From: Candidatus Daviesbacteria bacterium
GTDB lineage: Bacteria > Patescibacteriota > Microgenomatia > Daviesbacterales > UBA10151
Length of the DNA: 46,199 nucleotides
NCBI GenBank assembly: GCA_016183265.1
Contig: JACPEX010000027.1
Location: 1 to 46,199 of the forward strand
Reading direction: 5' to 3'
Part shown: one piece after another, positions 1 through 46,199 of the stretch
How positions within the stretch are numbered: the stretch's first letter is position 1
Layout: each line of letters begins with the position of its first letter
The notes under the pieces: generated by a model
What the model was told of the DNA's origin: nothing
Databases searched by the model: none
What the model saw: the letters and a program-made list of their open reading frames with translations, nothing else
Made by a program: the position numbers and the translations under genes

Positions 1-1526
1 TGCTCAAAAAAGGCAAAAATGCCTTTGAATGGGGTTTCGATTATAAAATCAAACATGAATAAAATAATATTTAATTGGGAAATAGATAAAGTCAATCTTC
101 TTCCTACTTGAATTACAGGCATAAAGAAAAAATCAAATACCAAGGATTTTAGGTTATCTTTCTTTTCTTTTATGATATACATGTGGGCTGTCCTGTTAAT
201 CCTGAAACTTACAAACGAAACAATAGCCAGGAAAAATACAAATATAACCTGGGACAGAGGATTAATATGCAGCTTGGTCAAAATAAACACAATTGCCCCA
301 AAACTTAACACAAAAGTCGCCAGCCAAAGCAGGATAAATACAGCCCACAGCAGCGGAGAAGTCCTCCCCGGTTTTTTCTTCATCATTAATGGTTTATCAA
401 GTTGGGGCGGGTCGTCATACAAAATAGTATTGATCTTTTTTAAAATTTTTAAAGAATTTTCCCTGGTGGGAGTTTTAATCAAAGCACCTACTATTATCAT
501 CAACAGCGGAGGGGTTAGAGTATTTAACATAATTGAGGACCAAAGCACCCTGCCATAAAGCACCCTTTCAAAAGCCCCTTCCACAAACAAGGCAAAGACA
601 GCTTTAGTAAAAAATATAAAAATCACACTTCTTAAAATTGCCCTCTGGACTTTGCCGGCTACAGCTTTATAACGGGCATTACAAGCCGAAAGCGCCTCCG
701 AACTTAACAGATCTTTATCCGAAACTAGCGAAAAAGTATTCCCGCGGTGCTTTCTTAAAACATCATCCAAAATCAAAAACGGGATGGTTTGGTTTTTAAT
801 ATAAGTATGGATTTTATCTTTGGCCGGGTAATTAAAATGGTATTCTATCTGGGCGATCGCCTCAGGGAAATTTTGGGCAACTTTATCCAAATTATATGCT
901 GTTAATTTTTCAAAATACTGCTTAAATAAATGAAAGCGCAAAAATGCCAAATCATCATTGGCATAAGCACGTCTGACCGCAATGAAAACCTGGATATCCC
1001 GGGTTTCATCACTATCATCAGTAATTGTGACTTGATCCCTAAAAACCCCGAAAATAAAATTACTCATAATATCTTTAGGGTCATTTGGCTTTAAAATATG
1101 CTCTATTTCAGAAGATAACAAATGCAAAATCCACTCATTTACTTTTCCTTTGTTAATCCTATGTCTTTGGTTAACCTCTTCTTCCAGTTTCAAATATAAG
1201 TCTATTTCTGAAGCGACTCTTGTAACCTGAGCCTCTGGGATAGTAGAATCGGGAAAATACCGTGCCCAGACCAGCTCTCTTATTAAAGGCGCAGCAATAG
1301 TCTGTCCGTTTCCGCCCAAAATCAACCTTCTTTTTAGGATACGTTCAATGGTAGAGCGCAAAATCACCTCGTCCTCGCGGTAATCCATGGCTGTACGGAA
1401 TTTTTCATACCAGGTGGCAATCTCAGCTACGAGTGGGTTTACGGAAATAGTCCTCTCATGGTTTGGGGCAGCTGCCTTGTCATATGCAGATAGAAGGGCA
1501 GTTGATAATTTATTTAATGTAGCCAT
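1..1526 (-). CDS. hypothetical protein: soluble N-terminal half plus multi-pass membrane C-terminal part; the 3' end leaves the window
   Basis: Not in the ORF track because no stop is reached inside the window. My reverse-strand reading from ATG (complement 1526-1524) gives MATLNKLSTALLSAYDKAAAPNHERTISVNPLVAEIATWYEKFRTAMDYRE... and stays open for >500 codons to position 1. The late part has hydrophobic helices (LLWAVFILLWLATFVLSFGAIVFIL; VIFVFFLAIVSFVSF). The listed 172..558 + ORF is antisense to it. No family recognised. Confidence 0.6.
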   Translation of the reverse strand, partial: MATLNKLSTALLSAYDKAAAPNHERTISVNPLVAEIATWYEKFRTAMDYREDEVILRSTIERILKRRLILGGNGQTIAAPLIRELVWARYFPDSTIPEAQVTRVASEIDLYLKLEEEVNQRHRINKGKVNEWILHLLSSEIEHILKPNDPKDIMSNFIFGVFRDQVTITDDSDETRDIQVFIAVRRAYANDDLAFLRFHLFKQYFEKLTAYNLDKVAQNFPEAIAQIEYHFNYPAKDKIHTYIKNQTIPFLILDDVLRKHRGNTFSLVSDKDLLSSEALSACNARYKAVAGKVQRAILRSVIFIFFTKAVFALFVEGAFERVLYGRVLWSSIMLNTLTPPLLMIIVGALIKTPTRENSLKILKKINTILYDDPPQLDKPLMMKKKPGRTSPLLWAVFILLWLATFVLSFGAIVFILTKLHINPLSQVIFVFFLAIVSFVSFRINRTAHMYIIKEKKDNLKSLVFDFFFMPVIQVGRRLTLSISQLNIILFMFDFIIETPFKGIFAFFE

Positions 1527-1559
1527 TTTGATATAGTATAGATATAGTATCATAAACTT

Positions 1560-2660
1560 ATGACAAATGAGGAAAAATTTAATTTAATTACCAGAAATTT
1601 AGAGGAAACTCTAACACCGGAAGAATTAAAAGCTCTTTTAGAATCAGGCGCCCCGTTAAAGCATTACATTGGCTTTGAAATCTCCGGCAAAGGCCATGTG
1701 GGTTGGGTTTTTACCATGCAGAAAATCAAAGATTTGCAGGATGCGGGAGTAGAAATAAATATTCTGCTGGCTGACTGGCATACCTGGCTTAATAAAAAAT
1801 TGGATGGCACTTTGGAAACATCCAAAAGAATGGCCAGGGAATATTTTGAACAAGCCCTGAAAGCCTGCGCACTAGCTGCCGGCGCTGATCCAAATAAAAT
1901 GAATTTTGTCTTAGGAAGCGAGCTTTATGATAACCTAGGTTCAAATTATTGGGCGATGATGATTAAGGTGGCAAAAGCTACCACTCTTGCCAGAATGATC
2001 CGCTCCACTACCATCATGGGGCGCAAGGAAAGCGAGATTTCCGATTCAGCCATGCTGATTTATCCGGCCATGCAATCGGCTGATATTTTTGCTTTAAAAG
2101 TCAACATTGCCCAAGCCGGCACTGACCAAAGAAACGTCCATGTGGTGGCCAGAGAGGCGGCCGCAACATTAGGGGAACAAAAACCCGTTGCTATTCATCA
2201 TCATCTGTTGCAAGGTTTAATGCAGCCTGTTTTTACTACTGATGAAAACGGTAAAAAAGTTATGGATTTGGAAGCTGCTAAAATGAGTAAGTCAAAACCT
2301 GATAGCGCTATTTTTATCCACGACAACCCTGATGAAATAAAAAGGAAAATAAATAATGCATATTGCCCGGAAGGGGAAGTAGAGTACAATCCCATCTTAG
2401 ACTGGGCCAAACATCTGATTTTAGCCTCGCAAGGGGACGCCTTGCAAATCCAAAGGCCGGAAAAGTTTGGGGGAAATATAACTTATACTTCTTATGAAGA
2501 TCTGGAAAAAGATTATGCAGATAAAAAGTTGCACCCGATGGATTTAAAAAATGCTGTGGCAGAGTGGTTAATTACCAGACTTGAACCTGCTAGAAAATAT
2601 TTTGAAGATCCTGAAAGAAGAGCCGCCCTTGAAGAGATTGAAAGATTGACAAAAAAATAG
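1560..2660 (+). CDS. tyrS: tyrosyl-tRNA synthetase, archaeal/eukaryal-type
   Basis: 366 aa class I aaRS. KMSKS loop present (AAKMSKSKPDSAIF). The C-terminal RPEKFGGNITYTSYEDLEKDYADKKLHPMDLKNAVAEWLITRLEP closely follows the Methanocaldococcus-type TyrRS sequence as I remember it. Confidence 0.85.
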   Translation: MTNEEKFNLITRNLEETLTPEELKALLESGAPLKHYIGFEISGKGHVGWVFTMQKIKDLQDAGVEINILLADWHTWLNKKLDGTLETSKRMAREYFEQALKACALAAGADPNKMNFVLGSELYDNLGSNYWAMMIKVAKATTLARMIRSTTIMGRKESEISDSAMLIYPAMQSADIFALKVNIAQAGTDQRNVHVVAREAAATLGEQKPVAIHHHLLQGLMQPVFTTDENGKKVMDLEAAKMSKSKPDSAIFIHDNPDEIKRKINNAYCPEGEVEYNPILDWAKHLILASQGDALQIQRPEKFGGNITYTSYEDLEKDYADKKLHPMDLKNAVAEWLITRLEPARKYFEDPERRAALEEIERLTKK

Positions 2661-2718
2661 TTTTTAATTTAAAATTTTATAATTGATTAGAAATTAGAAA
2701 TTAAAAATTAGAAATTTT
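2661..2718. repeat. AT-only heptamer-periodic imperfect palindrome (attagaa units)
   Basis: The sequence tttttaatttaaaattttataattg is followed by attagaa attagaa attaaaa attagaa att. The 19-mer aattagaaattaaaaatta (2692-2710) recurs exactly at 11388-11406. Confidence 0.6.
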
Positions 2719-2722
2719 CTTT

Positions 2723-2827
2723 ATGATGTATTCACCTAAATTTAAAATCTTTTGGATAATTTTATCCGTCATTGCCGGCCTGGCAATTATCCTTTTTTCC
2801 CTCTTTCCGCTTCTCAGTGCATTCTAA
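2723..2827 (+). CDS. possible 34-aa single-TM micropeptide
   Basis: Open frame MMYSPKFKIFWIILSVIAGLAIILFSLFPLLSAF* in the tyrS-recG gap. It is below the ORF-track length cutoff. The only support is the open frame plus one hydrophobic helix. Confidence 0.25.
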   Translation: MMYSPKFKIFWIILSVIAGLAIILFSLFPLLSAF

Positions 2828-2843
2828 GTAGTATAATTCCTTC

Positions 2844-4847
2844 ATGGAACTGCAAACTTCTCTTTCGCAAATTACCGGCATTGGACCGGGGCTACTATAT
2901 AAACTCAAAAGGCTGAATTTAAATACCATAGAGGATTTAATTTATCATTTTCCTTTCAGGTATGATGATTTTTCCAATACTACCTCTGCTTTGGAAGCCC
3001 AGATAGGGGAGACTGTTACCCTGCAAGGGGAAATTTGGTCCATCCAAAACATCTATACCAGGTCCAGGAAAATTATTACCAAGGCTGTATTTAATGACGG
3101 AACTTCACCTATTGAACTTACCTGGTTTAACTCATCCTGGTTAACCAAGCAAATACAAACAGGGGACAGGTTACAGGTTTCAGGAAAAATTACTAAATAT
3201 AAAAACAAAATTTCTATAATTGCCCCCAGATGGGAGAAGGCAGACCACCTGGAAGGAGTCAGGGCCCACCTTCCAGGTGTACATACGGGCAGGTTAGTGC
3301 CGGTTTATCCTGAAACAGAAGGTCTTTCTTCCAAGTGGCTGAGGACCAAAATAGATAAAATCCTCCCGCAAATATTAGACAAACTTCAGGATCCGTTACC
3401 GGATGAAATCAGGAAAAATATGTTGAAATTAAATGAGGCAATCAAAAAAGTTCATTTTCCGGAAAGTTGGGAGCAGGCAGAAAAAGCCCGGGAAAGATTA
3501 GGTTTTGATGAATTATTTTATGTCTCTTTAGCAACACAAAAAGCCAGACTGGAGTGGAAAAACAAACCATTGGTTGAACCCTTAAAAATTAAGCCTTCTG
3601 ATTTAAAAAAGTTTCTAAATAAATTGCCGTTTAAATTGACTAATGCCCAACAAAAAGTCCTTAAAGAAATTTTAGATGATTTAGAAAAGAACCAACCAAT
3701 GAACAGGTTAATTCAGGGTGAAGTTGGCTCAGGGAAAACTGTGGTAGCTGCCATCATCGCCTATTTAGTCCATTTAAATAATTTAAAAACTTTATTTATG
3801 GCCCCTACGGAAATTCTGGCCTTTCAACACTTCGAAACACTTAAAAAACTTGGTATAAATGTGGGAATTTATACAGGCAGTAAAAAAGGGGAAGATGGGG
3901 ATGTTTTCGTAGGCACACATGCATTATTAAATAAGGAAATACAGGATGTAGGTTTAGTTATAATAGATGAACAACAACGTTTTGGAGTGCAACAAAGAAG
4001 CATCTTGCGTTCCAAAGCCAAAGTCCCGCACTTTTTAACTATGACAGCAACACCCATCCCAAGAACCATCGCACTAACTTTATACGGAGATTTGGATATG
4101 TCAGTGATTAACGAACTACCTAAAGGCAGGCAGATTGTTAAAACTTTTGTGGTTCCGGAAAAAAAGCGGCAGGATTCTTATAAATTTATTGCCAAAAAAG
4201 TTAGCGAAGGCGATCAGGCTTATATTATTACCCCCTTAATTGAGGCTTCAGAAACACTCTTGTCAGTAAAGGCTGCCAAAGTGGAATTTGAAAAACTGAA
4301 AAAAATATTTCCCAATTTAAGACTGGATTTACTGCATGGCCGGATGAAAGGCGCAGAAAAAGAAAAAATTATAAAAGATTTCCGCTCGGGCAAAACCCAT
4401 ATCCTGATTTCTACTTCGGTCGTGGAAGTCGGCATGGACAACCCCAATGCTACCATCATGGTTATTGAGGGGGCTGAAAGGTTTGGTTTATCACAATTGC
4501 ACCAGCTTAGGGGCAGGGTAGGCAGGGGAACAAAAGAATCTTTCTGTTTACTATACACATCAAATTCTTCCAAAGATGAACAAAGCAGGTTAAAATATTT
4601 GGAAACTACTTTTGACGGCTTAAAATTGGCTGAGCTGGATTTAAAAATCCGGGGCAGCGGACAAATTTTCGGCATCATGCAATCTGGCAGGTTTGAATTT
4701 AAAATCGCCTCTTTTTCCAATTTAGCACTTCTTGAGAAAACTAAGCAGGAAGCCCAAAAATTATTAAGCGCAGATCCAACTCTTGACAAACATCCCAGGC
4801 TTGCCGCAAAATTACAACAGATTGCATCCGGCGTCATGCCGGACTAG
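2844..4847 (+). CDS. recG: ATP-dependent DNA helicase RecG
   Basis: 667 aa. Walker A GEVGSGKT, DEQQRFG box, QLHQLRGRVGRG motif VI, and an N-terminal wedge/OB-like region. Confidence 0.9.
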   Translation: MELQTSLSQITGIGPGLLYKLKRLNLNTIEDLIYHFPFRYDDFSNTTSALEAQIGETVTLQGEIWSIQNIYTRSRKIITKAVFNDGTSPIELTWFNSSWLTKQIQTGDRLQVSGKITKYKNKISIIAPRWEKADHLEGVRAHLPGVHTGRLVPVYPETEGLSSKWLRTKIDKILPQILDKLQDPLPDEIRKNMLKLNEAIKKVHFPESWEQAEKARERLGFDELFYVSLATQKARLEWKNKPLVEPLKIKPSDLKKFLNKLPFKLTNAQQKVLKEILDDLEKNQPMNRLIQGEVGSGKTVVAAIIAYLVHLNNLKTLFMAPTEILAFQHFETLKKLGINVGIYTGSKKGEDGDVFVGTHALLNKEIQDVGLVIIDEQQRFGVQQRSILRSKAKVPHFLTMTATPIPRTIALTLYGDLDMSVINELPKGRQIVKTFVVPEKKRQDSYKFIAKKVSEGDQAYIITPLIEASETLLSVKAAKVEFEKLKKIFPNLRLDLLHGRMKGAEKEKIIKDFRSGKTHILISTSVVEVGMDNPNATIMVIEGAERFGLSQLHQLRGRVGRGTKESFCLLYTSNSSKDEQSRLKYLETTFDGLKLAELDLKIRGSGQIFGIMQSGRFEFKIASFSNLALLEKTKQEAQKLLSADPTLDKHPRLAAKLQQIASGVMPD

Positions 4848-4925
4848 AAAGCTTTCAGCTATCAGTCGTCAGTCGTCAGACTTTTATTTTTTAAGTCTGA
4901 AAGCTGACAGCTGAAGACTGACTAC
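4847..4925. repeat. heptamer-periodic imperfect hairpin (tcagtcg / ctgaaag units) between recG and rpmF
   Basis: Left arm: tcagctatcagtcgtcagtcgtcagactt. Loop: ttatttttt (4884-4892). Right arm: aagtctgaaagctgacagctgaagactga. The 8 bp core tcagactt/aagtctga is perfect; the outer stem pairs with about one mismatch per 7-mer. Confidence 0.7.
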
Positions 4926-4933
4926 TAATTAAA

Positions 4934-5128
4934 ATGGCTGGAGAACCAAAGAGAAGACATTCTAAAGCAAGAAAAAGGACAAGAAGAGCGTCTATTAATT
5001 TAGCGGTAAATCTTGTGGCTTGTAAAAACTGCGGCACACTTATTAAATCTCACATGGTTTGTATCAGCTGCGGTTTCTACGGCGGCAAACCGGTTAAAAT
5101 GGAACAGGTTAAAGTAACAAAGGCTTAA
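4934..5128 (+). CDS. rpmF: 50S ribosomal protein L32
   Basis: 64 aa. Basic N-terminus (PKRRHSKARKRTRRA) plus a CKNCG...CISCG zinc ribbon. Confidence 0.85.
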   Translation: MAGEPKRRHSKARKRTRRASINLAVNLVACKNCGTLIKSHMVCISCGFYGGKPVKMEQVKVTKA

Positions 5129-5152
5129 ACTAATCTTGTTTTCTTGAAATTT

Positions 5153-6163
5153 CTACGATTTTTCCTGTTTTGTAACTGTAAAAGTGATTAATTTATTTTG
5201 TGAAAAATCTAAAGCCAAAAGAGCTAAATCCGCTGCTGGCGCAGCAGCTTCCTGGTCACCTCGATTAAGATGCTTTTCCCCTTCCGCTGTTGCCCAAGCA
5301 CCGATGAAGCTTGCAGCCAACCGCCAATCACCACTATAAAACTTTCTCCCAAGTTCTCCTGATAATTGAAAAAGGTCCGCAAATAATTTTTTATAGCCTT
5401 CTAATAAATCAAGACTTTCAGGAGTAAGTTCTTTAAACTGTCTGAGATTACTTACATCCTTCACCAAAGTCTCATATGCTGCAGAAATTGCTTCATTACT
5501 AGGTGATTTTTCTAAAAAAGGCTCTCTTAGAATATTAGGATTAAGTTGTTTTACATCTGATCTAACTATACCTGCCATTGAAAGCAAATCATCCAAATTC
5601 CTGACATTAAACTTTACTAGAAACAACTTATTATTTGCGTCTTTGCATACTCTAAAACCAATTAAGCGCCCTTCTTCCGTAGGCCCGCCGCCAAACAATG
5701 TAAAATATCCCTCCTCCAAAATCCCATCTGGGTTGGACTTATTTAAAGTGGCAACTTGTTTTCCTGTTCTATCAAAAATATCTACACCATTAGTTGAACC
5801 CAAATCCTTGATTGCTATTTTACCGTTAATGGGGGGTTGTAACTCAAAATGCCTGCGGGAAACAGCAAGCTCCGACATACAATTACCATCCTGATCAGGA
5901 TCAACGGCGACTTGGACATCTACCACAGAAGTATTTCTTCCAAATACCAAGGGTTTGTCTCTAAGAAATAGCGCCTGTCCTGCTCCCCAAGCTTTTCCAT
6001 CCCAAATATGATCATTTTGCTCTTCCCAATTGGCAATAGCATCCAAAGGCATGACTCTCTCTGTTGAAAAATGACCACTGGGCTGAAATAAACCATCCCG
6101 ATAATCACTCACTCTGAATGGCTTCTCTTGCGAGGCCTCCTCACGTCCTGGTTCTGATGACAT
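5153..6163 (-). CDS. FHA domain-containing protein with an uncharacterised C-terminal half
   Basis: 336 aa. FHA signature: LVFGRN...VSRRHFELQPPINGKIAIKDLGSTNGVDIF. The C-terminal ~170 aa were not recognised. Confidence 0.6.
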   Translation of the reverse strand: MSSEPGREEASQEKPFRVSDYRDGLFQPSGHFSTERVMPLDAIANWEEQNDHIWDGKAWGAGQALFLRDKPLVFGRNTSVVDVQVAVDPDQDGNCMSELAVSRRHFELQPPINGKIAIKDLGSTNGVDIFDRTGKQVATLNKSNPDGILEEGYFTLFGGGPTEEGRLIGFRVCKDANNKLFLVKFNVRNLDDLLSMAGIVRSDVKQLNPNILREPFLEKSPSNEAISAAYETLVKDVSNLRQFKELTPESLDLLEGYKKLFADLFQLSGELGRKFYSGDWRLAASFIGAWATAEGEKHLNRGDQEAAAPAADLALLALDFSQNKLITFTVTKQEKS

Positions 6164-6197
6164 AATACATAACTATTGTAGTTAATATATTAAAGTA

Positions 6198-6225
6198 TTG
6201 CAAATATCTTTTTTTGAATTAAAAT
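6198..6225 (+). promoter_or_regulatory. candidate sigma70-type promoter for nusB (TTGCAA-16-TAAAAT), -10 box ends 6 nt before the ATG
   Basis: TTGCAA at 6198-6203, TAAAAT at 6220-6225, ATG at 6232. Confidence 0.4.
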
Positions 6226-6231
6226 AAATAG

Positions 6232-6597
6232 ATGAAGAGAAAATCTGACCCCAGGCATCTCAAGCGGATTAAAATCATGCAGGAGTTATTTTCCTGGCAG
6301 TTTAAGTCAGACAAAAAACCAAGACCCTTAATTAGTCCAATAGTTTCCAAACTGTCTAAAATTGATAAATTAATTGCCCGATCTGCCCCTGACCGGCCGA
6401 TTGCCGGGATCAACAGGATTGATTTATCCATCTTGCGTTTAGCGGTTTTTGAGTTGATAATAGAAAAAGGGGTACCGCCTAAGGTGGTAATTGATGAAGC
6501 AGTGGAACTGGGCAAAGAATACGGGTCAGACTCATCAGCCGGTTTTATCAATGGCGCTTTAGGAAAATTAGTTGCGCTTGAAAAAATCATCATATGA
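6232..6597 (+). CDS. nusB: transcription antitermination factor NusB
   Basis: 121 aa. RIDLSILRLAVFELI...PPKVVIDEAVELGKEYGSDSSAGFINGALGKL is a typical NusB core. Confidence 0.8.
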   Translation: MKRKSDPRHLKRIKIMQELFSWQFKSDKKPRPLISPIVSKLSKIDKLIARSAPDRPIAGINRIDLSILRLAVFELIIEKGVPPKVVIDEAVELGKEYGSDSSAGFINGALGKLVALEKIII

Positions 6598-6830
6598 ATA
6601 AAGAACTTGAAATTATGAAAGCAATTGCCGAACATTTGGGTCTTAATCCGGAAGACCTGGACAGGAATGCTCTACTCCGCGAAGAACTGAATTTAGGCCC
6701 GATAGAACTGGATGAGCTACTTACAGAACTCTCGCAAAAATTTGATGTCACTTTCAACCCGGCTGAAACAGAAAATTTAAAAAAGGTTGATGACTTAATT
6801 GTTTTGGTTGAGGATAATTTATTAGAATAA
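6594..6830 (+). CDS. acyl-carrier-protein-like 4-helix protein lacking the phosphopantetheine serine
   Basis: 78 aa. It aligns by eye with ACP: ELNLGPIELDELLTELSQKF versus [20 protein letters not shown]. The DSL serine position is Pro here. Start overlaps the nusB stop (ATGA). It sits directly upstream of rnc, as acpA does in Bacillus. Confidence 0.5.
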   Translation: MNKELEIMKAIAEHLGLNPEDLDRNALLREELNLGPIELDELLTELSQKFDVTFNPAETENLKKVDDLIVLVEDNLLE

Positions 6831-6855
6831 TTTTAATACTGAGTGTAATCGAAGT

Positions 6856-7542
6856 ATGCATAATGAATTTGACACACTTCTTAATCTGCTTGGAATAAAA
6901 TTCAAAAATCCCAAAATTTTACAACAGGCCTTTTTGCATAGGTCTTATTTAAACGAGGTCAAGCTGGATATGGCCTCAAATGAACGCCTGGAGTTTTTAG
7001 GCGATTCGGTTTTATCTTTAGTCACCTCTCATTACCTTTATAATGCCAGGACTACTGATGCGGAGGGCGAACTAACTAATCTACGGGCCCACATTGTCAA
7101 AACTCAATCCTTGGCCCAGGCAGCTAAAAAACTAAACTTAGGCAAATACTTAAAATTATCCAAAGGGGAAGAGCTCTCAGGAGGAAGAGAAAACCTGCAG
7201 CTTTTGGCCAATACTTATGAAGCAATGCTGGGGGCGATTTTTTTAGATCAGGATCTAACAGTTACCAAAGAAGTTGTCAGTCGAACTCTGCTCGCTCTTT
7301 TTGAAAAAGAATTAAGAATCGGCCCCCCTAAAGATGCCAAATCAAACCTGCAGGAATTGGTCCAGCAAAAGCTAAAAGTTTCCCCGCATTACAAAATTTT
7401 GGAAACTCGGGGCCCGGATCATGCCAAACAATTTACTGTAGCAGTATACATAGAAGGAAAAGAGATGGGCAAAGGTACAGGCCTCAGTAAACAAGTAGCA
7501 GAAGAGCAGGCAGCCAATAAAGCTTTGCAGCAATTGACTTAA
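6856..7542 (+). CDS. rnc: ribonuclease III
   Basis: 228 aa. ERLEFLGDSVL catalytic signature plus a C-terminal dsRBD (GPDHAKQFTV...). Confidence 0.9.
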   Translation: MHNEFDTLLNLLGIKFKNPKILQQAFLHRSYLNEVKLDMASNERLEFLGDSVLSLVTSHYLYNARTTDAEGELTNLRAHIVKTQSLAQAAKKLNLGKYLKLSKGEELSGGRENLQLLANTYEAMLGAIFLDQDLTVTKEVVSRTLLALFEKELRIGPPKDAKSNLQELVQQKLKVSPHYKILETRGPDHAKQFTVAVYIEGKEMGKGTGLSKQVAEEQAANKALQQLT

Positions 7543-7569
7543 TCTCCTGCGATCTATATACTAAACAGC

Positions 7570-7974
7570 ATGCTAAAAATACGGTTAATGAGAATCGGTG
7601 CCAAACAAAAACCCTTTTATAGGGTAGTGGTGGTTGATGAACGGACCAAAAGAACCGGCGCTTATATTGAACTATTAGGAACCTATAACCCCTTAACGGA
7701 ACCAAAGGATATAAAATTAAAACAAGACAGGATTGATTACTGGATCAAACAAGGGGCACAACTTTCTAGCGGATATTTAAGAATTATTGGTAAGGCCCCG
7801 CAAAGGCCGCCCAGAAAACCTAAAAAAGAGAAAAAGCCTGAGTCATCAGCTATCAGTCCTCAGCCGTCAGATCAAAAAGTAGAAGAAATCAAACAAGAAG
7901 AACAGACAGAAACATCAATTCCAGCTGAACCAGAGACAACACAAGAAGAAAAAAAGGAGAAGTCTGAAAGCTGA
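7570..7974 (+). CDS. rpsP: 30S ribosomal protein S16 with ~50-aa acidic/lysine-rich C-terminal extension
   Basis: [41 protein letters not shown] is a canonical S16 core. The extension runs from about residue 80. Confidence 0.9.
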
Positions 7975-7995
7975 AAGCTGAAGACTGAAAGCTTC
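7842..7995. repeat. two inverted heptamer-periodic arms bracketing the S16 C-terminal extension
   Basis: 7842-7870: tcatcag ctatcag tcctcag ccgtcag. 7961-7995: agtctgaaag ctgaaag ctgaaga ctgaaag ct. Same unit family as the recG/rpmF hairpin. The right arm spans the S16 stop codon. Confidence 0.6.
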
Positions 7996-7996
7996 T

Positions 7997-8248
7997 ATGA
8001 AGGACCTGCTTAATTTTATTGTCACAAGCTTAGTTACCAAGCCTGAAGCTGTTTCAATTGACGAACAAAATGAAGAAGGAAATATTACTCTTCTGTTAAC
8101 AGTTGATCCATCTGATATGGGCATTATTATCGGAAAAAGCGGCCAGACAATCAGGGCCATCAGGAAACTACTTACAGTTAGGGCAATAGCCGAGAATGTA
8201 CGGGTTAACCTCCAATTAACTGAACCTATAGCCGAAAAACAGATTTAA
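7997..8248 (+). CDS. KH-domain RNA-binding protein (YlqC/UPF0109-like)
   Basis: 83 aa with the GIIIGKSGQTIRAIR GXXG KH motif. It occupies the conserved position between rpsP and trmD. Confidence 0.75.
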   Translation: MKDLLNFIVTSLVTKPEAVSIDEQNEEGNITLLLTVDPSDMGIIIGKSGQTIRAIRKLLTVRAIAENVRVNLQLTEPIAEKQI

Positions 8249-8296
8249 GATTTATGAATAATGATTTATGATCTTAAATCCTAAATCGTAAATCAC
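8247..8296. repeat. heptamer-periodic imperfect hairpin (atttatg / taaatc units) between the KH gene and trmD
   Basis: atttatg aataatg atttatg | cttaaat cctaaat cgtaaat. The core gattta(8263-8268)/taaatc(8275-8280) is perfect. Confidence 0.6.
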
Positions 8297-8297
8297 T

Positions 8298-9032
8298 ATG
8301 AAGTTTTCTATTATTACTTTGTTTCCGGAAGTTTTTGAGCCCATCTTAAATTCATCGATCTTAAAACGCGCCCAAAAAAAAGGCTTGGTAGAATTTGAGC
8401 TCATAAATCTCCGTGATTTCGGGGAAGGCAAACATCAAGTAGTTGATGACCGTCCTTATGGCGGTGGAGCGGGAATGGTTTTTAAAGCTGATGTTTTAGC
8501 AAAAGCATTAAAAAGTGTCTACAGTCTACAGTCTACCGCAAAAAGCAGTAGTCGGCTCGCCTCGCGAAGCGGGAAGTCTGTAGTCGGTAGTCAAATTGTC
8601 TTGATGTCTGCTTCCGGAACCCCATACAAACAGGCAGAAGCCCGAGAGTTATCTAAATTAAGTCATATCATTATTATTTGCGGACATTATGAAGGGGTGG
8701 ACCAAAGATTTATAGACAAATATGTTTCGGAGGAAATTTCAATCGGGGATTATGTTTTAACCGGCGGAGAAATCCCGGCCATGGTAATAGTTGATTCAAT
8801 TACCAGATTAATTCCCAGAGTTTTAGAGAAACCGGAAGCAACTCAAGAAGAATCTTTTTCCCAAGGGCTTTTGGAATATCCGCAATATACCAGGCCTGAG
8901 GAATTTGAGGGAGAAAAAGTACCAGGGGTTCTACTATCCGGAAATCATGCCGAAATAAAAAAATGGCGGTCTGAAAAATCTTTAGAAAAAACCAAAAAAG
9001 TAAGACCTAACCTACTCAATCAAAAGGATTAG
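8298..9032 (+). CDS. trmD: tRNA (guanine37-N1)-methyltransferase TrmD, with a repeat-derived ~16-20 aa insertion
   Basis: 244 aa. VDDRPYGGGAGMV, CGHYEGVDQR, IGDYVLTGGEIPAMV and LLSGNHAEIKKWR all match TrmD. The extra SVYSLQSTAKSSSRLASRSGKSVVGSQ lies in the interdomain linker. Confidence 0.9.
   Translation: MKFSIITLFPEVFEPILNSSILKRAQKKGLVEFELINLRDFGEGKHQVVDDRPYGGGAGMVFKADVLAKALKSVYSLQSTAKSSSRLASRSGKSVVGSQIVLMSASGTPYKQAEARELSKLSHIIIICGHYEGVDQRFIDKYVSEEISIGDYVLTGGEIPAMVIVDSITRLIPRVLEKPEATQEESFSQGLLEYPQYTRPEEFEGEKVPGVLLSGNHAEIKKWRSEKSLEKTKKVRPNLLNQKD
8517..8592. repeat. composite repeat inside trmD: ctacagt heptamer arms enclosing a GC-rich 20-mer
   Basis: gtctacagtctacagtctacc ... GGCTCGCCTCGCGAAGCGGG (8554-8573) ... 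agtctgtagtcggtagtc. The arms are imperfect inverted 7-mers (Kgtagwc). Confidence 0.6.
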
Positions 9033-9717
9033 ATCTGCCACGGGAGGAAGACGATTGCGGCTGCTCGGGGGCTTGCGGAACTGAGCTACCCTCTGCCAAT
9101 TTTGCCAGTAATTCCTCATCTTCCCGGGAAATCTCTGGCAAAGGAGAATCCGCTGTACCAAAATTTGAGGGCGCCGAGGAATACAACACTCCTAAAATTA
9201 AGGCGGCATCGATTTCTTGACCGCTTTGACGGGAAGAAATATCAATACTGTTTATCCTAATTAACCTGGGTGAATCTTCCAAATTATTTAACAAAATCGG
9301 GAACATCCTTTTTGCTCCCTTAATCTCCACTTTTAATTCGTAGCTATCAGAACCGCCTACTTTACCGCCGCTATTACCTAGAGAAATTGCACTGACACTA
9401 AATCCTGATTTTAGAATCTCGTTTTGCAATAAACCAAAAATATTACCAATATCCTTTTCTGCAGGTAAGGATATTAGAGTTAACTCCACTTTTTGTGATA
9501 AATCCTCCTGGTCAAAACCCTCTAAAGCAGTAACTTTAGTTTCTAAAAAATTCGCTTTGTTACTGAAATTTTCCGCTAGTTTGTGATCCGTTATTAATTT
9601 AAACGTCTGCGGGTAGATAGCAAAAACAATTAAAAATATGCTGGATAATGCCACAATAAACGGGAAAATATACAATTTAAAATCCGAGTAAAATTTGATA
9701 ATCGTCTCTTTCTTCAT
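9016..9717 (-). CDS. pilO: type IV pilus assembly protein PilO-like
   Basis: 233 aa: one N-terminal TM, a coiled-coil segment, then an alpha/beta domain. It lies directly after pilM-pilN with overlapping junctions. Confidence 0.55.
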   Translation of the reverse strand: MKKETIIKFYSDFKLYIFPFIVALSSIFLIVFAIYPQTFKLITDHKLAENFSNKANFLETKVTALEGFDQEDLSQKVELTLISLPAEKDIGNIFGLLQNEILKSGFSVSAISLGNSGGKVGGSDSYELKVEIKGAKRMFPILLNNLEDSPRLIRINSIDISSRQSGQEIDAALILGVLYSSAPSNFGTADSPLPEISREDEELLAKLAEGSSVPQAPEQPQSSSSRGRSNPFD

Positions 9718-10205
9718 TGTTTTTTTGGTTTAATTTTAAAGCCTACTCGATAAGCTCCGTCCCTTCCCCGATTGAGGCTTTCTATCGAGATCTCTTCAAT
9801 CTTACCCTCATTGCTCTCCTTCCCGGTAAGACTGTTTATTAAAAGATCTAAACTCACAGAGTCAGGTATCAAAGCTGAAAAAACTACCTCGCCGCTTTTG
9901 TCCACAGTAATTGCATTTGTTATCACAGATTCCGGGATTAATTTCTCAATTAATTGATAAATAGAGGATTGTTTTGACGGTACCCCAAAATACTCCTTAA
10001 TTGTGGTTAATCTATTCTTTAAAAGAAAGAGGGAAGCTTGAGTATTTTTTAGACCGGAAACTTTTTCTTCTGCTTTAGTTAATTTCACCTGTGACAAAAC
10101 AATATTATTGCTTTGTAAAATCCGCAGGGCTAGCGTTAGAGAGGTTAAAAAAACCAGCAGAAGAATTACAGTAACAGGAGGCAATAAATTAATCGAGATT
10201 TTCAT
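9714..10205 (-). CDS. pilN: type IV pilus assembly protein PilN-like
   Basis: 163 aa. N-terminal INLLP motif followed by a single TM. The start overlaps the pilM stop (TAATG). Confidence 0.6.
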   Translation of the reverse strand: MKISINLLPPVTVILLLVFLTSLTLALRILQSNNIVLSQVKLTKAEEKVSGLKNTQASLFLLKNRLTTIKEYFGVPSKQSSIYQLIEKLIPESVITNAITVDKSGEVVFSALIPDSVSLDLLINSLTGKESNEGKIEEISIESLNRGRDGAYRVGFKIKPKKQ

Positions 10206-11242
10206 TATTCTTCCCTTAATGCAAGTCCAACTGCCACTGAATAAGAAGAAGCATCTTGGGCGAGTTTTGGCACCATCGCCTTATCTTTAATAATTGAATA
10301 CCAGGGATCCGCCTCTTGAACCTCCAACCCCAAAATATTTGCCAAATAAACAACTAATCCCGGCATCTTGGCTCCGCCGCCGGATAAGACTACTCGTTTA
10401 ACAGGATATGCAGGGTATTTTGCATCAAAAGCCTGAATTACCCTTTTGCCCTCACTGGCAATAATATCCACTATCGGCTTTAAGGTTTCGAAAACTTTAC
10501 CTTCTAACTGGTCTTGGGCAAGTCCGTAAATCTTTTTGTATTGCTCTGCCTGATTTACCTCAAAATTAAAATGTTGGGCTAAAGCCCGGGTTAATGCCAT
10601 ACCACCGGTTGAAATTGAACGGGTCAGCCAAATTAGCCCTTTGGATACAGCGGCAAAATCAGTAGTGGTTGCGCCAAGTTGTACGATTAAAGTACTGGGT
10701 GAAAAAAGATTGCTACCAACCAAAGATCTGGTAACAGCGATTATTTCTGTCTCCAAGGCCCTGGGGCGAAAACCGGCCATACTCAAAACCTTAATATATT
10801 TGGCAACCGCATTTTTAGGCGAAGCAATCACTAATACTATTGTTTTGGCATTTTTGCTTTTCCCGTCAGCTCTAATTAAAACTTGCCAATTCAAATTGAC
10901 ATCAGCTAAAGACATAGGGATAAATTCCTCAGCAGCATAATGAATTGCTGATGATAATTCGCTATCTGTCAGATATGGCAAGTCATCAATGACCCTGGTA
11001 AACACTCTTGATTCCGGCAAAGCCGCCACTACATCTTTGCTGTCAACTTTAGTTGCCGCAAACAACCTTTTTAGGGCGTTTGCTAAAGCCTCTAAGTCAT
11101 TAATATTGTCGGAAACTATTCCGGGTTGAGGAGAGGGGATCGAACCGAGTGTTAATAGCTTATATTGATCTTTATCCTTTAATAAAAAAACTACTTTAAT
11201 AGAAGAAAAACCAATATCTAAACCAACCGATATTTTGGACAT
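10205..11242 (-). CDS. pilM: type IV pilus assembly ATPase-fold protein PilM
   Basis: Actin/FtsA-like fold: VGLDIGFSSIKVV, ...GATTTDFA..., VLSGGGAKMPGL. The ORF track starts at GTG 11260. ATG at 11242 (MSKISVGLDIG) is preceded by TACAAT + 7 nt and is my preferred start. Confidence 0.8.
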   Translation of the reverse strand: MSKISVGLDIGFSSIKVVFLLKDKDQYKLLTLGSIPSPQPGIVSDNINDLEALANALKRLFAATKVDSKDVVAALPESRVFTRVIDDLPYLTDSELSSAIHYAAEEFIPMSLADVNLNWQVLIRADGKSKNAKTIVLVIASPKNAVAKYIKVLSMAGFRPRALETEIIAVTRSLVGSNLFSPSTLIVQLGATTTDFAAVSKGLIWLTRSISTGGMALTRALAQHFNFEVNQAEQYKKIYGLAQDQLEGKVFETLKPIVDIIASEGKRVIQAFDAKYPAYPVKRVVLSGGGAKMPGLVVYLANILGLEVQEADPWYSIIKDKAMVPKLAQDASSYSVAVGLALREE

Positions 11243-11282
11243 TATATCTATTGTAACCACATTTAGGATTACTAGTCTAGAG

Positions 11283-11406
11283 CTTAATAAATTTTAAATT
11301 TTAAATTTTTAATTTTTATTCAATTTTTAATAATTAAATTTTTAATATTTTAAACATTAATACATTTAAATTTGATTTAAAATTTCAAATTAGAAATTAA
11401 AAATTA
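11283..11406. repeat. AT-only heptamer-periodic tract (aaatttt / aaattag units) between pilM and the downstream large pilus gene
   Basis: aaattttaaattttaaatttttaatttttattcaattttt ... atttaaatttgatttaaaatttcaaattagaaattaaaaatta. Its last 19 nt are identical to 2692-2710. Confidence 0.55.
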
Positions 11407-13185
11407 TTTTACTTGGTATGTTCCTTTAACCAAAGAAAATGACCCTGAGGGGCCATAGGTAAACATGGTGCTTGACAAACCAGTCTCATAATTTATGGTG
11501 GAATTGTTTATTAACTTGATTTTCCAGGCAGTCAATTCTTTAAAAGAATTGCCTGTTCCGGGCTCGATAATACCGGTACTGGCATAGTAGACTCCGGTAT
11601 TGCCATTACTGTTTACTTTTATTGCCGACTCCCCATTAAGTCTGGAATCATAGCTGGTCAACACCATCAGCAAACTGCTGCCTACACCGGTCCCGTCTAA
11701 GTGGTTATTGCTATTTAACTCCACCTTGCCGTCTACCATAATTACCCCTGAGGTAACCCCAAAACCGGAATCAAGTGTCAAAATATTATTGCTGTTTAAT
11801 GTTAAATTGCCGGTAATCCAGACCGGGCTTTTGACAGTTACCCGGCAACCGCTGCCGAATGAAACATTGCCGGTAATCTTTTTGGCATCAAGCGTACCAA
11901 CGCAGCCGTTGACATCGCCTGTGACAATGCCGCCTGCCTGGGCAGCCTGCTTCCAGGCAGCTATATTGGCATCAGAGACGGGAAAAACTTTGGGCGGCGG
12001 ATCGGGAGATCCGGGATGAGCGGCTCCGGCAACAGTTGAGCTTATAATCTGCTGATAGTAAGCATTCCGGTTAATGATTAAATTCTCAATAGTATTGGCA
12101 TAGACATTACCTCCTACAGTCATTTTATTAGCGCCGGCCCTGATTGAAGTGGGGGCCCCTCCCAAATATGATTTAAAGCTCAAATCAGCCGGTGGGGTGG
12201 GCAAGTTCCACTGTGCGCTGCCAACCGACCAGTTAGGAGACCATTTGGGTAAACCCCTTGAATAACTCTGAGCCAAATCAGATTGCCAGGACCAAAAATT
12301 GTTATTATCCTCTGATGTATCAATCATCAACCAGTAAGTATAATCTTTTGAAACTGTAGGTGAGGAGTTAAAAGTCACATCAATCCAGCCATACTGGGAA
12401 GTGACTAAACTGCTAAATAAAGTGCCCTGTGTTAACACGGCAGTTTTATCAGGCTTGCCATCCTTATCCTGTAACACTCTAACTATGGCATCCGGCGGGT
12501 TGCCGCTCTTTTTTATCTTTATAGAAACTTTATTTAATACACCGCTGCTTACGGGCTGAAAGCTTTGGGCCACATCAAACCGATTCTCGCCATTAATATT
12601 TTTACCAAAATAAAAATCCTGGCAATTACTGTCTGCGCAATCTGTTTGCTGGTCAGCAGTTGCTTGAGGACCGCCTGCAACCCAGGCATCTCCACTAATG
12701 CTATTGCCGTTTCCGGCTGTAATATTACCGTTTGAGTAAATTGATCCTTCTACCGCATTACCATTACCCAACTCTAAACCGCCTTCTCCTACCTGTAATC
12801 CATAAACAAAAGACACGCCGGCTCCGTTTGATGCTGTAATGGAAATAGTCCTTTTAACCTTTGGGTTTGCCTGATTTGGTAAAAACCCGGTTGACTGAAT
12901 AATCCTGGTGCCGGGATTTTGTGAGGTAATAGTCACAGAATATGACCCGTCTCCCAAGACAGTCTCGGATTCTCCGTTATAACTGCCGCCTGTCTCATTT
13001 AAAAAAACTAAAGCTTTATCTATTCCTGCCTCTGCCAGAGCTGTTGCTTTTTCGGCATTTGCCGAATACAAAGCATTCTGGAAATAAATCTGCGCCCCGG
13101 AAATTACAAAAAGCACCGTAAAAAGCACTACCCCTAAAGCAATAAAAACCAAAACCAAAATCTGTCCCGATTCTTTTTTAATCAT
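11404..13185 (-). CDS. large pilus-associated protein: PilX-like N-terminal anchor plus Gly/Asn-rich beta-helix-like repeats (candidate tip/adhesin subunit)
   Basis: 593 aa. N-terminus GQILVLVFIALGVVLFTVLFV...ALAEAGIDKAL resembles the PilX N-terminal domain. Repeats include GNGNAVEGSIYSNGNITAGNGNSISGDAWV and ITGNVSFGSGCRVTVKSPVWITGNLTLNSNN. It is the last of the pseudopilin gene run. Confidence 0.5.
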   Translation of the reverse strand: MIKKESGQILVLVFIALGVVLFTVLFVISGAQIYFQNALYSANAEKATALAEAGIDKALVFLNETGGSYNGESETVLGDGSYSVTITSQNPGTRIIQSTGFLPNQANPKVKRTISITASNGAGVSFVYGLQVGEGGLELGNGNAVEGSIYSNGNITAGNGNSISGDAWVAGGPQATADQQTDCADSNCQDFYFGKNINGENRFDVAQSFQPVSSGVLNKVSIKIKKSGNPPDAIVRVLQDKDGKPDKTAVLTQGTLFSSLVTSQYGWIDVTFNSSPTVSKDYTYWLMIDTSEDNNNFWSWQSDLAQSYSRGLPKWSPNWSVGSAQWNLPTPPADLSFKSYLGGAPTSIRAGANKMTVGGNVYANTIENLIINRNAYYQQIISSTVAGAAHPGSPDPPPKVFPVSDANIAAWKQAAQAGGIVTGDVNGCVGTLDAKKITGNVSFGSGCRVTVKSPVWITGNLTLNSNNILTLDSGFGVTSGVIMVDGKVELNSNNHLDGTGVGSSLLMVLTSYDSRLNGESAIKVNSNGNTGVYYASTGIIEPGTGNSFKELTAWKIKLINNSTINYETGLSSTMFTYGPSGSFSLVKGTYQVK

Positions 13186-13753
13186 TTCTCAAACTTGCCT
13201 CCGAGGTGGCCGTGCTGGTTTCAGAATCAGCGCCAAACTGTTGTTTCAAAACCAAAGTAGTCCTGACTTTAGTGGCGCTTGGCGGAATTACTTCAACCGG
13301 AGGAGTAGCAGAATTAAAATATTGGAAATTTATATTATCAACTGAGGAGGAAAAAACCCGATCCTGGGCCTTCCTGGAACTTAAAGAATCCGGAAGAATT
13401 TTAAATTTTAAGAAGTGTTGATCTAGGGAGAAAACAAAGTAATCAAAGGTATTATCAATAATATTACCGGAAGTATCTATTGAAGATACTCTTAAAACAA
13501 GCTGGTTGGCGCTGCTGGTATCCGCTATGCCGGTTGCCTGCTTAATACTGCTCCTGATTTCTGATAAAGCATCATTCATATTCAGGCCTTCCTGGACTTT
13601 TGAGGATTGTTTAGAAAATAAACCAACGCTATTGACAATAATTACCAACAGTAAAACTCCGGCAACTGTGGCAATCCCCACGGCAATTAAAACCTCTATT
13701 AAAGTCAATCCATAATTTCTTACACTTTGCACTCTGCACTTTGCACTTTTCAC
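13178..13753 (-). CDS. prepilin-type minor pilin
   Basis: 191 aa. Leader MKSAKCRVQSVRNYG then LTLIEVLIAVGIATVAG (class III signal, Glu at +5). The GTG start overlaps the upstream stop (GTGA). Confidence 0.7.
   Translation of the reverse strand: MKSAKCRVQSVRNYGLTLIEVLIAVGIATVAGVLLLVIIVNSVGLFSKQSSKVQEGLNMNDALSEIRSSIKQATGIADTSSANQLVLRVSSIDTSGNIIDNTFDYFVFSLDQHFLKFKILPDSLSSRKAQDRVFSSSVDNINFQYFNSATPPVEVIPPSATKVRTTLVLKQQFGADSETSTATSEASLRND
13723..13753. repeat. heptamer tandem (cactttg cactctg cactttg cactttt) encoding a prepilin leader peptide
   Basis: Four imperfect 7-mers on the plus strand. On the minus strand they translate as KSAKCRVQS of the leader. Confidence 0.6.
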
Positions 13754-14145
13754 TGATTTATCCCTTCTTCTCCGATCAAAGTATTTAAATTTATATTTTG
13801 CGCTTTGTTGTTATCTACCCAGGAAACTGTAACCGTCACCTGTTTAATGGGCTCATCATTTGCACAAATAGCAGCCGGACAATCTTCCACAACTACTGTA
13901 CCAACGCCTTGAGGCAATAAGCTAAGGCGGGAATCAGAAATTGCACTATTGTCATTAACTAAATTAGAATAGTTTATATTTCTTTTATCCTCTATCTGCT
14001 TAACAGCTATTTCCCGTGCCAAACTGACATGCCGGGCTTTACTAATTAGCATCAAGGCATTTGGGATATTGGCCAGCAAGAAAACTATTGATCCTATTAT
14101 TACCACAACTAATAGGGATTCAATGAGCGAAACGCCTTTTTCCAT
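13750..14145 (-). CDS. prepilin-type minor pilin
   Basis: 131 aa. MEKG then VSLIESLLVVVIIGSIVF. Confidence 0.7.
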   Translation of the reverse strand: MEKGVSLIESLLVVVIIGSIVFLLANIPNALMLISKARHVSLAREIAVKQIEDKRNINYSNLVNDNSAISDSRLSLLPQGVGTVVVEDCPAAICANDEPIKQVTVTVSWVDNNKAQNINLNTLIGEEGINQ

Positions 14146-15048
14146 TTATTTGCTAATTTCTCCGGCAGAGAAAATGGCATAGTCAAAATAAGGGGGAACA
14201 ACTTTGAATATCTGAAACAATCTGACTTTTCTTTGTGTTTGCCCTGAAGTCCCTGTAGACTCTAAAATTCTTGCCTGCGGGGTAACAGAACAATCCCGAC
14301 CACACGAATTAACTGCCTGCACAGCAAAAGGTTGGGATGTAGTATTATACAGAAGCCTTGCCCGAAGCAACATCAATCTTGCGTTAGTATCTGTAAGCGA
14401 AAAGTTCAGAATCTTTTTGCATTGATAAGCATTTGCTCCCAGTGCATTTCCTGAACAAGCCGTAACTTTCTCGAATTTATTATCTGGTGATCTTGTAACA
14501 TTATGGTCAAGATACCATTTCTTACTTCTATACTTATTTGTATTAGGATTAACAGGGTCTCCTGAATCCTGCCCGTAATAGATTAATGTCAATTCCAATG
14601 CAGCCTGATCTGTAGCAGAATTACCCCAATAAACATCCAACGTCGACTGTTTGTACCCTTGTGCCGGAGGATTATTCGTATCATTTAAATTGGCAATGAG
14701 CCAAACATGGGCAACCTCTTCTTTAGTTAAAAGAGGATACTCTAATGGATCCTGGCGGGTATTATCAGTTTTAATGGTTGGTAACCAATCATTAGTGCCG
14801 GTAACTATTGCAGTTGCTTGATTATCAAAACTAACACTCCCCGTGCCCCCGCTTAATTTATTCTCTATCCCTGCTTCAGCAGCAGAAAAAGCACGGGAGG
14901 ATTGTTCAACTTTAGTAGAGGTGGAAATATCAGAAAGTGACCGCTGCACCACTGAAATCCCGATTGCCAAAGCCACAGTCATTACCAAAACTAATATTAG
15001 TACAATTTGGCCCGCCTGCCGGACGGGCAGGCCCTTCTCGTCCTTCAT
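14146..15048 (-). CDS. PilX-N-domain minor pilin-like protein
   Basis: 300 aa. GQIVLILVLVMTVALAIGISVVQRS...AFSAAEAGIE resembles the PilX N-terminal domain. Confidence 0.6.
   Translation of the reverse strand: MKDEKGLPVRQAGQIVLILVLVMTVALAIGISVVQRSLSDISTSTKVEQSSRAFSAAEAGIENKLSGGTGSVSFDNQATAIVTGTNDWLPTIKTDNTRQDPLEYPLLTKEEVAHVWLIANLNDTNNPPAQGYKQSTLDVYWGNSATDQAALELTLIYYGQDSGDPVNPNTNKYRSKKWYLDHNVTRSPDNKFEKVTACSGNALGANAYQCKKILNFSLTDTNARLMLLRARLLYNTTSQPFAVQAVNSCGRDCSVTPQARILESTGTSGQTQRKVRLFQIFKVVPPYFDYAIFSAGEISK
15009..15034. repeat. GC-rich hairpin inside a leader-peptide coding region
   Basis: ggcccGCCTGCCggacgGGCAGGCcc is a 7-bp GC stem in otherwise AT-rich DNA. It encodes GLPVRQAG of the 14146..15048 leader. 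Confidence 0.5.
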
Positions 15049-15052
15049 ATAA

Positions 15053-15724
15053 TTATCTTAACCCAATTGTGGTCTGAAATGTAACTGGATCAATTTGACT
15101 GGTAATTGCAGAAGAAGCACTAACCCCCGGTTTTAAATTAAACTTAATTGTAACTTGATCCTTGGCTCCCGCGGGTTTATCTCTGGTAAAGACTGGCGGG
15201 GGGTTTATACTGCAATCAGACGCAGGACATTCCACTGAAACCCCTGACTGTTCATTAGTATCAGTCAAGACAGTAGGATTAACCATTGGATCGGTACAAA
15301 CGCTGTTAATAAATGATTGGATATCTGTCGGAGCAGGGGTAGGTGAATTTTGGGCACAAGGAGTAGACGGATCCGGTTGTGGGTTATCTTGTTGAATTTG
15401 ACCATTTTGAGTTGGACTTGGAACTATAAATTTGTATCTGGTATAACAGCCGTTTTTTACGATCACCAAAGTATTGGAAGGATTTCCTAGTGTTGGACAT
15501 ATTACATTATCCGAATTTCTAACATTTTTATCCATAGTCTCCAAAACTGCCTGGCCGTTTTGTTTGATCACAGCCAATATTTGTGATTTATTGCTGCCTC
15601 TTAAAGTATTAGTAAAAATCACCACCAATATTGCCCCCACAATAGAAGTAATCGCCATTACTACCAGTATTTCAGCCAAGGTAAATGCACTAGAATTTTT
15701 ATTAAAGCCTGATTCTTGATTCAT
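15053..15724 (-). CDS. prepilin-type minor pilin
   Basis: 223 aa. Leader MNQESGFNKNSSA then FTLAEILVVMAITSIVGAIL. The first codons (aatcaagaatca) are a partial copy of the ttcttga/gaatcaa heptamer family. Confidence 0.7.
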   Translation of the reverse strand: MNQESGFNKNSSAFTLAEILVVMAITSIVGAILVVIFTNTLRGSNKSQILAVIKQNGQAVLETMDKNVRNSDNVICPTLGNPSNTLVIVKNGCYTRYKFIVPSPTQNGQIQQDNPQPDPSTPCAQNSPTPAPTDIQSFINSVCTDPMVNPTVLTDTNEQSGVSVECPASDCSINPPPVFTRDKPAGAKDQVTIKFNLKPGVSASSAITSQIDPVTFQTTIGLR

Positions 15725-15729
15725 AATTC

Positions 15730-16353
15730 TTACAGCTTTCTTAGTATTGTTGTCAATTTTGATTCATGGTCCCCGGCAAAGTCTGTCCAGGTCACTATGA
15801 CTGTAACTTTTTTTTGGGTAGTATAGCTAGTAGAATCATCAGATAAAATAACTACCCGTTTAAAATTAGGCGGTATTAATTGTGAACCATTTACAGGAAA
15901 AGACGATCCATTTATAAAATAATTCAAGACCCCCGTATCTGCGATATTAAAATAACAATTGGGGTTCAGTTGATTACTACAAGCAGAATTTATTTGATAA
16001 GTCCAGATAGATCCGGTACCAACACAACTAGTATCGCTGCTATTACCATTCCATGAATTTACATTTGTTAATCCAGTAATACATTCATTCCTATCCCTGC
16101 CAGCCCTGACCCTTTCTATTCCTTCCTGGGCCAACTTTGTAGCCTGGGCGCTGTTTTTGGCAAAGCTGGCATTCCTTAAAGAGAAAATAGTGGCAAAAGT
16201 CAAAGCTGTCACCACCAAAATCCCGACCGCCGCAGCTACAATAACTTCTATTAAAGACTGCCCCTGTTCAGAATTAAGAATTAAGCGGTAAGAATTAAGC
16301 TTAAAAAGCTTCATTCTTGATTCTTGATTCTTAATTCTCATATTATTGCGCAT
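15730..16353 (-). CDS. prepilin-type minor pilin with an unusually long, repeat-encoded leader
   Basis: The mature part starts at QSLIEVIVAAAVGILVV after ...NSEQG. The ORF track starts at 16374. ATG at 16353 follows a strong SD (AAGGAGGGAGG) and is my preferred start. Alternative starts are 16341 and 16314. Confidence 0.65.
   Translation of the reverse strand: MRNNMRIKNQESRMKLFKLNSYRLILNSEQGQSLIEVIVAAAVGILVVTALTFATIFSLRNASFAKNSAQATKLAQEGIERVRAGRDRNECITGLTNVNSWNGNSSDTSCVGTGSIWTYQINSACSNQLNPNCYFNIADTGVLNYFINGSSFPVNGSQLIPPNFKRVVILSDDSTSYTTQKKVTVIVTWTDFAGDHESKLTTILRKL
16271..16337. repeat. 31-bp imperfect heptamer-periodic hairpin (gaattaa / ttcttga units) within the leader-peptide coding region
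   Basis: gaattaagaattaagcggtaagaattaagctt aaaa agcttcattcttgattcttgattcttaattc. The arms are complementary with about one mismatch per 7-mer. Confidence 0.7.
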
Positions 16354-16870
16354 AAATCCTCCCTCCTTGTTCAACTTTTAAAGATTTTGTATTTGATGTT
16401 TTGTTGTTTATAACAGTAATTGTGACTATGCCTGTACCGCAAGATGCAATCATAGCCCCGGAAAGAGGAGCAAAAGTAACTGTATTGGTAGCACCAAAAG
16501 TACAACTATTAATTCCAGATGTCATAGTGTCAATCGAAATATTTCCAGAAAAGGGCAACTTTTTTAAGGAGCCGGATATAAAGTTCAAACCACCACCAGC
16601 AGGATACATACACATCAAATTTAACTCTGTGCCACTGGTAAATTCCACAAACCAAGTAGCGCCGCCCTGGCCCTGGCATTTTACTCCGGAAGTAGCATTT
16701 GTTTGGGCTTGCCTGAGCAGGCTTTGGATATCCAAAACAGCATTTTTTAATTTCTGGTCTTCCCCAAAAGTACCATAATTTGACAGGACATAAGCCCCTA
16801 TTAAACCTATAATTGCTATCACTACCAATAACTCAACCAATGTAAAGGCATTAAGGACAGTTTTACCCAT
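16343..16870 (-). CDS. prepilin-type pseudopilin
   Basis: MGKTVLNA then FTLVELLVVIAIIGLIG. The ORF track starts at GTG 16885, overlapping the upstream stop. ATG 16870 is preceded by TACAAT + 6 nt. Confidence 0.7.
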   Translation of the reverse strand: MGKTVLNAFTLVELLVVIAIIGLIGAYVLSNYGTFGEDQKLKNAVLDIQSLLRQAQTNATSGVKCQGQGGATWFVEFTSGTELNLMCMYPAGGGLNFISGSLKKLPFSGNISIDTMTSGINSCTFGATNTVTFAPLSGAMIASCGTGIVTITVINNKTSNTKSLKVEQGGRIYAQ

Positions 16871-16884
16871 ATTTCCATTGTACA

Positions 16885-17355
16885 CTACGGGGGGGTAACT
16901 TTAAAATTATAAGTATTATTTCTACAGGTGTAGGAAGGAGCGCCTGAGGGGGAATTATCCAATCTGGCATAAAGTTCTGCTTTAGTAGGCACATAACAAT
17001 AATCCGGCTGCGGTGCAGGTAGAGGATCGTGAGGAATTTGATTCAGATAAGTCTTGTTACCGGCAGGATTCTTTAAGGGACAATCTACCCGTTCAGAATT
17101 GGTTACCCAGTTGTTGAAGTATCCATTTGTACAAGTACGGATACCAGCCTGAGCAGTGATGCCGGGATAAAAACCCTGGTCAGCATAATATTGTTCTAAA
17201 GCTGATTGGATTGAGCGGAGGTCTGACTGCCTTTTACTGTCCCGACCCTGTTTTAGAACAGAACTATAAACCATTAATCCAATAGCCGAAAGGATGGCAA
17301 TAATAGCCACTGTTACCAGAAGTTCAACTAAAGTAAAACCACGGGACTTGAGCAT
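16885..17355 (-). CDS. pilA: type IV pilin (PilA-like; candidate major pilin)
   Basis: MLKSRG then FTLVELLVTVAIIAILSAIGLMVYSSVLKQGRDSKRQSDLRSIQSALEQYY. The ORF track starts at 17364 (MKIM...). ATG 17355 gives a classic 6-aa leader and sits 7 nt after a near-consensus promoter. Confidence 0.8.
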   Translation of the reverse strand: MLKSRGFTLVELLVTVAIIAILSAIGLMVYSSVLKQGRDSKRQSDLRSIQSALEQYYADQGFYPGITAQAGIRTCTNGYFNNWVTNSERVDCPLKNPAGNKTYLNQIPHDPLPAPQPDYCYVPTKAELYARLDNSPSGAPSYTCRNNTYNFKVTPP

Positions 17356-17362
17356 TATTTTC

Positions 17363-17391
17363 ATAATAGATTAAGCTCATTAAGACGTCAA
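17363..17391 (-). promoter_or_regulatory. near-consensus sigma70 promoter TTGACG-17-TATTAT, 7 nt upstream of the pilin ATG 17355 (leaderless configuration)
   Basis: Minus-strand reading: TTGACG (17391-17386), 17-nt spacer, TATTAT (17368-17363), 7 nt, ATG (17355). Confidence 0.5.
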
Positions 17392-17407
17392 TATTAACCT
17401 TTCTCAA

Positions 17408-17860
17408 TTATTGCTGGTTTGACCTGCAGTAGAAACCTCCGGCTTCCAAATTGGCGCAAACCGTAAACGACGAAAACCACCCGTCCAAACCGCCACCAGG
17501 ACCTGGGCTATAATCACCGATATTGCTGTCACCGGACTGGCAGGGACCATTTGAAGCCCGGCTGCAGTATTTACATGATGTAGGATTAGTCCACATACAG
17601 GATGCATTAGGATCACCCGGATATGAAGGATCCCTGGGATAATCACCGGAGGAAAAGAAAATATTGTTTAAAGCTCTGTAGCCTGCTGCCGTATAATGGG
17701 CCTCTAGCGCATTAGCTATGGCGTCAATATCAACCCTTCTTCTGGCATCCCTGGCATTTTTCTGCACACCGCTATATAGCGTTATCCCAACCATGGACAA
17801 AACAGCAATAATGGAAATAACTATTAGTAATTCAACAAGCGTAAAACCCTTTTTGGACAT
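17408..17860 (-). CDS. type IV pilin, paralog 1 of 3
   Basis: 150 aa. MSKKG then FTLVELLIVISIIAVLSMVGITLYSGVQKNARDARRR. C-terminal C...FYCRSNQQ disulfide-loop motif is shared with 19505..19936 and 21416..21838. Confidence 0.85.
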   Translation of the reverse strand: MSKKGFTLVELLIVISIIAVLSMVGITLYSGVQKNARDARRRVDIDAIANALEAHYTAAGYRALNNIFFSSGDYPRDPSYPGDPNASCMWTNPTSCKYCSRASNGPCQSGDSNIGDYSPGPGGGLDGWFSSFTVCANLEAGGFYCRSNQQ

Positions 17861-17867
17861 TACCTCT

Positions 17868-17897
17868 ATTGTGCCATTTTACTAAGCAAATATTCAA
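17868..17897 (-). promoter_or_regulatory. candidate promoter TTGAAT-18-CACAAT, 7 nt upstream of the pilin paralog-1 ATG
   Basis: Minus-strand reading: TTGAAT (17897-17892), 18 nt, CACAAT (17873-17868), 7 nt, ATG 17860. Confidence 0.35.
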
Positions 17898-17918
17898 CCA
17901 TTTAATTATAGATTTGTT

Positions 17919-19499
17919 ATGATACTTATGATGAAAATCATACAATTTTTAATCTTATTAATAATCTTACTCAGCTATACACTCTTGATTGCCAGACCTG
18001 TTATACTAACTACCGGAGATTTGGGAAGACATTTAAAAAATGGGGAAATTATTGTTAAAGAATTTTTTGTACCAAATACCAACTTATTTACTTATACTAA
18101 CGGAAAATTCCCTTATATAAATCACAATTGGGGCTTTGGTGTAATATCCTATTTTCTGCAGAAGAGTATTGGATTAACAGGTTTACATATTATATTTATA
18201 ATATTACCTTTATTAACGTTCTTAGTCTTTTTTCATATCTCATGGAGCTATTCCAATTTCTATTTAGCATCATGGATATCAATATTAATTTTGCCGCTTT
18301 TGGCAAGCCGACCACATATACGACCTGAGATTTTCAGCAATCTTTTCAGCGGGATTTTTCTTTGGATACTAATAAATTACCGGTTCAAAAAAATACCGAT
18401 AGGTTATTTGATTATTCTACCAGCAATTCAATTATTTTGGGTAAATCTTCATATTTATTTTTATTTTGGCTTAATAATTGTTACAGTTTTTACGTTTGAA
18501 GCTTTTATTAGTCACATCAGCGGAAAGGATGAAATCAATTACTTCAGAAACTTGTGCTTTATACTGCTCATTTCTTTTTTTGTCTCTTTTGTTAATCCCT
18601 CTGGTGTGAACGGATTCCTTTACCCGTTAAAAATTTTTAACAATTATGGTTTTTCTATCGATGAGAATACATCAGCGCTTACTCGTAATAATTTAACCAA
18701 TTTAATCTCTGATACATATTTTATATTAGCTTTAATAATTTTTCTGATCAGTACGGGACTAATTTTTCTAAAAAAGACTATGCATCAAAAAAACATTATC
18801 TTTCCGCTTCTGGTAATTGGTTTTATGACCGCTATCATGTCCTTAAACTCTATTAGAAACTTTGCTATTTTTGGTTTTCTAATGATAGTGATCCTGTCAA
18901 TAAATATTAAAATTTTGTTATCTCTTGAAAAAACAAAAATAAAAAAATGGGTATTAATTTCTCAGATTATAATAACCGTAATTCTAATTTCTTTTTATCT
19001 ACTTAGCATAGCAAATAAAACAAAAATTAGCATTACACCTAAGCCTACCGACAAAGAAGGAGCAGAATTCTTTCTAAGAAATAATATTCAAGGTCCGATT
19101 TTCAATGATTTCGATATCGGTGGATATTTAATTTATTATCTTTATCCAAAACATAAATTATTTATTGACAACCGACCAGAAGCCTTTCCTGCAGCTTTTT
19201 TTAAAGAAACCTACATTCCTATGTTAGAAAATGATCAAAAATGGCAATCGGAACTTAAAAAAAATAACTTTAATACAATCTTCTTCTATCGGCTTAACCG
19301 CACAGAGCCAGCAATCACATTCCTTATTAATCGGATTAATGATCCCGAATGGGAAGTTGTTTTTGTTAATGAATATACAATTATATTTCTGAAGAAGAAT
19401 AATCTAAATAAGAAAATTATTGACAAATATCATGTACAAAAAGATGTTACATTGATTTATGGTTCTTCAATCAAAAACAATGAGGGAACTTTTAACTAA
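17919..19499 (+). CDS. polytopic membrane protein (>=10 TM) with a C-terminal soluble domain; GT-C-like architecture, family not recognised
   Basis: 526 aa, very AT-rich and Ile/Leu/Phe-rich. An early loop reads TTGDLGRHLKNGE. The last ~150 aa are hydrophilic. It is divergent from pilin paralog 1. Confidence 0.5.
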   Translation: MILMMKIIQFLILLIILLSYTLLIARPVILTTGDLGRHLKNGEIIVKEFFVPNTNLFTYTNGKFPYINHNWGFGVISYFLQKSIGLTGLHIIFIILPLLTFLVFFHISWSYSNFYLASWISILILPLLASRPHIRPEIFSNLFSGIFLWILINYRFKKIPIGYLIILPAIQLFWVNLHIYFYFGLIIVTVFTFEAFISHISGKDEINYFRNLCFILLISFFVSFVNPSGVNGFLYPLKIFNNYGFSIDENTSALTRNNLTNLISDTYFILALIIFLISTGLIFLKKTMHQKNIIFPLLVIGFMTAIMSLNSIRNFAIFGFLMIVILSINIKILLSLEKTKIKKWVLISQIIITVILISFYLLSIANKTKISITPKPTDKEGAEFFLRNNIQGPIFNDFDIGGYLIYYLYPKHKLFIDNRPEAFPAAFFKETYIPMLENDQKWQSELKKNNFNTIFFYRLNRTEPAITFLINRINDPEWEVVFVNEYTIIFLKKNNLNKKIIDKYHVQKDVTLIYGSSIKNNEGTFN

Positions 19500-19504
19500 A
19501 TAGA

Positions 19505-19936
19505 TTACTGCTGACTTTTCTGACAATAAAAACCTCCATTAGCAGCTGCTGTACCAGTATTATCGCTAGAATTACCACCATTACCTGACTCGAGTTTCGC
19601 ACAAACCGTATAAGTAGCCAATGGCAAAGCTGAAATTTTATAATCGTATCCACCGCTATTCGTAGGATCCGTAAGCATAACACCTCCACTAAACATTCCT
19701 CCAGTGACAGTTTGATATTCAGTTCTGTTATTTGAAGAAAAATCCGCTTCTAAAGCATTAGATATAGCATTAATATCAGCTTTCCTTCTTGCATCCCTTG
19801 CACTTTTTTGCACACCACTAAATATAGTTATGCCAATTACAGATAAAACGGCAATGATAGCAACAACTACCAAAAGCTCAACAAGGGTAAACCCACGTTT
19901 ATCCTGAGCGTAATCGAAGGAGGCAGTTTTTTTCAT
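19505..19936 (-). CDS. type IV pilin, paralog 2 of 3
   Basis: 143 aa. Leader MKKTASFDYAQDKRG then FTLVELLVVVAIIAVLSVIGITIFSGVQKSARDARRK. C-terminal C...FYCQKSQQ. Confidence 0.85.
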   Translation of the reverse strand: MKKTASFDYAQDKRGFTLVELLVVVAIIAVLSVIGITIFSGVQKSARDARRKADINAISNALEADFSSNNRTEYQTVTGGMFSGGVMLTDPTNSGGYDYKISALPLATYTVCAKLESGNGGNSSDNTGTAAANGGFYCQKSQQ

Positions 19937-19969
19937 ATTTTATGCTATTTCAGATGTTATACTTTAAAT

Positions 19970-21406
19970 ATGACTTATCTAAAAAAAATTGTCAAGAGTA
20001 CAAAGATTCAAATCCTTTTTCTGATATTAATAACAATTTTAATTTATGCCAATACTTTGCAAAACGGCTTTGCCTGGGATGACTATGATTTTCTTTACAT
20101 ATGGCCTTCGATTAAAGATAACGGAGGTTTGTCAGTCACCTTTAGCCTGCCATCACTTATGGCAGGTGACTTACCATCCAATCATCTAGGAGTCTACCGG
20201 CCTTTAAGAAGCGTTTTTTATGTCTTAAGCTTTAAAATATATGGGACCAATCCATTTGGTTATCACCTGCAGGCAATTTTTATTCATTTATCTGCTGTCT
20301 TGCTGATTTATTTCATAACCCGACTCATAATTAACAAGCCTTTAGTACCATTTATGACCGCACTTTTATTTGCAACGCACCCGATACACACCGAAAGCGT
20401 ATCCTTTATCACTGCCAGCTTTGACACTGTAGGGGTGGTATTTCTCCTGCTTTCGTTCTATTTGTACTTAAAAAAAACAAAAGCCCATTTGTTTGCTTCC
20501 TATATATATGCTGCTTTTGCCTTTTTCACCTATGAGATGACCCTGGTGCTGCCTTTATTAATCATTTTATATGACTTTTGTTTTAAAAAACGGCTTAGAA
20601 TAAAAGTTTATCTGCCGTACTTTATATTGCTTATGGCTTACGGCATAATAAGATTTCTGTTACTGAAGGTAGGTAATAGGGCTGATTATTTAGGTCCAAA
20701 CTTTTTAAACTCTGCTCTACTTTCCAGAATAGAGACACCGGAATTACTTTTGGGATACTTCTCCTGGCTGGTTTTGCCAATAAACTTAACCATCACCCAT
20801 AATGTGCCGGAAAAACTTTTATCTGGTTTACTTGCCATTAATAATTTTTCTAACCAGGGAATTTTTATTGCTAATTTACTGATGAAAATTTCTATTATAG
20901 TACCAATAATTACTATTGCTTCTGTTGTTTATCTTATTCTGAAAATCTTTTCCAAAAGAAAAGAAATTGCTTTCAGTCTTTGCTGGATTTTGATATCTCT
21001 AATTACTGTCTCCAATATCCTGCCTCAAGGCGCTCCGTGGACTGAAAGGTATTTATATTTACCATCATATGGTTTTGTTCTCTTAATAGCTTATTCGTAT
21101 AATATTTTTTCTAAAAAAATTTCTTTATATCTTCTAATAGTTCTTTTTTTTGCTAATATTATTTTCTACTCAACAGTTACCTTTTTAAGAAATAAGGACT
21201 GGCAAAATGATAAGACATTGTTTTCCAGTGTCTTAAAAATCAATCCCAATAACGATAGCGCATACAACGGCATAGGTTTATTTTACTTAAGAGCGCATCA
21301 ACCTAATTTAGCTGTAGCAGCCCTTAAAAAAGCACTTAAAATTAATCCAAATAATATTGATTCCAAAAATAGACTTGATATTTTAAGCAAACAGGGGATT
21401 AACTGA
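19970..21406 (+). CDS. TMTC-like GT-C membrane glycosyltransferase with C-terminal TPR repeats
   Basis: 478 aa. The N-terminal YANTLQNGFAWDDYDFLY matches the first-loop DD motif of TMTC/PMT-type protein O-mannosyltransferases as I recall it. Multiple TMs. C-terminal TPRs (AYNGIGLFYLRAHQPNLAVAALKKALKINPNN). Confidence 0.6.
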   Translation: MTYLKKIVKSTKIQILFLILITILIYANTLQNGFAWDDYDFLYIWPSIKDNGGLSVTFSLPSLMAGDLPSNHLGVYRPLRSVFYVLSFKIYGTNPFGYHLQAIFIHLSAVLLIYFITRLIINKPLVPFMTALLFATHPIHTESVSFITASFDTVGVVFLLLSFYLYLKKTKAHLFASYIYAAFAFFTYEMTLVLPLLIILYDFCFKKRLRIKVYLPYFILLMAYGIIRFLLLKVGNRADYLGPNFLNSALLSRIETPELLLGYFSWLVLPINLTITHNVPEKLLSGLLAINNFSNQGIFIANLLMKISIIVPIITIASVVYLILKIFSKRKEIAFSLCWILISLITVSNILPQGAPWTERYLYLPSYGFVLLIAYSYNIFSKKISLYLLIVLFFANIIFYSTVTFLRNKDWQNDKTLFSSVLKINPNNDSAYNGIGLFYLRAHQPNLAVAALKKALKINPNNIDSKNRLDILSKQGIN

Positions 21407-21415
21407 AGTTTTTGG

Positions 21416-21838
21416 TTATTGGGAATTTACCCTGCAATAATAATCTCCGCCTGAAATAGAAGAAAATGATGTGCTGCTGGCTGAATTGCCATTCTTGTTT
21501 TCCAGTAAAGCACAGAATACATAGCCTGTTGTAGTAGGTGTATTTGTATTATAGGCTGCTCCTCCCGGACCCGGATTGGCCGGTAAAGCACTCCCTGCAA
21601 ACCAGGATCCTGCTACAGATGTCGGATAACCGGTTCCGGTAATGTAATTTGCCTCCATAGCTGCAGCCATAGCATCCATATCAGCTTTTCTTTTGGCATC
21701 CCTGGCATTTTTTTGCACACTGGTAAAACCAACTACCCCGATCATAGAAAGAATAGCCAAAATAGAAATAGCAACCAGAAGTTCAACTAAGGTGAAGCCT
21801 TTTGGATTATTAACAGTTCTGGGCAGAAATTTTCTCAT
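21416..21838 (-). CDS. type IV pilin, paralog 3 of 3
   Basis: 140 aa. Leader MRKFLPRTVNNPKG then FTLVELLVAISILAILSMIGVVGFTSVQKNARDAKRK. C-terminal C...YYCRVNSQ. Confidence 0.85.
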   Translation of the reverse strand: MRKFLPRTVNNPKGFTLVELLVAISILAILSMIGVVGFTSVQKNARDAKRKADMDAMAAAMEANYITGTGYPTSVAGSWFAGSALPANPGPGGAAYNTNTPTTTGYVFCALLENKNGNSASSTSFSSISGGDYYCRVNSQ

Positions 21839-21858
21839 TTAATTTTTAGCTATAATTC

Positions 21859-21888
21859 ATTATCTGCATAATCAAAACAGTCTGTCAA
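21859..21888 (-). promoter_or_regulatory. candidate promoter TTGACA-18-GATAAT for pilin paralog 3
   Basis: Minus-strand reading: TTGACA (21888-21883), 18 nt, GATAAT (21864-21859), then a 20-nt leader to ATG 21838. Confidence 0.4.
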
Positions 21889-21909
21889 GTACTCAAATTT
21901 AGATTATTC

Positions 21910-21940
21910 TTACACCCCAAGGGTGTAATCGGAGGTTTAC
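21910..21940. repeat. REP1 hairpin copy 1 (ACACCC-caa-GGGTGT core)
   Basis: ttacaccccaagggtgtaatcggaggtttac. Confidence 0.8.
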
Positions 21941-21970
21941 TTTTTAATTAAAATATGGTCTACTGAATTT

Positions 21971-22687
21971 ATGCCTTCAAGAATACACCCACTAGTCAAT
22001 GGAGAGTATTACCATATCTTCAACAGGGGCGTCGACAAGATGGATATTTTTAAAAACTCATACAACTTTCAAAGATTTTTGAAAACTATGCTTTATTATC
22101 AAATACTTGGGCCAAAACCCAGATTTTCTCTGTTTACGCCTACTAATGATTTATTGGACAAAAGCAAAAAGATTATTGAAATTGTTTGTTACTGTCTAAT
22201 GCCAAACCATTTCCACTTCCTTGTTAAACAATTAATTGATGGCGGCATAACTGAATTTATCAGCAAATTAAGCAACAGTTATACTAAATATTTCAATATT
22301 AAGCATAAAAGAGTAGGACCCCTTCTGCAGGGTGAGTTCAAATCAGTGTTAATGGAAAGCAATGAGCAATTATTACATCTTAGCCGATACATCCACTTAA
22401 ATCCCTTAGTTTCGGATTTGGTAAAAGACTTAAGCGATTATCGCTGGTCATCTTATCCAGAATATATCCGGCTAAACACCCAAAAAATCTGTGCCAAAGA
22501 GATTATCTTAGATCAGTTCAAATCACCAAAGGATTACCAGAAATTTATTTTAAATCATGCAGATTATGGCAGGGAGCTGGAAATTATTAAACACCAACTA
22601 ATAGAAGAGTATGACCTCCGATTACACCCCAAGGGTGTAATCGGAGGTTTACAGATCAAACCCCCAACTTTAAATACCAATCCATAA
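21971..22687 (+). CDS. REP-associated tyrosine transposase (RAYT; HUH/Y1, IS200-like fold)
   Basis: 238 aa. YHIFNRGV, HUH motif MPNHFHFLV, catalytic-Tyr motif LSRYIHLNPL. The 3' end (LRLHPKGVIGGLQ) is read through REP1 copy 2 and overlaps the convergent pilD end. Confidence 0.8.
   Translation: MPSRIHPLVNGEYYHIFNRGVDKMDIFKNSYNFQRFLKTMLYYQILGPKPRFSLFTPTNDLLDKSKKIIEIVCYCLMPNHFHFLVKQLIDGGITEFISKLSNSYTKYFNIKHKRVGPLLQGEFKSVLMESNEQLLHLSRYIHLNPLVSDLVKDLSDYRWSSYPEYIRLNTQKICAKEIILDQFKSPKDYQKFILNHADYGRELEIIKHQLIEEYDLRLHPKGVIGGLQIKPPTLNTNP
22615..22652. repeat. REP1 hairpin copy 2 (full 15-bp perfect stem)
   Basis: CCTCCGATTACACCC caa GGGTGTAATCGGAGG followed by tttac. Confidence 0.85.
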
Positions 22688-23519
22688 TTTGGTTGCCCCA
22701 AAAGAGCATAATCAAAGACCCTAAAACCAAAAATGGGCCAAAGGGGATGGTTTGACCAAAATGTTTCTTGCCGGCAATTATCAAAATTATGGAAAATATG
22801 GCCCCGGTTAGAAAGGATAAAACAACCGCGAATAGAGCTTGCGGAAAACCTAGCATCAACCCGATAAATGCCCCCAATTTTACATCACCTCCGCCCATGC
22901 CTTTTCCCCGGGTAATAATTATTAAACTTAGGAAAAAACCCCCGATCAACAAACCCATTAGTATTCCTAAATAAAGAGGTTCAGCAGCTGCCAGCGCATG
23001 CCTTTGAAAATAATCACTATATGGCGGCAAAAGTTTCCTGCCAATAGGGGACTGGGATAAATAAAAATAAAGATAACCTATTTTATATACAGTAATCGCT
23101 ACCAGACTAATTAGGCTAATAATAATTGCCGGAATTACAATCCTATCCGGAATAAACATCTTTTTAAAATCTGTAATAAATAAAACAACAAGAATAACTA
23201 TAAAAAATATTTTTAATATAAGATCAGGAATAGAAATCAACGAAAATTGGGTTTGAGTAAAAAGATAAGCAATTAATATCCCTAAGATAATTTCAGTAAT
23301 TGGATATTCCAGAGGGATTTTCTTTTTGCAGTATCTGCATTTACCATTAAGAAAAATATATGAAAATATAGGAAAAAGGTCATACCATCTTAATCCTGCT
23401 TTGCAGGACGGACAATACGACCTTCCCCAAAAAGACTTCATACCTAAACTCCGGTCAGCCAGCGCCTTAACTAAACTTCCTAATACCACGCCTACAATAA
23501 ATCCTGCTGACCCCCACAT
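22656..23519 (-). CDS. pilD: prepilin peptidase / N-methyltransferase PilD (peptidase A24)
   Basis: CPSC...CRYC zinc motif, GGGDVKLGAFIG active-site Asp motif, 6-8 TM. The ORF track starts at TTG 23555, overlapping the upstream pilin. ATG 23519 (MWGSAGF) is my preferred start. Confidence 0.85.
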   Translation of the reverse strand: MWGSAGFIVGVVLGSLVKALADRSLGMKSFWGRSYCPSCKAGLRWYDLFPIFSYIFLNGKCRYCKKKIPLEYPITEIILGILIAYLFTQTQFSLISIPDLILKIFFIVILVVLFITDFKKMFIPDRIVIPAIIISLISLVAITVYKIGYLYFYLSQSPIGRKLLPPYSDYFQRHALAAAEPLYLGILMGLLIGGFFLSLIIITRGKGMGGGDVKLGAFIGLMLGFPQALFAVVLSFLTGAIFSIILIIAGKKHFGQTIPFGPFLVLGSLIMLFWGNQIMDWYLKLGV

Positions 23520-23523
23520 TATA

Positions 23524-24066
23524 TTAATAAGTACAACTCCCTCCTGATGTCGCAATCAAACTTAAGCTGGAACCAAGCTCGTAAAGAGCCGGGTCATTAC
23601 CACCATCTCCTCCTGCCTTACCAGATTGCTGTTGCGATTCCAAGGTAGTATTAATTTCCCAAGCATTACCATCAGAACAATAAGTATAGTGCTTTACTGC
23701 ATCATTGATTGGATCAACCGGCAAAGTCGGAACTGATGCAGTCTTTTGGGCAGACAAATTAACCTTTACCCAACCTGTCCCATCAGAACTACGGGTCCCA
23801 CTGTTGCTTGAACCATTACAGGGAGTCGCGCCCCCATTACAAAGAATTTCAGCTGCAGAACCTGTTGCCTCCTGCACAGCCAGACTAATTGCATTTTGCA
23901 AACTAGTGAGATCTGCAAGCCTTGCTACATCACGGCCTCTGCTGTTAATTTCCAACGGATTAACAAAATACCAACTAATAACTGCCAATATGGCAATAAT
24001 TGCAATAACTACCAAAAGCTCCACTAAAGTAAATCCTTTAGCTAGAGCCTGAGCAGATTTTTTCAA
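23524..24066 (-). CDS. type IV pilin-like protein
   Basis: 180 aa. Leader MKKSAQALAKG then FTLVELLVVIAIIAILAV. TTG start preceded by SD GAGGGGGTGA. Confidence 0.8.
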   Translation of the reverse strand: MKKSAQALAKGFTLVELLVVIAIIAILAVISWYFVNPLEINSRGRDVARLADLTSLQNAISLAVQEATGSAAEILCNGGATPCNGSSNSGTRSSDGTGWVKVNLSAQKTASVPTLPVDPINDAVKHYTYCSDGNAWEINTTLESQQQSGKAGGDGGNDPALYELGSSLSLIATSGGSCTY

Positions 24067-24123
24067 ACTATCTCACCCCCTCTATTCAATAATAGACATA
24101 AGTCATACTGCTTAGTCAAGAGA

Positions 24124-25323
24124 CTAAAACGATGTTGTTAACTTGTATATCGGTAAAATAATCGAGATCACCAAAAATGCCACTCCAACACCTAAAATTA
24201 TCAAAACAATCGGCTCAATAGCTACTGTCAAATTCTTAATTAAATGATCTGATTCTGATTCAAAATAACTTGCCAATTTAAAAAATATCTCGTCAACTTT
24301 GCCTGTTTCTTCGCCGACCCTGACCATCTGGCTGATGATTTTTGGAAAATTGTTAACCGTTAAAAGCGATGAGAGCGGTAAACCCTTTTCAACTCCTTTA
24401 TAAGCTTCTTTTAGGGCATTCTTAAAAACCGGATTATCTGTTAAATCAGTTACTATGCCGATTGAGTCTAAAATAGGAATACCGGCGGAAGCTAACAGAC
24501 CGAAAGTCCGATTGAAATTGGTTAAAGTGACACTCGTGATAATTTTTCCCACAATAGGAATTTTTAAAAGCAGCTTTCCAAAAAAAAGATTGCCCTGAGG
24601 TGTTTGATTCCATCGATTTACAGCTACAGAAATTCCCACCCCAAAAATTATACTCATCCACCAAAAACGGGTAAATAGGTTTGATGTCCCGATCAAAATT
24701 TTAGTAGGCAAGGGCAATTCTATAGTAGATTGGGAATACAAATTTGTCAGTTTGGGAATAACAAAAATCATCATAATAAAAATAACCACTACCATCATAG
24801 TTAAAACCACACCCGGGTAAATCATTGCTCCTTTAACCTTAGCTTTAAATTCCCTGTCTTTTTCCAAACCGTCTGCCATCTGAAGCAGCACAAGATCCAA
24901 TTTACCGGAAGCTTCACCGCTTTTAACTAAATTGACATAAAGACGCGGAAAAATATCCGGGTACTTACTCAAGGCTTGCGCTAAAGTTAAACCTCCCTTG
25001 ACATCCTGAGAAATATCTGCCAAAGCCCTTTTTAAAGTTTTATTTGTCTGTTGTTCTTCCAGAATATCTATTGCTTCTGATAAAACTAAACCACTGGAAA
25101 CCATGGTAGCTAGTTGTCTGGTAACAATAACTAGTTCCGTAAAGTTAATCCTGTTAAAAAAATGCTCTAAGAATTTATTGGCATGTCCTGACTTAGAATT
25201 TAAGGAAATCAGAATTAAACCTTTTTTACGGATGATGGCTACAGCCGAATGGGCATCGGGAGATTGAATATTACCGGTATAATCATTACCTTTGATGTCT
25301 TTAGCCTTGTATAGAAATTCCAT
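24124..25323 (-). CDS. pilC: type IV pilus platform protein PilC (GspF family)
   Basis: 399 aa, with two GspF-type repeats and 3 TM segments. Confidence 0.85.
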   Translation of the reverse strand: MEFLYKAKDIKGNDYTGNIQSPDAHSAVAIIRKKGLILISLNSKSGHANKFLEHFFNRINFTELVIVTRQLATMVSSGLVLSEAIDILEEQQTNKTLKRALADISQDVKGGLTLAQALSKYPDIFPRLYVNLVKSGEASGKLDLVLLQMADGLEKDREFKAKVKGAMIYPGVVLTMMVVVIFIMMIFVIPKLTNLYSQSTIELPLPTKILIGTSNLFTRFWWMSIIFGVGISVAVNRWNQTPQGNLFFGKLLLKIPIVGKIITSVTLTNFNRTFGLLASAGIPILDSIGIVTDLTDNPVFKNALKEAYKGVEKGLPLSSLLTVNNFPKIISQMVRVGEETGKVDEIFFKLASYFESESDHLIKNLTVAIEPIVLIILGVGVAFLVISIILPIYKLTTSF

Positions 25324-25324
25324 T

Positions 25325-26377
25325 TTACTTCAGCAGCTTTGCCAACAATTCCGGCCGTAAGACATATTTCAAAGCCATCTCCTCAGAAATTTTTCCGGCG
25401 TGCACTAAATTGGCAAGAGCTCTTTCCATAGGTTGCATACCAAGCTCAGCCGAAGTTTCAATTGTGTTGTCGATCAAATAGGATTTAGCTTCCCTGATAA
25501 TGTTTCTAACAGCAGGCGTAGCAAACAAAACTTCAGCTGCTAAAGTTCTACCTGGCTGGATTGTCGGAATTAGACGAAGCGACAAAATTGCTTCTAAGGT
25601 AGCTGACAACTGCAGTCTGATTTGAGGTTGTTGGACTTCGGGAAAAACATCAATAATCCGGTCTATAGATTGAGCCGCTGAATTTGTGTGAAGGGTGGCA
25701 AACACCAAATGCCCTGTTTCGGCAATTGTCATAGCTGATGAAATAGTCTCCAAATCCCGCATCTCGCCAACTAAAACCACATCCGGATCCTCCCGCAGCG
25801 AGGCGCGCAGAGCATTTCCCCAGGAGCTGGTATCAGAATACATCTCCCTTTGTTCAATTAACGATTTACCGGCAGGATAAACATATTCTATAGGATCTTC
25901 AATAGTGATTATATGTTCTGCCCGGCTTAAGTTTATTTTATTTATAAATGAAGCCAAAGCAGTTGACTTACCGTGACCGGTCGGGCCGGTCACGAGAACA
26001 AAACCTTGCTTTAACTCTGTCAGCTTACTAACAACAGGCGGAAACCCTAGTTCTTCAAGAGGCGGAATTCTATAAGGAATTAGCCTTAGAGCCAGCGCTG
26101 GTTGGCCTTTTTGTTTATAGGCATTCACCCTAAACCTGGCTTTTGATTCAAATTCAAAAGAGAAATCAACTTCAATCGACTGTTTATAGTTATTTATTTG
26201 CATCTCCGAAAGAAGAACTTTGATTATTTCTTCCATTTGTCCTGGGGAAACTATAGATTCGCCTGGCACAGGAATCAAATCACCATGGATCCTTAAAGTT
26301 GGCAGGAAACCAACAGAAAGGTGAAGGTCAGATGCATTTTGCCGAATTGTCAGATCTAGAAGCTGTTGAATATTCAT
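25325..26377 (-). CDS. pilT: twitching-motility retraction ATPase PilT
   Basis: 350 aa. Walker A GPTGHGKST, Walker B/Asp box, TLHTNSAAQSIDRIIDVF, and a PAVRNIIREAK (AIRNLIRE-like) motif. Confidence 0.85.
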   Translation of the reverse strand: MNIQQLLDLTIRQNASDLHLSVGFLPTLRIHGDLIPVPGESIVSPGQMEEIIKVLLSEMQINNYKQSIEVDFSFEFESKARFRVNAYKQKGQPALALRLIPYRIPPLEELGFPPVVSKLTELKQGFVLVTGPTGHGKSTALASFINKINLSRAEHIITIEDPIEYVYPAGKSLIEQREMYSDTSSWGNALRASLREDPDVVLVGEMRDLETISSAMTIAETGHLVFATLHTNSAAQSIDRIIDVFPEVQQPQIRLQLSATLEAILSLRLIPTIQPGRTLAAEVLFATPAVRNIIREAKSYLIDNTIETSAELGMQPMERALANLVHAGKISEEMALKYVLRPELLAKLLK

Positions 26378-26378
26378 G

Positions 26379-28115
26379 TTAATCCTGCGCTACCCGCAAA
26401 ATTTCCTCCATTGTTGTTACCCCCTCCAAAACTTTCAAATAACCATCCTGCTTCATTGTGACCATACCTTGCGCAATCGCAGTCTCTTCGATACTGCCTG
26501 AAGATGCATGTTCTAAAATCAATTTAGTAACTTGTTCCGAGATAGTCAGCACTTCAAAGATACCAATTCGACCCAGATAACCGGTATTTGCGCAAAAAGA
26601 ACATCCCTTGCCCTTAAAAAGTTTGAACCCGCCGGATGCTGAAACAGGCTCGCCTCGCGAAACGGGCAGCAACTTACCTAAAACCGACTTAATATTTTCA
26701 ATTACCTCGGGCGGGGCGCTAAATTCTACCCGGCAATGGGGGCAAATTTTGCGGACTACACGTTGTGCCATAGCTGCATTTAAAGCTGAGGCCAGTAAAA
26801 ACGGTTCAACCCCCATATCCAAAAGCCGGGGCGGCGCACCGGCTGATGAATTAGTATGCAGGGTAGAAAAAACCTGATGACCGGTTAAAGAAGCTTGAAT
26901 TGCCAAGTCAGCAGTTTCAGTATCCCGGATCTCGCCAACCATAATAATATTTGGATCCTGCCGCAAAAAGCTTCTTAGCGCTGAGGCAAAAGTTAAACCA
27001 ACTTGAGGATTAACTTGGACCTGATTAACGCCGGGAATTTGATATTCAACCGGATCTTCAATCGTGACTACATTAACTCTAGTAGAGGAAATTTTGCTTA
27101 AAACAGAATAAAGGGTGGTAGTTTTCCCCGACCCGGTTGGCCCGCAGATTAGGATAATTCCGTGAGGCCGCAAGAGCTGGACTTCTAAAGCCTTAAGGGC
27201 GCTCCCTCTTAAACCCAATTCTAAAAGAGAGGGGGCGGCAGTTGATTTAGGTAAAAGCCTCATCACTACTTTTTCACCGAAAACTGTTGGCACAGTAGAA
27301 ATCCGCAGGTCGATTACATTTTGTCCGTAAGCAAAAGTAAATCTTCCGTCCTGAGGCAATCTCTTTTCGTCAATTTTTAGAACAGAAAGAATCTTGATTC
27401 TTGAAATCAATGCGTCATGTACCCCTTTTGGCAGCAAAATTTTCTCCTGTAAAACACCGTCAATCCTGTATCTAACCCTGGTCCGGTCTTCTTGGGGCTC
27501 AATGTGGATATCGGATGCCCGACTTTTGATAGCATATTCCAAAAGCTGATCTACGATATTAGAAACCGGGGCTTCACGCAAAATCTCCGGACCTGCCTGT
27601 GTTTTCTCAAGAGGTTTAATAGCTTCTACTTCTTTTAAAGCAGAAGTTACTTCTGAAGTTAAGTTTTGCGAGTATTGATCGGCAATAGCTTTGAGGATAT
27701 CTTCTTCCTGCGCAAGATATGGTTTAACCCTAAGTCCGGCTCTTTTTTCGATAAACTGAATTATTTGAATATCTAAAGGATCAACCATCGCTACCCACAA
27801 TTCTTCTCCTTTTTTATCAAATGGAATAATCATGTAGCGTTTGGCAGCCGGTTCCGGGATCAAATTTAGGATATCTCCGGCAATAGCCCTGTCAGTTAGT
27901 TTAATATAGGGGATATTGAGAAGCTGGGCTTTAGATTGGGTTATTTTATCCAAGGGTACTAAATTATGCGCAGTTAGAATCTTTTCTACGGTTTGGCCGG
28001 AATTAATACTTTCCAATTTAATAGCAGACAATTGGTCTGAGTTAATTAATCCTTGTTTGAAAAGAATATCTTCTAAAGAAGTATTTTGGGAATTTTGGGA
28101 CAGATTTATGGGCAT
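26379..28115 (-). CDS. pilB: type IV pilus assembly ATPase PilB (GspE family)
   Basis: 578 aa. N-terminal GSPII_E_N-like domain, Walker A GPTGSGKTTT, TLHTNSSAG, tetracysteine CPHC...CSFC. Confidence 0.9.
   Translation of the reverse strand: MPINLSQNSQNTSLEDILFKQGLINSDQLSAIKLESINSGQTVEKILTAHNLVPLDKITQSKAQLLNIPYIKLTDRAIAGDILNLIPEPAAKRYMIIPFDKKGEELWVAMVDPLDIQIIQFIEKRAGLRVKPYLAQEEDILKAIADQYSQNLTSEVTSALKEVEAIKPLEKTQAGPEILREAPVSNIVDQLLEYAIKSRASDIHIEPQEDRTRVRYRIDGVLQEKILLPKGVHDALISRIKILSVLKIDEKRLPQDGRFTFAYGQNVIDLRISTVPTVFGEKVVMRLLPKSTAAPSLLELGLRGSALKALEVQLLRPHGIILICGPTGSGKTTTLYSVLSKISSTRVNVVTIEDPVEYQIPGVNQVQVNPQVGLTFASALRSFLRQDPNIIMVGEIRDTETADLAIQASLTGHQVFSTLHTNSSAGAPPRLLDMGVEPFLLASALNAAMAQRVVRKICPHCRVEFSAPPEVIENIKSVLGKLLPVSRGEPVSASGGFKLFKGKGCSFCANTGYLGRIGIFEVLTISEQVTKLILEHASSGSIEETAIAQGMVTMKQDGYLKVLEGVTTMEEILRVAQD
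26647..26666. repeat. GC-rich 20-mer GGCTCGCCTCGCGAAACGGG inside pilB (19/20 identical to 8554-8573 in trmD)
   Basis: Direct comparison of the two plus-strand sequences. In pilB it is read on the opposite strand (PVSRGEPVS), in the loop between the two Cys pairs. Confidence 0.6.
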
Positions 28116-28121
28116 ATATCC

Positions 28122-28150
28122 ATTATGTTAAAATCTGACCATGATTGCAA
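28122..28150 (-). promoter_or_regulatory. candidate pilB promoter TTGCAA-17-CATAAT, -10 box ends 6 nt before the ATG; -35 lies inside holB codons 2-3
   Basis: Minus-strand reading: TTGCAA (28150-28145), 17 nt, CATAAT (28127-28122), ggatat, ATG 28115. Confidence 0.45.
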
Positions 28151-28758
28151 GACTGCTGATTTGTCCGGATGTTGCAAAGATTAAAGAAGAAATAGCTTTA
28201 CACCTCGAAGGCGTCAAGCTAAATCATCCTGATGTTTTATATTTTAAAGTAGGAGAAAAATTGGGGATTGCCGAAGCCAGAAAAATTAAAGAACACTTTT
28301 CCTTAAAGCCTTATTCAGCAAAAGGGAGAAGTGTAATTATAGAAGATGCTTCAGTCATGACGGTTGAGGCTCAGAATGCTCTTTTGAAAACTATTGAAGA
28401 ATTGCCCAAAGAAGCAATCTTGATTTTTGGAACCCCGTCTGATGCCAATTTCTTGCCTACAATTTTATCAAGATGCGAGATAATTAGAATCAAGGATGAC
28501 GAATTAAGAATTAAGGAGGGTAAAGAAGATGTAGAAAAATTACTTGAAGCAACAATTGAACAAAGATTTGAGTATGTAGAAAAATTGAAAAACAGGGAAG
28601 AATTTTTGCAGGCCTTAGTTTGGTATTTTCACCAGCATTTATTGGAGTACCCAAAGTTTACCAAAGAGCTTCTGCAGGCAGAAAAATTAGCCAAGCAAAA
28701 TGTCAATATCAGGGCAATTTTAGAATATCTAATGCTGGTAATGCCTATGCCAAAATGA
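28141..28758 (+). CDS. holB: DNA polymerase III delta'-like clamp-loader subunit (short form, no Walker A)
   Basis: 205 aa. VIIEDASVMTVEAQNALLKTIEE and the TILSRCEII (SRC) motif. TAAAAT ends 6 nt upstream of the ATG. Confidence 0.6.
   Translation: MIARLLICPDVAKIKEEIALHLEGVKLNHPDVLYFKVGEKLGIAEARKIKEHFSLKPYSAKGRSVIIEDASVMTVEAQNALLKTIEELPKEAILIFGTPSDANFLPTILSRCEIIRIKDDELRIKEGKEDVEKLLEATIEQRFEYVEKLKNREEFLQALVWYFHQHLLEYPKFTKELLQAEKLAKQNVNIRAILEYLMLVMPMPK
28499..28516. repeat. partial copy of the gaattaa heptamer family inside holB
   Basis: gacgaattaagaattaagg matches the left arm of the 16271-16337 hairpin. It encodes DELRIKE. Confidence 0.4.
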
Positions 28759-30720
<1,962 letters not shown>

Positions 30721-30723
30721 CTT

Positions 30724-30753
30724 CCCACCCTCCAGGTGGATTAGCTTGACACC
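30724..30753. repeat. REP2 hairpin copy (CCACC-ctcca-GGTGG core with the extended arm on the right side)
   Basis: cccaccctccaggtggattagcttgacacc. The right flank is the reverse complement of the ggtgccaagctaat flank seen at 42529 and 43289. Confidence 0.7.
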
Positions 30754-30801
30754 TCTTCTTTTCTCGCATTAGAAAGGTAAAGATCATATAATATAACTCA
30801 T

Positions 30802-32050
30802 ATGTCTAAAAAAATTCATTTTTTAGGAATTGGGGGGAGCGGGGCGTCGGCAGTAGCGGCAATAGCCGAAGCCCAGGGTTTTAAAATCACAGGATGTGAT
30901 TTAGAGCCCAATAACGAATTTACAACACAATTTAATAGTTTACTTGTAGGTCATGATCCTAGCCACTTAACAAATATTGATATTTTGGCAACCACTCCTG
31001 CCATTTTTTCTTTAGACCCAAATAACCCAGAATTAGTCGCTGCTAAAGAAAAGGGTATTCCAGTGATGACTTGGCAGCAATTTTTAGGGGAATACTTGGT
31101 TAAGGGCAAATTTGTGATAGCCGTTGCCGGCACTCATGGAAAATCAACCACCACTGCCATGATTGCCCAACTTTTAGAGGATGCCAGATTAGACCCAACA
31201 GTCGAACTAGGAGCAATTGTGCCAAAATGGGGCTCAAATTATCGAATTGGCAAAAGTAAATATCTTGTGGTAGAAGCAGATGAATTCAATGATAATTTTT
31301 TGCATTTAAAACCGGATATTACCGTTGTTACTAATATTGAAATGGATCACCCTGAATATTTTAAGGATTTTGAGGCAGTTAAAAGTAGTTTTAAAAAGTT
31401 TTTACTGCAAACAAAAAGCACCATCATTGCAAATTTGGCAGATCCTGGAGTAAAACAAACTTTAGTCTTACACCCCAAGGGTGTAAATATAACTATTGAT
31501 TATTCAAAACATCTCATAGATTTTCCATTACAAATCCCCGGGCAATTTAATATCTTAAATTCCTCTGCCGTTTTTCAAGTAGGACTAATTTTAGGAATTG
31601 ATCCTGCTGTTATTAAAGAGAGCTTACAAAATTATAAGGGGGTTGGCAGAAGGTTTGAGTATATTGGGGAATATAATGGAGCCAAAGTTTATTCTGATTT
31701 TGGTCACCACCCCACAGAAATTGAAGTTACCATTAATGCAGCCAGGGAAAAATTTCCCAATCAAAAAATCATCATGGTCTACCAACCGCATATGTTTTCA
31801 AGGACCAAGGCTTTATTTGCTGATTTTGTGAAGGTTTTCCAAAACCTGCCGGCTGATAAAATATTTATCATTGATATTTATCCTTCCAGGGAAATAGATA
31901 CCGGTCAATCGACCTTCAGTTTTATATGCGGGATCTGCTACAAAAACTTTAGAAAAAATTAAACCGGAAATAAAACCAGGAGATATTGTTTTCTTTATGA
32001 GCGCAGGAGATACAGATAAATTAGCTAAAGAGCTCGTCACAGCGAAGTAA
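30802..32050 (+). CDS. murC: UDP-N-acetylmuramate--L-alanine ligase MurC, interrupted by a +1 frame change near 31898-31935
   Basis: GIGGSGASAVA and the P-loop AGTHGKSTTTAM. Frame 1 ends at 31962 in non-MurC sequence (QSTFSFICGICYKNFRKN*). The next frame reads VNRPSVLYAGSATKTLEKIKPEIKPGDIVFFMSAGDTDKLAKELVTAK* (stop 32048-32050), which is a typical MurC C-terminus. Confidence 0.8.
31468..31486. repeat. REP1 hairpin copy 3, in frame inside murC
   Basis: ttacaccccaagggtgtaa encodes LHPKGV. Confidence 0.7.
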
Positions 32051-34364
32051 CATATTTTTTAAATTGGTTTCCCCTGTCTGCATAATCCTTGAACAAATTA
32101 AAACTACTTGACGCCGGCGAGAGAAGAACTATTTTACCGGGGCTTGTATGTTCAAAAGCCAGTTCAACGGCATCTTTCATATTATTTACATTAAAATACT
32201 TGATACTTGATACTTGATACTTGATACATGCTTGTTTTATTTTTTCTCCTGTATCCGGAAATAGAATTAAATTTTTTATATTAGATTTTGCTATGGCTTC
32301 TCCCAAAATAGAGTAATCAATACCCCTATCAAAACCTCCGGCAATTAATGTTTCAACATTTTCACCTAAAGCTTGCAACGCTCCAATTGTTGCCTGTGGA
32401 ATTGTAGCCAAAGAATCATTGTAAAATTTGATCCCTCTAAATTCTCCTACAAATTCTAGCCTGTGGGGGAGGGGCTTAAAATTTTTGATTGCCTGGTCAA
32501 TTTCCTCCTGCGGAATGTCAAACAGTTTTCCTATAATTTTGGCTGGGGAGGAATCATCTAAACCATTTTGGGTAAAAGGTATTTTCATTGCTCTATTTTC
32601 TATTGCAACATCTTTGTTGCAGATTAAATAATCTTGTTCTGTTTGGTATTTAGTAATATTACTTTTAGCTGCAAAATACGCTGATAAATTTCCGTGATGG
32701 TCCAAATGTTCTGGATAAAAATTAGTCATTACTGCAATATGCGGGCTTTTAGTTAAACCCTCCAGTTGAAAAGAGGATAGTTCATAAACCACCACAGAAT
32801 TTTCATTTAACTCATCCAATAGATCCAAGGCTGGTTTGCCAATATTGCCTATTACATGCGCATCTATTCCACCAGTTTTTAGAACTTCATAAATCAAAGA
32901 GGACGTGGTACTTTTGCCTTTGGTACCGGTAACCCCGATAATTTGACCCTTAAAATTATCAAAAAATATTTGTGTAGCTGAGGTAATAGTTTTTCCTTCA
33001 TTTTGGGCTTTTCTAATTTCCGGCAAATAAGGAATACCGGGGGATTTAATAATCACATCATAATCTTTTAACTTGTCTAAATAATTTTCTCCATCACTTT
33101 TATCTGTAATGCCGATTTCTGTATTGGGAAAATGCTTTTTATAATAATTTAGAGTTGCCTTGCCTTCCCGCCCAAACCCTAAAATTAAAACTTTCTGGTT
33201 AATTAATGAAAGTGCAGTCTTTATTTCCTCAACTGTTGCAACACATTCAAAAGGCTTAACGACATCATTTTCCCTAAGCAGCCCTTTGATAATTGGTTCT
33301 AAACTTTTGTCTTCTAATAAATTTTTTCCAAAAATTTCGTCTGTTTTCTTGCCTAAAAATGGATAGAGGAGAATATATGTTGAAACACATTTTGGACATT
33401 TACCACACCATATTCCTTGCTTGGAACCGCGGTTACAGCTTCTAAAAATCTTGTGGTATTTTTCCATTTTGGAAAACATCTCGGATATCTGCAGTTCACC
33501 AAAAGATCTTAAATAACTAAAATAATTGGCAGAAGAAGCCAGATATTTACTAGAATAATCCCTAAAGTCTTTTTCAAATTCAGAAGTTTTAGAATACTGG
33601 TGGTTAATTTCCTGACCCATCCAGGTAACATTGCCCTCGTTGGAAGAAGCCTCATTAGAGACAACCAGATTTTTATAATCATATAAAACACCCGTTAGGA
33701 CAGAAAGAAAAGCCAGATATGCAGAAAAAGGGGTATGGCCATTTAAATATCCCTGGGCATTTAATTCCAGTAATTTTGGATCAATTATTCTTTTGATAAT
33801 TATTGAATTCTTACAGCCTCCAGCTTCTGCCATTTTTATTGCAGCTTCAGTTGGATTTAAAAGAAGACAACTATATTCTTTGCCTTTACTAATCGACTCC
33901 AGTGTTACAGCAGAATCTTTGCCGCCCCCAACCATTACCAAATCCCGGTCTTTCAACTCTCCATCAAATTTAGCCTGCAACCTGGAAGGTTGCCGCACAA
34001 ATTCCACTAAATCTTCTTTTGTAAAATCAATTTTATTGGTGTAGAAAAATTCCCCTAAACCTTTTATTAAAAGCTTCTTCCAGAACTTGATTTGGTCTTC
34101 ATCCAAATCACCTGCCTTAATAATAATTTGTTTAGGGCAAGCTGCTTTCCAATAGCTTAAAAGCTCAACCATTCCAAGATTAAAAACTAAATTATCTATG
34201 TTTCCCGGATTTTTGACATTAGGAAATATCACTTGGGGTTTAAACCTAATATCAGGAGTTAGCAAAAAGTCAAAAGTAACGTGAAGGTAGCCATTTTCCT
34301 GCTCGATTTTATACCCCTCAAAGACAAGCTGTTGGTGTTTCTGCCTTAATTTATTAAAATCCAT
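32037..34364 (-). CDS. murD: fusion protein: N-terminal PP-loop ATP-pyrophosphatase-like domain (MurL-like candidate) + C-terminal UDP-MurNAc-L-Ala--glutamate ligase (MurD family)
   Basis: 775 aa. C-terminal half: KVLILGFGREGKA, GVTGTKGKSTTSSL, NFYPEHLDHHG, PHRLEF, YNDSLATIP (MurD). N-terminal ~390 aa: VGGGKDSAV (SGGxDS-like PP-loop) and a Cys cluster SCNRGSKQGIWCGKCPKCVSTY. Confidence 0.75.
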   Translation of the reverse strand: MDFNKLRQKHQQLVFEGYKIEQENGYLHVTFDFLLTPDIRFKPQVIFPNVKNPGNIDNLVFNLGMVELLSYWKAACPKQIIIKAGDLDEDQIKFWKKLLIKGLGEFFYTNKIDFTKEDLVEFVRQPSRLQAKFDGELKDRDLVMVGGGKDSAVTLESISKGKEYSCLLLNPTEAAIKMAEAGGCKNSIIIKRIIDPKLLELNAQGYLNGHTPFSAYLAFLSVLTGVLYDYKNLVVSNEASSNEGNVTWMGQEINHQYSKTSEFEKDFRDYSSKYLASSANYFSYLRSFGELQISEMFSKMEKYHKIFRSCNRGSKQGIWCGKCPKCVSTYILLYPFLGKKTDEIFGKNLLEDKSLEPIIKGLLRENDVVKPFECVATVEEIKTALSLINQKVLILGFGREGKATLNYYKKHFPNTEIGITDKSDGENYLDKLKDYDVIIKSPGIPYLPEIRKAQNEGKTITSATQIFFDNFKGQIIGVTGTKGKSTTSSLIYEVLKTGGIDAHVIGNIGKPALDLLDELNENSVVVYELSSFQLEGLTKSPHIAVMTNFYPEHLDHHGNLSAYFAAKSNITKYQTEQDYLICNKDVAIENRAMKIPFTQNGLDDSSPAKIIGKLFDIPQEEIDQAIKNFKPLPHRLEFVGEFRGIKFYNDSLATIPQATIGALQALGENVETLIAGGFDRGIDYSILGEAIAKSNIKNLILFPDTGEKIKQACIKYQVSSIKYFNVNNMKDAVELAFEHTSPGKIVLLSPASSSFNLFKDYADRGNQFKKYVTSL
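32197..32230. repeat. perfect tandem heptamer (tacttga x4 plus a partial unit) inside the MurD-domain coding region
   Basis: tacttgatacttgatacttgatacttgatacatg. It translates on the minus strand as IKYQVSSIKY. Confidence 0.7.
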
Positions 34365-34371
34365 TAGCTTA

Positions 34372-34393
34372 ATTATACCCTACGCGGTATAAT
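34372..34393. promoter_or_regulatory. back-to-back TATAAT boxes forming a 7-bp inverted repeat (TTATACC-ctacgc-GGTATAA) in the 40-nt divergent murD-fusion/murF gap
   Basis: Plus-strand TATAAT at 34388-34393, 11 nt before murF ATG 34405. Minus-strand TATAAT at 34377-34372, 7 nt before ATG 34364. Confidence 0.45.
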
Positions 34394-34404
34394 TTAGGTT
34401 CGAC

Positions 34405-35631
34405 ATGATTAATCGATTAAAGAAATCATTGTATTTTTCTATAGCTTATTATTTTAGATTTTTTGCCCAAATACAGTTAAATATCTGGAAACCAAAAACC
34501 ATCGTCATAACTGGATCAAATGGCAAAACTACACTTCTGCATTTAGTAGAGTCACAACTTGGGGATCAGGCAAAATATTCCCACCACGCCAACAGTGCTT
34601 ATGGTATCCCGTTTGATATCTTGGGCCTCCAAAGAAAAACTTTAAACCTGTTTGAATGGCCATATTTATTTTTGATGGCTCCTTTTTCCGCCTTTAAATC
34701 GCCTCCCAAACAAAAGATATACATCGTGGAAGCAGACTGTGACAGGCCAAAAGAGGGACAATTTTTGGGATCCTTATTAAAACCTGAAGTGACTATCTGG
34801 CTTTCAGTTTCCAAGACACATAGCATAAATTTTAAAAGTCTTGATGATATCGCTTTTGAATTTGGATTTTTCTTAAAATATTGCCAAGATTACGCTATTA
34901 TTAACGGAGATAATTACTTAATAACAAAACAATTACCTAGAACAAGAGTAACCACCGAAAAAATATCCAAAAAGAACAATTTACAAGAGTACCGGGTTTT
35001 ACAAAATGCTACAGAATTTATAATTAATAACAAAGAATATTCTTTTAAGTTCTTACTGCCTGAGGATACTTTTTATTCCATAAAAGCCACGAACGGACTA
35101 TTAAATTATCTAAAAATACCTGCAAATAATTTTAGCAATTTTACTTTACCGCCCGGCAGAAGCTCGGTATTTTCCGGCATAAAGAATACAACCATTATTG
35201 ACAGCAGTTATAATGCCACCCCTGCTTCTATGGAAGCTGCTATTGATATGTATAAATTATATCCTGGTAAAAACAAATGGGCAATAATTTCAGATATGGT
35301 AGAGCTGGGGGAAGAAGAGGAAATTGAACATAAAAACCTTGCCAAATTGATCAATGACTGCGCATTAGATAAAGTAATTTTAATGGGCCCAAGAGTATTA
35401 AAGTACACCTTGCCAAATCTGCAGGGAGTTTCCCTTGAAAGCTTCTTAACCCCTAAAGAAGTATTAGGATATTTAGAAAATAATATTAGGGGAGGGGAAA
35501 CGATTTTCTTCAAAGGGGCTAGATTCTTGGAAGGAGTTATTGAACATCTACTTAAAAATAAAGAAGACATAAATAAACTTTGCCGGAGGGAAGCCGCGTG
35601 GGAAAAAAGGAGGCAACAATGGGGACTGTAA
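34405..35631 (+). CDS. murF: Mur ligase family protein, MurF-like (UDP-MurNAc-tripeptide--D-Ala-D-Ala ligase)
   Basis: 408 aa. ITGSNGKTT P-loop, IIDSSYNATPASMEAAI, ISDMVELGEEEEIEHKNL. Confidence 0.7.
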   Translation: MINRLKKSLYFSIAYYFRFFAQIQLNIWKPKTIVITGSNGKTTLLHLVESQLGDQAKYSHHANSAYGIPFDILGLQRKTLNLFEWPYLFLMAPFSAFKSPPKQKIYIVEADCDRPKEGQFLGSLLKPEVTIWLSVSKTHSINFKSLDDIAFEFGFFLKYCQDYAIINGDNYLITKQLPRTRVTTEKISKKNNLQEYRVLQNATEFIINNKEYSFKFLLPEDTFYSIKATNGLLNYLKIPANNFSNFTLPPGRSSVFSGIKNTTIIDSSYNATPASMEAAIDMYKLYPGKNKWAIISDMVELGEEEEIEHKNLAKLINDCALDKVILMGPRVLKYTLPNLQGVSLESFLTPKEVLGYLENNIRGGETIFFKGARFLEGVIEHLLKNKEDINKLCRREAAWEKRRQQWGL

Positions 35632-36308
35632 AGAAAATATTGATACTCCACGGCTGGACTTACTCAACGGAAAAATGGGGACCTTTTTTAAATGATTTAA
35701 AGAAAGACGGCTTTAACGCGGAGCTGCTTAAAATCCCCGGGCTTACTGAAAAGCTGGATGATGTCTGGGATATAGATAATTACGTTGAATGGCTCAACGG
35801 AAAAATACATGAAGATAAAATAATTTTAGTGGGTCACTCAAACGGGGGAAGAATTATATTGGCCTTTGCAGCTAAATATCCTGACAAAATTAAAAAGATT
35901 ATTTTAATAGACAGCGCCGGAATCTATCATAACGAAATGCCGATACGGTTAAAAAGAATCATCTTTAAAACCTTGGCCCGGATAGGGAGAAAAATAACAA
36001 AATCAGAAACTTTAAGAAAAGCACTATACAAGCTGTCAAGAGAAAGTGATTATGAAAATGCGCCGCCGGTAGTTAAAAAAACCATGAATAACATGATTAA
36101 TTTTGATATCACCCCTTTTTTGCGTAAAATAAAAATACCAACTTTAATTATTTGGGGGGCGAAGGATAAAACTACGCCGCTCTCAGACGGAAAGATTATG
36201 CATCAATTAATAAGCAATTCAAAACTGGCAATTATTAATGATGCAAAACACTCTCCGCAATTTACCCATCCGGAGAAAGTTACTGAACTAATCTATGAAT
36301 ATCTTTAA
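35619..36308 (+). CDS. alpha/beta hydrolase
   Basis: Start at MGTVKKILILHGW, preceded by SD AAAGGAGG. Nucleophile elbow VGHSNGG. C-terminal DAKHSP (His). Confidence 0.7.
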   Translation: MGTVKKILILHGWTYSTEKWGPFLNDLKKDGFNAELLKIPGLTEKLDDVWDIDNYVEWLNGKIHEDKIILVGHSNGGRIILAFAAKYPDKIKKIILIDSAGIYHNEMPIRLKRIIFKTLARIGRKITKSETLRKALYKLSRESDYENAPPVVKKTMNNMINFDITPFLRKIKIPTLIIWGAKDKTTPLSDGKIMHQLISNSKLAIINDAKHSPQFTHPEKVTELIYEYL

Positions 36309-37443
36309 TTCACTGGGATCTAATTACAACTTAAATTTTGTCTTCAAAAGCCTGTTTGCTGCTGGATCAAGGCAAGATAAAAAAGCGCTGGAAGATTTTC
36401 TAAATGAAAAGTTTGATGGCAAAACTCTTTTGCTATACAAAGGAAGGCAGGCAATCGAAATAGCTTTAAAACTGCTGGATTTACCAAAAACAAGTGTTGT
36501 TGCAATAAATGGTTTTACCTGTTTTGCAGTTTACCAAGCGGTTATTAACGCAGGACTTTCAGTTGATTATATAGATATTGAAAAAGGAGATTTAAATTTC
36601 TCTCCAAATCAACTTAGAAATAAACTCAAAGGAAATCCAGATATCAAAGTCATAATAATCCAAAATACTTTAGGATATCCGGCACAAGTTGAAGAAATAG
36701 CTACAATCTGTAAAGAAAACAATATTATTTTGATAGAAGATTTGGCGCATAGTGTTGGCGGTAAATTTGGAGATTTTGTGGCACTTTCCTTTAGCCAGGA
36801 TAAATTAATTGATGCAATTTCCGGAGGCGCATTAATATGCAAAAACAAAAAGTATAATTTTGATAATTTAGAAGAAAAAGATGAGATAAAAGACAGACTT
36901 TATCCGCTACTGACTTATGTCATAAGAAATACTTATTCTTTTGGACCCGGTAAAATAATCCACAAGATATTAAAAATATTAGATTTATTGTCAAAACCCA
37001 TGGATGAAAACCTGGCATTTTCAACCATCGCCCCCTGGTATTGCAATTTAATTAAAGAAGAGTTTGATAATTTAGAAAATAATTTAAATCGCAGAAGAAA
37101 AATTGCATCTATTTATTCCCAAAATATTGATCAAAAAATTTTGTTTTCAAGACTCGTAAAAAATATTCCGAATTCTACAAATTTAAGATTCCCGATTTTT
37201 GTTGAGAATAGGGCAAGTTTAATAAGTTTTTTGAAAAAACAAAATATTTTTGTTTCGGATATTTGGTATGATGCTCCAATAGCCCCTAAAAAATATATGC
37301 TGCAAACCGATTACAACCACCAATGCCCAAATGCCGAAAAAATTTCTGAAATAATTTTAAATTTACCAACACATAAAAATGTTTCGGAAAAAGATGCAGT
37401 GCAAATCTCCCAACTCATTAACCAATGGATAAAACAACAGTAA
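36295..37443 (+). CDS. DegT/DnrJ/EryC1/StrS-like PLP-dependent enzyme
   Basis: 382 aa. LIEDLAHSVGG and SFSQDKLIDAISGGALI (Schiff-base Lys context) resemble sugar aminotransferases. Confidence 0.55.
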   Translation: MNIFNSLGSNYNLNFVFKSLFAAGSRQDKKALEDFLNEKFDGKTLLLYKGRQAIEIALKLLDLPKTSVVAINGFTCFAVYQAVINAGLSVDYIDIEKGDLNFSPNQLRNKLKGNPDIKVIIIQNTLGYPAQVEEIATICKENNIILIEDLAHSVGGKFGDFVALSFSQDKLIDAISGGALICKNKKYNFDNLEEKDEIKDRLYPLLTYVIRNTYSFGPGKIIHKILKILDLLSKPMDENLAFSTIAPWYCNLIKEEFDNLENNLNRRRKIASIYSQNIDQKILFSRLVKNIPNSTNLRFPIFVENRASLISFLKKQNIFVSDIWYDAPIAPKKYMLQTDYNHQCPNAEKISEIILNLPTHKNVSEKDAVQISQLINQWIKQQ

Positions 37444-38450
37444 TAGAAATTTCGGACAAAAAAGTTTGGGAAGATTTTTTATCCAAACACCCTGAAGCAA
37501 ATTTTTTGCAATCCTGGAATTGGGGGGAGTTTCATAAAACATTAAACCATAAGATAAAAAGAAGCGGTTTTATTAAAGATAACAAACTGGTTGGCGTAAT
37601 GCTTTCAGTAGTAGAAAATGCAAAAAGGGGCAAATATTTAACTGTTCCGGGAGGACCAATTATTGATTGGCAAAATAAAAAACTGGTAACCCAATTTGTT
37701 GAAGAAATAAAAAGAATTGCAAAAGCAGAAGGTTGTGTTTTTGCAAGAGTCAGGCCACAACTTGAATCCAATGATTTTTCAAAAAATCTTTTTAAGAAAT
37801 TAGGGTTTATTGCCGCCCCCATGCATCTGCATGCCGAATTAACTTCCCAACTGGACATAACGCCTACCGAAGAACAGCTACTTGCCAATATGCGAAAAGC
37901 CACACGTTACGAGGCAAGAAAGGCCGGCTCGTTAGGAATAAAAATTGAGACCAATAGTGACGAAAAAGCTATCAAAAAGTTTTACGACCTTCAACTCCAA
38001 ACTGCCAAAAGGCAAAAGTTTGTGCCATTTTCTTATCAATTTTTATCTGAACAATTTAAAATATTTTTAGATAATAACCAGGCTGTTTTATATAGTGCCA
38101 AATTGGAAGACAAGTTATTGGCACAGGCCTTTATTATTTTTTACGGTACGGAAGCTGCTTACCATTATGGGGCAAGCACTGAAGAGGGAAGAAAATATCC
38201 CGGGGCATACCTTATACAATGGGAAGCAATTAAGGAAGCTAAAAGAAGGGACATGAAAAAGTATAATTTCTGGGGCGTTTCACCTGAGGGCGATAAAGAC
38301 CACAGGTTTTCAGGGCTTTCATTATTTAAAAGGGGATTTGGGGGAGCAGATTTTGAGTACTTGCATGCACAGGATTTAATAATAAATTATCCGAGATATC
38401 TTCTTAATTATTTAGTGGAACTTTTAAGGAAAAAAATAAGAAGAGTATAA
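37425..38450 (+). CDS. FemAB/FemX-family peptidoglycan aminoacyl (peptidyl) transferase
   Basis: 341 aa. FLQSWNWGEF, AAYHYGAS, YNFWG and FKRGFGG are typical of the FemAB family. Confidence 0.7.
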   Translation: MDKTTVIEISDKKVWEDFLSKHPEANFLQSWNWGEFHKTLNHKIKRSGFIKDNKLVGVMLSVVENAKRGKYLTVPGGPIIDWQNKKLVTQFVEEIKRIAKAEGCVFARVRPQLESNDFSKNLFKKLGFIAAPMHLHAELTSQLDITPTEEQLLANMRKATRYEARKAGSLGIKIETNSDEKAIKKFYDLQLQTAKRQKFVPFSYQFLSEQFKIFLDNNQAVLYSAKLEDKLLAQAFIIFYGTEAAYHYGASTEEGRKYPGAYLIQWEAIKEAKRRDMKKYNFWGVSPEGDKDHRFSGLSLFKRGFGGADFEYLHAQDLIINYPRYLLNYLVELLRKKIRRV

Positions 38451-39007
38451 TGACAAAGATTGCTAAAAAAGTAGATCCTCGTTCACTAGAAACTCAGAAA
38501 ATTATTAAAATAATGTTCCAGACGGCTTACGGAGAACAGAAGGGTAGAAATAAACCAATTATGGTTGGGCTGGCCGCGCCACAAATTGGAATTTTTAAAA
38601 GAATTATTTTAGTAGATGTAAAAGCTGATGGCAAAGGCAAAACAGGAGACTTAAGAGTTTATATAAACCCGGAAATTATTTGGTCTTCCAAAAGAGAAGG
38701 GGAGTGGTATGAGGGTTGTTATTCAACAGGCAGAATCTGCGGAATTGTTTCCCGCCCGATAACTATTAAAATCAAAACATTTACGATGACACCCCAAGGG
38801 TGTAATCGAGAGTTTAGAAAATACTCAGATTATGTGGCCAGGATTTTTCAGCATGAGATTGATCACCTAGATGGCAAAATTTTTACTGACCACATTAAAA
38901 ATCCGGATCATCTACATTGGGTGGAAGAAAAAGAATTCCCCTTATATAGAAATAAAGAAGCTTGGCGAAATTGGCCCAAAAAAGCTTCTTTGAATATGGT
39001 AAAATAG
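38450..39007 (+). CDS. def: peptide deformylase
   Basis: 185 aa. GLAAPQIG, EGCYS and QHEIDHLDG are the three deformylase motifs. Confidence 0.85.
   Translation: MTKIAKKVDPRSLETQKIIKIMFQTAYGEQKGRNKPIMVGLAAPQIGIFKRIILVDVKADGKGKTGDLRVYINPEIIWSSKREGEWYEGCYSTGRICGIVSRPITIKIKTFTMTPQGCNREFRKYSDYVARIFQHEIDHLDGKIFTDHIKNPDHLHWVEEKEFPLYRNKEAWRNWPKKASLNMVK
38789..38816. repeat. REP1 hairpin copy 4, in frame inside def
   Basis: acaccccaagggtgtaatcgagagttta (26/28 identical to copy 1) encodes TPQGCNREF, between deformylase motifs 2 and 3. Confidence 0.7.
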
Positions 39008-39015
39008 CAGTTAAT

Positions 39016-39294
39016 ATGAGAAAACAAACTAAAATTCTACAATTTAAAGTAATTATTGAGCAAGATGAGGACGGTTGGTTTGTGGCTTCCGCCCCGTCTA
39101 TACCAGGTTGTCATACCCAGGGAAAAACATATGAAGAGGTAACGAAAAATATAAGAGAGGCTATCGAGCTTTGTCTGGAAGTTGCTAAGAATGATAAATC
39201 TTACTACCAACAAATTGATTGGGCTGAAGACAGGGAAAAAACAAAATTCATTGGCATTACAGAAATTCCCGTCAGCTACGAATTTCCTGTATGA
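39016..39294 (+). CDS. hicB: HicB-family antitoxin
   Basis: FKVIIEQDEDGWFVASAPSIPGCHTQGKTYEEVTKNIREAIELCLE (UPF0150/HicB fold). I prefer ATG 39016 (MRKQTK), after the def stop, over the track start 38962. Confidence 0.7.
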   Translation: MRKQTKILQFKVIIEQDEDGWFVASAPSIPGCHTQGKTYEEVTKNIREAIELCLEVAKNDKSYYQQIDWAEDREKTKFIGITEIPVSYEFPV

Positions 39295-39515
39295 GCAAAT
39301 TGCCTTCTTTGAAATCTAAAGAGGTCATCAAAATTCTTCACAAATTAGGATTTAAGAAAATTCGTCAAAAAGGAAGTCACGCTTTCTTTTCTCATTCAAG
39401 TGGAAAAACTACGGTTGTACCGATACACCAAGGTAGAAATATAGGAAAGGGGCTTCTACACTCAATACTTCACGACATACAAATCTCACCGGAAGAATTC
39501 AATAAACTTAAATAG
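39291..39515 (+). CDS. hicA: HicA-family mRNA interferase toxin
   Basis: 74 aa. LKSKEVIKILHKLGFKKIRQKGSHAFFSH...TTVVPIH (YcfA/HicA). The start overlaps the hicB stop (ATGA). Confidence 0.75.
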   Translation: MSKLPSLKSKEVIKILHKLGFKKIRQKGSHAFFSHSSGKTTVVPIHQGRNIGKGLLHSILHDIQISPEEFNKLK

Positions 39516-39533
39516 GTTAAACTGTAGAACCCC

Positions 39534-39563
39534 TTGCTTAAGGTGAACCAAAAAAGGTATAAT
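39534..39563 (+). promoter_or_regulatory. candidate gyrA promoter TTGCTT-18-TATAAT
   Basis: TTGCTT at 39534-39539, TATAAT at 39558-39563, then a 39-nt leader to ATG 39603. Confidence 0.4.
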
Positions 39564-39602
39564 TTTAAGCAGGGCGGAAGCTCCTTTTTCTTTTAAAACT
39601 AC

Positions 39603-42047
39603 ATGTCAAACATCGGTAAAATTCAACAAGCACCAATTATAGAAGAGATGCAAAAGTCCTACCTGGACTATGCCATGTCAGTCATTGTTTCCCGGGCTTT
39701 GCCTGATATCAGGGATGGCTTAAAACCGGTCCAGCGAAGAATTATCTTTGCCATGTCCCAGCAAGGCTTACATCATACTTCCCGTTTTCAAAAATCAGCA
39801 GCAGTTGTCGGAGAAGTGTTAAAGAATTTCCACCCGCACGGTGATGCCCCGGTTTATGAAGCTATGGTACGAATGGCCCAGAATTTTTCCATGAGATATA
39901 TGTTAGTCGATGGACAAGGAAACTTCGGGTCTATCGATGGTGATTCGCCGGCGGCCATGAGATATACAGAGGCTAGGCTATCGGCTATTTCAGAAGAATT
40001 ACTGCGGGACATTAATAAAAACACAGTTGATTTTATAGACAACTATTCCGGCACTACCCAGGAACCCGTTCTTTTGCCTTCAGTTATCCCTAATCTTTTA
40101 TTAAACGGCGCATCCGGCATTGCCGTTGGTATGGCCACCCAAATCCCGCCTCATAATCTAGGGGAAGTCTGTGATGCGCTTATTTATATGATAGAACATG
40201 AGGATGCCACTGTTGAAGACCTGATCCAATTTGTCAAAGGCCCGGATTTCCCAACAGGCGCATCCATTTATGACCAAACAGAAATATTGGCAGCTTATGC
40301 AACAGGCAAAGGCCGGATTGTCATGCGGGCAAAAACGGAAATCGATGAAACGCCGGCCGGGAAAATGCAGATTATCGTTTCCGAATTACCATATCAAGTA
40401 AATAAAGCCACCTTAATTGCCCGCATTGCCGAACTGGTTAAAGACAAAAAGCTGGATGGGATTGCTGATTTGCGGGACGAATCAGACCGCAAACAAATGG
40501 TCAGGATTGTCTTTGACTTAAAAAGGGATGCCAAACCACAATCTCTCCTAAATAATCTTTACAAGCATACTGCCATGCAGTCGGTTTTTAATGTTAACCT
40601 GGTTGGACTTTTAGATGGGGTTCCTCATCTTTTAACTTTAAAACAAATCCTGTCAGAATTTATTCACCACCGGCAGGTAGTTATCAGGAAACGTTCCGAA
40701 TTTGAACTGGCCGAGGCTAAAGCCCGTGAGCATATTTTGGAAGGCTTAAAAATTGCAGTTGATAACATTGATGCCGTTATCGAGACTATCAAAAAGTCTA
40801 AAGATGCTGATGCGGCAAAACAGAATTTAATGGCTAAATTCAAACTCAGTGAGTTGCAGGCTTTAGCTATTTTGGATATGCAGCTGCGGCGTTTAGCAGC
40901 TTTGGAAATACAAAAAATTGAAGATGAGTTAAATTTGGTCCGGGAAACCATTGCTTATTTGGAAGATTTATTGGCCCATCAGGAAAAAATCCTAAAAGTA
41001 ATTAAAGATGAGCTGACTAAAATTAAAGAAAGGTATGGGGATGACAGGAAAACCCGGGTCTATAAACAAAAAGTAGGGGAATTTTCGGAAGAAGATTTGG
41101 TACAAAATGAAGTAACTATTGTTACCATTACCGAAGGCGGCTATATCAAACGCCAGGCCCCGATGTCTTTTAGGGTGCAACAAAGGGGCGGCAAAGGAGT
41201 AATGGGCATTTCTACCAAAGAAACAGATGCGGTTTCCCACATTTTCTATACCCAGACTCACGACAATATCCTCTTTTTTACTGATAAGGGCCGGGTTTTC
41301 CAAGTCAAAGTCTGGGAAATCCCCGAAACGCAACGTGTTGCCAAAGGCCAGGCCATTGTTAATCTGGTAAACGTTGAACAAGGAGAAAAAGTAACTGCAG
41401 TTTTGACTACCCGCCAAAAAGGGGAAGAGACCAAATACTTCTTTATGTGTACCAAAATGGGCACAGTCAAAAAGACTGCCTTAACAGAATATGCCAATAT
41501 CCGCAAAAATGGCTTGGTGGCAATTAAACTGGATACGGATGATGAACTGGGATGGGTGATGCCGACTGCCGGTAAGGATGATTTAATAATTGTTTCAAGG
41601 GACGGCAAATCAATCCGTTTTTCCGAAACCCAGGTTAAACCAACCCACCGGGACACTTCCGGGGTCAGGGGTGTCAGGCTCAGTGGCAAGGATGAGGTGG
41701 TATCTTTAAATGTGGTTAAAAATAATGATGATGAGCTGCTGGTGATTATGGAAAATGGTCTGGGTAAAAAGACTAAGTTTTCAGCCTGGCACAAGCAGGG
41801 CAGGGGAGGGCAAGGGGTAAAAGCCGCCCAAGTCACATCTAAAACCGGACAAATTGTAACAGCCTCTGCCATTGATGAAAAAATGGATACCCTGGTATTA
41901 ACTTCCACCAAAGGGCAATTAATCAAGATGAATTTGGCAGAAGTGCCTACTTTGCAGCGCCAAACCCAGGGGGTAATATTAATGAGGATGAGGCCCGGGG
42001 AAAAAGTCGCCGCGGCAACTGTTGTTGCGTCCAAAGAAAAAACTTAA
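39603..42047 (+). CDS. gyrA: DNA gyrase subunit A
   Basis: 814 aa. [10 protein letters not shown], the [10 protein letters not shown] active-site Tyr region, and C-terminal beta-pinwheel repeats. Confidence 0.95.
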
Positions 42048-42257
42048 ATGTTCAAAGAAAAAATCTTATCAACCATAGCTATCATCTATTTCATGCTTGG
42101 TTTTGTTTTTGCTATTGGTTTTGCTGTCTATTATCGCTGGCCTTTTTTATCTTTTCTGTCACCCGGCTTTTACGCTGTTATTTTATCCTGGCCCTATCAG
42201 GCCCTTGGCCTTACAAGGGATTTGCTATACTTCGGCCTTGCCGGCAAACCAATATAG
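42048..42257 (+). CDS. small 2-TM membrane protein
   Basis: 69 aa. The start abuts the gyrA stop (TAAATG). Two hydrophobic helices. Confidence 0.4.
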   Translation: MFKEKILSTIAIIYFMLGFVFAIGFAVYYRWPFLSFLSPGFYAVILSWPYQALGLTRDLLYFGLAGKPI

Positions 42258-42260
42258 AAT

Positions 42261-42497
42261 ATGAGCTTCAGAAAAGAGCTTGAAGTATGTAGGGCTGTTT
42301 TATTGGAGGGAATTGCAGAGTTTCATGCAGCTCAAGTAAAATCAGACATGAATGGACCCCTGGTAGATATTTACTGTTTAATCATGGGAGGGGTTGGGGG
42401 ACTTATGCTTTACCCATTACGGCGCATAGCTCGCAAATCTCCAGAAATGATTATTCAAGAAAGCGAATACCGGATAAAAAAATTTATTTACTCCTAA
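42261..42497 (+). CDS. hypothetical protein
   Basis: 78 aa ORF, 3 nt after the previous stop. No motif recognised. Confidence 0.35.
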   Translation: MSFRKELEVCRAVLLEGIAEFHAAQVKSDMNGPLVDIYCLIMGGVGGLMLYPLRRIARKSPEMIIQESEYRIKKFIYS

Positions 42498-42528
42498 AAA
42501 TTTTTAAACAAATACCATAAAAAGAGTA

Positions 42529-42572
42529 GGTGCCAAGCTAATCCACCCTCCAGGTGGAAACACATTGACACC
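42529..42572. repeat. REP2 hairpin copy (extended)
   Basis: ggtgccaagctaatccaccctccaggtggaaacacattgacacc. Outer ggtgccaa / ttgacacc arms pair with one mismatch. Confidence 0.75.
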
Positions 42573-42599
42573 TTTACTTATTTATTCTATTTTTAGGAT

Positions 42600-43274
42600 A
42601 TGCCCACTAATAGAAAATTAGTCTTTGCAAATGATGAAATTTACCATGTATTTAATAGAGGAGTCGAGAAAAGACCAATTTTTACAGATAAACGCGAATA
42701 CAAAAGGGCACTGCTCGCATTAGACTTCTACCGATTTACCAGCCCTCCTGTTAAATTATCAAAATTTCTTATTATTCCTAAAGATCAACAGGAAAAATTC
42801 CTGGAAAATATAAAAAAAGAATTTGAGAAACTTGTAGAAATAATCTGCTACTGTTTAATGCCAAATCATTTTCATTTTCTGCTTAAGCAGAAAATGGATA
42901 ACGGCATTTCAACTTTTATCTCAAATCTCACCAATAGCTATACCAGATACTTTAATACAAAGCATGAACGCATTGGCCCGCTTCTTGAAGGAATATTTAA
43001 AGCCGTAAGAATAGAGTCAGAGGAACAGCTTATGCACACATCAAGATACATACATTTAAATCCAGTTTCCTCATTCTTAATTGAACCTGAAGAATTAGAT
43101 AATTATGAGTGGTCATCTTACCCTGAATTTTTGGGGCATTCAGATAAAAATTTTGTCACCAAAGACCTCATACTAAATTTCTTCCCCTCAATAGCTGCCT
43201 ACAAAAAGTTTGTTTTAGATCAAGTAGACTATGCAAGGCAATTAGAGCTAATCAAGCATTTAACTCTGGAATAA
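42600..43274 (+). CDS. REP-associated tyrosine transposase (RAYT; HUH/Y1), second paralog
   Basis: 224 aa. YHVFNRGV, MPNHFHFLL and TSRYIHLNPV, collinear with 21971..22687. Confidence 0.8.
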   Translation: MPTNRKLVFANDEIYHVFNRGVEKRPIFTDKREYKRALLALDFYRFTSPPVKLSKFLIIPKDQQEKFLENIKKEFEKLVEIICYCLMPNHFHFLLKQKMDNGISTFISNLTNSYTRYFNTKHERIGPLLEGIFKAVRIESEEQLMHTSRYIHLNPVSSFLIEPEELDNYEWSSYPEFLGHSDKNFVTKDLILNFFPSIAAYKKFVLDQVDYARQLELIKHLTLE

Positions 43275-43288
43275 AGTAAAAAAGGACA

Positions 43289-43318
43289 GGTGCCAAGCTA
43301 GTCCACCCTCCAGGTGGG
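43289..43318. repeat. REP2 hairpin copy
   Basis: ggtgccaagctagtccaccctccaggtggg. Confidence 0.75.
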
Positions 43319-43323
43319 AATGA

Positions 43324-43599
43324 TTATTTACTTCCCAGGAATTTTTGGACAAAGTCGTTTAGGTAATTTGACAACCGGGCAATGATAAAGGCTGAAAGAA
43401 GAAATTCCCAAAAAGGGCTCCTGATTTCTATCCCTAAAAAGACATTAAACAAACTTACCCCAAAACCAAAAGTTAATAAAATTGCCGTGGCTAAAGACAA
43501 AAGGGGAAGATAAGGCTTCATCACTTGCACACTTCCCACCAAATATTCTATTAAAGCCTCATTTAACACAGTCAGGATAAAAACCACCAACCAGTTCAT
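43324..43599 (-). CDS. small 3-TM membrane protein (holin-like topology, family not established)
   Basis: 91 aa, three hydrophobic helices and a charged C-terminus. Start overlaps the upstream ORF stop. Confidence 0.4.
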   Translation of the reverse strand: MNWLVVFILTVLNEALIEYLVGSVQVMKPYLPLLSLATAILLTFGFGVSLFNVFLGIEIRSPFWEFLLSAFIIARLSNYLNDFVQKFLGSK

Positions 43600-43850
43600 A
43601 CTGCCTTTCCGGGCAGGAAAACATATTGGTAAAGCTTAATGAAAGCGCCTACTATTGTCAATGTCTCATCCTTTTTCACCTCCCAGGAGCCAGGGCTCAC
43701 CTGGGAGGTGTTTTCTTTTAATTTTGCAATTTCCTGATCTCGTTCCTGCAGCGCTTCCCGTAAAATTATCACTTGTTGGTTTAATGTGGCCAAAGTTGTT
43801 TGAAAATTTTCTACTTCAGGTTTTGGAGAATTAAAAACTATCTCTGACAT
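43596..43850 (-). CDS. small coiled-coil protein
   Basis: 84 aa. LATLNQQVIILREALQERDQEIAKLKEN looks like heptad-repeat coiled coil. It is 39 nt downstream of the ATPase gene. Confidence 0.35.
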   Translation of the reverse strand: MSEIVFNSPKPEVENFQTTLATLNQQVIILREALQERDQEIAKLKENTSQVSPGSWEVKKDETLTIVGAFIKLYQYVFLPGKAV

Positions 43851-43889
43851 ACTTGGGAGCAGATTGAACGTATACTACCACGAGGCAAA

Positions 43890-46199
43890 CTATAAAAACA
43901 ATGACCTTAAGGGAGGGTATGTTAAGATCAAAAGCTGGATTAATAAAACTGCTGCCACCGAAAAAAAGAGTTTTTTATTGGATAAAACCCCGTGATGCCT
44001 CCTCATAATAAAGGGCAGAATCATCTGCGCAATAACCATACCGGAAAAAATTGTGGCTCTCGCTGTCTCCAAACCCAAGGATTGTAAAGTCAGATAGAAG
44101 GCAAAAAGCAAAAGAGTTGCTATTAAAATACCCCCAAATATAATAAAACGTAAAGACTGGTAATTAAATATTGTCAGCTTTTTACGGGGCGGGGTTTGCA
44201 TCAAATGAGCTGAGGCGCTGTCAAATCCCAAAGCTAGCGCAGGCGGTCCGTCTGTCACAAAATTAATCCACAAGATTTGGATAGGCAGCAGGGGAGTAGG
44301 CAAGCCAAAAACCGCTCCACCTAAAATTAACAACATCTCCGACAAGTTCCCGGTCAGCAAAAACCTAATCACTTTTAAAATATTACTGTAAATTAACCTG
44401 CCTTGTTCAACAGCAGTCACCAAGGTAGCAAAATTATCATCCAGCAAAATAATATCCGAGGCTTCTTTGGCTACATCAGTGCCGATTTTACCCATAGATA
44501 CCCCTACCTCTGCCTGTTTTAAAGCCAAAGCATCATTTACCCCGTCACCTGTCACTGCCACCACTTCTCCCAAGCTTTGATACGCTTTGACAATCCTGAG
44601 CTTGTCCTGGGGAGTAATCCTGGCAAAAATCCGTACACGTCCAATCCTTTGCAAAAATTCTTCCTCATCCAAACTATTTAATTGAGCGCCGGTTAACACT
44701 TCATCACCGGGGGATAAAAGGCCAACTTTTTCACCAACTGCTTTGGCTGTTAGTTCATTATCCCCGGTGACCATCACCACTTTAATACCTGCATTTTTAG
44801 TAAGCCTGATTGCATCTTTGACTTCCGGCCGTATCTCATCAGCAATGCCAATCAAGCCTAAAAATTTATCATCTCGGGAAAAGGCCAAAACCCTCAAACC
44901 TTTGGCAGCCATTTTCTTATATTCTTGCTCCCATTTACTTTGCAAAGCAAAAACTTCCGGGGCGCCTTTTTGGTATTTTGATTTTTTACCGCCTTGCTCC
45001 CAAGTAGTAGTCATCTTTCTGGCTTCAAGATTAAAGGGAATCTCTTCAATTAACTTGAGCTCAGATCGCATCAGGTCAATATCTATCCCCTCATCTTTTG
45101 CCCAAAGAAGCAAAGCTCCTTCAGTAGAATCCCCTAAAACATCAAAATTATCTCCACCTCGAAGGTGCAACCGCATTTCTTCACCTTCGAGGTGTGTCTC
45201 TTTCAACACCAGAGAAGCACTGTTGCAAAGCACTGCGCACTTTATTAAATCAGCTTTTTTGGAATCTTCCGACTTTATTTCTTGCACCCTCATTTCATTT
45301 TTGGTTAAAGTCCCGGTTTTATCTGTACAAATCACTGTGGCCGCCCCCAAAGATTCAACTGCAATCATTTTTCGAACCAAAGCTTTTCTTTTGTACATCC
45401 GGCGCATGCCCATGGCCAAAATTATAGTCACAAAAGCCGGCAAACCTTCCGGCACCACTGCCACCATAAAAGCAATGCTGCCCAAAAGGGTAGCGGATAG
45501 GTCATATCCCTGCAGCGTTCTTAAGATAAAAATTACAGCTGCTGCTAACAATGCGATAATCCCAAGTATCCTGCTTAAACCTGCCAAAGTTTTTTCAAAA
45601 GGAGTTTGTTCGCCTTCAACCGCAGCTAACTTTTCGGCCAAATTTCCAAATTTAGTATTAATCCCTGTTTGCAAAACTAAAAACTTACCCCGCCCGGAAA
45701 CTACAGTAGTGGCAAAAAAAACTAAATTCTCCTCCGTCTTAGTAGATTTTTGCACAGGTAAAGATTCACCGGTTAAGATTGCTTCATTAATCTGTAAAGT
45801 ATGCGCTTCTACCAGCTGTCCGTCTGCCGGGATTTTATCGCCTGATTCTAAAATGACCACATCACCCGGGACAAGTTCGGTTGCCGGAATCTGGACTTGC
45901 TTACCATCCCTTTCCACCCTGGCAAATGCTACTTCCAGTTTTCGAAGCGCCTCCAGCTCTTTGGAGGCTTTGTATTCCTGCCAAAAACCTAACAGGGTGT
46001 TTAAAACTAAAATGCCGCCGATCAAAAAACTGTCTAGCTTATCACCAACAATAAATGACAAAACTGTGGCGCCCAGCAAAAGAAAGGAGAAGGGATTTTT
46101 TACCTGCCCGGCCAGCATCTCTAAAACAGAAGTAGTTTTCTTCTCCGGCAGCTTATTTAAACCATACTTTTTTAAAGCCTCTTTAGCCTGATGGGAAGT
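43890..46199 (-). CDS. P-type cation-transporting ATPase (Ca2+/Mg2+ type, P2-like); 5' end leaves the window
   Basis: LTGESLP, phosphorylation motif CTDKTGTLT, and the VTGDGVNDALALKQA hinge. The frame stays open upstream of the listed Met 46118 (TSHQAKEALKKYGLNKLPEKKTTSVLE MLAGQVKNPF, a Cation_ATPase_N pattern), so the true start lies beyond 46199. Confidence 0.9.
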   Translation of the reverse strand, partial: TSHQAKEALKKYGLNKLPEKKTTSVLEMLAGQVKNPFSFLLLGATVLSFIVGDKLDSFLIGGILVLNTLLGFWQEYKASKELEALRKLEVAFARVERDGKQVQIPATELVPGDVVILESGDKIPADGQLVEAHTLQINEAILTGESLPVQKSTKTEENLVFFATTVVSGRGKFLVLQTGINTKFGNLAEKLAAVEGEQTPFEKTLAGLSRILGIIALLAAAVIFILRTLQGYDLSATLLGSIAFMVAVVPEGLPAFVTIILAMGMRRMYKRKALVRKMIAVESLGAATVICTDKTGTLTKNEMRVQEIKSEDSKKADLIKCAVLCNSASLVLKETHLEGEEMRLHLRGGDNFDVLGDSTEGALLLWAKDEGIDIDLMRSELKLIEEIPFNLEARKMTTTWEQGGKKSKYQKGAPEVFALQSKWEQEYKKMAAKGLRVLAFSRDDKFLGLIGIADEIRPEVKDAIRLTKNAGIKVVMVTGDNELTAKAVGEKVGLLSPGDEVLTGAQLNSLDEEEFLQRIGRVRIFARITPQDKLRIVKAYQSLGEVVAVTGDGVNDALALKQAEVGVSMGKIGTDVAKEASDIILLDDNFATLVTAVEQGRLIYSNILKVIRFLLTGNLSEMLLILGGAVFGLPTPLLPIQILWINFVTDGPPALALGFDSASAHLMQTPPRKKLTIFNYQSLRFIIFGGILIATLLLFAFYLTLQSLGLETARATIFSGMVIAQMILPFIMRRHHGVLSNKKLFFSVAAVLLIQLLILTYPPLRSLFL

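Follow-up and report, generated by a model that had tools for sequence, protein, structure and literature searches.

The window analysed here is a stretch of 46,199 nt from an uncultured Candidatus Daviesbacteria (CPR) bacterium (assembly GCA_016183265.1, contig JACPEX010000027.1, positions 1-46,199, forward strand; all coordinates are positions in the window). Tandem arrays of 7-nt units lie between or within trpS, recG, rpmF, rpsP, a KH-protein gene, trmD, pilM, pilin-like ORFs, a holB-like ORF and murD (Table 1). Period-7 tracts were present at every locus where an earlier note on this sequence had placed them; Tandem Repeats Finder (TRF) returned 17 period-7 rows among 44 rows at a score of at least 30, and these covered 10 of the 12 intervals in that note.

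Table 1. Heptamer arrays and hairpin modules in the window.
Position	Strand	Feature	Location or product	Support
2686..2716	+	single array (ATTAGAA) x4.4	between trpS stop (2660) and next start codon (2724)	TRF score 55
4849..4924	+	hairpin module	recG-rpmF spacer	RNA fold -31.2 kcal/mol, z -5.3
7842..7870	+	left arm (TCAG-N3) x4	rpsP; encodes SSAISPQPS	
7960..7993	+	right arm (CTGA-N3) x4.3	spans rpsP stop; encodes KSES and the stop	TRF
8250..8294	+	hairpin module	KH-trmD spacer	TRF rows 8241-8277, 8271-8294; fold z -5.6
8517..8592	+	composite module	trmD, in frame, aa 74-98	fold z -3.0
11288..11406	-	A/T-rich arrays	spacer between stop of ORF 11404-13185 and pilM start (11260)	TRF
13723..13754	-	single array, sense (AAAGTGC) x4.6	leader VKSAKCRVQS of pilin-like ORF 13178-13753; overlaps stop of ORF 13750-14145	TRF score 50
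15710..15731	-	weak 3-unit array (3.1 copies), sense AAGAATT/ATGAATC/AAGAATC	start codon and leader (MNQES) of pilin ORF 15053-15724	TRF score 30
16270..16338	-	hairpin module	leader of pilin-like ORF 15730-16374	fold -24.7 kcal/mol, z -5.2
28482..28515	+	degenerate (AATTAAG) x5	holB-like ORF 28141-28758, in frame, aa 114-125	TRF score 33, 71% matches
32196..32227	-	perfect (ATACTTG) x4.6	MurD	TRF 100% matches, score 64

Period-7 tracts were far commoner than in dinucleotide-shuffled controls: 17 TRF arrays vs a shuffle mean of 1.4 (maximum 6; a 12-fold excess), 10 arrays of at least 28 nt vs 0.01 expected, and 7 exact period-7 runs vs 0.13 in 100 shuffles. When periods 4-15 were scanned as exact runs in the window, none but 7 was comparably enriched. 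The excess extends to related genomes, since 1.02 Mb from 55 Daviesbacteria-like loci (labelled L001, L004, L005 etc.) contained 26 period-7 arrays per 100 kb vs 3-4 for periods 6 and 8. An independent 444-kb set has the same excess, with period-7 arrays numbering 91 and those of periods 6 and 8 numbering 13 and 34, and the pattern recurs in at least 100 related loci. The arrays of the relatives comprise 137 distinct units. The view of the earlier note that the tracts are a single architectural class with differing 7-mers was supported. Moreover, three Logan assemblies, built from other sequencing runs, match 4960-8674, 7414-8966 and 7316-8536 at 99.97-100% without gaps, and so reproduce the tracts 7842-7870, 7961-7995, 8247-8296 and 8517-8592 (note that the third contig stops at 8536, inside the trmD array). 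There is therefore next to no chance that the tracts are a product of A/T-rich composition or of assembly. The stretch 11283-11406 is low-complexity A/T sequence, and one TRF row (3166-3184, or 3159-3179 in another scan) is conserved RecG coding sequence (QTGDRLQVSG); however, the shuffled controls, the enrichment of period 7 alone, the identity of independent assemblies and the recurrence in related loci have already refuted chance and artefact.

In the relatives, array length peaks sharply at 29-36 nt (4-5 copies), near 31 nt, with a mode at 28-35 nt that is exclusive to period 7; the lengths of perfect arrays are bimodal, at 15-21 and 29-34 nt, do not exceed 36 nt and show a gap at 3.3-3.7 copies. 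The sense strand of the arrays is A-rich and G-poor (A 40% vs 32%, G 14% vs 21%). A 7-nt unit repeated 4-5 times (29-36 nt in total) makes up one module, and roughly one in five modules adjoins a roughly complementary second array over a 7-17-nt loop, forming a 70-80-nt imperfect hairpin. The claim that the arrays usually face an inverted set of units held only in part: five window loci fold or pair as hairpins, whereas some half of the loci listed hold a single array and no palindrome, and among the relatives only 50 of 263 arrays have a clear complementary partner within 150 nt (at least 12 of 14 bases; 7-15 in controls). In folding tests 4847-4925, 8247-8296 and 16268-16340 folded far better than shuffles (z about -5) and 8514-8595 less strongly (z -3); the single arrays in 2661-2718 (z -1.2), 13720-13756 (z -1.6), 28478-28520 and 32190-32235 were without structure.

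The arrays favour spacers (95 intergenic vs 17 expected), and the placement at gene ends was confirmed at 2686, 4855, 7960, 8250 and 11288-11406. Intergenic arrays lie between co-directional genes, begin at a median of 4 nt past the upstream stop, and most of them leave 7-15 nt to the next start. The junction types that carry them are proportional to genomic frequency, so that terminator or promoter bias is absent. Between recG and rpmF, a left arm of (TCAG-N3) x4 (4855-4882), a T-rich loop and a right arm of (N3-CTGA) x4 (4893-4921) make up a module that ends about 12 nt upstream of the rpmF start codon. This spacer is merely 3-15 nt in most relatives vs 70-90-nt hairpins with differing units in eight lineages, the TCAG/CTGA family of the window recurring in L001 and L043 and other heptamer hairpins occupying L042, L045, L048, L051 and L064; a length of 3-15 nt is the ancestral state and the hairpins are insertions. 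Similarly, GATTTAT-type units face TAAATCN units between the KH gene and trmD, where the two ORFs, as computed, overlap by 4 nt (ATGA) in about ten relatives and other relatives have inserts (26-98 nt) that are heptameric or palindromic but unrelated. Downstream of trpS, a 35-nt stretch that takes in the variant third unit of the ATTAGAA array is identical in L005 with diverged flanks, and L001 and L004 have ATTGAAA-type arrays instead. Upstream of pilM, degenerate (TAAATTT)n (11288-11354) is accompanied by (ATTAAAA) x4.6 (11375-11406); at the very stop of the orthologous, 600-aa ORF, relatives have an array of about 31 nt with another unit (AAATTGT, AAACTGT, AATTGAC, CTATACC and others). The units at this stop, like those after trpS (ATTAGAA vs ATTGAAA) and in the TrmD loop, are related across genomes and homogenised, which argues for evolution in place.

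Arrays also lie in frame within TrmD, S16, MurD and HolB, which confirms the in-frame placement claimed earlier for conserved proteins, and in a variable segment or loop of RecG. In S16 the left arm encodes the start of the acidic C-terminal tail, and the same four-unit array, (TCAG-N3) x4, occupies this place in L001, L004, L017, L025, L027, L036, L042 and L054. The right arm stops 3 nt short of the KH-protein start codon (7997); 38 of 40 bases are identical in L001 (a count by eye from the sequences), and it is missing from L084, which is 90% identical to L001. The two S16 arms pair across a 90-nt loop in MFE and centroid folds, covering the KH AUG, with a whole-region z of only -1.0. The trmD module joins (GTCTACA) x2.9 (8517-8536), a nested GC-rich palindrome GCTCGCCTCGCGAAGCGGG (8555-8573) and degenerate units AAGTC-TGTAGTC-GGTAGTC (8574-8592). 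In the TrmD alignment this loop is a hypervariable insertion in Daviesbacteria that is missing from Firmicutes, and its units across genomes are related (AAAAGTC, AAAGTTC, AAAAGTG, AAAAGCT and others). The holB-like ORF matches Pfam DNA_pol3_delta2. In MurD, sense (CAAGTAT)n encodes CIKYQVSSIKY in the C-terminal domain; the net insertion relative to structure 3lk7 is only 3 residues, so the array overlies normal coding sequence. Coding arrays sit in the disordered S16 tail and in variable segments of TrmD, RecG and MurD.

Placement in cleaved leader peptides was likewise confirmed, for pilin-like ORFs 13178-13753, 15053-15724 and 15730-16374. The first has a G|LTLIEVL cleavage motif and an N_methyl motif, and L002 has a perfect (AAAGTGC) x4.4 at the equivalent position. 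The third has a 37-residue leader, MRIKNQESRMKLFKLNSYRLILNSEQG, followed by cleavage before QSLIEV; its hairpin arms (16309-16338 and 16270-16299) flank the centre AAGCTT-N5-AAGCTT in a 33-nt inverted repeat that is 82% complementary. Since the first 10-90 nt of pilin-like genes hold several arrays, both in the window and in relatives, and 7 is not a multiple of three, gain or loss of a unit could switch these surface proteins on and off by frameshift, and heptanucleotide repeats are reported in PMC8262952 to underlie phase variation of HMW1A in Haemophilus influenzae. We consider such contingency loci highly improbable here, however, because the arrays hold merely 4-5 units, occur also in spacers and in the essential genes trmD, recG, murD and rpsP, and lack copy-number polymorphism: across six genome pairs of 97-99.8% identity, and across four assemblies from the population of the window itself, no array differed by plus or minus 7 nt. 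On that time scale the arrays are thus not hypermutable.

Unit types recur at distant loci. In the window, 4893-4921 and 7960-7988 are 97% identical, 2669-2710 and 11365-11406 79%, and 15704-15732 and 16305-16333 (family D20) 86%; the AAGAATT unit at 16270 is repeated at 28482, in the same unit family as 16270-16299 (unit distance 0). Within genomes, 69 pairs share units vs a permuted mean of 32.6 (maximum 50), about twice the between-genome rate. The same sites are occupied by different units across species. Measured against compact ancestral junctions, the arrays are insertions. Genomes 85-93% identical to each other differ by arrays that have been gained, lost or replaced. For example, L009 and L010 (93% by megablast, 91.5% by blastn) differ chiefly at these small elements, including a 69-nt two-array composite of GTCTACC and GGAAGTC, the unit pair of the trmD module, which occupies a different pilin leader in each. 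Presence/absence also distinguishes L025 from L125 and L001 from L084, and one array is wholly replaced by an unrelated array at about 93% identity, for which cassette-like exchange fits better than drift. The insertions, the within-genome sharing, the near-identical arms at two window loci and the gain, loss and replacement support the earlier note in that more than local slippage is at work; the last three also suggest spread by copying. At orthologous sites the units are related and internally uniform, and variants within arrays tend to share a position in the unit (191 variable positions vs 227 expected; 0 of 2000 simulations as low). Conservation beyond the flanks, as in L005 (35 nt) and L001 (38/40), suggests function or recent transfer.

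Our best explanation, to which we give an even chance, is that the arrays form a genome- and lineage-wide population of heptanucleotide modules of the STRR or long simple-sequence-repeat kind, which propagate themselves as by-products of replication and repair; most modules are then most likely neither genes nor regulatory signals. Arrays would arise in place and stay homogeneous through strand slippage or template switching with a 7-nt register, a step partly borne out by the uniform related units at orthologous sites and the variants at the same unit position. The inverted arm would arise by copying, either snap-back or microhomology-primed with another array as template, which may also carry a genome's favoured units to new sites; a self-templating origin, as proposed earlier, may apply, but unit-by-unit mirroring between the two arms is absent and the 3-nt spacers of the TCAG family lack complementarity. 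Selection then sets only where modules survive: in co-directional spacers and, always in frame, in variable TrmD, RecG and MurD segments, the S16 tail and prepilin leaders. Counting against this explanation are the 4-5-copy mode, where simple slippage predicts a monotonic fall in copy number, the absence of 7-nt changes at 97-99.8% identity, the whole-array replacement at about 93% identity and the conservation of some arrays far past their flanks.

Several of these properties could also be those of non-autonomous miniature mobile elements (MITE or REPIN type) moved in trans by an enzyme encoded elsewhere: the discrete size (29-36 nt per arm, 70-80 nt per hairpin), a composite found in different genes of different genomes, presence/absence at about 93% identity, several hairpin families at the otherwise compact recG-rpmF junction, units shared more within than between genomes, and window arms that are 97% identical. 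The window has two Y1_Tnp genes that resemble REP-associated tyrosine transposases (21971-22687 and 42600-43274), and REP-like palindromes share hot spots with heptamer arrays (the RecG loop and recG-rpmF spacer) in different genomes. (A candidate enzyme would be a RAYT-like Y1 transposase of the window that reads folded single-stranded hairpin or periodic architecture and not a fixed sequence.) We nevertheless regard mobility in trans as unlikely. Each RAYT-like gene has its own flanking REP palindrome, TTACACCCCAAGGGTGTAA or CCACCCTCCAGGTGG, which is no heptamer array, and both score under the curated NCBIfam cut-off; the 137 unit types have no shared end sequence; the majority of arrays are single and unstructured; and homogenised units at orthologous sites point to in-place evolution. 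Moreover, the classical features of the MITE-like class proposed in the earlier note were not found: no terminal inverted repeat is conserved in sequence across array families, filled and empty sites, when compared, reveal no target-site duplication, and no autonomous partner bears the same ends.

Under the slippage-and-copying explanation, a minority of modules probably acquired an mRNA role, for instance in processing or translational coupling; foremost among them is the (TCAG-N3)4/(N3-CTGA)4 family upstream of rpmF and spanning the rpsP-KH junction. A broader proposal is that the arrays are functional mRNA cis-elements, either phased sites for a single-strand RNA binder of about 7 nt or hairpins for coupling, gating or RNase III. 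(Candidate binders are a cold-shock protein, S1 and the KH protein.) Five hairpins, from five species, have invariant TCAG/CTGA cores with 7-nt phasing, while the 3-nt spacers are free to vary and show no complementarity between arms. Also consistent with this proposal are the near-identity of the S16 right arm where aligned DNA is only about 70-76% identical, the identical ATTAGAA array in L005, the spacing from stop and start codons, the A-rich, G-poor sense strand, the predicted pairing of the S16 arms across the KH start codon, and the RNase III and KH-protein genes that adjoin arrays. Viral contigs contain TCAG-N3 x4 about 50-fold above chance, often with an inverted partner, and TAACTGA, which is CTGA-TAA in another rotation, is repeated upstream of start codons in other phyla (PMC4679880), with an analogous role proposed in Beggiatoaceae. 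We nonetheless regard this proposal as unlikely: extreme unit diversity inside one genome disfavours a sequence-specific binder, many arrays are embedded in the genes of unrelated proteins, turnover is rapid with close relatives lacking arrays, stop-containing units are symmetric (43/67 sense and 43/67 antisense), an Rfam search of the arrays gave no match, and covariation, sought in the stems of the five TCAG hairpins, does not support them.

The earlier note was right that the arrays are not terminators, CRISPR arrays or REP elements of the window genome; its statement that they fit no known model did not stand, because heptanucleotide tandem repeats have been described. STRR of heterocystous cyanobacteria include heptanucleotides, in Calothrix (as cited in PMC4692102), and heptamers, for which a polymerase-slippage hypothesis exists, are the commonest long simple-sequence repeats in prokaryotes (Mrazek 2007, as cited in PMC4679880 and PMC4692102). 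Inverted pairs of heptanucleotide arrays are reported in Xanthomonas, and Beggiatoa TAACTGA repeats sit just upstream of start codons (PMC4679880). What is new here is that heptamer-array modules are noted for the first time in CPR bacteria. Their closest known counterparts are the cyanobacterial STRR, the heptanucleotide long simple-sequence repeats and Beggiatoa TAACTGA; copy numbers of the last fall monotonically (68, 40, 19, 2 and 1 sets with 2 to 6 copies), whereas the Daviesbacteria arrays have a sharp 4-5-copy mode and a gap at 3.3-3.7. The Daviesbacteria arrays thus resemble cyanobacterial heptamer repeats and are not a wholly new kind of element.

The window has a G+C content of 38% and carries trpS, recG, rpmF, rnc, rpsP, a KH-domain gene (KH, between rpsP and trmD), trmD, pilM, a long run of pilin-like genes, a holB-like gene, murD and two IS200-like Y1 transposase genes; scans of the window for tRNAs and Rfam families gave no matches, with no Rfam family reaching its gathering score. 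Period-7 tandem tracts were present at every locus at which the earlier note had described a dispersed family of heptamer-periodic imperfect palindromes, and they were far more frequent than in dinucleotide-shuffled controls (17 arrays versus 1.4). The enrichment was confined to period 7, with no comparable excess at other periods, and at least ten distinct units were recognized by Tandem Repeats Finder (TRF) in the 46-kb window. (Note that one period-7 TRF row in recG, at 3166-3184, or 3159-3179 in another scan, is conserved coding sequence, QTGDRLQVSG, and was rejected as a module.)

Period-7 repeats in the window with their controls, and positions of REP-like palindromes
Feature	Window	Control
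TRF rows of period 7	17 of 44	no control
Exact period-7 runs	7	0.13 in dinucleotide shuffles
TRF period-7 arrays	17	shuffles: mean 1.4, maximum 6
TRF period-7 arrays of at least 28 nt	10	0.01 in shuffles
REP-like palindromes flanking Y1 genes	21884-21939, 22596-22651, 42519-42560, 43279-43320	
Orphan copies of REP-like palindromes	31462-31486, 38761-38816, 30722-30762	

Three Logan assemblies from other runs matched positions 4960-8674, 7414-8966 and 7316-8536 of the window without gaps at 99.97-100% identity. The window's population is contained in the sequencing runs SRR12113431, SRR12113385 and SRR12113419. The independent assemblies are identical across the tracts at 7842-8592, which are therefore not assembly artefacts. 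Two of the three Logan contigs start or stop beside or within an array: one short-read contig from the window's population (L081) starts at window position 4960, approximately 35 nt past the hairpin at 4849-4924, and another (L083) ends at position 8536, inside the trmD array. These ends suggest that heptamer repeats fragment de Bruijn-graph assemblies of CPR genomes.

The window's TrmD is at most 78% identical to any protein in the one-genome-per-species GTDB, where the best 50 or so TrmD matches belong to Candidatus Daviesbacteria or Microgenomates MAGs; on these matches the window is assigned to a CPR (Patescibacteria) bacterium. (The related MAGs include contigs of 0.74-1.1 Mb and one chromosome of 0.82 Mb, for a genome of roughly 1 Mb.) Because a metagenome scan returned nothing above 78% TrmD identity and an exact-protein look-up returned only the same population, the presence and absence of arrays were read from other pairs of Daviesbacteria. 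Among 55 Daviesbacteria-like loci (1.02 Mb) there were 26 period-7 arrays per 100 kb, compared with 3-4 for periods 6 and 8, and the 263 arrays comprised 137 distinct units once rotations and strands had been merged. Firmicutes loci retrieved with the identical query (n = 20) had 0-3 arrays each, and 53 metagenome loci (444 kb) that form an independent set repeated the period-7 excess. Arrays of this kind also occurred in CPR loci outside these sets: in L064, and in L060, where a perfect (AAATCCG) x4.4 array occupies the corresponding loop of TrmD. They were present as well in a MAG labelled as Chloroflexota (L075).

In the loci of relatives, array length had a sharp mode at 30-33 nt, that is 4.3-4.9 copies; for periods 6, 8, 9, 10 and 12 the numbers simply decayed with length and there was no mode. 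Perfect arrays were bimodal, falling at 15-21 nt (near background) and at 29-34 nt, with almost none at 22-26 nt and none longer than 36 nt. A roughly complementary partner array (at least 12 of 14 matches) lay no more than 150 nt away for 50 of the 263 arrays, compared with 7-15 in three controls, and the resulting paired modules have a loop of about 7-17 nt and a total length of 70-80 nt. Within the window, 4847-4925, 8247-8296 and 16268-16340 fold at a z (fold energy compared with shuffled sequence) of about -5, and 8514-8595 at a z of -3. The idea that the arrays usually face an inverted set of complementary units thus holds for some loci and is too strong as a general rule, as four of the loci originally listed are single arrays without structure. 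A long-range hairpin between the arms in the S16 gene (7842 and 7961) was also rejected: the arms pair only over a 90-nt loop, with a total energy no better than that of shuffles (z of -1.0).

GC-rich mini-palindromes are nested in the middle of some modules, both in the window (8555-8573) and in four relatives' loci (L010, L019, L028 and L035). They were seen either in the centres of heptamer modules or alone in coding loops, the sites being 8555-8573 of the window, the trmD loop of L010, the recG loop of L028 and L035, the KH-trmD spacer of L019 and recG of L125. Examples are GCTCGCCTCGCGAAGCGGG, which has a GCGAAGC motif, and CCTGCCTGCCGGCAGGCAGG, and these mini-palindromes appear to form a separate family of very small inserts.

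We compared orthologous loci, as the earlier note had asked. TrmD of Daviesbacteria has a hypervariable insert after ...LAKALKS that is missing from Firmicutes; it is encoded by an array of approximately 31 nt, often 100% perfect, whose unit differs species by species (among others AAAAGTC, AAAGTTC, AAATTCG, AAAAAGC, AACTACC and AACTACG). In RecG, basal members and outgroups have no insert between WEK and LHTGRLVP, and elsewhere this loop is occupied by four tandem heptamer units (among others TCAG-N3, CTACCAA, CTACCGA and TCAGAAT) or by a small palindrome of REP-like type. In the window, this loop (3246-3280) holds a palindrome with 11-bp arms, CACCTGGAAGG-N12-CCTTCCAGGTG, in frame between WEK and HTGRLVP. 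The ORFs of KH and trmD have a computed ATGA overlap in about ten relatives and are separated by unrelated inserts of 26-98 nt in others (the overlap in L010 being produced by an in-frame element at the KH C-terminus), and the recG-rpmF spacer, which is 3-15 nt in most genomes, holds heptamer hairpins of 70-90 nt in eight lineages, built from TCAG-type units in three of them (the window, L001 and L043) and from different units in L042, L045, L048, L051 and L064. These compact states at orthologous sites show that the modules are insertions relative to a compact ancestral state rather than ancient coding sequence. The exception is the S16 left arm, (TCAG-N3)4, which encodes S-V-V-S-P-Q-P-S and is an old feature, conserved at the start of the S16 tail out to 55% TrmD identity; the S16 right arm, at the stop codon, is found in only some relatives.

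Other small elements were seen at the same sites. At the RecG-loop site, other Daviesbacteria have heptamer arrays or REP-like hairpins, for example TTCCCAC-N7-GTGGGAA or the CACCTCCGAGG type, and one extra 31-nt hairpin arm in this loop distinguishes L116 from L125, which are 97% identical. All Daviesbacteria examined (rpsP at 7570-7974 and its orthologues in L001-L054) have a long, acidic, low-complexity C-terminal S16 tail of varying length, the whole protein being 110-238 aa, and this tail hosts further in-frame dispersed palindromic elements (VIASEAKQSS...SAPRNDK in L036, ARNASQSDAGG in L002, L006 and L043).

Turnover at these sites could be followed in pairs of related genomes. L009 and L010 match at 93% over 17.6 kb by megablast and at 91.5% over 18 kb by blastn, and most of their differences concern small elements: one array has replaced another in TrmD and also after an ORF stop, and a REP-like hairpin in the RecG loop of one genome corresponds to (CTACCAA)4 in that of its partner. 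A 69-nt composite, (GTCTACC)4-GCGATTGCG-(GGAAGTC)4, lies in different pilin-gene leaders of the two genomes, and its unit pair is that of the window's trmD insert. In other pairs, a perfect (AAAGTTC) x4.9 array is cleanly present or absent (L025 versus L125, 85% identical), and the S16 right arm is likewise present or absent (L001 versus L084, 90%). L009 (10668-12118) and L010 (1420-2614) are also distinguished by insertions of 1.2-1.45 kb. One of these insertions contains a RAYT-like gene with CCCACCCC(A/T)GGGGTGGG hairpins at its borders; in the other, the TTCCCAC...GTGGGAA hairpin occurs three times, near each end and once internally, and this is the hairpin that lies in frame in the L009 RecG loop.

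Sharing of units was about two-fold more frequent among different sites within a genome than between genomes (69 pairs; permutations gave 32.6 on average and 50 at most), and two stretches of the window, 4893-4921 and 7960-7988, are 97% identical. Units of orthologous arrays lie 1-2 substitutions apart, each array still being uniform inside, and differences between units cluster at the same unit position (191 versus 227 expected, with 0 of 2000 simulations as low); both are signs of evolution in place. Across six pairs at 97-99.8% identity there was no gain or loss of a single unit (+/-7 nt), and repeat-number polymorphism was seen neither in those pairs nor across 7842-8592 in the independent assemblies. 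The modules are not evidently phase-variable.

Intergenic arrays were found 95 times compared with 17.3 expected, and 114 of 258 arrays lay inside ORFs as called by a crude ORF finder. Tandem, convergent and divergent junctions were used in proportion to their frequency in the genome, without enrichment of convergent ones (4 of 69 arrays). Intergenic arrays start a median of 4 nt past the upstream stop codon and mostly end 7-15 nt (median 15) from the next start, with no strand asymmetry; an intergenic module is essentially the spacer itself. Arrays inside genes are in frame, the hosts being prepilin leader peptides, the disordered acidic S16 tail, the TrmD loop, the RecG loop, MurD and HolB. 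(Note that the MurD match covers only the C-terminal 388 residues of a 775-aa ORF at 32037-34364 on the minus strand, whose first 390 or so residues match Pfam models only weakly and below threshold (DUF6395 and Sacchrp_dh_NADP); this ORF represents a fusion or else two genes that appear as a single ORF for lack of a stop codon between them.) Near the pilin cluster, an uncharacterised 526-aa ORF (17919-19499) lies across a local G+C minimum at 18001-20000, 30.6% compared with about 39% elsewhere. Directly upstream of the ATTAGAA array, at 2646-2675 (+), lies TTGACA-18-TAAAAT, the best sigma-70-like match (11/12) in the first 20 kb; given this consensus match, the array would fall in a 5' untranslated leader.

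The TCAG/CTGA family, in which a (TCAG-N3)4 left arm faces an (N3-CTGA)4 right arm, has CTGA arms close to start codons: one arm ends at 4921 and rpmF starts at 4934, and another ends at 7993 and KH starts at 7997. In five hairpins of this family from five species the cores are invariant at 7-nt phasing, and the 3-nt spacers vary freely, are non-complementary and are unpaired, so that the stems draw no support from covariation. The S16 right arm matches at 38 of 40 positions, counted by eye, between the window and L001, the aligned DNA being about 70% identical. An mRNA role for the TCAG/CTGA family is plausible. For the modules as a whole we consider a function as cis-elements unlikely. One such function, the provision of stop codons in all three frames, was rejected: the excess of stops over random 7-mers is equal on both strands (43 of 67 arrays each), and this equal sense and antisense stop content indicates that the excess is an ascertainment effect of defining arrays as intergenic.

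The TCAG pattern of this family was also seen in viral contigs. TCAG-N3 x4 followed by AC occurs 103 times in IMG/VR, compared with an estimated 2 or so by chance, often with an inverted partner array, and the contigs concerned (G+C 37-66%) hold 234 further period-7 arrays with the same length mode of 24-35 nt. Three contigs labelled as viral (L176, L179 and L213) are densely packed with heptamer-array hairpins. One of them, L179 (IMG/VR 3300045947_000060), has 24 period-7 arrays in 9.9 kb at 67% G+C, with A/T-rich units such as AGTTTTC facing CTGAAAA roughly every 500 bp, and it gave no match to annotated phages.

As the earlier note had argued, the modules fit none of the terminator, CRISPR and REP models. 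No hairpin module was among the terminator-like hits, which were at chance level (21 versus 19.7), arrays show no preference for convergent junctions, and the T-run of 4847-4925 lies in its loop. CRISPRs need repeats of 23-47 nt and unique spacers, and the units here are contiguous, 7 nt long and without spacers. The REPs of the window (21904-21928, 22616-22640, 31462-31486, 38781-38805, 42519-42560, 43279-43320 and 30722-30762) are not heptamer arrays and have their own sequences, which flank RAYT-like genes. In particular, the best NCBIfam match of the Y1 transposase genes at 21971-22687 (+) and 42600-43274 (+) is a REP-associated tyrosine transposase, below the curated cut-off, and each gene is flanked on both sides by its own REP-like palindrome (ACCTCCGATTACACCCCAAGGGTGTAATCGGAGGT or TCCACCCTCCAGGTGGA), which looks like a RAYT/REPIN system in a CPR genome. 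We found no link between these genes and the arrays, the flanks of both holding ordinary REP palindromes only.

As for the further proposal of a MITE-like class, the modules are not classical MITEs. Conserved terminal inverted repeats were not found, the arms differing wholly between families, with a 4-nt core shared in the TCAG/CTGA family only. No target-site duplication was visible at the filled and empty sites of L009/L010, L025/L125 and L001/L084 (few cases, with flanks at 85-93% identity), and as for an autonomous partner, the window's only transposase-like genes (Y1_Tnp) have other palindromes at their flanks. We consider a mobile-element reading of the modules unlikely.

We hold with moderate confidence that replication or repair, working in a 7-nt register, generates the modules as by-products that propagate themselves. 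Arrays would be built and homogenised in place by slippage or template switching, snap-back or ectopic microhomology-primed copying would generate the inverted arms and spread the units, selection would restrict the surviving modules to permissive sites, and a few modules would have been co-opted for a role in mRNA. The readings as mobile elements and as cis-elements keep appreciable weight, because slippage and template switching leave the fixed array length unexplained and we found no enzyme responsible for module formation. It is also conceivable, though somewhat unlikely, that the modules are an ultra-small, fixed-size element class, defined by architecture rather than sequence and written by templated insertion or transposition. 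The unit of this class may be 4-5 x 7 nt (about 31 nt) or two arms (about 75 nt), and the process may measure about 31 nt in 7-nt steps, could overwrite the coding sequence of essential genes in frame, and may extend in its activity from CPR bacteria to many phage genomes and at least one Chloroflexota MAG. Our findings do not establish a new biological system.

The origin of heptanucleotide repeats has so far been explained by the conjecture of polymerase slippage on a 7-nt footprint, and Daviesbacteria offer a natural experiment in which the same sites, at least six, hold different arrays in many related genomes. At these sites (the TrmD loop, two RecG loops, the S16 tail, the recG-rpmF and KH-trmD spacers and the pilin leaders) the birth, homogenisation, replacement and loss of arrays can be reconstructed, and any mechanism has to satisfy two hard constraints, an array length fixed at 4-5 units and units shared within genomes. 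Arrays also add 7-25 residues to conserved proteins, probably break short-read assemblies, Logan contigs beginning or ending at them, and inflate apparent protein divergence in CPR genomes, thus affecting annotation and phylogenomics.

Heptanucleotide tandem repeats as such are an established phenomenon, known in cyanobacteria since the early 1990s through the literature on STRR (short tandemly repeated repetitive sequences) of heterocystous species. A full-text literature search found no paper linking heptamer repeats to CPR bacteria or Patescibacteria. PMC4679880 and PMC4692102 credit Mrazek et al. 2007 with showing that, among long simple-sequence repeats (LSSR), heptamers are the most frequent class in most prokaryotic genomes, and with proposing polymerase slippage, and they report inverted pairs of heptamer arrays able to form stem-loops from Xanthomonas and Nostoc; PMC4692102 also cites three tandem heptanucleotides of the cyanobacterium Calothrix, which are the STRR. 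The arrays described here resemble STRR/LSSR in their 7-nt units joined head to tail, in the dominance of heptamers above chance and above other lengths, in the presence of several heptamers per genome, in lineage-specific abundance and in a mainly intergenic location, though with 114 of 258 arrays inside ORFs. They differ in that the host is a CPR bacterium with a genome of about 1 Mb rather than a large cyanobacterial or proteobacterial genome, in having 137 unit types among 263 arrays, and in residing frequently in frame in conserved essential proteins. A variable, slippage-like copy number, which is a reading of the slippage model rather than a formal criterion for STRR/LSSR, was not found: length is sharply fixed at 4-5 units, with a maximum of 36 nt for perfect arrays, as measured in the loci analysed here.

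Elhai and co-workers reportedly described, in 2008, the small dispersed repeats (SDR) of Nostoc punctiforme as 21-27-nt hairpins that are often embedded in tandem heptameric repeats and nested. By that description, the GC-rich mini-palindromes nested in heptamer modules (8555-8573 of the window, L028, L035, L010 and L019) are similar, whereas SDR families are defined by sequence and secondary structure and the heptamer arrays here are the host context. The TAACTGA repeats of marine Beggiatoaceae, some cyanobacteria and Bacteroidetes (MacGregor 2015, PMC4679880) also form mostly intergenic arrays, of 2-6 heptamers. Those arrays end just ahead of start codons, ribosomal-protein genes being among the genes concerned, and their unit contains CTGA, as does the CTGA-N3 family before rpmF and KH in the window; one inverted pair has been reported (PMC4679880). 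However, one heptamer dominates there and many occur here, their copy number falls monotonically (68, 40, 19, 2, 1) whereas ours peaks at 4-5, and taken as a whole our arrays show no evident bias in orientation toward start codons of the kind described for TAACTGA. REP/REPIN-RAYT systems likewise consist of short imperfect palindromes, often as paired hairpins, that are extragenic and belong to genome-specific families (PMC3116915), and RAYT-like genes with flanking REP palindromes are present in the window; yet each REP family has one conserved sequence that flanks a RAYT gene, whereas both a conserved sequence and a position beside RAYT genes are missing from the heptamer modules, which are periodic inside and frequently consist of one arm. 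The HMW1A repeats of Haemophilus influenzae (PMC8262952) likewise consist of tandem 7-nt units, placed at the promoter or 5' end of genes for surface proteins, but are long and length-polymorphic between isolates, whereas the arrays here are short, fixed and invariant in close comparisons. The arrays described here thus stand apart by their host lineage, by a very large number of unit types, by a length fixed at 4-5 units, by frequent in-frame residence in essential proteins and by cassette-like turnover at fixed hot spots.

Follow-up and report, generated by a model that had tools for sequence, protein, structure and literature searches.

TfpW is the pilin D-arabinofuranosyl transferase of Pseudomonas aeruginosa/paraeruginosa group IV strains (Pa5196, PA7). 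It is an 11-transmembrane (TM) GT-C enzyme whose loop 1 carries a DDX motif and whose C terminus forms a TPR domain; it is encoded beside pilA and is both necessary and sufficient for pilin glycosylation (bioRxiv 10.1101/2020.04.19.049825). TfpO/PilO and PglL (Wzy_C) achieve a like outcome, in that pilin is glycosylated, on the membrane's outer face, by a membrane enzyme encoded next to it; however, they belong to another protein family and transfer a preassembled glycan linked to undecaprenyl-PP. For the lineage considered here, the literature holds no biochemical or proteomic report of glycosylated pilins, and in a 2024 study of Saccharibacteria the sites are given by prediction only.

Here we analysed a stretch of 46,199 nucleotides from Candidatus Daviesbacteria (contig JACPEX010000027.1; the window), in which a 19-kb type IV pilus cluster contains three paralogous prepilins interleaved with polytopic proteins of 526 and 478 amino acids (aa), referred to as GTC1 and GTC2. 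By analogy with TfpW in Pseudomonas, glycosylation of the pilus is the probable role of these two proteins. With moderate confidence, we read the locus as two accessory cassettes for pilin glycosylation, each a GT-C gene with its cognate pilin, set between a pil159-type pilin and pilD. The features are as follows.

9016..28115, minus strand: type IV pilus cluster, host of the proposed cassettes (Pfam and prepilin motif scan)
16885..17364, minus strand: pil159, 159-aa pilin, left border of the insertion slot, conserved in related clusters (N_methyl, E = 2.5e-8)
17408..17860, minus strand: pil1, 150-aa prepilin (open reading frame (ORF) list, N_methyl, TIGR02532)
17919..19499, plus strand: GTC1, 526-aa membrane protein (ORF list, GT-C-fold model)
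19505..19936, minus strand: pil2, 143-aa prepilin (ORF list, N_methyl, TIGR02532)
19970..21406, plus strand: GTC2, 478-aa membrane protein (ORF list, GT-C-fold model, TPR)
21416..21838, minus strand: pil3, 140-aa prepilin (ORF list, N_methyl, TIGR02532)
21888-21859, minus strand: promoter-like site at pil3
21971..22687, plus strand: RAYT/Y1, REP-associated tyrosine transposase, between pil3 and pilD (Y1_Tnp, E = 5.5e-6; NF047646, E = 7e-13)
22656..23555, minus strand: PilD prepilin peptidase, right border of the insertion slot (A24_N_bact, E = 1.9e-23; Peptidase_A24)

Besides the proposed cassettes and PilD, the cluster encodes PilO/N-like and PilM proteins, a 593-aa protein, around eight minor or pseudo-pilins, a further pilin, PilC, PilT and PilB, with Pfam matches to PilM_2, T2SSF, T2SSE (twice), Peptidase_A24 and N_methyl; no secretin was found in it. 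Of the prepilins detected by the motif scan, nine lie inside the cluster and a single one lies outside it in the rest of the genome. Both borders of the slot recur in relatives: PilD was found in 57 of the 61 genomes of the GTDB family, and orthologues of pil159 flank GT-C genes in loci L152–L154 and adjoin the PilD-proximal pilin in clusters that have no GT-C gene. One Logan contig from an independent groundwater run matches positions 16000-21939 without differences, and the five-gene arrangement is thus no assembly artefact. An earlier note on this DNA gave the order as pilin, 526-aa protein, pilin, 478-aa protein, pilin, as we find it, and read it as divergent pilin/GT-C units. Divergence from one pilin is real (pil1 and GTC1, for example), but the convergence of each GT-C gene with the next pilin had been missed, across gaps of 5 bp (GTC1/pil2) and 9 bp (GTC2/pil3). 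Comparison with relatives shows that this convergent pilin is the conserved partner of each GT-C gene; the conserved unit is at least one GT-C gene convergent with a long-loop pilin, not a divergent pair.

Confident structural models indicate that both membrane proteins are GT-C-fold glycosyltransferases, with GTC2 PMT_2-like and of TfpW-like architecture. The AlphaFold2 (AF2) models (GTC1, pLDDT 85, pTM 0.87; GTC2, pLDDT 91, pTM 0.92) matched GT-C enzymes exclusively in Foldseek, with a probability of 1.0. For GTC1 these were STT3 (E = 2.4e-7, TMq 0.65), DPY19 (4.5e-7) and AglB (3e-6), as well as AftA, PglB and ArnT; for GTC2 they were PglB, ArnT, STT3, AglB and Pmt (E of 1e-3 to 4e-2). Profile searches gave no Pfam or NCBIfam match for GTC1, which belongs to an unannotated and very large family (approximately 25,000 clusters at 50% identity) and ends in an alpha/beta domain. 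Its loop 1 carries D34-L-G-R-H, in which D34 is invariant across 31 homologues, and further invariant or near-invariant motifs are NHxWG, RxxxRPE, WxNxH, E249-N250, RN, FNxxDxGGY and DNRPE. Loop 1 of GTC2 carries W36-D37-D38; the conserved residues are F34, D37, D38, Y76-R77-P78, H99, H140 and D152, with F34, D37 and D38 conserved at 90% or more in 31 homologues. The fold and the acidic loop that had been anticipated for both proteins are therefore present, whereas the TMTC-like identity proposed for GTC2 was not supported, as the TMTC signature domain (DUF1736/PF08409) was undetected and the sole family match, to PMT_2 (E = 1.2e-4), lies below the Pfam cut-off; PMT_2 is matched by 8 of 31 family members. 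Matches to TPR_1, TPR_17 and TPR_11 exceed their cut-offs and cover a short C-terminal domain (around residues 405-475, with approximately 2 repeats compared with 5-8 in orthologues).

That shortened domain, the sub-threshold PMT_2 match and weak similarity of the TPR region to PilW, Tgl and PilF-type models are what might be expected had GTC1 and GTC2 retained only the GT-C scaffold and become non-catalytic TPR or membrane chaperones that stabilize or sort pilins, for which TfpY/TfpZ-type accessory proteins and PilF/PilW TPR proteins offer models. We consider this highly improbable: the acidic loop-1 residues and many polar membrane-embedded motifs are as invariant in pilin-linked copies as in the whole families, the TPR matches are generic, a pilotin would lack its client in Patescibacteria, which have no secretin, and sugar chemistry is suggested by the GT2 and methyltransferase neighbours in one orthologous cluster (G014).

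The three pilins pass the N_methyl and TIGR02532 cut-offs and are 41-46% identical to one another. All have a conserved N-terminus (GFTLVELL helix), a (G/S)VQK(N/S)ARDA(R/K)R segment and a C-terminal C...(F/Y)YC(R/Q)xxQ motif, and their DNA is similar, as claimed, over the N-terminal part. The Ser/Thr/Gly/Asn-rich stretches of the earlier note are also real; in both pil2 and pil3 they fall within the final disulfide loop. This loop has 25 residues in pil2 (CAKLESGNGGNSSDNTGTAAANGGFYC) and in pil3 (CALLENKNGNSASSTSFSSISGGDYYC), which are the candidate acceptors of GTC1 and GTC2, respectively. In pil1 it has only 9 (CANLEAGGFYC); this short-loop type is the common one in related genomes and adjoins PilD in most of 19 clusters without GT-C genes.

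Long loops and GT-C genes occur together. The close orthologues (42-58% identity) were all in syntenic pilus clusters (11 of 11 examined), oriented opposite to the pilus genes and converging on a long-loop (24-30 aa) pilin, and every pilin that faces them has an invariant G-N-[S/A] in its disulfide loop. Orthologues of GTC1 (4/4; 53-58% identity; L111, L112, L113 and L211) face loops of 25-30 residues containing G-N-S-S, and those of GTC2 (7/7; 42-53% identity; L114, L115, L116-118, G014, G007 and G035) face loops of 24-28 residues containing G-N-[AS]. A long G-N-[AS] loop is found in 12 of 12 GT-C-facing pilins, compared with 3 of the 19 related clusters that lack a GT-C gene; when every loop of at least 20 residues is counted as long (12/12 versus 5/19), Fisher's test, uncorrected for phylogeny, gives p = 9e-5. 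The orthologues are partnered in these clusters by further glycosylation genes, which encode PMT_2-type GT-Cs and, additionally in G014, a GT2 together with a SAM methyltransferase and a polytopic protein of 689 aa.

The G-N-S-S motif is an N-x-S/T sequon and is present in all five GTC1-facing pilins. A sub-variant of the pilin-glycosylation explanation would make GTC1 an STT3/AglB-like oligosaccharyltransferase that N-glycosylates its Asn while GTC2 acts on Ser/Thr. STT3, DPY19 and AglB rank above ArnT and Pmt among the structural matches of GTC1, a weak resemblance links its C-terminal domain to the globular domain of AglB, and F-N-x-x-D-x-G-G-Y lies around 30 residues past the last TM helix, where oligosaccharyltransferases have WWDYG. 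However, GTC1 gives no match to the STT3 HMM, neither WWDYG nor a DK/MI motif is recognizable, and relatives occur in GtrA/GT2 monosaccharide-type modules rather than beside Wzx-type or en-bloc glycan genes. An N-x-S/T is also expected by chance in a loop rich in these residues, and it is absent at the G-N position in pil3 and L114. We regard this variant as quite improbable.

Linkage to pilins, which the earlier note had expected in related genomes, holds for the close orthologues but not for the families at large, and thus characterizes only a narrow subclade: it was found in 0/80 and 0/29 loci of the more distant GTC1 family and in 0/26 loci of GTC2 homologues whose identity does not exceed 39%. 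Accordingly, the enzymes might modify something other than pilin (a cell-wall polymer, a lipid, an S-layer or other surface protein), with the pilin–pilD slot merely permissive for accessory DNA. GTC1 relatives occur in generic GtrA/GT2/GT-C modules beside PMT_2 and TPR proteins, and some long-loop pilins (G058, G050 and G038) have neither a GT-C gene in their cluster nor a close orthologue. The slot also houses a HepT/MNT toxin–antitoxin pair in G007 and an IVP and a DDE transposase in L116, and pilus clusters of relatives contain or adjoin homologues of the RAYT (L151, L194, L201 and L211); the RAYT between pil3 and pilD marks this site as a hot-spot for insertions, and chance may therefore account for part of the co-location. 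The composition of GTC1 is that of foreign DNA. Both membrane genes are AT-rich, as had been noted: the GC content of GTC1 (0.288) is the second lowest among 434 ORFs of at least 200 aa and that of GTC2 is 0.333 (genome mean 0.393, s.d. 0.033).

We nevertheless hold a non-pilin target to be unlikely. The convergent arrangement with a long-loop pilin is seen again and again, in at least 11 separate loci, between proteins that have diverged to 42-58% identity, and spans three GT-C types (GTC1, GTC2 and PMT_2-type); each GT-C gene in the window has an accompanying pilin paralogue. Each enzyme also has one 32-34% identical housekeeping paralogue elsewhere in the genome, away from pilins (GC of 0.367 for the paralogue of GTC1 and 0.358 for that of GTC2), and the cluster copies are therefore specialized extras. 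In a genome of the same genus, the syntenic cluster lacks any GT-C gene and has a single short-loop pilin; this and the outlying composition of GTC1 both fit an accessory cassette. Because the GT-C fold with its acidic loop is present and close orthologues are pilin-linked, neither objection foreseen in the earlier note, the lack of such a fold or of such linkage, applies. Its proposal of dedicated pilin glycosyltransferases stands as to fold and close-orthologue linkage, whereas glycosylation itself is what we infer.

For pilin glycosylation, the preferred reading, each cassette would be a GT-C gene that is transcribed against the direction of the pilus genes and meets, head-on, a pilin gene whose last disulfide loop has expanded to approximately 25 Ser/Thr/Gly/Asn-rich residues around the invariant G-N-[S/A]. 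A cytoplasmic GT2 enzyme would place a sugar on polyprenyl phosphate, and the lipid-linked sugar would be flipped across the membrane to face outwards. No GT2 or flippase is encoded within the window; a GT2–GtrA fusion on contig C35 (11578-12732), which carries further GT2 genes, is a candidate for donor synthesis. GTC1 (catalytic Asp34, loop 1) and GTC2 (Asp37/Asp38) would then transfer the sugar, by O- or N-linkage, to the loop that the membrane-anchored pilin exposes, with the GTC2 TPR domain as a putative pilin-binding module, before assembly by PilB/PilC. The outcome would be pili with a glycan-covered surface, which may serve surface variation, protection from phages or proteases, or host binding.

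TfpW was an apt analogue. Judged by its published architecture, it shares with GTC2 a polytopic GT-C core, an essential or conserved DD(x) in the first external loop, an external C-terminal TPR domain and a gene directly beside a pilin gene, a position kept by homologues in other species with type IV pili. The novelty claimed for a TPR-bearing GT-C in a pilin role falls away, as TfpW already has this domain. GTC2 is smaller (478 aa with approximately 2 TPRs, compared with 646 aa), and its gene is antisense to and convergent with the pilin gene, whereas that of TfpW lies downstream in the same direction. No DprE1-type gene (ALO domain) was found in the genome, so the transferred sugar is probably not D-Araf. 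The system differs further in its candidate acceptor, a C-terminal disulfide loop, in its monoderm-like Patescibacterium host and in a second, unrelated GT-C (GTC1) with its own pilin. Wzy_C, the family of PglL, matched neither protein in Pfam/NCBIfam searches.

TMTC1-4 (GT105) resemble GTC2 in their GT-C core, loop-1 DD/DE motif and C-terminal TPRs, but GTC2 has no detectable DUF1736, is bacterial and is embedded in a pilus cluster; PMT/ArnT-type enzymes (GT39/GT83) are the family of its PMT_2 match. The best Foldseek matches of GTC1, STT3/AglB/PglB (GT66) and DPY19 C-mannosyltransferases (TMq 0.60-0.66), share its many-TM core, external C-terminal globular domain and acidic loop-1 residue; however, they have no detectable sequence similarity to it and are far longer (640-870 aa versus 526 aa), and GTC1 is without WWDYG. 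Gtr-type systems, as in O-antigen glucosylation or CsbB/GtcA/YfhO (teichoic acids), combine a GtrA flippase, a GtrB GT2 and a GT-C transferase. Similarly, GTC1 relatives (40-43% identity) are flanked by a GtrA gene on one side and a gene for a 226-230-aa GT2 on the other, the commonest neighbour of the family across phyla is a GT2 (16 of 125 neighbours), and the genome itself has the GT2–GtrA fusion. Unlike these systems, GTC1 in the window has lost its GtrA and GT2 neighbours and sits among pilins, belongs to a family without a Pfam or NCBIfam model, and would act on a protein rather than a polysaccharide.

The earlier note described pilin genes alternating with membrane-protein genes, and the ORF listing returns five ORFs in exactly that arrangement. 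They belong to a type IV pilus cluster of 19 kb that encodes PilM, minor pilins, PilD, PilC, PilT and PilB.

Genes of the pilus cluster considered here (the first five from the ORF listing)
17408–17860, (−) strand: pil1, prepilin, 150 aa
17919–19499, (+) strand: GTC1, membrane protein, predicted GT-C glycosyltransferase, 526 aa
19505–19936, (−) strand: pil2, prepilin, 143 aa
19970–21406, (+) strand: GTC2, membrane protein, predicted GT-C glycosyltransferase, 478 aa
21416–21838, (−) strand: pil3, prepilin, 140 aa
22656–23555: PilD, prepilin peptidase of the same pilus cluster

The genome is of the Patescibacteria type, 676 kb in length, 84% complete and of groundwater origin. A prepilin motif scan, which recovers all 9 pilins of the window, places nearly all pilins of the genome in this one cluster. 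An independently assembled contig is identical to the window over positions 16000–21939 (zero differences), which rules out an assembly chimera. Both membrane-protein genes are AT-rich, as had been remarked: the GC contents of GTC1 and GTC2 are 0.288 and 0.333 against a mean of 0.393, that of GTC1 being the second lowest among 434 long ORFs. A scan for promoters and terminators gave 29 matches, not above the expectation from shuffled sequences (24 ± 6), and nothing more than a plausible promoter of its own for each of pil2 and pil3. A search for RNA runs containing the window sequence found none.

The three paralogues match N_methyl at 30–35 bits (cut-off of 21.2) as well as TIGR02532, and have the attributes of type IV pilins: a prepilin leader, the motif G-F-T-L-x-E, a hydrophobic helix and a PilD encoded in the cluster. 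Their pairwise identities are 41–46%, and they have in common the N-terminal helix, a (G/S)VQK(N/S)ARDA(R/K)R segment and a C-terminal (F/Y)YC(R/Q)xxQ. The Ser/Thr/Gly/Asn-rich stretches quoted earlier are indeed present; in pil2 and pil3 they make up the final disulfide loop, which has 25 residues there and 9 in pil1.

That both membrane proteins would have a GT-C fold was borne out by structure searches and by conserved acidic residues in loop 1, and in both models the core can be superimposed on solved GT-C enzymes. The AF2 model of GTC2 is very confident (pLDDT of 91) and matches PglB (1.1e-3), ArnT (1.6e-3), STT3, AglB and Pmt1/Pmt4 with probabilities of about 1.0 but at modest scores (TMq of only ~0.44). 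Residues D37 and D38 (W-D-D, loop 1) are at least 90% conserved among homologues. On its sequence, GTC2 is only a distant relative of PMT_2 (PF13231): it scores 22.8 bits, below the Pfam gathering cut-off of 26.1, alongside TPR matches, and 8 of its 31 homologues match PMT_2 at E ≤ 0.01. A PDB sequence search gave matches confined to the TPR. Assignment to TMTC (GT105) is ruled out by the absence of DUF1736 (PF08409), which has no match to GTC2 at E ≤ 0.1 and is absent from the 25 families that the 31 homologues match most frequently. The TPR tail comprises about two repeats (residues ~405–475), and orthologues of 560–670 aa have 5–8. The GTC2 gene ends 9 bp from the pil3 stop codon, as if placement of the pilin cassette had clipped the tail.

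GTC2-like TPR GT-C genes are greatly expanded in some genomes of the same GTDB family, with 21 matches in G030 and tandem arrays of 4–7 in G028 and G022; none of those examined adjoins a pilin.

Expansions of GTC2-like genes in same-family genomes
Genome G030: many contigs
Genome G028: contig C5, 153810–169026
Genome G022: contig C6, 32004–40496

For GTC1, structure prediction alone was informative: sequence searches against Pfam, NCBIfam and the PDB (the last with both the single sequence and a profile) gave no match. The confident AF2 model, built from 31 homologues (pLDDT of 85, pTM of 0.87), has 23 PDB matches at E ≤ 1e-3, every one of them GT-C; STT3 is the best (E = 2.4e-7, TMq of 0.65), followed by DPY19 and AglB, and then AftA, PglB and ArnT. 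Conservation across the GTC1 family is strong: D34 (T-A-D-L-G-R-H, after the first transmembrane helix) is invariant in 31 sequences, and NHHWG, RxxxRPE, WVNLH, E249-N250 and RNF are invariant or nearly so, as are F-N-x-x-D-x-G-G-Y and DNRPE in a C-terminal external α/β domain. From the fold, the first-loop acidic residues of both GTC1 and GTC2 are predicted to face outward. That the two proteins are non-catalytic accessory factors of the pilus is hard to credit, as the catalytic motifs are invariant.

GTC1 belongs to a very large family for which databases hold no model, given that a profile search recovers 25,479 clusters (50% identity), of which 17,372 are at E ≤ 1e-10. Relatives at 40–43% identity (loci L207 and L208/L209) are flanked by genes for a GtrA flippase and a GtrB-like GT2 enzyme. 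Among the immediate neighbours at 80 loci of the family, drawn from many phyla, GT2 is the most frequent (16/125), ahead of adh_short (8/125), PMT_2 (6/125) and GtrA (2/125). The GT2 and GtrA neighbourhood is the signature of a GT-C enzyme that depends on polyprenyl-phosphate sugars; this Gtr-type adjacency holds for the relatives, whereas the neighbours of GTC1 in the window are pilins. In Binatia and Desulfobacterota (L011, L014, L023, L031, L048–L050 and L071), a short-chain dehydrogenase of ~258 aa regularly follows the GTC1-family gene (8 of the 125 neighbours), which hints at a conserved sugar-modifying partner in lineages outside the CPR.

Linkage to pilins, which the earlier note had suggested checking in related genomes, separates close from distant relatives. 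All four GTC1 orthologues at 53–58% identity (L111, L112, L113 and L211) and all seven GTC2 orthologues at 42–53% identity (loci L114, L115 and L116–118; genomes G014, G007 and G035) lie in pilus clusters, convergent with a pilin. Their position is antisense to the pilus genes, in a slot that extends from a pilin of the pil159 type (a 159-aa pilin in the window) to the pilD-adjacent pilin. Among more distant homologues, by contrast, a pilin lies within 2 kb of GTC1 homologues at 0 of 80 loci from many phyla and beside them at 0 of 29 loci within the same GTDB family; none adjoins 26 GTC2 homologues at ≤39% identity, bar one dissimilar case. Pilin linkage is therefore not a general trait of either family. 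No pilin was found near the paralogues on contigs C37 (34% identity) and C13 (32%) of the same genome.

Nor is the divergent pilin and membrane-protein pair, proposed earlier as the module, the unit that relatives retain: upstream of GTC2 they have another GT-C gene, and the partner that is conserved is the convergent pilin. The terminal loop of the facing pilin is 24–30 residues in length in 12 of 12 cases, and matches the pattern C-x-x-[LM]-E-x-x-x-G-N-[SA]-...-C; loops of this long G-N-[SA] type occur in just 3 of 19 related clusters that lack GT-C genes. A test that counts any loop of at least 20 residues as long, which gives 5 of 19 clusters without GT-C genes, yields Fisher p = 9e-5, uncorrected for phylogeny. 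Long loops are not strictly confined to pilins beside a GT-C gene, as three genomes (G058, G050 and G038) are exceptions. Thus, the conserved unit consists of at least one GT-C gene convergent with a long-loop pilin, and the window contains two such units in tandem beside an ordinary short-loop pilin. In a same-genus genome (G051), the syntenic cluster contains just one short-loop pilin and zero GT-C genes, and pilus clusters in twenty further genomes of the family are also free of them.

At GTC2 loci, the insert carries as its second gene a GT-C of the PMT_2 type (~500 aa), and in G014 it additionally encodes a polytopic protein of 689 aa, a GT2 enzyme and a SAM methyltransferase. Altogether, no fewer than three different types of GT-C have been recruited to the same slot. 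The slot also holds a RAYT gene in the window, a HepT/MNT pair in G007 and IVP plus a transposase at L116. It is thus an insertion hot-spot, which favours the alternative that the enzymes act on substrates other than pilins; set beside the long-loop pilin that faces the GT-C gene in every case, this alternative is unlikely, though not negligible.

Genes for REP-associated tyrosine transposases (RAYT, Y1) recur in or beside the pilin region of pilus clusters in several relatives at 40–45% identity to the window copy, and the window holds a second copy.

RAYT copies
Window: 21971–22687 and 42600–43274
Locus L151: 5896–6618
Locus L194: 4120–4797
Locus L201: 1636–2310
Locus L211: 2259–2933

In G007, the toxin–antitoxin pair (Polbeta/MNT nucleotidyltransferase and HepT ribonuclease; L154:15704–16534) is inserted downstream of neither border gene but in the gap that separates pilD from the long-loop pilin. 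Some Logan contigs of the same groundwater study agree with the window as far as 17650, 17959, 18438, 18948, 21838 or 22044 and then continue into unlike sequence; several of these break points are cassette borders (21838 is the exact start of pil3), which suggests that co-existing strains differ in pilin or GT-C content. In one contig of low depth (X1), an in-frame stretch of 84 bp (28 codons) is missing close to the 5′ end of pilD (window positions 23439–23524), where pilD overlaps the end of a 180-aa pilin gene.

We conclude that GTC1, GTC2 and their pilins probably constitute accessory pilin-glycosylation cassettes. The proposal of dedicated pilin glycosyltransferases is partly supported: the GT-C folds and the linkage of close orthologues hold, whereas the TMTC identity and the divergent unit do not, and linkage does not extend to either family at large. 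In such cassettes, lipid-linked sugars made by the cell itself would serve as donors. The genome has eight GT2 matches, a GT2–GtrA fusion among them, and contig C35 carries additional weak GT-C-like genes. A glycosylation island on that contig (C35:11578–24875) contains three GT2 genes, one fused to a GtrA/DPMS transmembrane domain, and two polytopic ORFs (555 and 340 aa) with weak, sub-threshold matches to the STT3 HMM; it is the likely source of the donors. If the two enzymes work as solved GT-C enzymes do, the Asp residues of loop 1 would act at the outer face of the membrane, where prepilins would wait and expose their globular heads; GTC2 may hold the pilin by its TPR domain, and the expanded loop would receive the glycan. 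We infer that this glycosylation is most likely O-linked.

N-linkage by GTC1 is improbable. In its favour, the best structural match of GTC1 is STT3 and G-N-S-S is present in 5 of 5 GTC1-facing pilins (GTC2-facing pilins have G-N-A-T (4), G-N-A-S, G-N-S-A or G-N-S-N). GTC1 is not STT3 itself, as the STT3 HMM (PF02516) is negative: a whole-genome search gave two weak matches on C35 and none at GTC1, with archaeal controls detected. WWDYG is absent, and a conserved F-N-[ND]-[FY]-D-x-G-G-Y follows the last transmembrane helix at a similar distance. A bolder version is similarly doubtful: GTC1 could be a pilus-dedicated branch that, independently of STT3, N-glycosylates the invariant Asn of G-N-S-S, with Patescibacteria swapping matched pilin and transferase cassettes and so altering the glycan coat of the host-attachment pilus.

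Type IV pili are thought to be the main tool with which ultrasmall Patescibacteria (CPR) find and hold their hosts. The locus offers testable candidate enzyme–acceptor pairs (GTC1–pil2 and GTC2–pil3) together with natural controls, namely the short-loop pilin of the same cluster and the same-genus genome without the enzymes, and it ties a very large GT-C family without a model to a plausible substrate class. If confirmed, cassette-wise variation of pilus surface glycans would be suggested, with a bearing on phage receptors and host specificity.

Pilin glycosylation in Patescibacteria has so far only been predicted (PMC11623550). The closest known system is TfpW of group IV Pseudomonas aeruginosa, a 646-aa GT-C enzyme that has 11 transmembrane helices, an essential DDX in the first periplasmic loop and a TPR domain at its C-terminus; tfpW adjoins pilA, a position kept by homologues in other species with type IV pili, and arabinosylation of the pilin requires TfpW and needs nothing beyond it (bioRxiv 10.1101/2020.04.19.049825). 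Compared by published architecture, GTC2 shares the ~11 transmembrane helices, the loop-1 DDX and the C-terminal TPR, and it likewise neighbours a pilin, as do its seven pilin-convergent orthologues. A TPR-bearing GT-C enzyme in the role of pilin glycosyltransferase is therefore not new, contrary to the novelty claimed for a TMTC-type enzyme. GTC2 differs from TfpW in its orientation relative to the pilin and in its genomic background: no match to a DprE1-type gene (ALO, PF04030) was found in the 84%-complete genome, so the donor is probably not D-arabinofuranose, which argues for a different sugar and not against the TfpW mode of action. If confirmed, TfpW-like pilin glycosylation, so far found in a few Proteobacteria, would extend to the CPR. 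Of the two enzymes, GTC1 is the less expected: it represents a different, unannotated GT-C family with its own pilin in the same slot. It resembles STT3 and DPY19 in fold, is not matched by the STT3 HMM and lacks WWDYG, and differs from TfpW and GTC2 in that its external domain is α/β rather than TPR.

Follow-up and report, generated by a model that had tools for sequence, protein, structure and literature searches.

Why does a gene for a Y1 transposase, enclosed by two copies of a palindromic repeat, lie between the prepilin peptidase gene and the pilin genes of a Daviesbacteria genome, and is it a mobile element, the core of a repeat-dispersing system or a resident gene? RAYTs are the textbook domesticated bacterial transposase and, to our knowledge, have been studied almost only in Proteobacteria; in the literature that we searched, RAYT-like systems of the candidate phyla radiation (CPR) are not described. 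The gene, here named RAYT1, lies in a window of 46,199 nucleotides (the whole stretch of DNA analysed), which is contig C39 of a 676-kb assembly of 39 contigs that is about 84% complete. The reading that we favour, and consider moderately probable, is that RAYT1 is a single-copy, selectively maintained and mostly vertically inherited gene for a class-2 HUH/Y1 single-stranded DNA (ssDNA) endonuclease of the RAYT/TnpA-REP branch, with subclass 2.1/TIRYT-like motifs, flanked by same-strand copies of its cognate hairpin in the layout of an IS200-type ancestor, and that it would bind and cut this hairpin, regulate its own expression and have seeded the dispersed copies of the repeat.

Protein class of RAYT1

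RAYT1 (21971..22687, forward strand) encodes 238 residues, of which residues 1-213 form the conserved body; its homologues are about 215 amino acids long, and their alignment covers only this part. The preliminary description had recognised an HUH/Y1 transposase, with the motifs NHFHFL and SRYIHLNP, between direct repeat copies, and we recovered all three elements: both motifs in the open reading frame, an exact pair of 31-nt repeats around it and a Pfam Y1_Tnp match of 27 bits (cut-off 23). The protein has the HUH motif and the single catalytic tyrosine on an HUH fold that define the HUH/Y1 superfamily, and N79, H80, F81, H82, Y140, N144, P145 and S161 are invariant among 39 homologues. The named public homologues are from Daviesbacteria and Levybacteria, and the sequence family is very large (22,181 clusters at 50% identity, E ≤ 1e-3).

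The sole NCBIfam match is REP_Tyr_transpos (NF047646), at 48.7 bits and thus below the curated equivalog cut-off of 80. A sequence search of the PDB also had TnpA-REP (4er8) as its best match, a marginal one (E 0.3), so that a fold search was needed. The AlphaFold (AF2) model has a pLDDT of 80, falling to about 36 over residues 214-238, and residues 162-218 form a helical C-terminal region. Its best match in the PDB is again 4er8 (E 7e-7, TM 0.68 on the target), the Escherichia coli TnpA-REP (YafM) bound to a REP hairpin, and the IS608 and ISDra2 TnpA structures rank behind it, with 2a6m, 2vjv and 2xm3 among the matches. RAYT1 thus has the Y-x3-NP motif of the RAYT/TnpA-REP proteins and is nearer to TnpA-REP than to IS200 TnpA.

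Within this branch, the motifs NHFH, LQ (FQ or FE in the paralogues), YIHLNP and WSS, compared by eye with Table 1 of PMC6006769, fit TnpA-Y1 subclass 2.1 (Quentin et al., 2018), which is Bertels group 1, is reported to be without REP-like sequences and holds most of the "TIRYTs" (PMC6006769; also PMC5581495 and PMC3733652). Subclass 2.1 is described by the motif set NH[YF]H, FQ/W[EQ], Y[IV]HLNP and an SS tail motif, by an added C-terminal domain and by a median length of 238 (PMC6006769). RAYT1 carries both the motifs and the C-terminal domain; it resembles subclass 2.1 and the TIRYTs, the "TIRtrons" of Di Nocera et al. (2013; PMC3733652), in NH[YF]H, x[QE], Y[IV]HLNP and SS, in length class (215 residues here against the median of 238), and in being present in few copies that are diverged within the genome.

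An assignment of RAYT1 to the IS200 TnpA proteins (subclass 1.1) was ruled out: the protein has YIHLNP rather than Y-x3-Q and about 215 rather than about 150 residues, and its closest paralogue is only 64% identical. A domain search found no tnpB beside RAYT1 or anywhere in the 676-kb assembly. The combination that the preliminary description had named as speaking against a RAYT, an ordinary IS200 TnpA with a tnpB partner, was therefore not seen. Judged by motifs, HMM scores and fold, on which its classification rests, RAYT1 is a predicted HUH/Y1 enzyme of the RAYT branch with subclass 2.1/TIRYT-like motifs. The earlier naming as a RAYT thus holds for the branch, through Y-x3-NP and the best fold match to 4er8, and needs amending for the subclass 2.1 motifs and the score below the NF047646 cut-off.

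Flanking hairpins, translated tail and candidate promoter

The 31-mer TTACACCCCAAGGGTGTAATCGGAGGTTTAC occurs exactly twice, both times on the forward strand, at 21910-21940 and 22622-22652 (shuffled sequence: 0). The upstream copy, REP1-L (21910..21940, forward strand), consists of the hairpin TTACACCC-caa-GGGTGTAA at 21910-21928 followed by the tail TCGGAGGTTTAC; it has an inner stem of 8 bp only (-6.4 kcal/mol) and is missing the left outer arm. The same hairpin and tail stand 5' of the orthologues in the genomes G004 and G018 and on the contigs L075 and L076. The downstream copy, REP1-R (22614..22652, forward strand), forms a perfect stem, ACCTCCGATTACACCC-caa-GGGTGTAATCGGAGGT, at 22614-22648, which is 16 bp long rather than the 15 bp first described and folds as DNA with -18.7 kcal/mol (z = -9.2); the direct repeat at 22622-22652 is the right half of this palindrome. 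REP1-R was considered as an intrinsic terminator and rejected, as it has no T-run, and an Rfam search with the hairpins returned nothing meaningful.

The hairpins lie subterminally on the same strand, as in IS200 (subclass 1.1), and this holds for the paralogues and orthologues as well. The GTAG or GT[AG]G foot is absent at REP1, where the foot is TTAC or GATTAC. No terminal inverted repeats of the GGGGWSAS type, which mark the TIRYTs, were seen at the flanks of RAYT1 or its paralogues. TIRYTs end in inverted repeats with GGGGWSAS; RAYT1 is flanked instead by short hairpins on the same strand, in which a promoter box is embedded. Among the repeats that flank TIRYTs, some are self-complementary and make up small families (PMC3733652). 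Subclass 2.1 has been reported to be without REP-like hairpins, whereas RAYT1 has them; the CPR lineage was unsampled in those surveys.

The REP1 repeat ends at 22652, 3 nt short of the stop codon of the convergent pilD gene (22656-22658), just as first described. The RAYT1 frame, for its part, runs on to 22687, so that its last 32 nt are shared with the 3' end of pilD. REP1-R had been taken to be read through as the last ~25 codons of the gene: a translated tail of this extent, residues 214-238, does exist, but the frame passes beyond 22652, and the tail is encoded by REP1-R together with the antisense of the pilD end. This C-terminal tail is found in this genome alone. In the G004 and G018 orthologues a stop codon precedes the hairpin on its 5' side; here it is replaced by the left arm CCTCCGA, the complement of the REP1 tail. 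The 25-residue tail would therefore be a by-product of the extension of the palindrome over the stop codon, and we regard it as incidental; it is predicted to be disordered.

On the other side of the gene, we infer a promoter of RAYT1 at 21936..21964 (forward strand) from a sequence reading, TTTACT - 17 nt - (TGG)TCTACT, whose -35-like box falls within the REP1 tail. This candidate is kept as GGTTTACA...TCTACT in four orthologues; its box, TTTACT-17-TGGTCTACT, is too weak for a consensus scan, which did not report it. In the paralogues R2, R3, R4 and R6 and in most orthologues of relatives, TTGACA(CC) directly follows the upstream hairpin, and a -10-like box comes about 17 nt later.

Insertion at the pilD-pilin junction

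The gene pilD (22656..23555, reverse strand; Pfam A24_N_bact and Peptidase_A24), which is convergent with RAYT1, has orthologues in all 18 of the 18 genomes of the genus. On the left, the first pilin gene and its promoter span 21416..21888 on the reverse strand (gene at 21416-21838; TTGACA at 21888 to GATAAT at 21859). Relatives that lack the insertion have the pilin 54-100 nt after pilD, with the -35 box of its promoter overlapping the stop codon of pilD; such an empty site is seen in at least 12 genomes of the genus, which confirms that RAYT1 was inserted between pilD and the pilins. The ancestral pilin promoter, TTGACA-18-GATAAT, is retained with 11/12 matches despite the insertion. Since this element is kept at 21888-21859 on the reverse strand, the insertion does not cut the pilin off from its promoter.

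RAYT1 has orthologues of 84-88% identity between pilin and pilD in G000, G004 and G018 and on the contigs L075 and L076, and REP1 stands on both sides of all five. Another homologue, of 73% identity, has a location of its own behind pheT, and its hairpin is a REP1/REP2 hybrid. In G012, which is near to G018 (90% identity in a marker protein), the gene is missing from the junction, where a solo REP1 and a piece of the pilD end remain; on the simplest reading, the gene was lost there by recombination between two REP1 copies. Decayed duplicates of the pilD 3' end are found to the left of the insertion site in G018, G012, G004 and G010, and G004 and G010 have toxin-antitoxin-like pairs at the same pilD hotspot, each with a pilD-end copy. 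In the genome analysed here, no significant copy of the pilD 3' end is present on the left of the insert (local alignment score of 22 against a shuffle mean of 20). Because pilD-end duplicates flank the inserts in relatives, the pattern suggests that the unit entered the pilD-pilin site by recombination rather than by Y1 transposition. What the comparison of genomes shows is a single entry of the RAYT1 unit at this junction in a Daviesbacteria sub-lineage, where it has stayed.

Selection, paralogues and copy number

Three RAYT1 orthologues give a dN/dS of 0.05-0.07. Set against def, prmC, pilD and a membrane protein, RAYT1 has a low pN (0.05-0.06 vs 0.13-0.23) and a pS slightly under theirs (0.51-0.56 vs 0.59-0.80). 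From the near-housekeeping pS and the low pN, RAYT1 is therefore judged to be a long-standing resident of the pilD site under strong constraint; because its pS is slightly under that of the neighbouring genes, some exchange between lineages is possible. Metagenome depth over RAYT1 equals that of its flanks in four groundwater runs, a comparison confined to assembled contigs, which break at the 31-nt repeat.

The genome encodes seven diverged paralogues of the subfamily, RAYT1 being counted as one of them, with 38-64% identity to RAYT1 and none near-identical. R1, R2, R3, R4 and R6 are clearly bracketed by a same-strand private hairpin, R5 is so in part, and R7 has a downstream hairpin only; the private hairpins are of the xCACCC-N3-4-GGGTGx type or other. 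A further Y1 gene, of a different type, is located on contig C18. Of 41 related genomes, 33 have members of the RAYT-like family, 1-13 per genome; these copies are diverged, and no genome has near-identical ones. The slot of R2, between a cobO-like and an RNR-like gene, is conserved in three genera; R2 itself is 69-84% identical there, as compared with 62-76% for the cobO-like neighbour, and its hairpins are diverged, still palindromic. RAYT1 shares with the RAYT/TnpA-REP genes the pattern of one copy per type, vertical descent and purifying selection.

These observations bear on whether RAYT1 is an active, autonomous and minimal IS200-like element, with the same-strand hairpins as its ends and a 0.74-kb unit that still excises and reinserts by single-strand peel-and-paste. 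With IS200 (IS200/IS605, subclass 1.1) it shares the lone Y1 gene between same-strand subterminal hairpins, the unit size of about 0.7 kb and the HUH/Y1 fold. Some genomes of the genus have the unit and others do not, the paralogues carry flanking hairpins, which requires that entire units were copied at some point, and the 73% homologue occupies a different site, after pheT. We nevertheless consider current mobility of this kind unlikely: near-identical copies occur in 0 of 41 genomes, with paralogues at 64% identity or less; all five orthologues share one fixed chromosomal site; synonymous divergence is at about housekeeping depth; and duplicates of the pilD 3' end are no feature of IS200/IS605 insertion. 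The protein differs too, with Y-x3-NP rather than Y-x3-Q, 215 rather than about 150 residues and no tnpB in the genome. A maintained, mostly vertical gene with the layout of an IS200-type ancestor remains the reading that we prefer.

Dispersed REP1 copies

The recurrence of REP1 away from the gene was borne out by a census of the 676-kb assembly, which has six cores: the two flanking RAYT1, two more in the window and two on other contigs, four thus being away from RAYT1. The preliminary description had counted the two further copies in the window, and their cores are present on the forward strand at 31468..31486 and 38787..38805; they are not extragenic. The first is read in frame (LHPKGV) in a Mur-ligase (murC-like) gene (30802-31962), and the second, which has one mismatch and is followed by the tail TCGAGAGTTTAG, is in frame (TPQGC) in the peptide deformylase gene def (38450-39007). 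The solo copies on the other contigs are in frame in a gene for a PrmC-like methyltransferase, just 5' of the NLPY motif, and in that for a 542-residue membrane protein, so that 4/4 dispersed copies lie in frame within real genes. Doublets (REPINs), which the preliminary description had proposed to look for, are absent from the assembly, where the closest pair is the 712-nt pair around RAYT1. REP1 hence departs from REPs as they are defined, by a GT[AG]G foot, abundance, extragenic location and mostly inverted doublets. Intragenic siting as a general rule for the hairpin families of this genome was rejected, as REP2 in its solo copies, and REP3-like hairpins for the most part, occur between genes.

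A classical REPIN-RAYT system, in which a domesticated RAYT serves and disperses extragenic REP doublets, is the arrangement known from Proteobacteria that had first been proposed for this locus. Likeness to such REPtrons (TnpA-REP/RAYT plus REPs, as for E. coli YafM and in Pseudomonas; Nunvar, 2010; Bertels and Rainey, 2011; Ton-Hoang, 2012) lies on the side of the gene: a class-2 Y1 HUH protein with Y-x3-NP and TnpA-REP as best fold match, a gene that is single-copy, vertically inherited, under strong purifying selection and flanked by its own hairpin, and a one-to-one pairing of genes with hairpin types, of which each genome has several diverged ones, as in Pseudomonas (PMC3337134); REP1 is, moreover, found away from the gene. 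The repeats and the protein family tell otherwise. There are six copies rather than 10^2-10^3, no REPIN doublets and no GTAG foot, the flanking copies are direct and on the same strand rather than inverted, and 4/4 dispersed copies lie inside genes; the protein is of greater length, has a helical C-terminal domain, scores under the REP_Tyr_transpos equivalog cut-off and has the motifs of subclass 2.1, not of 2.2 or 2.5. The proposal of the classical proteobacterial arrangement is thus not upheld, and we regard it as very unlikely.

The in-frame location has a parallel elsewhere. The Rickettsia palindromic elements (RPE), attributed to Ogata in 2000, are reportedly palindromic repeats translated inside genes. 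Like RPE and the intragenic REPs (Di Nocera et al., 2013; PMC3733652), REP1 is an in-frame palindrome tolerated in loops of unrelated housekeeping genes; it differs in being much shorter (19-41 nt), in occupying orthologous sites across the genus with invariant nucleotides, and in changing type at one site.

In nine relatives, REP1 is present in 1-10 copies each, including genomes without RAYT1. Many of these copies are in frame, several at orthologous positions (six of the nine relatives examined), and the LHPKGV reading recurs at about 8 of about 10 distinct sites. Over orthologous sites, the 16 stem positions differ at 2/224 as compared with about 34% in the ungapped 60-nt flanks. The loop is flipped to TTG at the def site of the G004 orthologue, and L076 has a flipped loop in both copies around its RAYT1 orthologue. 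At the membrane-protein site, at least four palindrome types and one chimera occur across the genus, and other genera have none; in G003, the sole genome without any RAYT homologue, the palindrome at this site is decayed. A tree of the host protein does not unite the REP1 alleles in one clade and forces at least two changes. Several orthologues are preceded by incomplete tandem duplications of the left arm, which end in the loop. These hairpin patterns point to replacement or conversion at fixed sites.

We rejected a dependence of REP1 conservation on RAYT1: since perfect cores are found in G008, G013 and G012, all without a RAYT1 orthologue, RAYT1 would not be the sole keeper of the hairpins. 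That hairpins persist, perfect, in such genomes, that at one coding site a palindrome is retained across the genus while its sequence changes, and that in most paralogues and orthologues the hairpin directly adjoins the -35 box, might be expected if the hairpins were host signals, whether an operator/promoter module or structural or translational pause sites, and the Y1-fold protein a binding factor without a role in DNA mobility. Such a purely regulatory role strikes us as decidedly improbable, for the catalytic HUH and tyrosine are invariant, which would not be expected of a protein that only binds, the presence of one and the same 19-mer in unrelated genes implies that it was copied as DNA, and the partial left-arm duplications by the gene look like scars of processing. 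An active HUH/Y1 endonuclease with a cognate hairpin accordingly stays our preferred reading.

A more far-reaching idea is that the multi-paralogue RAYT-like family and its palindromes are a maintained system rather than debris, in which in-frame hairpins in essential genes would be kept perfect, and sometimes overwritten by another type at the same codons, through enzyme-driven, template-directed conversion on ssDNA. We put this forward tentatively and hold it to be doubtful, although the decayed palindrome of G003, the single RAYT-free case observed, is in line with it. The perfect conservation and the type-switching of the in-frame hairpins are accounted for by no test run here.

Proposed activity and its implications

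By analogy with TnpA-REP and IS608 TnpA, the enzyme of our preferred reading would bind its own hairpin on ssDNA and cut and rejoin beside it. Binding at the promoter-embedded REP1 copy would then lead to autoregulation of RAYT1. The small number of dispersed REP1 copies would once have been seeded by the same activity, which may still homogenise these copies; in a gene-dense genome, a seeded REP1 would survive only as an in-frame insert in a tolerant protein loop.

For the biology of this lineage, the finding means that these CPR bacteria, whose genomes measure 0.7-1.2 Mb, keep up to 13 diverged RAYT-like genes, most of which have a private hairpin in the genome studied here, and that, with near-zero intergenic space, cognate hairpins sit in frame in essential genes. 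For the family, it means that the group-1/subclass-2.1 branch, thought to be REP-free, can have REPs. If the conversion reading were true, it would mean that a domesticated transposase is still editing coding DNA in a sequence-specific manner. And if the enzyme is responsible, one protein of 215 residues and one hairpin of 19-41 nt would make a small, tractable system in which to ask what RAYTs do.

RAYT1 paralogues and their hairpins

The window holds a second RAYT1 paralogue, R3, which is 50% identical to RAYT1, with an open reading frame at 42600-43274 and a unit spanning 42519-43320. Same-strand copies of AGGTGCCAAGCTA(A/G)TCCACCCTCCAGGTGG lie on both sides of the gene, a third copy of its hairpin is found in the gap between gyrB and murC (30722-30762), with the long arm on the opposite side, and seven related TCCACCCCCCAGGTGGAA hairpins, for the most part intergenic, occur on other contigs. 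Upstream of RAYT-like genes at L002 (in G004), L075 and L007, the left hairpin arm is partly duplicated in tandem, with the partial copies stopping within the loop, as in two copies of TACTTACACCCCA followed by the full hairpin; these duplications could be scars of slippage or processing.

Outside the window, on the minus strand in the region 17360-17539 of contig C18 of the source assembly, we found a 207-residue Y1 protein of a type unlike RAYT1, whose motifs (IMPNHIHGII, WQRNYYEH and YITNNP) match those of subclass 2.4. Between its first strand and its HUH motif, CVDPNPNS occurs as a triple repeat, which may have been inserted in frame in the way reported for that subclass.

Palindromes within host genes

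A single loop of a 542-residue membrane protein (C37:4699 in the source assembly, G000; orthologues L050-L066) bears a palindrome in nearly all genomes of the genus, in four sequence types and a chimera; other genera have none. The REP1 allele at this site is polyphyletic when mapped on the host-protein tree. In relative G008, a genome devoid of RAYT1, pheT holds near its 3' end an in-frame REP1 core together with the complete RAYT-type tail (TCGGGGGTTTACAG; L039, C3:592771), and in another organism (L077) a 73% identical RAYT1 homologue directly follows pheT.

Insertions at the 3' end of pilD

In the groundwater metagenome runs X1-X4, which have loose ends at window position 22620, a second population is present and is the deeper one in some of them. 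To the left of a REP1 copy it reads …TAATTTCCTGGCCCCAAAAAACCATAATAA, which matches the sequence bordering the RAYT1 unit of relative G018 on its left.

Among relatives, the region at the pilD 3' end was delimited in G004 (L017, 1420-3500), where the RAYT1 unit is present along with an MNT/HepT-like pair, in G010 (L021, 2484-3589), where the cargo is an AbiE-like pair, in G018 (L020, about 2610-2760) and in G012 (L026, 3396-3564). These cassettes have no integrase, and beside each lies a second copy of 40-110 nt from the 3' end of pilD. This end of the gene is a hotspot for insertions in the genus.

Follow-up and report, generated by a model that had tools for sequence, protein, structure and literature searches.

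A MurL–MurD2 fusion protein predicted to install D-glutamate in peptidoglycan without glutamate racemase in a Microgenomates bacterium

The window, a 46,199-nucleotide contig (JACPEX010000027.1) from an uncultured, ultra-small groundwater CPR/Microgenomates bacterium (Daviesbacteria-like), carries a gene in which a MurL-like domain is joined to a MurD2-type ligase (Table 1). The encoded protein is probably a bifunctional enzyme that, judging by homology, would serve the glutamate position of the stem peptide without a glutamate racemase. A first-pass annotation of this DNA had proposed such a fusion and such a racemase-independent route, and the proposal is supported by the MurL homology of the N-terminal half, residues Glu552 and Arg680 of the ligase, the anti-correlation of MurL and MurI, the linkage of murL to murD and an exchange of gene sets within the genus; the activity itself is deduced from these.

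The MurD2/MurL route, in which L-Glu is attached and then flipped to D-Glu in an ATP-dependent reaction, has been known since 2017; MurL/MurD2 orthologues of Micromonospora and Salinispora have been assayed besides those of Xanthomonas oryzae, and the characterised members of the MurL family are epimerases only (PMC8788868, PMC5808125). The murL and murD2 genes of X. oryzae are neighbours (XOO_1319 and XOO_1320; PMC8788868), as the first-pass annotation had stated. The published range of the route comprises Gamma- and Alphaproteobacteria and rare actinomycetes. A literature search found no paper on a MurL–MurD fusion, on CPR MurL or on CPR glutamate racemase. The expectation that a covalent fusion would be notable holds only in part, since the fusion is common in CPR databases, where the proteins are named plain 'MurD'.

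Table 1. Features of the fusion gene and the adjacent murC (Ec, E. coli MurD numbering)
Feature	Position	Strand	Basis
MurL–MurD2 fusion ORF, complete, 775 aa	32037..34364	(-)	ATG start; stop codon 32037-32039
MurL-like domain, residues 1-390	33195..34364	(-)	NF041275 E=9.1e-73; all ≥95% invariant family residues kept
PP-loop-like motif VGGGKDSAV, residues 145-153	33906..33932	(-)	G147, G148, K149, D150, S151 family-invariant
Invariant polar motifs NGHTP (208-212), NE-S (237-240), NHQ-SK (254-259)	33588..33743	(-)	Family alignment
Invariant Cys: SCN (C310), WCGKCPKC (C320, C323, C326), KPFEC (C374)	33243..33440	(-)	Family alignment
MurD2-type ligase, residues 391-775	32040..33194	(-)	TIGR01087 321.5 bits; MurD fold
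Ligase ATP P-loop GTKGKST, residues 480-486; K484 = Ec K115	32907..32927	(-)	Alignment
Glu552 = Ec Asp182 = X. oryzae MurD2 Glu197	32709..32711	(-)	Alignment
Leu652 = Ec Lys319	32409..32411	(-)	Alignment
Arg680 = Ec Lys348 = MurD2 Arg358	32325..32327	(-)	Alignment
murC, convergent with the fusion	30802..32050	(+)	Intact after restoring 32 nt missing here at 31904/31905

MurL was the sole significant family match of the N-terminal domain in NCBIfam and Pfam, and no match to QueC, TilS or other PP-loop families was found there at E<0.01, so the profile check of residues 1-390 upheld the MurL assignment. Residues 39-391 align with positions 40-396 of the 447-position NCBIfam MurL model NF041275; the remaining positions (397-447), corresponding to a C-terminal tail of about 50 residues in standalone MurL, are absent from the fusion. 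The score of 245 bits is far below the equivalog cutoff of 700 bits, which is reached by none of the 251 genomes of the class (best genome, 397 bits). Since NF041275 is tuned to Xanthomonadales MurL, the low score speaks against an equivalog by NCBI's rule and not against homology. The protein also has the precomputed Pfam assignments PF26298 and PF26299, and of the 52 positions with an invariance of 95% or more among 259 MurL family members it keeps every one.

Both motifs noticed in the first pass, VGGGKDSAV and WCGKCPKC (residues 319-326, nt 33387-33410), were located in this domain. The GGGKDS sequence, in which Gly replaces the first Ser of SGGxDS, lies between a strand (138-144) and a helix (149-158) and is the presumed site for the ATP alpha-phosphate and PPi during adenylation. 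The invariant polar motifs are candidate substrate-binding and catalytic residues of the epimerase. The invariant cysteines may form a metal-binding cluster, possibly with an additional catalytic thiol; the C-terminal Cys cluster may resemble the zinc site of QueC.

There is no MurL structure in the PDB, and a PDB sequence search with residues 1-390 gave no match. Because MurD matches swamped the full-length Foldseek search, the N-terminal domain was folded on its own (pLDDT 94.8, pTM 0.93). Its best credible fold neighbours were argininosuccinate synthetase and LarE, both AMP-forming PP-loop enzymes. The probabilities of these matches were 0.87-0.99, although their E-values lay between 0.008 and 0.1 and their TM-scores between 0.25 and 0.39, indicating a weakly similar core. 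The domain may share with the PP-loop ATP pyrophosphatases (argininosuccinate synthetase, LarE, QueC) the glycine-rich xGGxDS-type loop and the predicted adenylation of a carboxylate with release of AMP. It differs from them in having no significant sequence match to those families, in an additional N-terminal subdomain of about 130 residues and in the outcome, which is stereo-inversion in MurL and an amide, nitrile or C-N bond in the pyrophosphatases.

The C-terminal half, which the first-pass annotation had described as a complete MurD-family ligase of about 385 residues, proved to be one: it exceeds the cutoff of the NCBIfam murD equivalog TIGR01087 (211.95 bits), carries Pfam Mur_ligase_M and Mur_ligase_C, and matches solved MurD structures in Foldseek with a target TM-score of about 0.70, including the three-domain fold of the canonical D-Glu-specific E. 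coli enzyme (PDB 1UAG/2UAG/4UAG). There is essentially no linker, because the first strand of the MurD N-domain starts at residue 391, right after the last MurL helix (378-389). The equivalents of E. coli K115, N138, E157, H183, K198, T321 and S415 are all conserved, whereas the pocket differs from that of E. coli MurD by D182E, K319L, K348R, A414S and L416F.

In X. oryzae MurD2 the double mutation E197D/R358K switches the enzyme to D-Glu, which links Glu and Arg at these positions to L-Glu specificity (PMC8788868); the fusion has both. Arg at position 348 (E. coli numbering) is in itself insufficient, because the streptococcal MurD has Arg348 and is D-Glu-specific, accepting L-Glu slightly (PMC8788868). 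Within the class, Arg348 is found in 54 of 55 MurL-linked MurDs and in 0 of 61 others, all 61 of which have Lys. Position 319 is Leu or Ile in 51 of the 55 MurL-linked proteins versus Phe, Ala, Thr, Tyr or Cys in the MurI-linked ones. The residues at 182 (Glu or Asp) and 416 (Phe) and the loss of Lys319 were rejected as diagnostic characters: MurI-linked CPR MurDs share Glu182 (present in many of them, so that it does not discriminate in this class), Phe416 and the lack of Lys319, which leaves only Arg348, together with Leu/Ile319 and sometimes Pro414, as discriminating positions. The MurL-linked MurDs form one clade (SH-aLRT 100) in a tree confined to the MurDs of this class. These data support the assignment of the C-terminal half as a MurD2-type ligase, predicted from its sequence to add L-Glu.

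In the proposed reaction sequence, the murC product would supply UDP-MurNAc-L-Ala, to which the ligase half would add L-Glu. At its GGGKDS site, the MurL domain would then cleave a second ATP to AMP and so adenylate the terminal L-Glu on its alpha-carboxylate; this adenylation is proposed to acidify the alpha-proton of the residue, and the epimerised product would pass to MurE. The epimerisation step is assigned by homology to the assayed MurL of X. oryzae, Micromonospora and Salinispora. The canonical route depends on the racemase MurI, whereas the fusion would dispense with it at the predicted cost of the second ATP for epimerisation at the peptide level.

In a survey of 251 Microgenomatia genomes, MurL was found in 57 and MurI in 67, and no more than 4 carry both. 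This anti-correlation has an odds ratio of 0.16 (p=6e-5), with p=5e-8 when the comparison is limited to genomes with MurD. Of 56 murL loci, 53 have the gene immediately upstream of murD or joined to it, and in the MurI genomes murI flanks murD. Both MurI and MurL are missing from approximately 74 MurD-positive genomes of the class, and the absence of MurI alone is therefore no proof of the MurL route. The fusion of MurL with MurD arose at least four times.

The genus to which the host belongs preserves the gene order pilB-holB-gyrB-murC-[X]-def-orf39603, with flanking genes 58-91% identical. The slot X after murC is occupied by the fusion in the window's genome (G000) and in its congener G179, and by murI with a canonical murD in three other congeners (G138, G153 and G218), whose MurDs are 32-35% identical to the MurD half of the fusion. 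The murL-murD2 pair behaves as a self-contained cassette that replaced murI and canonical murD at this locus of the genus, and the exchange amounts to a clean natural experiment indicating that the two routes are interchangeable. The frameshift in the adjacent murC is only apparent, being a 32-nt omission in the assembly.

The fusion is the sole MurD of G000, and neither a second murD nor a MurI-type racemase was found in this incomplete assembly, in agreement with the first-pass expectation; Aminotran_4/Dat was likewise not found in it. The absence of murI from G000 is weak evidence because of this incompleteness. The point is carried by G179, which is 100% complete; the fusion is its only MurD, and the genome has neither a MurI above the cutoff nor Dat (D-amino-acid aminotransferase). 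E. coli queries also failed to detect murE, mraY, murG, ftsW and ddl in G000; a biological loss of the remaining pathway was rejected, since profile searches showed that the murE-murF-mraY cluster missing from this assembly is present in congeners. Contig C15 of G000 encodes a protein of the Asp-racemase subfamily with both catalytic Cys motifs. It was rejected as an orthologue common to the MurI-positive congeners, the copies in relatives being only 24-27% identical, and it is retained as a caveat to the racemase-independent route.

The proposal that the ligase half accepts both enantiomers of Glu, or chiefly D-Glu, is considered improbable. It would accord with the slight acceptance of L-Glu by the Arg348-bearing streptococcal MurD and with the coexistence of MurI and MurL in G241, G043, G160 and G204, where the two genes are adjacent in two cases and where G160 pairs MurL with a Lys348 MurD. 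However, such coexistence is rare (4 of 57 MurL genomes), and the complete fusion genomes G179, G067, G009 and G181 all lack Dat and a MurI over the cutoff, and therefore have no evident source of free D-Glu.

PP-loop enzymes, such as asparagine, NAD and QueC-type synthetases, often convert adenylated carboxylates to amides. The fusion might accordingly combine an ordinary D-Glu-adding MurD with a MurL-like domain that adenylates the stem-peptide carboxylate to another end, such as the formation of iso-glutamine by amidation (a MurT/GatD-like function) or a different modification, with D-Glu coming from the racemase-like protein, the environment or the host. The naming of one homologue as QueC-like by JGI, the Asp/Glu-racemase-family gene of G000 and the four genomes with both MurI and MurL would fit this scheme, to which we assign little probability. 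It departs from the epimerase activity of every characterised MurL family member, and no glutaminase domain or partner was seen in the fusion with NCBIfam and Pfam. The racemase-like protein is only about 25% identical to the paralogues in relatives, has an internal deletion of about 29 residues and has paralogues in MurI-positive genomes as well. Amidation would also leave unexplained the anti-correlation of MurL and MurI, the positional replacement of murI and the separate clade of MurL-linked MurDs with the MurD2-type Arg348.

The fusion ORF is intact and is no assembly artefact. Its sequence is identical in independent assemblies from four runs of one groundwater study: Logan contigs of these runs span positions 32200-34500 with 0 differences and 0 indels, and the domain junction near 33190 lies within this range. 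A frameshift or mis-assembly merging two genes, or a decaying pseudogene, is extremely improbable in spite of the 32-nt error in the neighbouring murC of the same assembly, given the uninterrupted junction, the same fused architecture in 48 of the 120 best database homologues from many independent assemblies, the intact catalytic and invariant residues of both halves and an AlphaFold2 model of the full-length protein that is confident over the junction (mean pLDDT 91).

The fusion was compared with the X. oryzae MurD2/MurL system by way of NF041275 and the published residue numbers. Each half has its homologue there (NF041275 E=9e-73 for MurL, the murD family for the ligase), the Glu and Arg whose exchange switches specificity are shared, and MurI and Dat were likewise not found in the incomplete G000 assembly. 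The differences are the union of the neighbouring genes into one linker-less polypeptide, MurL then MurD, the loss of about 50 C-terminal MurL residues with a score far under the Xanthomonadales equivalog cutoff, Ser instead of Pro at position 414, and a CPR/Microgenomates groundwater host outside the published range of the route.

In the literature the MurD2/MurL route was proposed as a narrow-spectrum antibiotic target, given its range of few genera. This premise of a narrow distribution is wrong, because about a quarter of the genomes in one CPR class have MurL homologues, as do at least 598 genomes at species level from several phyla. The best 80 MurL loci listed belong to CPR, Bacteroidales, Acidobacteriota and others, with Xanthomonadales absent among the matches listed. 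The murL-murD2 pair could be a self-sufficient 'D-Glu installation cassette' that moves horizontally, displaces murI and murD at the same site even within a genus and is used by about 30% of the Microgenomatia that make peptidoglycan, although we regard this broader generalisation as rather doubtful. The fused protein would be a convenient single-chain system for studies of the MurL mechanism and of substrate channelling, and it would help to annotate the D-Glu supply correctly in reduced genomes. Fusions of MurL with MurB or with other Mur ligases were also found.

The reading frame joins two recognisable protein families. Residues 392-775 match the murD family TIGR01087 with 321.5 bits (cutoff 211.95), with Mur ligase middle and C-terminal domains at residues 478-751 (Pfam), and residues 39-391 align to positions 40-396 of 447 in the MurL family NF041275 (E=9.1e-73), scoring 245 bits against an equivalog cutoff of 700. 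Pfam and NCBIfam profile searches gave no match of the N-terminal half to QueC, TilS or other PP-loop families, and a PDB sequence search found no relative of it. The first-pass annotation had proposed a MurL-MurD2 fusion and a racemase-independent route to D-Glu from a PP-loop-like motif, a Cys motif and a C-terminal MurD-family ligase; both motifs are present, and the profiles agree with its assignment of each half. The ORF is a genuine MurL-MurD2 fusion, the two activities being predicted from sequence. In one groundwater-metagenome study, Logan contigs from four runs match positions 32200-34500, including the domain junction, without a single difference, so the fusion is real DNA.

In Xanthomonas oryzae, which lacks MurI and D-amino-acid aminotransferase, MurL (XOO_1319), encoded by a neighbouring gene, unidirectionally converts the ligase product to its D-Glu form; the reaction needs ATP/Mg2+ and releases AMP, presumably via an alpha-carboxyl adenylate (PMC8788868, PMC5808125). 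The stated distribution of the pathway covers some Gamma- and Alphaproteobacteria and rare actinomycetes (PMC8788868, PMC5808125). In the literature searched, papers mentioning MurD2 included, neither a MurL-MurD2 fusion nor an occurrence in CPR bacteria is described. The fused, CPR-borne form is a variant of a pathway known since 2017.

An in-place swap among congeners is the best evidence that the fusion takes the place of MurI plus MurD. Four congeneric genomes share with the window the gene order pilB-holB-gyrB-murC-X-...-def-orf39603, and the proteins of the flanks are 58-91% identical. Both the window and G179 have the fusion in slot X (68% identity across all 775 residues); G138, G153 and G218 have murI plus a canonical Lys348 murD there, and their MurD proteins are only 32-35% identical to the MurD half of the fusion. 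In G179, which is 100% complete, the fusion is the sole MurD, and a profile search revealed no MurI above cutoff and no Aminotran_4.

The assembly containing the window comprises 676 kb in 39 contigs, against 0.85-1.2 Mb in congeners, and its completeness estimate of 83.7% is probably optimistic. The murE-murF-mraY cluster, present in congeners including G179, G067 and G138, was not found in it. Because the assembly is small and without this cluster, its missing murI is weak evidence. An Asp/Glu-racemase-family ORF on another contig retains both catalytic Cys motifs; it passes the cutoff of TIGR00035 (asp_race, 114 bits), does not reach that of glut_race (17 bits), and differs from the paralogues of relatives by a ~29-residue internal deletion, with only ~25% identity.

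Among 251 surveyed genomes of the class, MurD was found in 193, MurI in 67 (above the TIGR00067 cutoff) and MurL homologues in 57 (E<1e-40). MurL and MurI occur together in only four (Fisher odds ratio 0.16, p=6e-5; within MurD-positive genomes only, 0.09, p=5e-8), with phylogenetic non-independence ignored in both tests. The murD gene is fused to murL or lies directly downstream of it in 53 of 56 MurL loci, and by coordinates murI typically flanks murD in MurI genomes. The four exceptions may represent transitional states or a second MurL role: murI-murL-murD2 in a row (G241, locus L027, C7:466426-469892), murI adjoining murD2-murL (G043, L051, C3:30634-34038), MurL beside a canonical-type Lys348/Phe319 MurD with MurI elsewhere (G160, L013, C1), and an orphan MurL distant from the murD-murI pair (G204, L058/L065). 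About 74 of the 193 MurD-positive genomes have neither MurL nor MurI above cutoff; a Lys348 MurD was present in all 20 of these sampled.

The specificity switch of MurD2 was assigned by homology modelling and mutagenesis to Glu197 and Arg358 (E. coli Asp182 and Lys348), with Pro433 and Phe435 (Ala414 and Leu416) nearby, and the E. coli K319T mutant accepts L-Glu (PMC8788868, PMC5808125). The ligase half was aligned to E. coli MurD, literature numbering being gene numbering minus one, as checked on the P-loop Lys115; K115, N138, E157, H183, K198, T321 and S415 are all kept. Across 116 murD loci fetched from the class, position 348 is Arg in 54 of 55 MurL-linked MurDs versus none of 61 MurI-linked or unlinked ones. 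Position 319 is Leu/Ile in 51 of the 55, whereas the MurDs without MurL linkage carry Phe, Ala, Thr, Tyr or Cys there; Pro414 is restricted to MurL-linked MurDs (19/55), and Glu/Asp182 and Phe416 do not discriminate. Arg348 by itself is insufficient for L-Glu specificity, because a D-Glu-using streptococcal MurD carries it. A maximum-likelihood tree groups 54 of the 55 MurL-linked MurDs in a single clade (SH-aLRT 100), and on this tree the fused state requires at least four independent origins.

Every position at least 95% invariant across 259 family members is kept in the MurL half, where the five invariant cysteines may provide a metal site and a catalytic thiol. AlphaFold2 models were confident for the full-length fusion (pLDDT 91, pTM 0.67) and the N-domain alone (pLDDT 94.8, pTM 0.93). 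The final MurL helix (378-389) passes straight into the first MurD N-domain strand (391-395) in the model, and the fusion lacks the ~50 residues that form the tail in standalone MurL. A Foldseek search of the N-domain model against solved structures gave nothing at E<=0.001; argininosuccinate synthetase and LarE, both PP-loop enzymes, were the only credible neighbours, with probabilities of 0.87-0.99 and TM-scores of 0.25-0.39. These matches fit AMP-forming carboxylate adenylation without proving membership of the PP-loop superfamily.

Features of the fusion, its neighbourhood and the racemase-like ORF
Feature	Position	Strand	Remark
MurL-MurD2 fusion ORF	32037-34364	-	single 775-aa reading frame
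VGGGKDSAV, PP-loop-like motif	fusion residues 145-153	-	first-pass motif
WCGKCPKC, Cys motif	fusion residues 319-326	-	first-pass motif
Invariant, MurL half	G147-G148-K149-D150-S151		259-member comparison
Invariant, MurL half	N208-G209-H210-P212		259-member comparison
Invariant, MurL half	N237-E238-S240		259-member comparison
Invariant, MurL half	N254-H255-Q256-S258-K259		259-member comparison
Invariant, MurL half	S309-C310-N311		259-member comparison
Invariant, MurL half	W319-C320-C323-K325-C326		259-member comparison
Invariant, MurL half	K370-P371-C374		259-member comparison
E. coli MurD 182 equivalent	Glu552		alignment
E. coli MurD 319 equivalent	Leu652		alignment
E. coli MurD 348 equivalent	Arg680		alignment
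E. coli MurD 414 equivalent	Ser753		alignment
E. coli MurD 416 equivalent	Phe755		alignment
murC	30802-~32050	+	apparent frameshift at 31904/31905
Four-gene cluster between fusion and def	34405-38450	+	
Asp/Glu-racemase-family ORF, 201-208 aa	contig C15:1486-2112	-	outside window

The N-domain matches 2434 proteins (E<=0.001, representatives clustered at 50% identity), and at least 598 species-level genomes carry a relative; hosts include many CPR lineages, Bacteroidales, Acidobacteriota and Rokubacteria/Methylomirabilia. The best 148 of the 2434 comprise 115 standalone proteins and about 29 MurL-MurD fusions, so that the fusion is widespread in sequence databases, yet undescribed in the literature searched. 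Further architectures among the matches are MurB-MurL, Mur-ligase-MurL and MurL-MurD-M20 peptidase; such types, the Mur ligase having a MurC-like N domain, occur among the CPR proteins P0157, P0122, P0137 and P0205. A MurB-MurD fusion with a canonical MurD and MurI nearby was observed in another class genome (G121, L088:1286-3613). Adjacent mur genes seem to be fused often in CPR.

As assembled, murC is a 386-aa ORF with its last ~42 codons in a different frame. Logan contigs from two runs carry 31-32 additional bases (CTTAGTCACCAGTAAACAATTAGTTGAGGCTA) at the frameshift; with them MurC is intact at 426 aa, and its gene runs ~14 nt into the 3' end of the fusion. The assembly has omitted these bases from the window. 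On the other side, the gap between the fusion and a divergent murF-like gene is just 40 bp; the N-terminally short product of the murF-like gene scores 141 bits, below cutoff. The remainder of its cluster encodes an alpha/beta hydrolase, a DegT-family aminotransferase and a FemAB/FemX-like transferase. By tblastn, the syntenic G179 interval has no match to any of the four genes of the cluster, which may be a strain-specific island modifying the stem peptide or cross-bridge. On the minus strand, the stretch before the fusion's start codon (34365-34385) contains a perfect TATAAT ~8 nt upstream of the ATG and nothing resembling a Shine-Dalgarno sequence; the mRNA may carry a very short leader or none at all. 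Within the MurD C-terminal domain, ~32 nt (32196-32229) show 8-10x the local k-mer depth in metagenome contigs, many of which end there; this is probably a conserved MurD motif common to many community members and an assembly hazard.

Follow-up and report, generated by a model that had tools for sequence, protein, structure and literature searches.

The gene at positions 42600 to 43274 (+ strand) of the window, a stretch of 46,199 nucleotides from a Candidatus Daviesbacteria genome, encodes a Y1/HUH transposase-like protein of 224 amino acids, designated RAYT2, and is accompanied by a palindromic repeat, designated REP2. Together, gene and repeat probably constitute a unit of the REPtron or TIRtron type, consisting of a resident, vertically inherited gene for a class-2 Y1 HUH endonuclease (RAYT/TIRYT-like) and its cognate palindromic repeat. 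RAYT2/REP2 is one of at least seven gene-hairpin pairs in this genome and is therefore a genuine member of the known REP/RAYT kind, albeit one with a low copy number. The assembly of this member of the CPR (G000) is metagenome-derived and comprises 675 kb in 39 contigs at 84% completeness, and the genome size of the host was taken as about 0.7-0.8 Mb. Its relatives are coded G002, G006, G007, G009, G011, G012, G014, G015, G018, and G024.

The REP2 repeat and the RAYT2 protein

The RAYT2 gene is flanked on both sides by GGTGCCAAGCTA(A/G)TCCACCCTCCAGGTGG. The core CCACCCTCCAGGTGG was identified exactly at 30725, 42543, and 43303, each time on the + strand, with a chance expectation of 0.03, and the 19-nt arm GGTGCCAAGCTARTCCACC is present at 42529 (+), 43289 (+), and, with one mismatch, at 30735-30753 (-), with a chance expectation of 0.01. 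REP2 copy 1 (42529 to 42572, +) is two-armed, with the left arm GGTGCCAAGCTAATC, the core CCACC-CTCCA-GGTGG at 42543-42557, and, at 42558-42572, the right arm AAACACA-TTGACACC, the middle part of which is degenerate. Copy 2 (43279 to 43317, +), a direct repeat found by sequence match, contains an A-rich flank, the left arm, and the core, and lacks the right arm; the stop codon of a convergent gene follows at 43324. Copy 3 (30725 to 30753, +), also found by sequence match, consists of core and right arm, CCACC-CTCCA-GGTGG-ATTAGC-TTGACACC, and is located between the gyrB stop codon and murC, followed by a T-rich run. The original prediction of two copies bracketing the gene and a third one in the gyrB-murC gap with the long arm on the other side was thereby confirmed, with the correction that copy 1 already has a right arm.

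The A-rich 5' flank of copy 1 (AAAAAGAGTA, 42519 to 42528, +) is found again before copy 2, in the orthologous loci of G015, G012, and G007, and in dispersed copies of G012. The copies flanking RAYT2 form direct 42-nt repeats with 88% identity (42519-42560 versus 43279-43320). For copy 1, a two-tier hairpin was predicted by folding (-8.9 kcal/mol on the + strand, -10.8 kcal/mol on the - strand), with GTAG at 42526-42529 located at the foot of the long hairpin, and the core stem of copy 2 comprises 5 bp (-4.7 kcal/mol). The foot tetranucleotide is GTAG in copy 1 and in some orthologous upstream copies, ACAG in copy 2, and AGAG in copy 3; a GT[AG]G foot tag is thus not general to REP2, and the copies compared share AG|GTG alone. 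When the left arm shared by copies 1 and 2 is joined to the right arm of copy 3, 18 of 19 positions pair, the exception being C.A at arm position 5; this, and the two-armed copies found in relatives, bears out the proposed extended hairpin of 19 bp. Full REP2 would be a palindrome of about 43 nt, 5'-GGTGCCAAGCTAATC CACC CTCCA GGTG GATTAGCTTGACACC-3'; inclusion of the A-run and T-run flanks would extend it further. Its loop is asymmetric, and the C.A mismatch of the outer stem is conserved for the most part.

Since the upstream copy has a degenerate right arm, the arms around RAYT2 are inverted, with TTGACACC upstream and the left arm GGTGCCAA downstream, an arrangement known from REPtrons and TIRtrons. 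The core loops have the direct orientation, with CTCCA on both sides; both direct and inverted loops occur among the orthologs. In the whole 675-kb assembly, REP2 is confined to these three copies, of which two flank the gene itself, and the host genome contains no REP2 doublet of the REPIN type. A search of the whole window against Rfam at the gathering threshold matched no family, so REP2 does not belong to the known structured RNAs. An origin of the hairpin from a fragment of a tRNA or attachment site was rejected, since nothing indicative of a tRNA was noticed and the element is palindromic and specific to a gene clade.

The RAYT2 protein was characterized by Pfam search, alignment, AlphaFold2 (AF2) modelling, Foldseek, and dN/dS analysis. 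It contains the HUH motif N89-H90-F91-H92, the catalytic tyrosine Y150 within YIHLNP, and a WSSY tail motif. In an alignment of 13 sequences, H90, H92, Y150, and the tail residues S172 and S173 are invariant, and N154 and P155 are conserved to at least 90%. The reading frame is open over all 224 residues and the catalytic residues are kept, so degeneracy, when checked for, was not observed. The noted resemblance to RAYT1, a second protein encoded in the window, was substantiated by 47% identity (E 2e-65) with NHFH and YIHLNP present. RAYT2 is supported as an intact, distinct paralog with its own cognate palindrome. Pfam Y1_Tnp is matched with 33.3 bits (cut-off 23, E 6e-8). For the NCBIfam equivalog model NF047646 (REP_Tyr_transpos), RAYT2 scored 45.6 bits and RAYT1 48.7 bits, both under the cut-off of 80.

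Searches of the PDB by sequence gave no meaningful match with the single sequence, and a profile search retrieved only ISDra2 TnpA (E 0.003, around the HUH motif), so that a comparison of structures was required. The AF2 model of RAYT2 (pLDDT 77, pTM 0.79) retrieved as rank 1 in Foldseek 4ER8, E. coli TnpA-REP with a REP hairpin (E 6.8e-6, target TM 0.70), and the TnpA proteins of IS608 and ISDra2 ranked below it. The W-motif position of RAYT2 reads PL(L/F)(E/Q)G-FK, with FQ in several orthologs. Residues 163-223 form a helical C-terminal tail, modelled with lower confidence, and neither with this tail alone nor with the full protein were Bac_DnaA_C, HTH_23, or HTH_28 matched in Pfam up to E 10.

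Upstream of the gene, a promoter scan identified a sigma-70-like candidate promoter at 42565 to 42593 (+), consisting of TTGACA, a 17-nt spacer, and TATTTT (10 of 12 matches). The right arm of REP2 contains the candidate -35 box, and 6 nt separate the end of the -10 box from the RAYT2 ATG, so that a leaderless or nearly leaderless mRNA is to be expected. Among 78 related loci, TTGACA is located 35-39 nt ahead of the start codon in 52 and within 30-50 nt in 57, compared to 2 of 78 in a control window, and a -10-like hexamer accompanies it in 45. As judged from these sequence patterns, TTGACA and TATTTT probably function as a promoter.

Inheritance of RAYT2 and its pairing with the hairpin

Orthologs of RAYT2 with 66-87% identity were identified at the same locus, between gyrA and an ATPase gene, in seven other genomes. 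The order gyrA-orf69-RAYT2-orf91-orf84-ATPase is conserved, in whole or in the part covered, in G015, G012, G009, G014, G002, G006, and G024, and the syntenic orthologs reach into another genus. The dN/dS ratios of RAYT2 against its orthologs are 0.04-0.10 (about 0.1). Neither a near-identical copy of RAYT2 in the host genome nor a neighbour of the size of tnpB beside the gene was found. RAYT2 is a resident, vertically inherited gene under purifying selection rather than a mobile one. The hairpin is co-inherited with it: CCACC-CTCCA-GGTGG or a close variant is present on both sides in most syntenic orthologs, REP2 downstream of RAYT2 is present at every syntenic ortholog, and the two-armed upstream architecture is kept in orthologs. 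Between the host and G015, 41 of 45 nt of the upstream hairpin are identical (manual count), compared to a pS of 0.51 at synonymous sites, which was taken as evidence of selection on the hairpin.

The paralog RAYT1 (21971 to 22687, +) is accompanied by REP1 hairpins at 21910-21936 and 22614-22648; REP1 is also found solo, at 31468-31486 and 38787-38805. A phylogeny placed RAYT1 in a separate, well-supported clade, and all its orthologs carry TTACACCC-CAA-GGGTGTAA. The view that REP2 is unrelated to REP1 was too strong, since both are built on a CACC-N5-GGTG core and therefore belong to one superfamily. Two coexisting cognate pairs had been proposed; these are real, and the picture is larger, with seven divergent paralogs in the host genome, the others being 33-55% identical to RAYT2. 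A private flanking hairpin was seen for each of the seven except C4, where an imperfect inverted flank repeat is present. The repeat families of the host contain 3-7 copies each, and most of the variation between them lies in the loop and upper stem of the common scaffold. In relatives, up to 13 paralogs are present per genome of about 1 Mb.

The hairpin type follows the protein tree, with 31 label changes compared to 37-42 in 200 shuffles. This test rests on 49 loci, since automatic hairpin pairing was unsuccessful at 29 of the 78 related loci because of imperfect stems or cut flanks. In a set of 41 genomes, the exact REP2 15-mer was identified in all 11 with a RAYT of the CTCCA type and in 3 of 30 without (Fisher p 1e-7), and the reversed pattern, used as a control, was absent from all 41. 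Relatives with the exact REP2 core carry 1-8 copies of it per genome. Of the active, specific partnerships originally predicted, specificity was borne out by the tracking of hairpin and clade; activity was not, given three copies of which two are the gene's own flanks, a gene position kept across the genus, and a third copy that is old.

REP2 copy 3 is an old insertion common to three other species. A copy about 60 nt before murC is present in G018, G012, and G011, with its orientation flipped relative to copy 3, and REP2 is absent from the tight gyrB-murC junction in five other species. The insertion carries about 45 extra nt and is not a clean REP-only one. An attempt to map 12 dispersed REP2 copies from G012 and G009 onto the host assembly gave one clean intergenic filled/empty pair, with a two-armed REP2 in G012 where contig C8 of the host, near 9365, has an intergenic gap of 11 nt. 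Two of the mapped copies fall on C4, in apparent conserved coding sequence, a site on C20 is a decayed relic, and the remaining ones were unmappable or rearranged. The filled and empty sites and the orientation flips in place are indirect signs that suggest past mobility of REP2.

Comparison with known systems and alternative explanations

The Y---NP tyrosine motif is the signature of class 2 TnpA-Y1 proteins (PMC6006769), and RAYT2 shares with this class the HUH motif, the fold, the low copy number, the divergent paralogs, and vertical inheritance. The proteins described as TIRYTs, encoded in TIRtrons (Di Nocera et al. 2013, PMC3733652), correspond to TnpA-Y1 subclass 2.1 (PMC6006769) and to RAYT Group 1 (Bertels et al. 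2017, PMC5581495). The motifs of RAYT2, inspected against the published table rather than with the authors' HMMs, fit this subclass: NH[YF]H, a W-motif of the FQ type, Y[IV]HLNP, and an SS tail are shared, at a length of about 238 aa in the subclass and 224 aa in RAYT2. Like a TIRtron, the RAYT2 locus has inverted terminal arms at a fixed distance to the coding sequence, and of the 8 positions of the TIR consensus GGGGWSAS, the arm tip GGTGYCAA matches 5-6. A low-to-moderate repeat number is common to both, with about 12 flanking 16-mers per replicon for Group 1. However, subclass 2.1 was reported to be without REP-like hairpins and not REP-associated (Quentin et al. 2018, PMC6006769), whereas the RAYT2 arms adjoin a clade-specific GC hairpin which is also dispersed solo. 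Unlike subclass 2.1, RAYT2 has no Pfam-detectable C-terminal domain of the HTH or Bac_DnaA_C type, and the up to 13 paralogs in genomes of Microgenomates compare to a mean of about 1.9 for the subclass.

The E. coli REPtron (4ER8; subclass 2.2, Bertels Group 2) resembles RAYT2/REP2 in its Y1 HUH fold with Y---NP, its single resident, vertically inherited gene, its cognate palindrome with inverted arms, and its solo copies dispersed in intergenic DNA. Its protein has 165 aa and is only 12% identical to RAYT2, which is longer and carries the helical C-terminal tail and WSSY. In REP2, the GTAG tag is not conserved, REPIN or BIME arrays are absent, loop and arms often differ in relative orientation, and three copies stand against hundreds in E. 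coli. For Pseudomonas fluorescens SBW25 and Stenotrophomonas maltophilia, several cognate RAYT-REPIN/REP pairs per genome were described (PMC3116915, PMC3686654). There, as here, divergent paralogs coexist and co-evolve with a repeat family each, but the proteins belong to Groups 2 and 3 and tens to hundreds of REPINs occur in genomes of 6-7 Mb, in contrast to seven pairs with 3-7 copies each in the host.

Several points speak against a unit of the REPtron type. The copy number of REP2 is far below classical REP/REPIN families, the canonical REPtrons of subclasses 2.2, 2.4, and 2.5 having tens to hundreds of REPs; the GTAG tag is present at copy 1 alone in the host; the NCBIfam score is under its cut-off; the motifs fit a subclass reported as not REP-associated (PMC6006769); and the gyrB-murC insertion carries more than a REP alone.

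An autonomous insertion sequence of the IS200/IS605 type, in which the same-strand hairpins are the left and right subterminal ends of a 0.8-kb unit moving by single-strand peel-and-paste and perhaps since fossilised, would account for the direct cores and loops of the flanking copies on the gene's strand, a geometry like that of IS608, and for the similarity in fold to IS608 and ISDra2 TnpA. It is nevertheless unlikely: RAYT2 is longer and carries Y---NP, whereas IS200 transposases have Y---Q (PMC6006769), and the gene is single, lacks near-identical copies and tnpB, is kept at one locus in seven other genomes including another genus, and is under strong purifying selection, while solo hairpins exist without it. 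The hairpins might instead be mainly cis-regulatory, serving upstream as operator and promoter and elsewhere, both downstream of RAYT2 and at other genes, as terminators, with a Y1 protein domesticated as a binder of single-stranded DNA or hairpins and copies dispersed by recombination or gene conversion. The fixed distance of hairpin and TTGACA to the start codon in all clades, the A-run/hairpin/T-run symmetry like that of a bidirectional terminator, the very low copy number, and the long residency of a gene under purifying selection agree with this. We consider it rather doubtful, as the catalytic HUH and tyrosine are strictly kept in 13 of 13 aligned proteins, orthologous sites either contain or lack the two-armed unit of about 43 nt as a whole, the hairpin families are specific to protein clades, which a generic terminator would not require, and the weak core stem would make a poor terminator. 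Coincidental short matches or a chimeric contig might be suspected from three copies on one contig of a metagenome assembly, but this is highly improbable: 0.01-0.03 matches are expected by chance, the reversed pattern is absent, and the same layout in independent genomes refutes it for practical purposes.

Proposed mechanism and wider meaning

For the preferred REPtron- or TIRtron-type unit, the RAYT2 gene would lie between inverted arms, the right one provided by the upstream repeat, which would also bear the -35 box, and the left one by the downstream repeat. By analogy to E. coli TnpA-REP and IS608 TnpA, RAYT2 may bind the REP2 hairpin extruded on single-stranded DNA and read its loop and stem asymmetries. 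The metal bound by the HUH motif and Tyr150 would then cut and rejoin DNA next to the foot of the hairpin, and this action might occasionally copy, move, or flip REP2 units. DNA binding, cleavage, and mobility are thus proposed from the related enzymes. Such activity would have been rare in this lineage, with three copies here and 1-8 in relatives, and some copies also resemble bidirectional terminators or promoter modules. Within the window, GC skew tracks gene strand, and it gives no replication direction.

To our knowledge, work on REP/RAYT systems has been confined almost entirely to Proteobacteria with large genomes in which the repeats number in the hundreds. A literature search, which was not exhaustive, found no paper linking CPR, Patescibacteria, or Microgenomates to REP, RAYT, or IS200. 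Here, the REP/RAYT logic is found in a member of Candidatus Daviesbacteria whose genome, about 0.7-0.8 Mb in size, combines many paralogs with a very small number of repeats for each. A tentative extension is that a Y1 HUH family like subclass 2.1 radiated in Microgenomates to up to 13 divergent, vertically kept paralogs per genome of about 1 Mb, each of which diversified together with a hairpin of its own; these hairpins would share a CACC-N5-GGTG/TTGACACC scaffold that also bears the leaderless promoter of the gene. If so, these genomes would hold a natural library of orthogonal HUH-hairpin recognition pairs, and a host-level role in ultra-small genomes would be suggested over plain selfish spread, for example through mobile cassettes with terminators or promoters, palindromes lying in frame within genes, or the flipping of hairpins. 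Dozens of related gene-hairpin pairs, differing mainly in a loop of 3-5 nt and the top of the stem, provide a comparative data set for hairpin reading by Y1 HUH enzymes. They also make the published distinction of REP-associated RAYTs from TIR-associated TIRYTs less sharp, and annotation pipelines give such RAYT-like proteins just the label 'transposase'.

RAYT2 and its chromosomal residence

The RAYT2 gene (42600-43274, plus strand) codes for a protein of 224 aa which contains the motifs MPNHFHFLL and SRYIHLNP, and which exceeds the gathering threshold of Pfam Y1_Tnp. It shares 47% identity (E 2e-65) with RAYT1, the paralog encoded at 21971-22687. The alignment shows no variation at H90, H92 and Y150 or at the WSSY serines S172/S173, and conservation of 90% or more at N154 and P155. 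In an AlphaFold2 model (pLDDT 77), secondary-structure elements follow each other as in Y1 transposases (beta-alpha-beta-beta-alpha-beta-alpha), and the Tyr is located on helix 141-157. The top PDB match of the model was E. coli TnpA-REP with a bound REP hairpin (4ER8; E 6.8e-6, TM 0.70 on the target), followed by the TnpA proteins of IS608 and ISDra2. RAYT2 stays under the NCBIfam REP_Tyr_transpos cut-off (45.6 versus 80 bits), and an HTH-like C-terminal domain was not detectable by Pfam. By inspection, its motifs fit TnpA-Y1 subclass 2.1 of Quentin et al. 2018 (PMC6006769), whose second row of motifs combines NH[YF]H and Y[IV]HLNP with a W-motif of the FQ type and an SS tail, in proteins of some 238 aa. 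This subclass, for which flanking TIRs (consensus GGGGWSAS) rather than REPs are described, is the same as Bertels Group 1 and corresponds largely to the TIRYTs that Di Nocera et al. reported in 2013 (PMC3733652).

Orthologs with 66-87% identity were identified in the same neighbourhood, gyrA-orf69-(orf78)-RAYT2-orf91-orf84-ATPase, in six genomes of the same genus (G015, G012, G009, G014, G002 and G006) and in G024 from another genus of the family, some of these seven loci covering only one side of the neighbourhood. The dN/dS values against these orthologs are 0.04-0.10. Between the genome under study (G000) and G015, the hairpins are nearly identical by manual count (41/45 nt upstream, 29/31 downstream) at a pS of 0.51 at synonymous sites, which indicates that selection acts on the repeat itself. 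Residency and conservation argue against an active IS, and RAYT2 is a resident rather than a roaming gene, which fits the 'domesticated, vertically inherited' mode of RAYTs (PMC5581495).

Structure and distribution of REP2

The 15-mer CCACCCTCCAGGTGG has three exact plus-strand matches in the window, at 30725, 42543 and 43303 (0.03 expected by chance). The 19-nt REP2 arm is present at the same three sites, at 30735-30753 on the opposite strand (0.01 expected). The original prediction, in which REP2 brackets RAYT2 and a third copy carries its arm on the other side, thus described the repeat correctly. Copies 1 (42529-42572) and 2 (43279-43317) around RAYT2 belong to a 42-nt direct repeat with 88% identity. 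The right arm of copy 1, at 42553-42572, reads GGTGG-AAACACA-TTGACACC; therefore, copy 1 is a two-tier hairpin, in which an internal loop lies between the outer stem GGTGCCAA/TTGACACC and the CCACC/GGTGG core, and it has folding energies of -8.9 kcal/mol on the plus and -10.8 kcal/mol on the minus strand. Copy 2 consists of left arm and core only, with the stop codon of a convergent gene 6 nt beyond, and copy 3 (30725-30753) of core and right arm only, with the gyrB stop codon immediately to its left. When the arms are combined, a 43-nt consensus GGTGCCAAGCTAATC-CACC-CTCCA-GGTG-GATTAGCTTGACACC is obtained, in which 18 of 19 stem positions pair and position 5 of the arm has a C.A mismatch.

Two-armed REP2 elements of the same design, with overlapping plus and minus matches, exist in the related genomes G024 and G039, and another, intergenic one in G012. 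The asymmetry of arm and loop is partly systematic, the left arm GGTGCCAA going with the loop CTCCA and GGTGTCAA with TGGAG (19:9 versus 2:8, p 0.02). The unit often extends into an A-run (AAAAAGAGTA) at one end and into the complementary run (TACTCTTTTT) at the other, and with such flanks REP2 may serve as a bidirectional terminator. The 5-nt loops of orthologous RAYT2 flank copies (L003-L012) are often exact reverse complements of one another (CTCCA/TGGAG, TTCCA/TGGAA) with the arms unmoved; these reversals are minute inversions inside the hairpin.

The G000 assembly (675 kb in 39 contigs, of which the window is C39; 39% GC, 84% complete) is assigned to Candidatus Daviesbacteria (Microgenomates, CPR) by the names of near-identical database proteins. 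It contains 3 copies of REP2, 6 of REP1, the hairpin repeat of RAYT1, and about 5-7 of each of the other families. Three copies only and a degenerate RAYT2 had been named as what would speak against the pair; the former holds for G000, and the latter does not, as H90, H92 and Y150 are invariant. Exact copies of the 15-mer, 1-8 per genome, are present in 14 of the 41 genomes, and a reversed-pattern control gave 0 in all. The 15-mer was found in all 11 genomes with a CTCCA-type RAYT versus 3 of 30 without (p 1e-7), and, when only non-flank copies are counted, in 8/11 versus 3/30 (p 2e-4).

The gyrB-murC copy is old, and lies also about 60 nt before murC in G018, G012 and G011. There it has the opposite orientation (TGGAG plus TTGGCACC) to the one in G000 (CTCCA plus TTGACACC). 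The insertion carries about 45 extra nt; in five other species (G007, G004, G001, G015 and G003), gyrB and murC almost abut with no REP between them. Likewise, a full two-armed REP2 separates two genes in G012 where contig C8 of G000 has an 11-nt gap. Such filled and empty sites and flips are the footprints that would be expected of occasional REP2 insertion, loss and flipping in the past, rather than signs of present-day activity. Of the proposed active and specific hairpin-transposase partnership, the cognate, specific RAYT2-REP2 pair is real, but 'active' is not borne out, since only footprints of past events were found.

Flanks, predicted promoter and proposed mechanism

In 11 orthologous or closely related loci retrieved, the upstream element consists of core and right arm and ends with TTGACAC(C/A) about 30 nt 5' of the ATG, and the downstream element consists of left arm and core. 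In its arms, this layout resembles the inverted-repeat arrangement of REPtrons/TIRtrons, with the core loop sometimes direct and sometimes inverted. In front of the RAYT2 ATG at 42600, TTGACA (42565) and, after a spacer of 17 nt, TATTTT (up to 42593) make up a sigma-70-like site with 10/12 matches. In 57 of 78 loci, paralogs and orthologs taken from 12 genomes, the start of TTGACA lies 30-50 nt 5' of the start codon, in 52 of these at 35-39 nt, compared to 2/78 in a control window; a -10-like hexamer is additionally present in 45/78. From these positions we infer that the repeat probably supplies the promoter of RAYT2, and a leaderless or near-leaderless predicted transcript is implied.

By analogy to TnpA-REP (PMC3479197) and IS608 TnpA, RAYT2 would recognise the REP2 hairpin on single-stranded DNA. 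The loop, the C.A mismatch and the upper part of the stem would allow it to discriminate, and an HUH-bound metal and Tyr150 would serve for cleavage and rejoining next to the hairpin foot. Several cognate RAYT-REP pairs per genome are known for Pseudomonas and Stenotrophomonas (PMC3116915, PMC3686654), as are TIR-flanked RAYT-like genes with moderately repeated TIRs (PMC3733652), and RAYT2/REP2 belongs with these systems. Its particular features are the CPR host, hairpin repeats despite a subclass-2.1-like protein, a very low repeat copy number, many paralogs per megabase and a predicted promoter embedded in the repeat. In the literature searched, no paper was found connecting CPR taxa with REP/RAYT.

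Paralogs and related palindromes

Of the 41 genomes of the class, 33 have RAYT genes, and a genome of ~1 Mb can contain up to 13 of them; in a large protein database, more than 7,900 clusters reached E <= 1e-5, a number that is a lower bound. G000 encodes seven paralogs with 33-55% identity to RAYT2. RAYT1 and the paralogs on contigs C26 and C28 are each flanked on both sides by directly oriented hairpin repeats; the one on C20 has the same core and loop on both flanks with long arms on opposite sides; that on C4 has an imperfect inverted repeat; and for that on C1 the downstream hairpin is clear, the upstream one being found by automatic scan only.

A tree built from 78 proteins places RAYT1 and RAYT2 in separate well-supported clades, and orthologs across genomes mostly keep the same hairpin: TTACACCC-CAA-GGGTGTAA in the RAYT1 clade, CCACC-CTCCA-GGTGG or close variants in the RAYT2 clade, and CACCC-TCC-GGGTG in most members of its sister clade. 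Hairpins of the AAGG-GGACG-CCTT type go with a separate deep clade, that of the C28 and C1 paralogs. Hairpin labels require 31 changes on the tree, versus 37-42 in 200 shuffles. The prediction of two coexisting cognate pairs thus holds in that both proteins have hairpins of their own, but with seven paralogs in G000 the pairs are many, not two. A CACC-N5-GGTG core and a GGTGYCAA arm are common to most families; therefore, REP1 and REP2, called unrelated at the outset, are diverged members of one superfamily.

REP2 and the C20-type family differ by one loop base. A CCACC-CCCCA-GGTGG family with the same GGTGNCAAT arm has seven copies in G000 (C2 6257, C11 3295, C13 5247, C28 3499/4946/32030 and C34 28845); its cognate RAYT is absent from the 84%-complete assembly, and a RAYT with this hairpin is present in G039 (L044). 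At C4 15703-15730 and the orthologous sites in G012 (L095) and G009 (L102), a REP2-like arm and core lie between conserved, apparently coding flanks (peptide ...GGAKLFHLEGG...), with the loop CGGAG in G000, TGGAG in the other two, and a second hairpin in G012. The abundant palindrome GCAAGGGGACGCCTTGC (window 2427-2446; many sites on C1, C2, C7, C28 and C37) matches the hairpins on both sides of the C28 paralog and downstream of the C1 paralog. The latter (C1 6140-6799) has YIHKQALALQGDALQHG in place of the YIHxNP of the others, and a similar peptide, ALQGVPLQH, is encoded just 5' of its start. This suggests an in-frame insertion of its own palindrome at the Tyr motif, and the paralog may therefore be inactivated.

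A RAYT paralog with the hairpin CCGATC-CCG-GATCGG is 99.7% identical, with more than 1 kb around it, between L014 (G012:C8:3620-4876) and L022 (G018:C1:696846-698102). Other orthologs of these two species-level genomes have clearly diverged. The identity extends beyond the hairpins and runs out of the retrieved region; a larger segment may recently have been exchanged horizontally, or the match may be an artefact of binning.

Palindromes were also identified inside coding sequence. At 45155-45194 (minus strand), in frame within a P-type ATPase ORF (43890-46118), a 40-nt palindrome of two inverted CACCT-CGA-AGGTG hairpins encodes HLEGEEMRLHLRG; it resembles a REPIN-like doublet that has entered a loop-coding stretch. 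This hairpin type flanks RAYT paralogs of other genomes (L008, L027, L037). A 34-nt family, CACCTnnnAGG-AGyCArGGCyCA-CCTnnnAGGTG, in which the variable triplet covaries on both sides (GGA/TCC, CCC/GGG, CGA/TCG), occurs on C27 (~8353) and C28 (~14574) of G000 and twice in the window, both times inside ORFs: at 3246-3279 (ORF 2844-4847), reading HLEGVRAHLPG, and at 43677-43710 (84-aa ORF, minus strand). A GC-rich family, CCTGCC(T/G)GCCGG(C/A)(A/C)GGCAGG, is dispersed over G000 (window 15007-15031; C7, C13, C15, C16 and C36), and its copy in the prepilin gene region may be translated.
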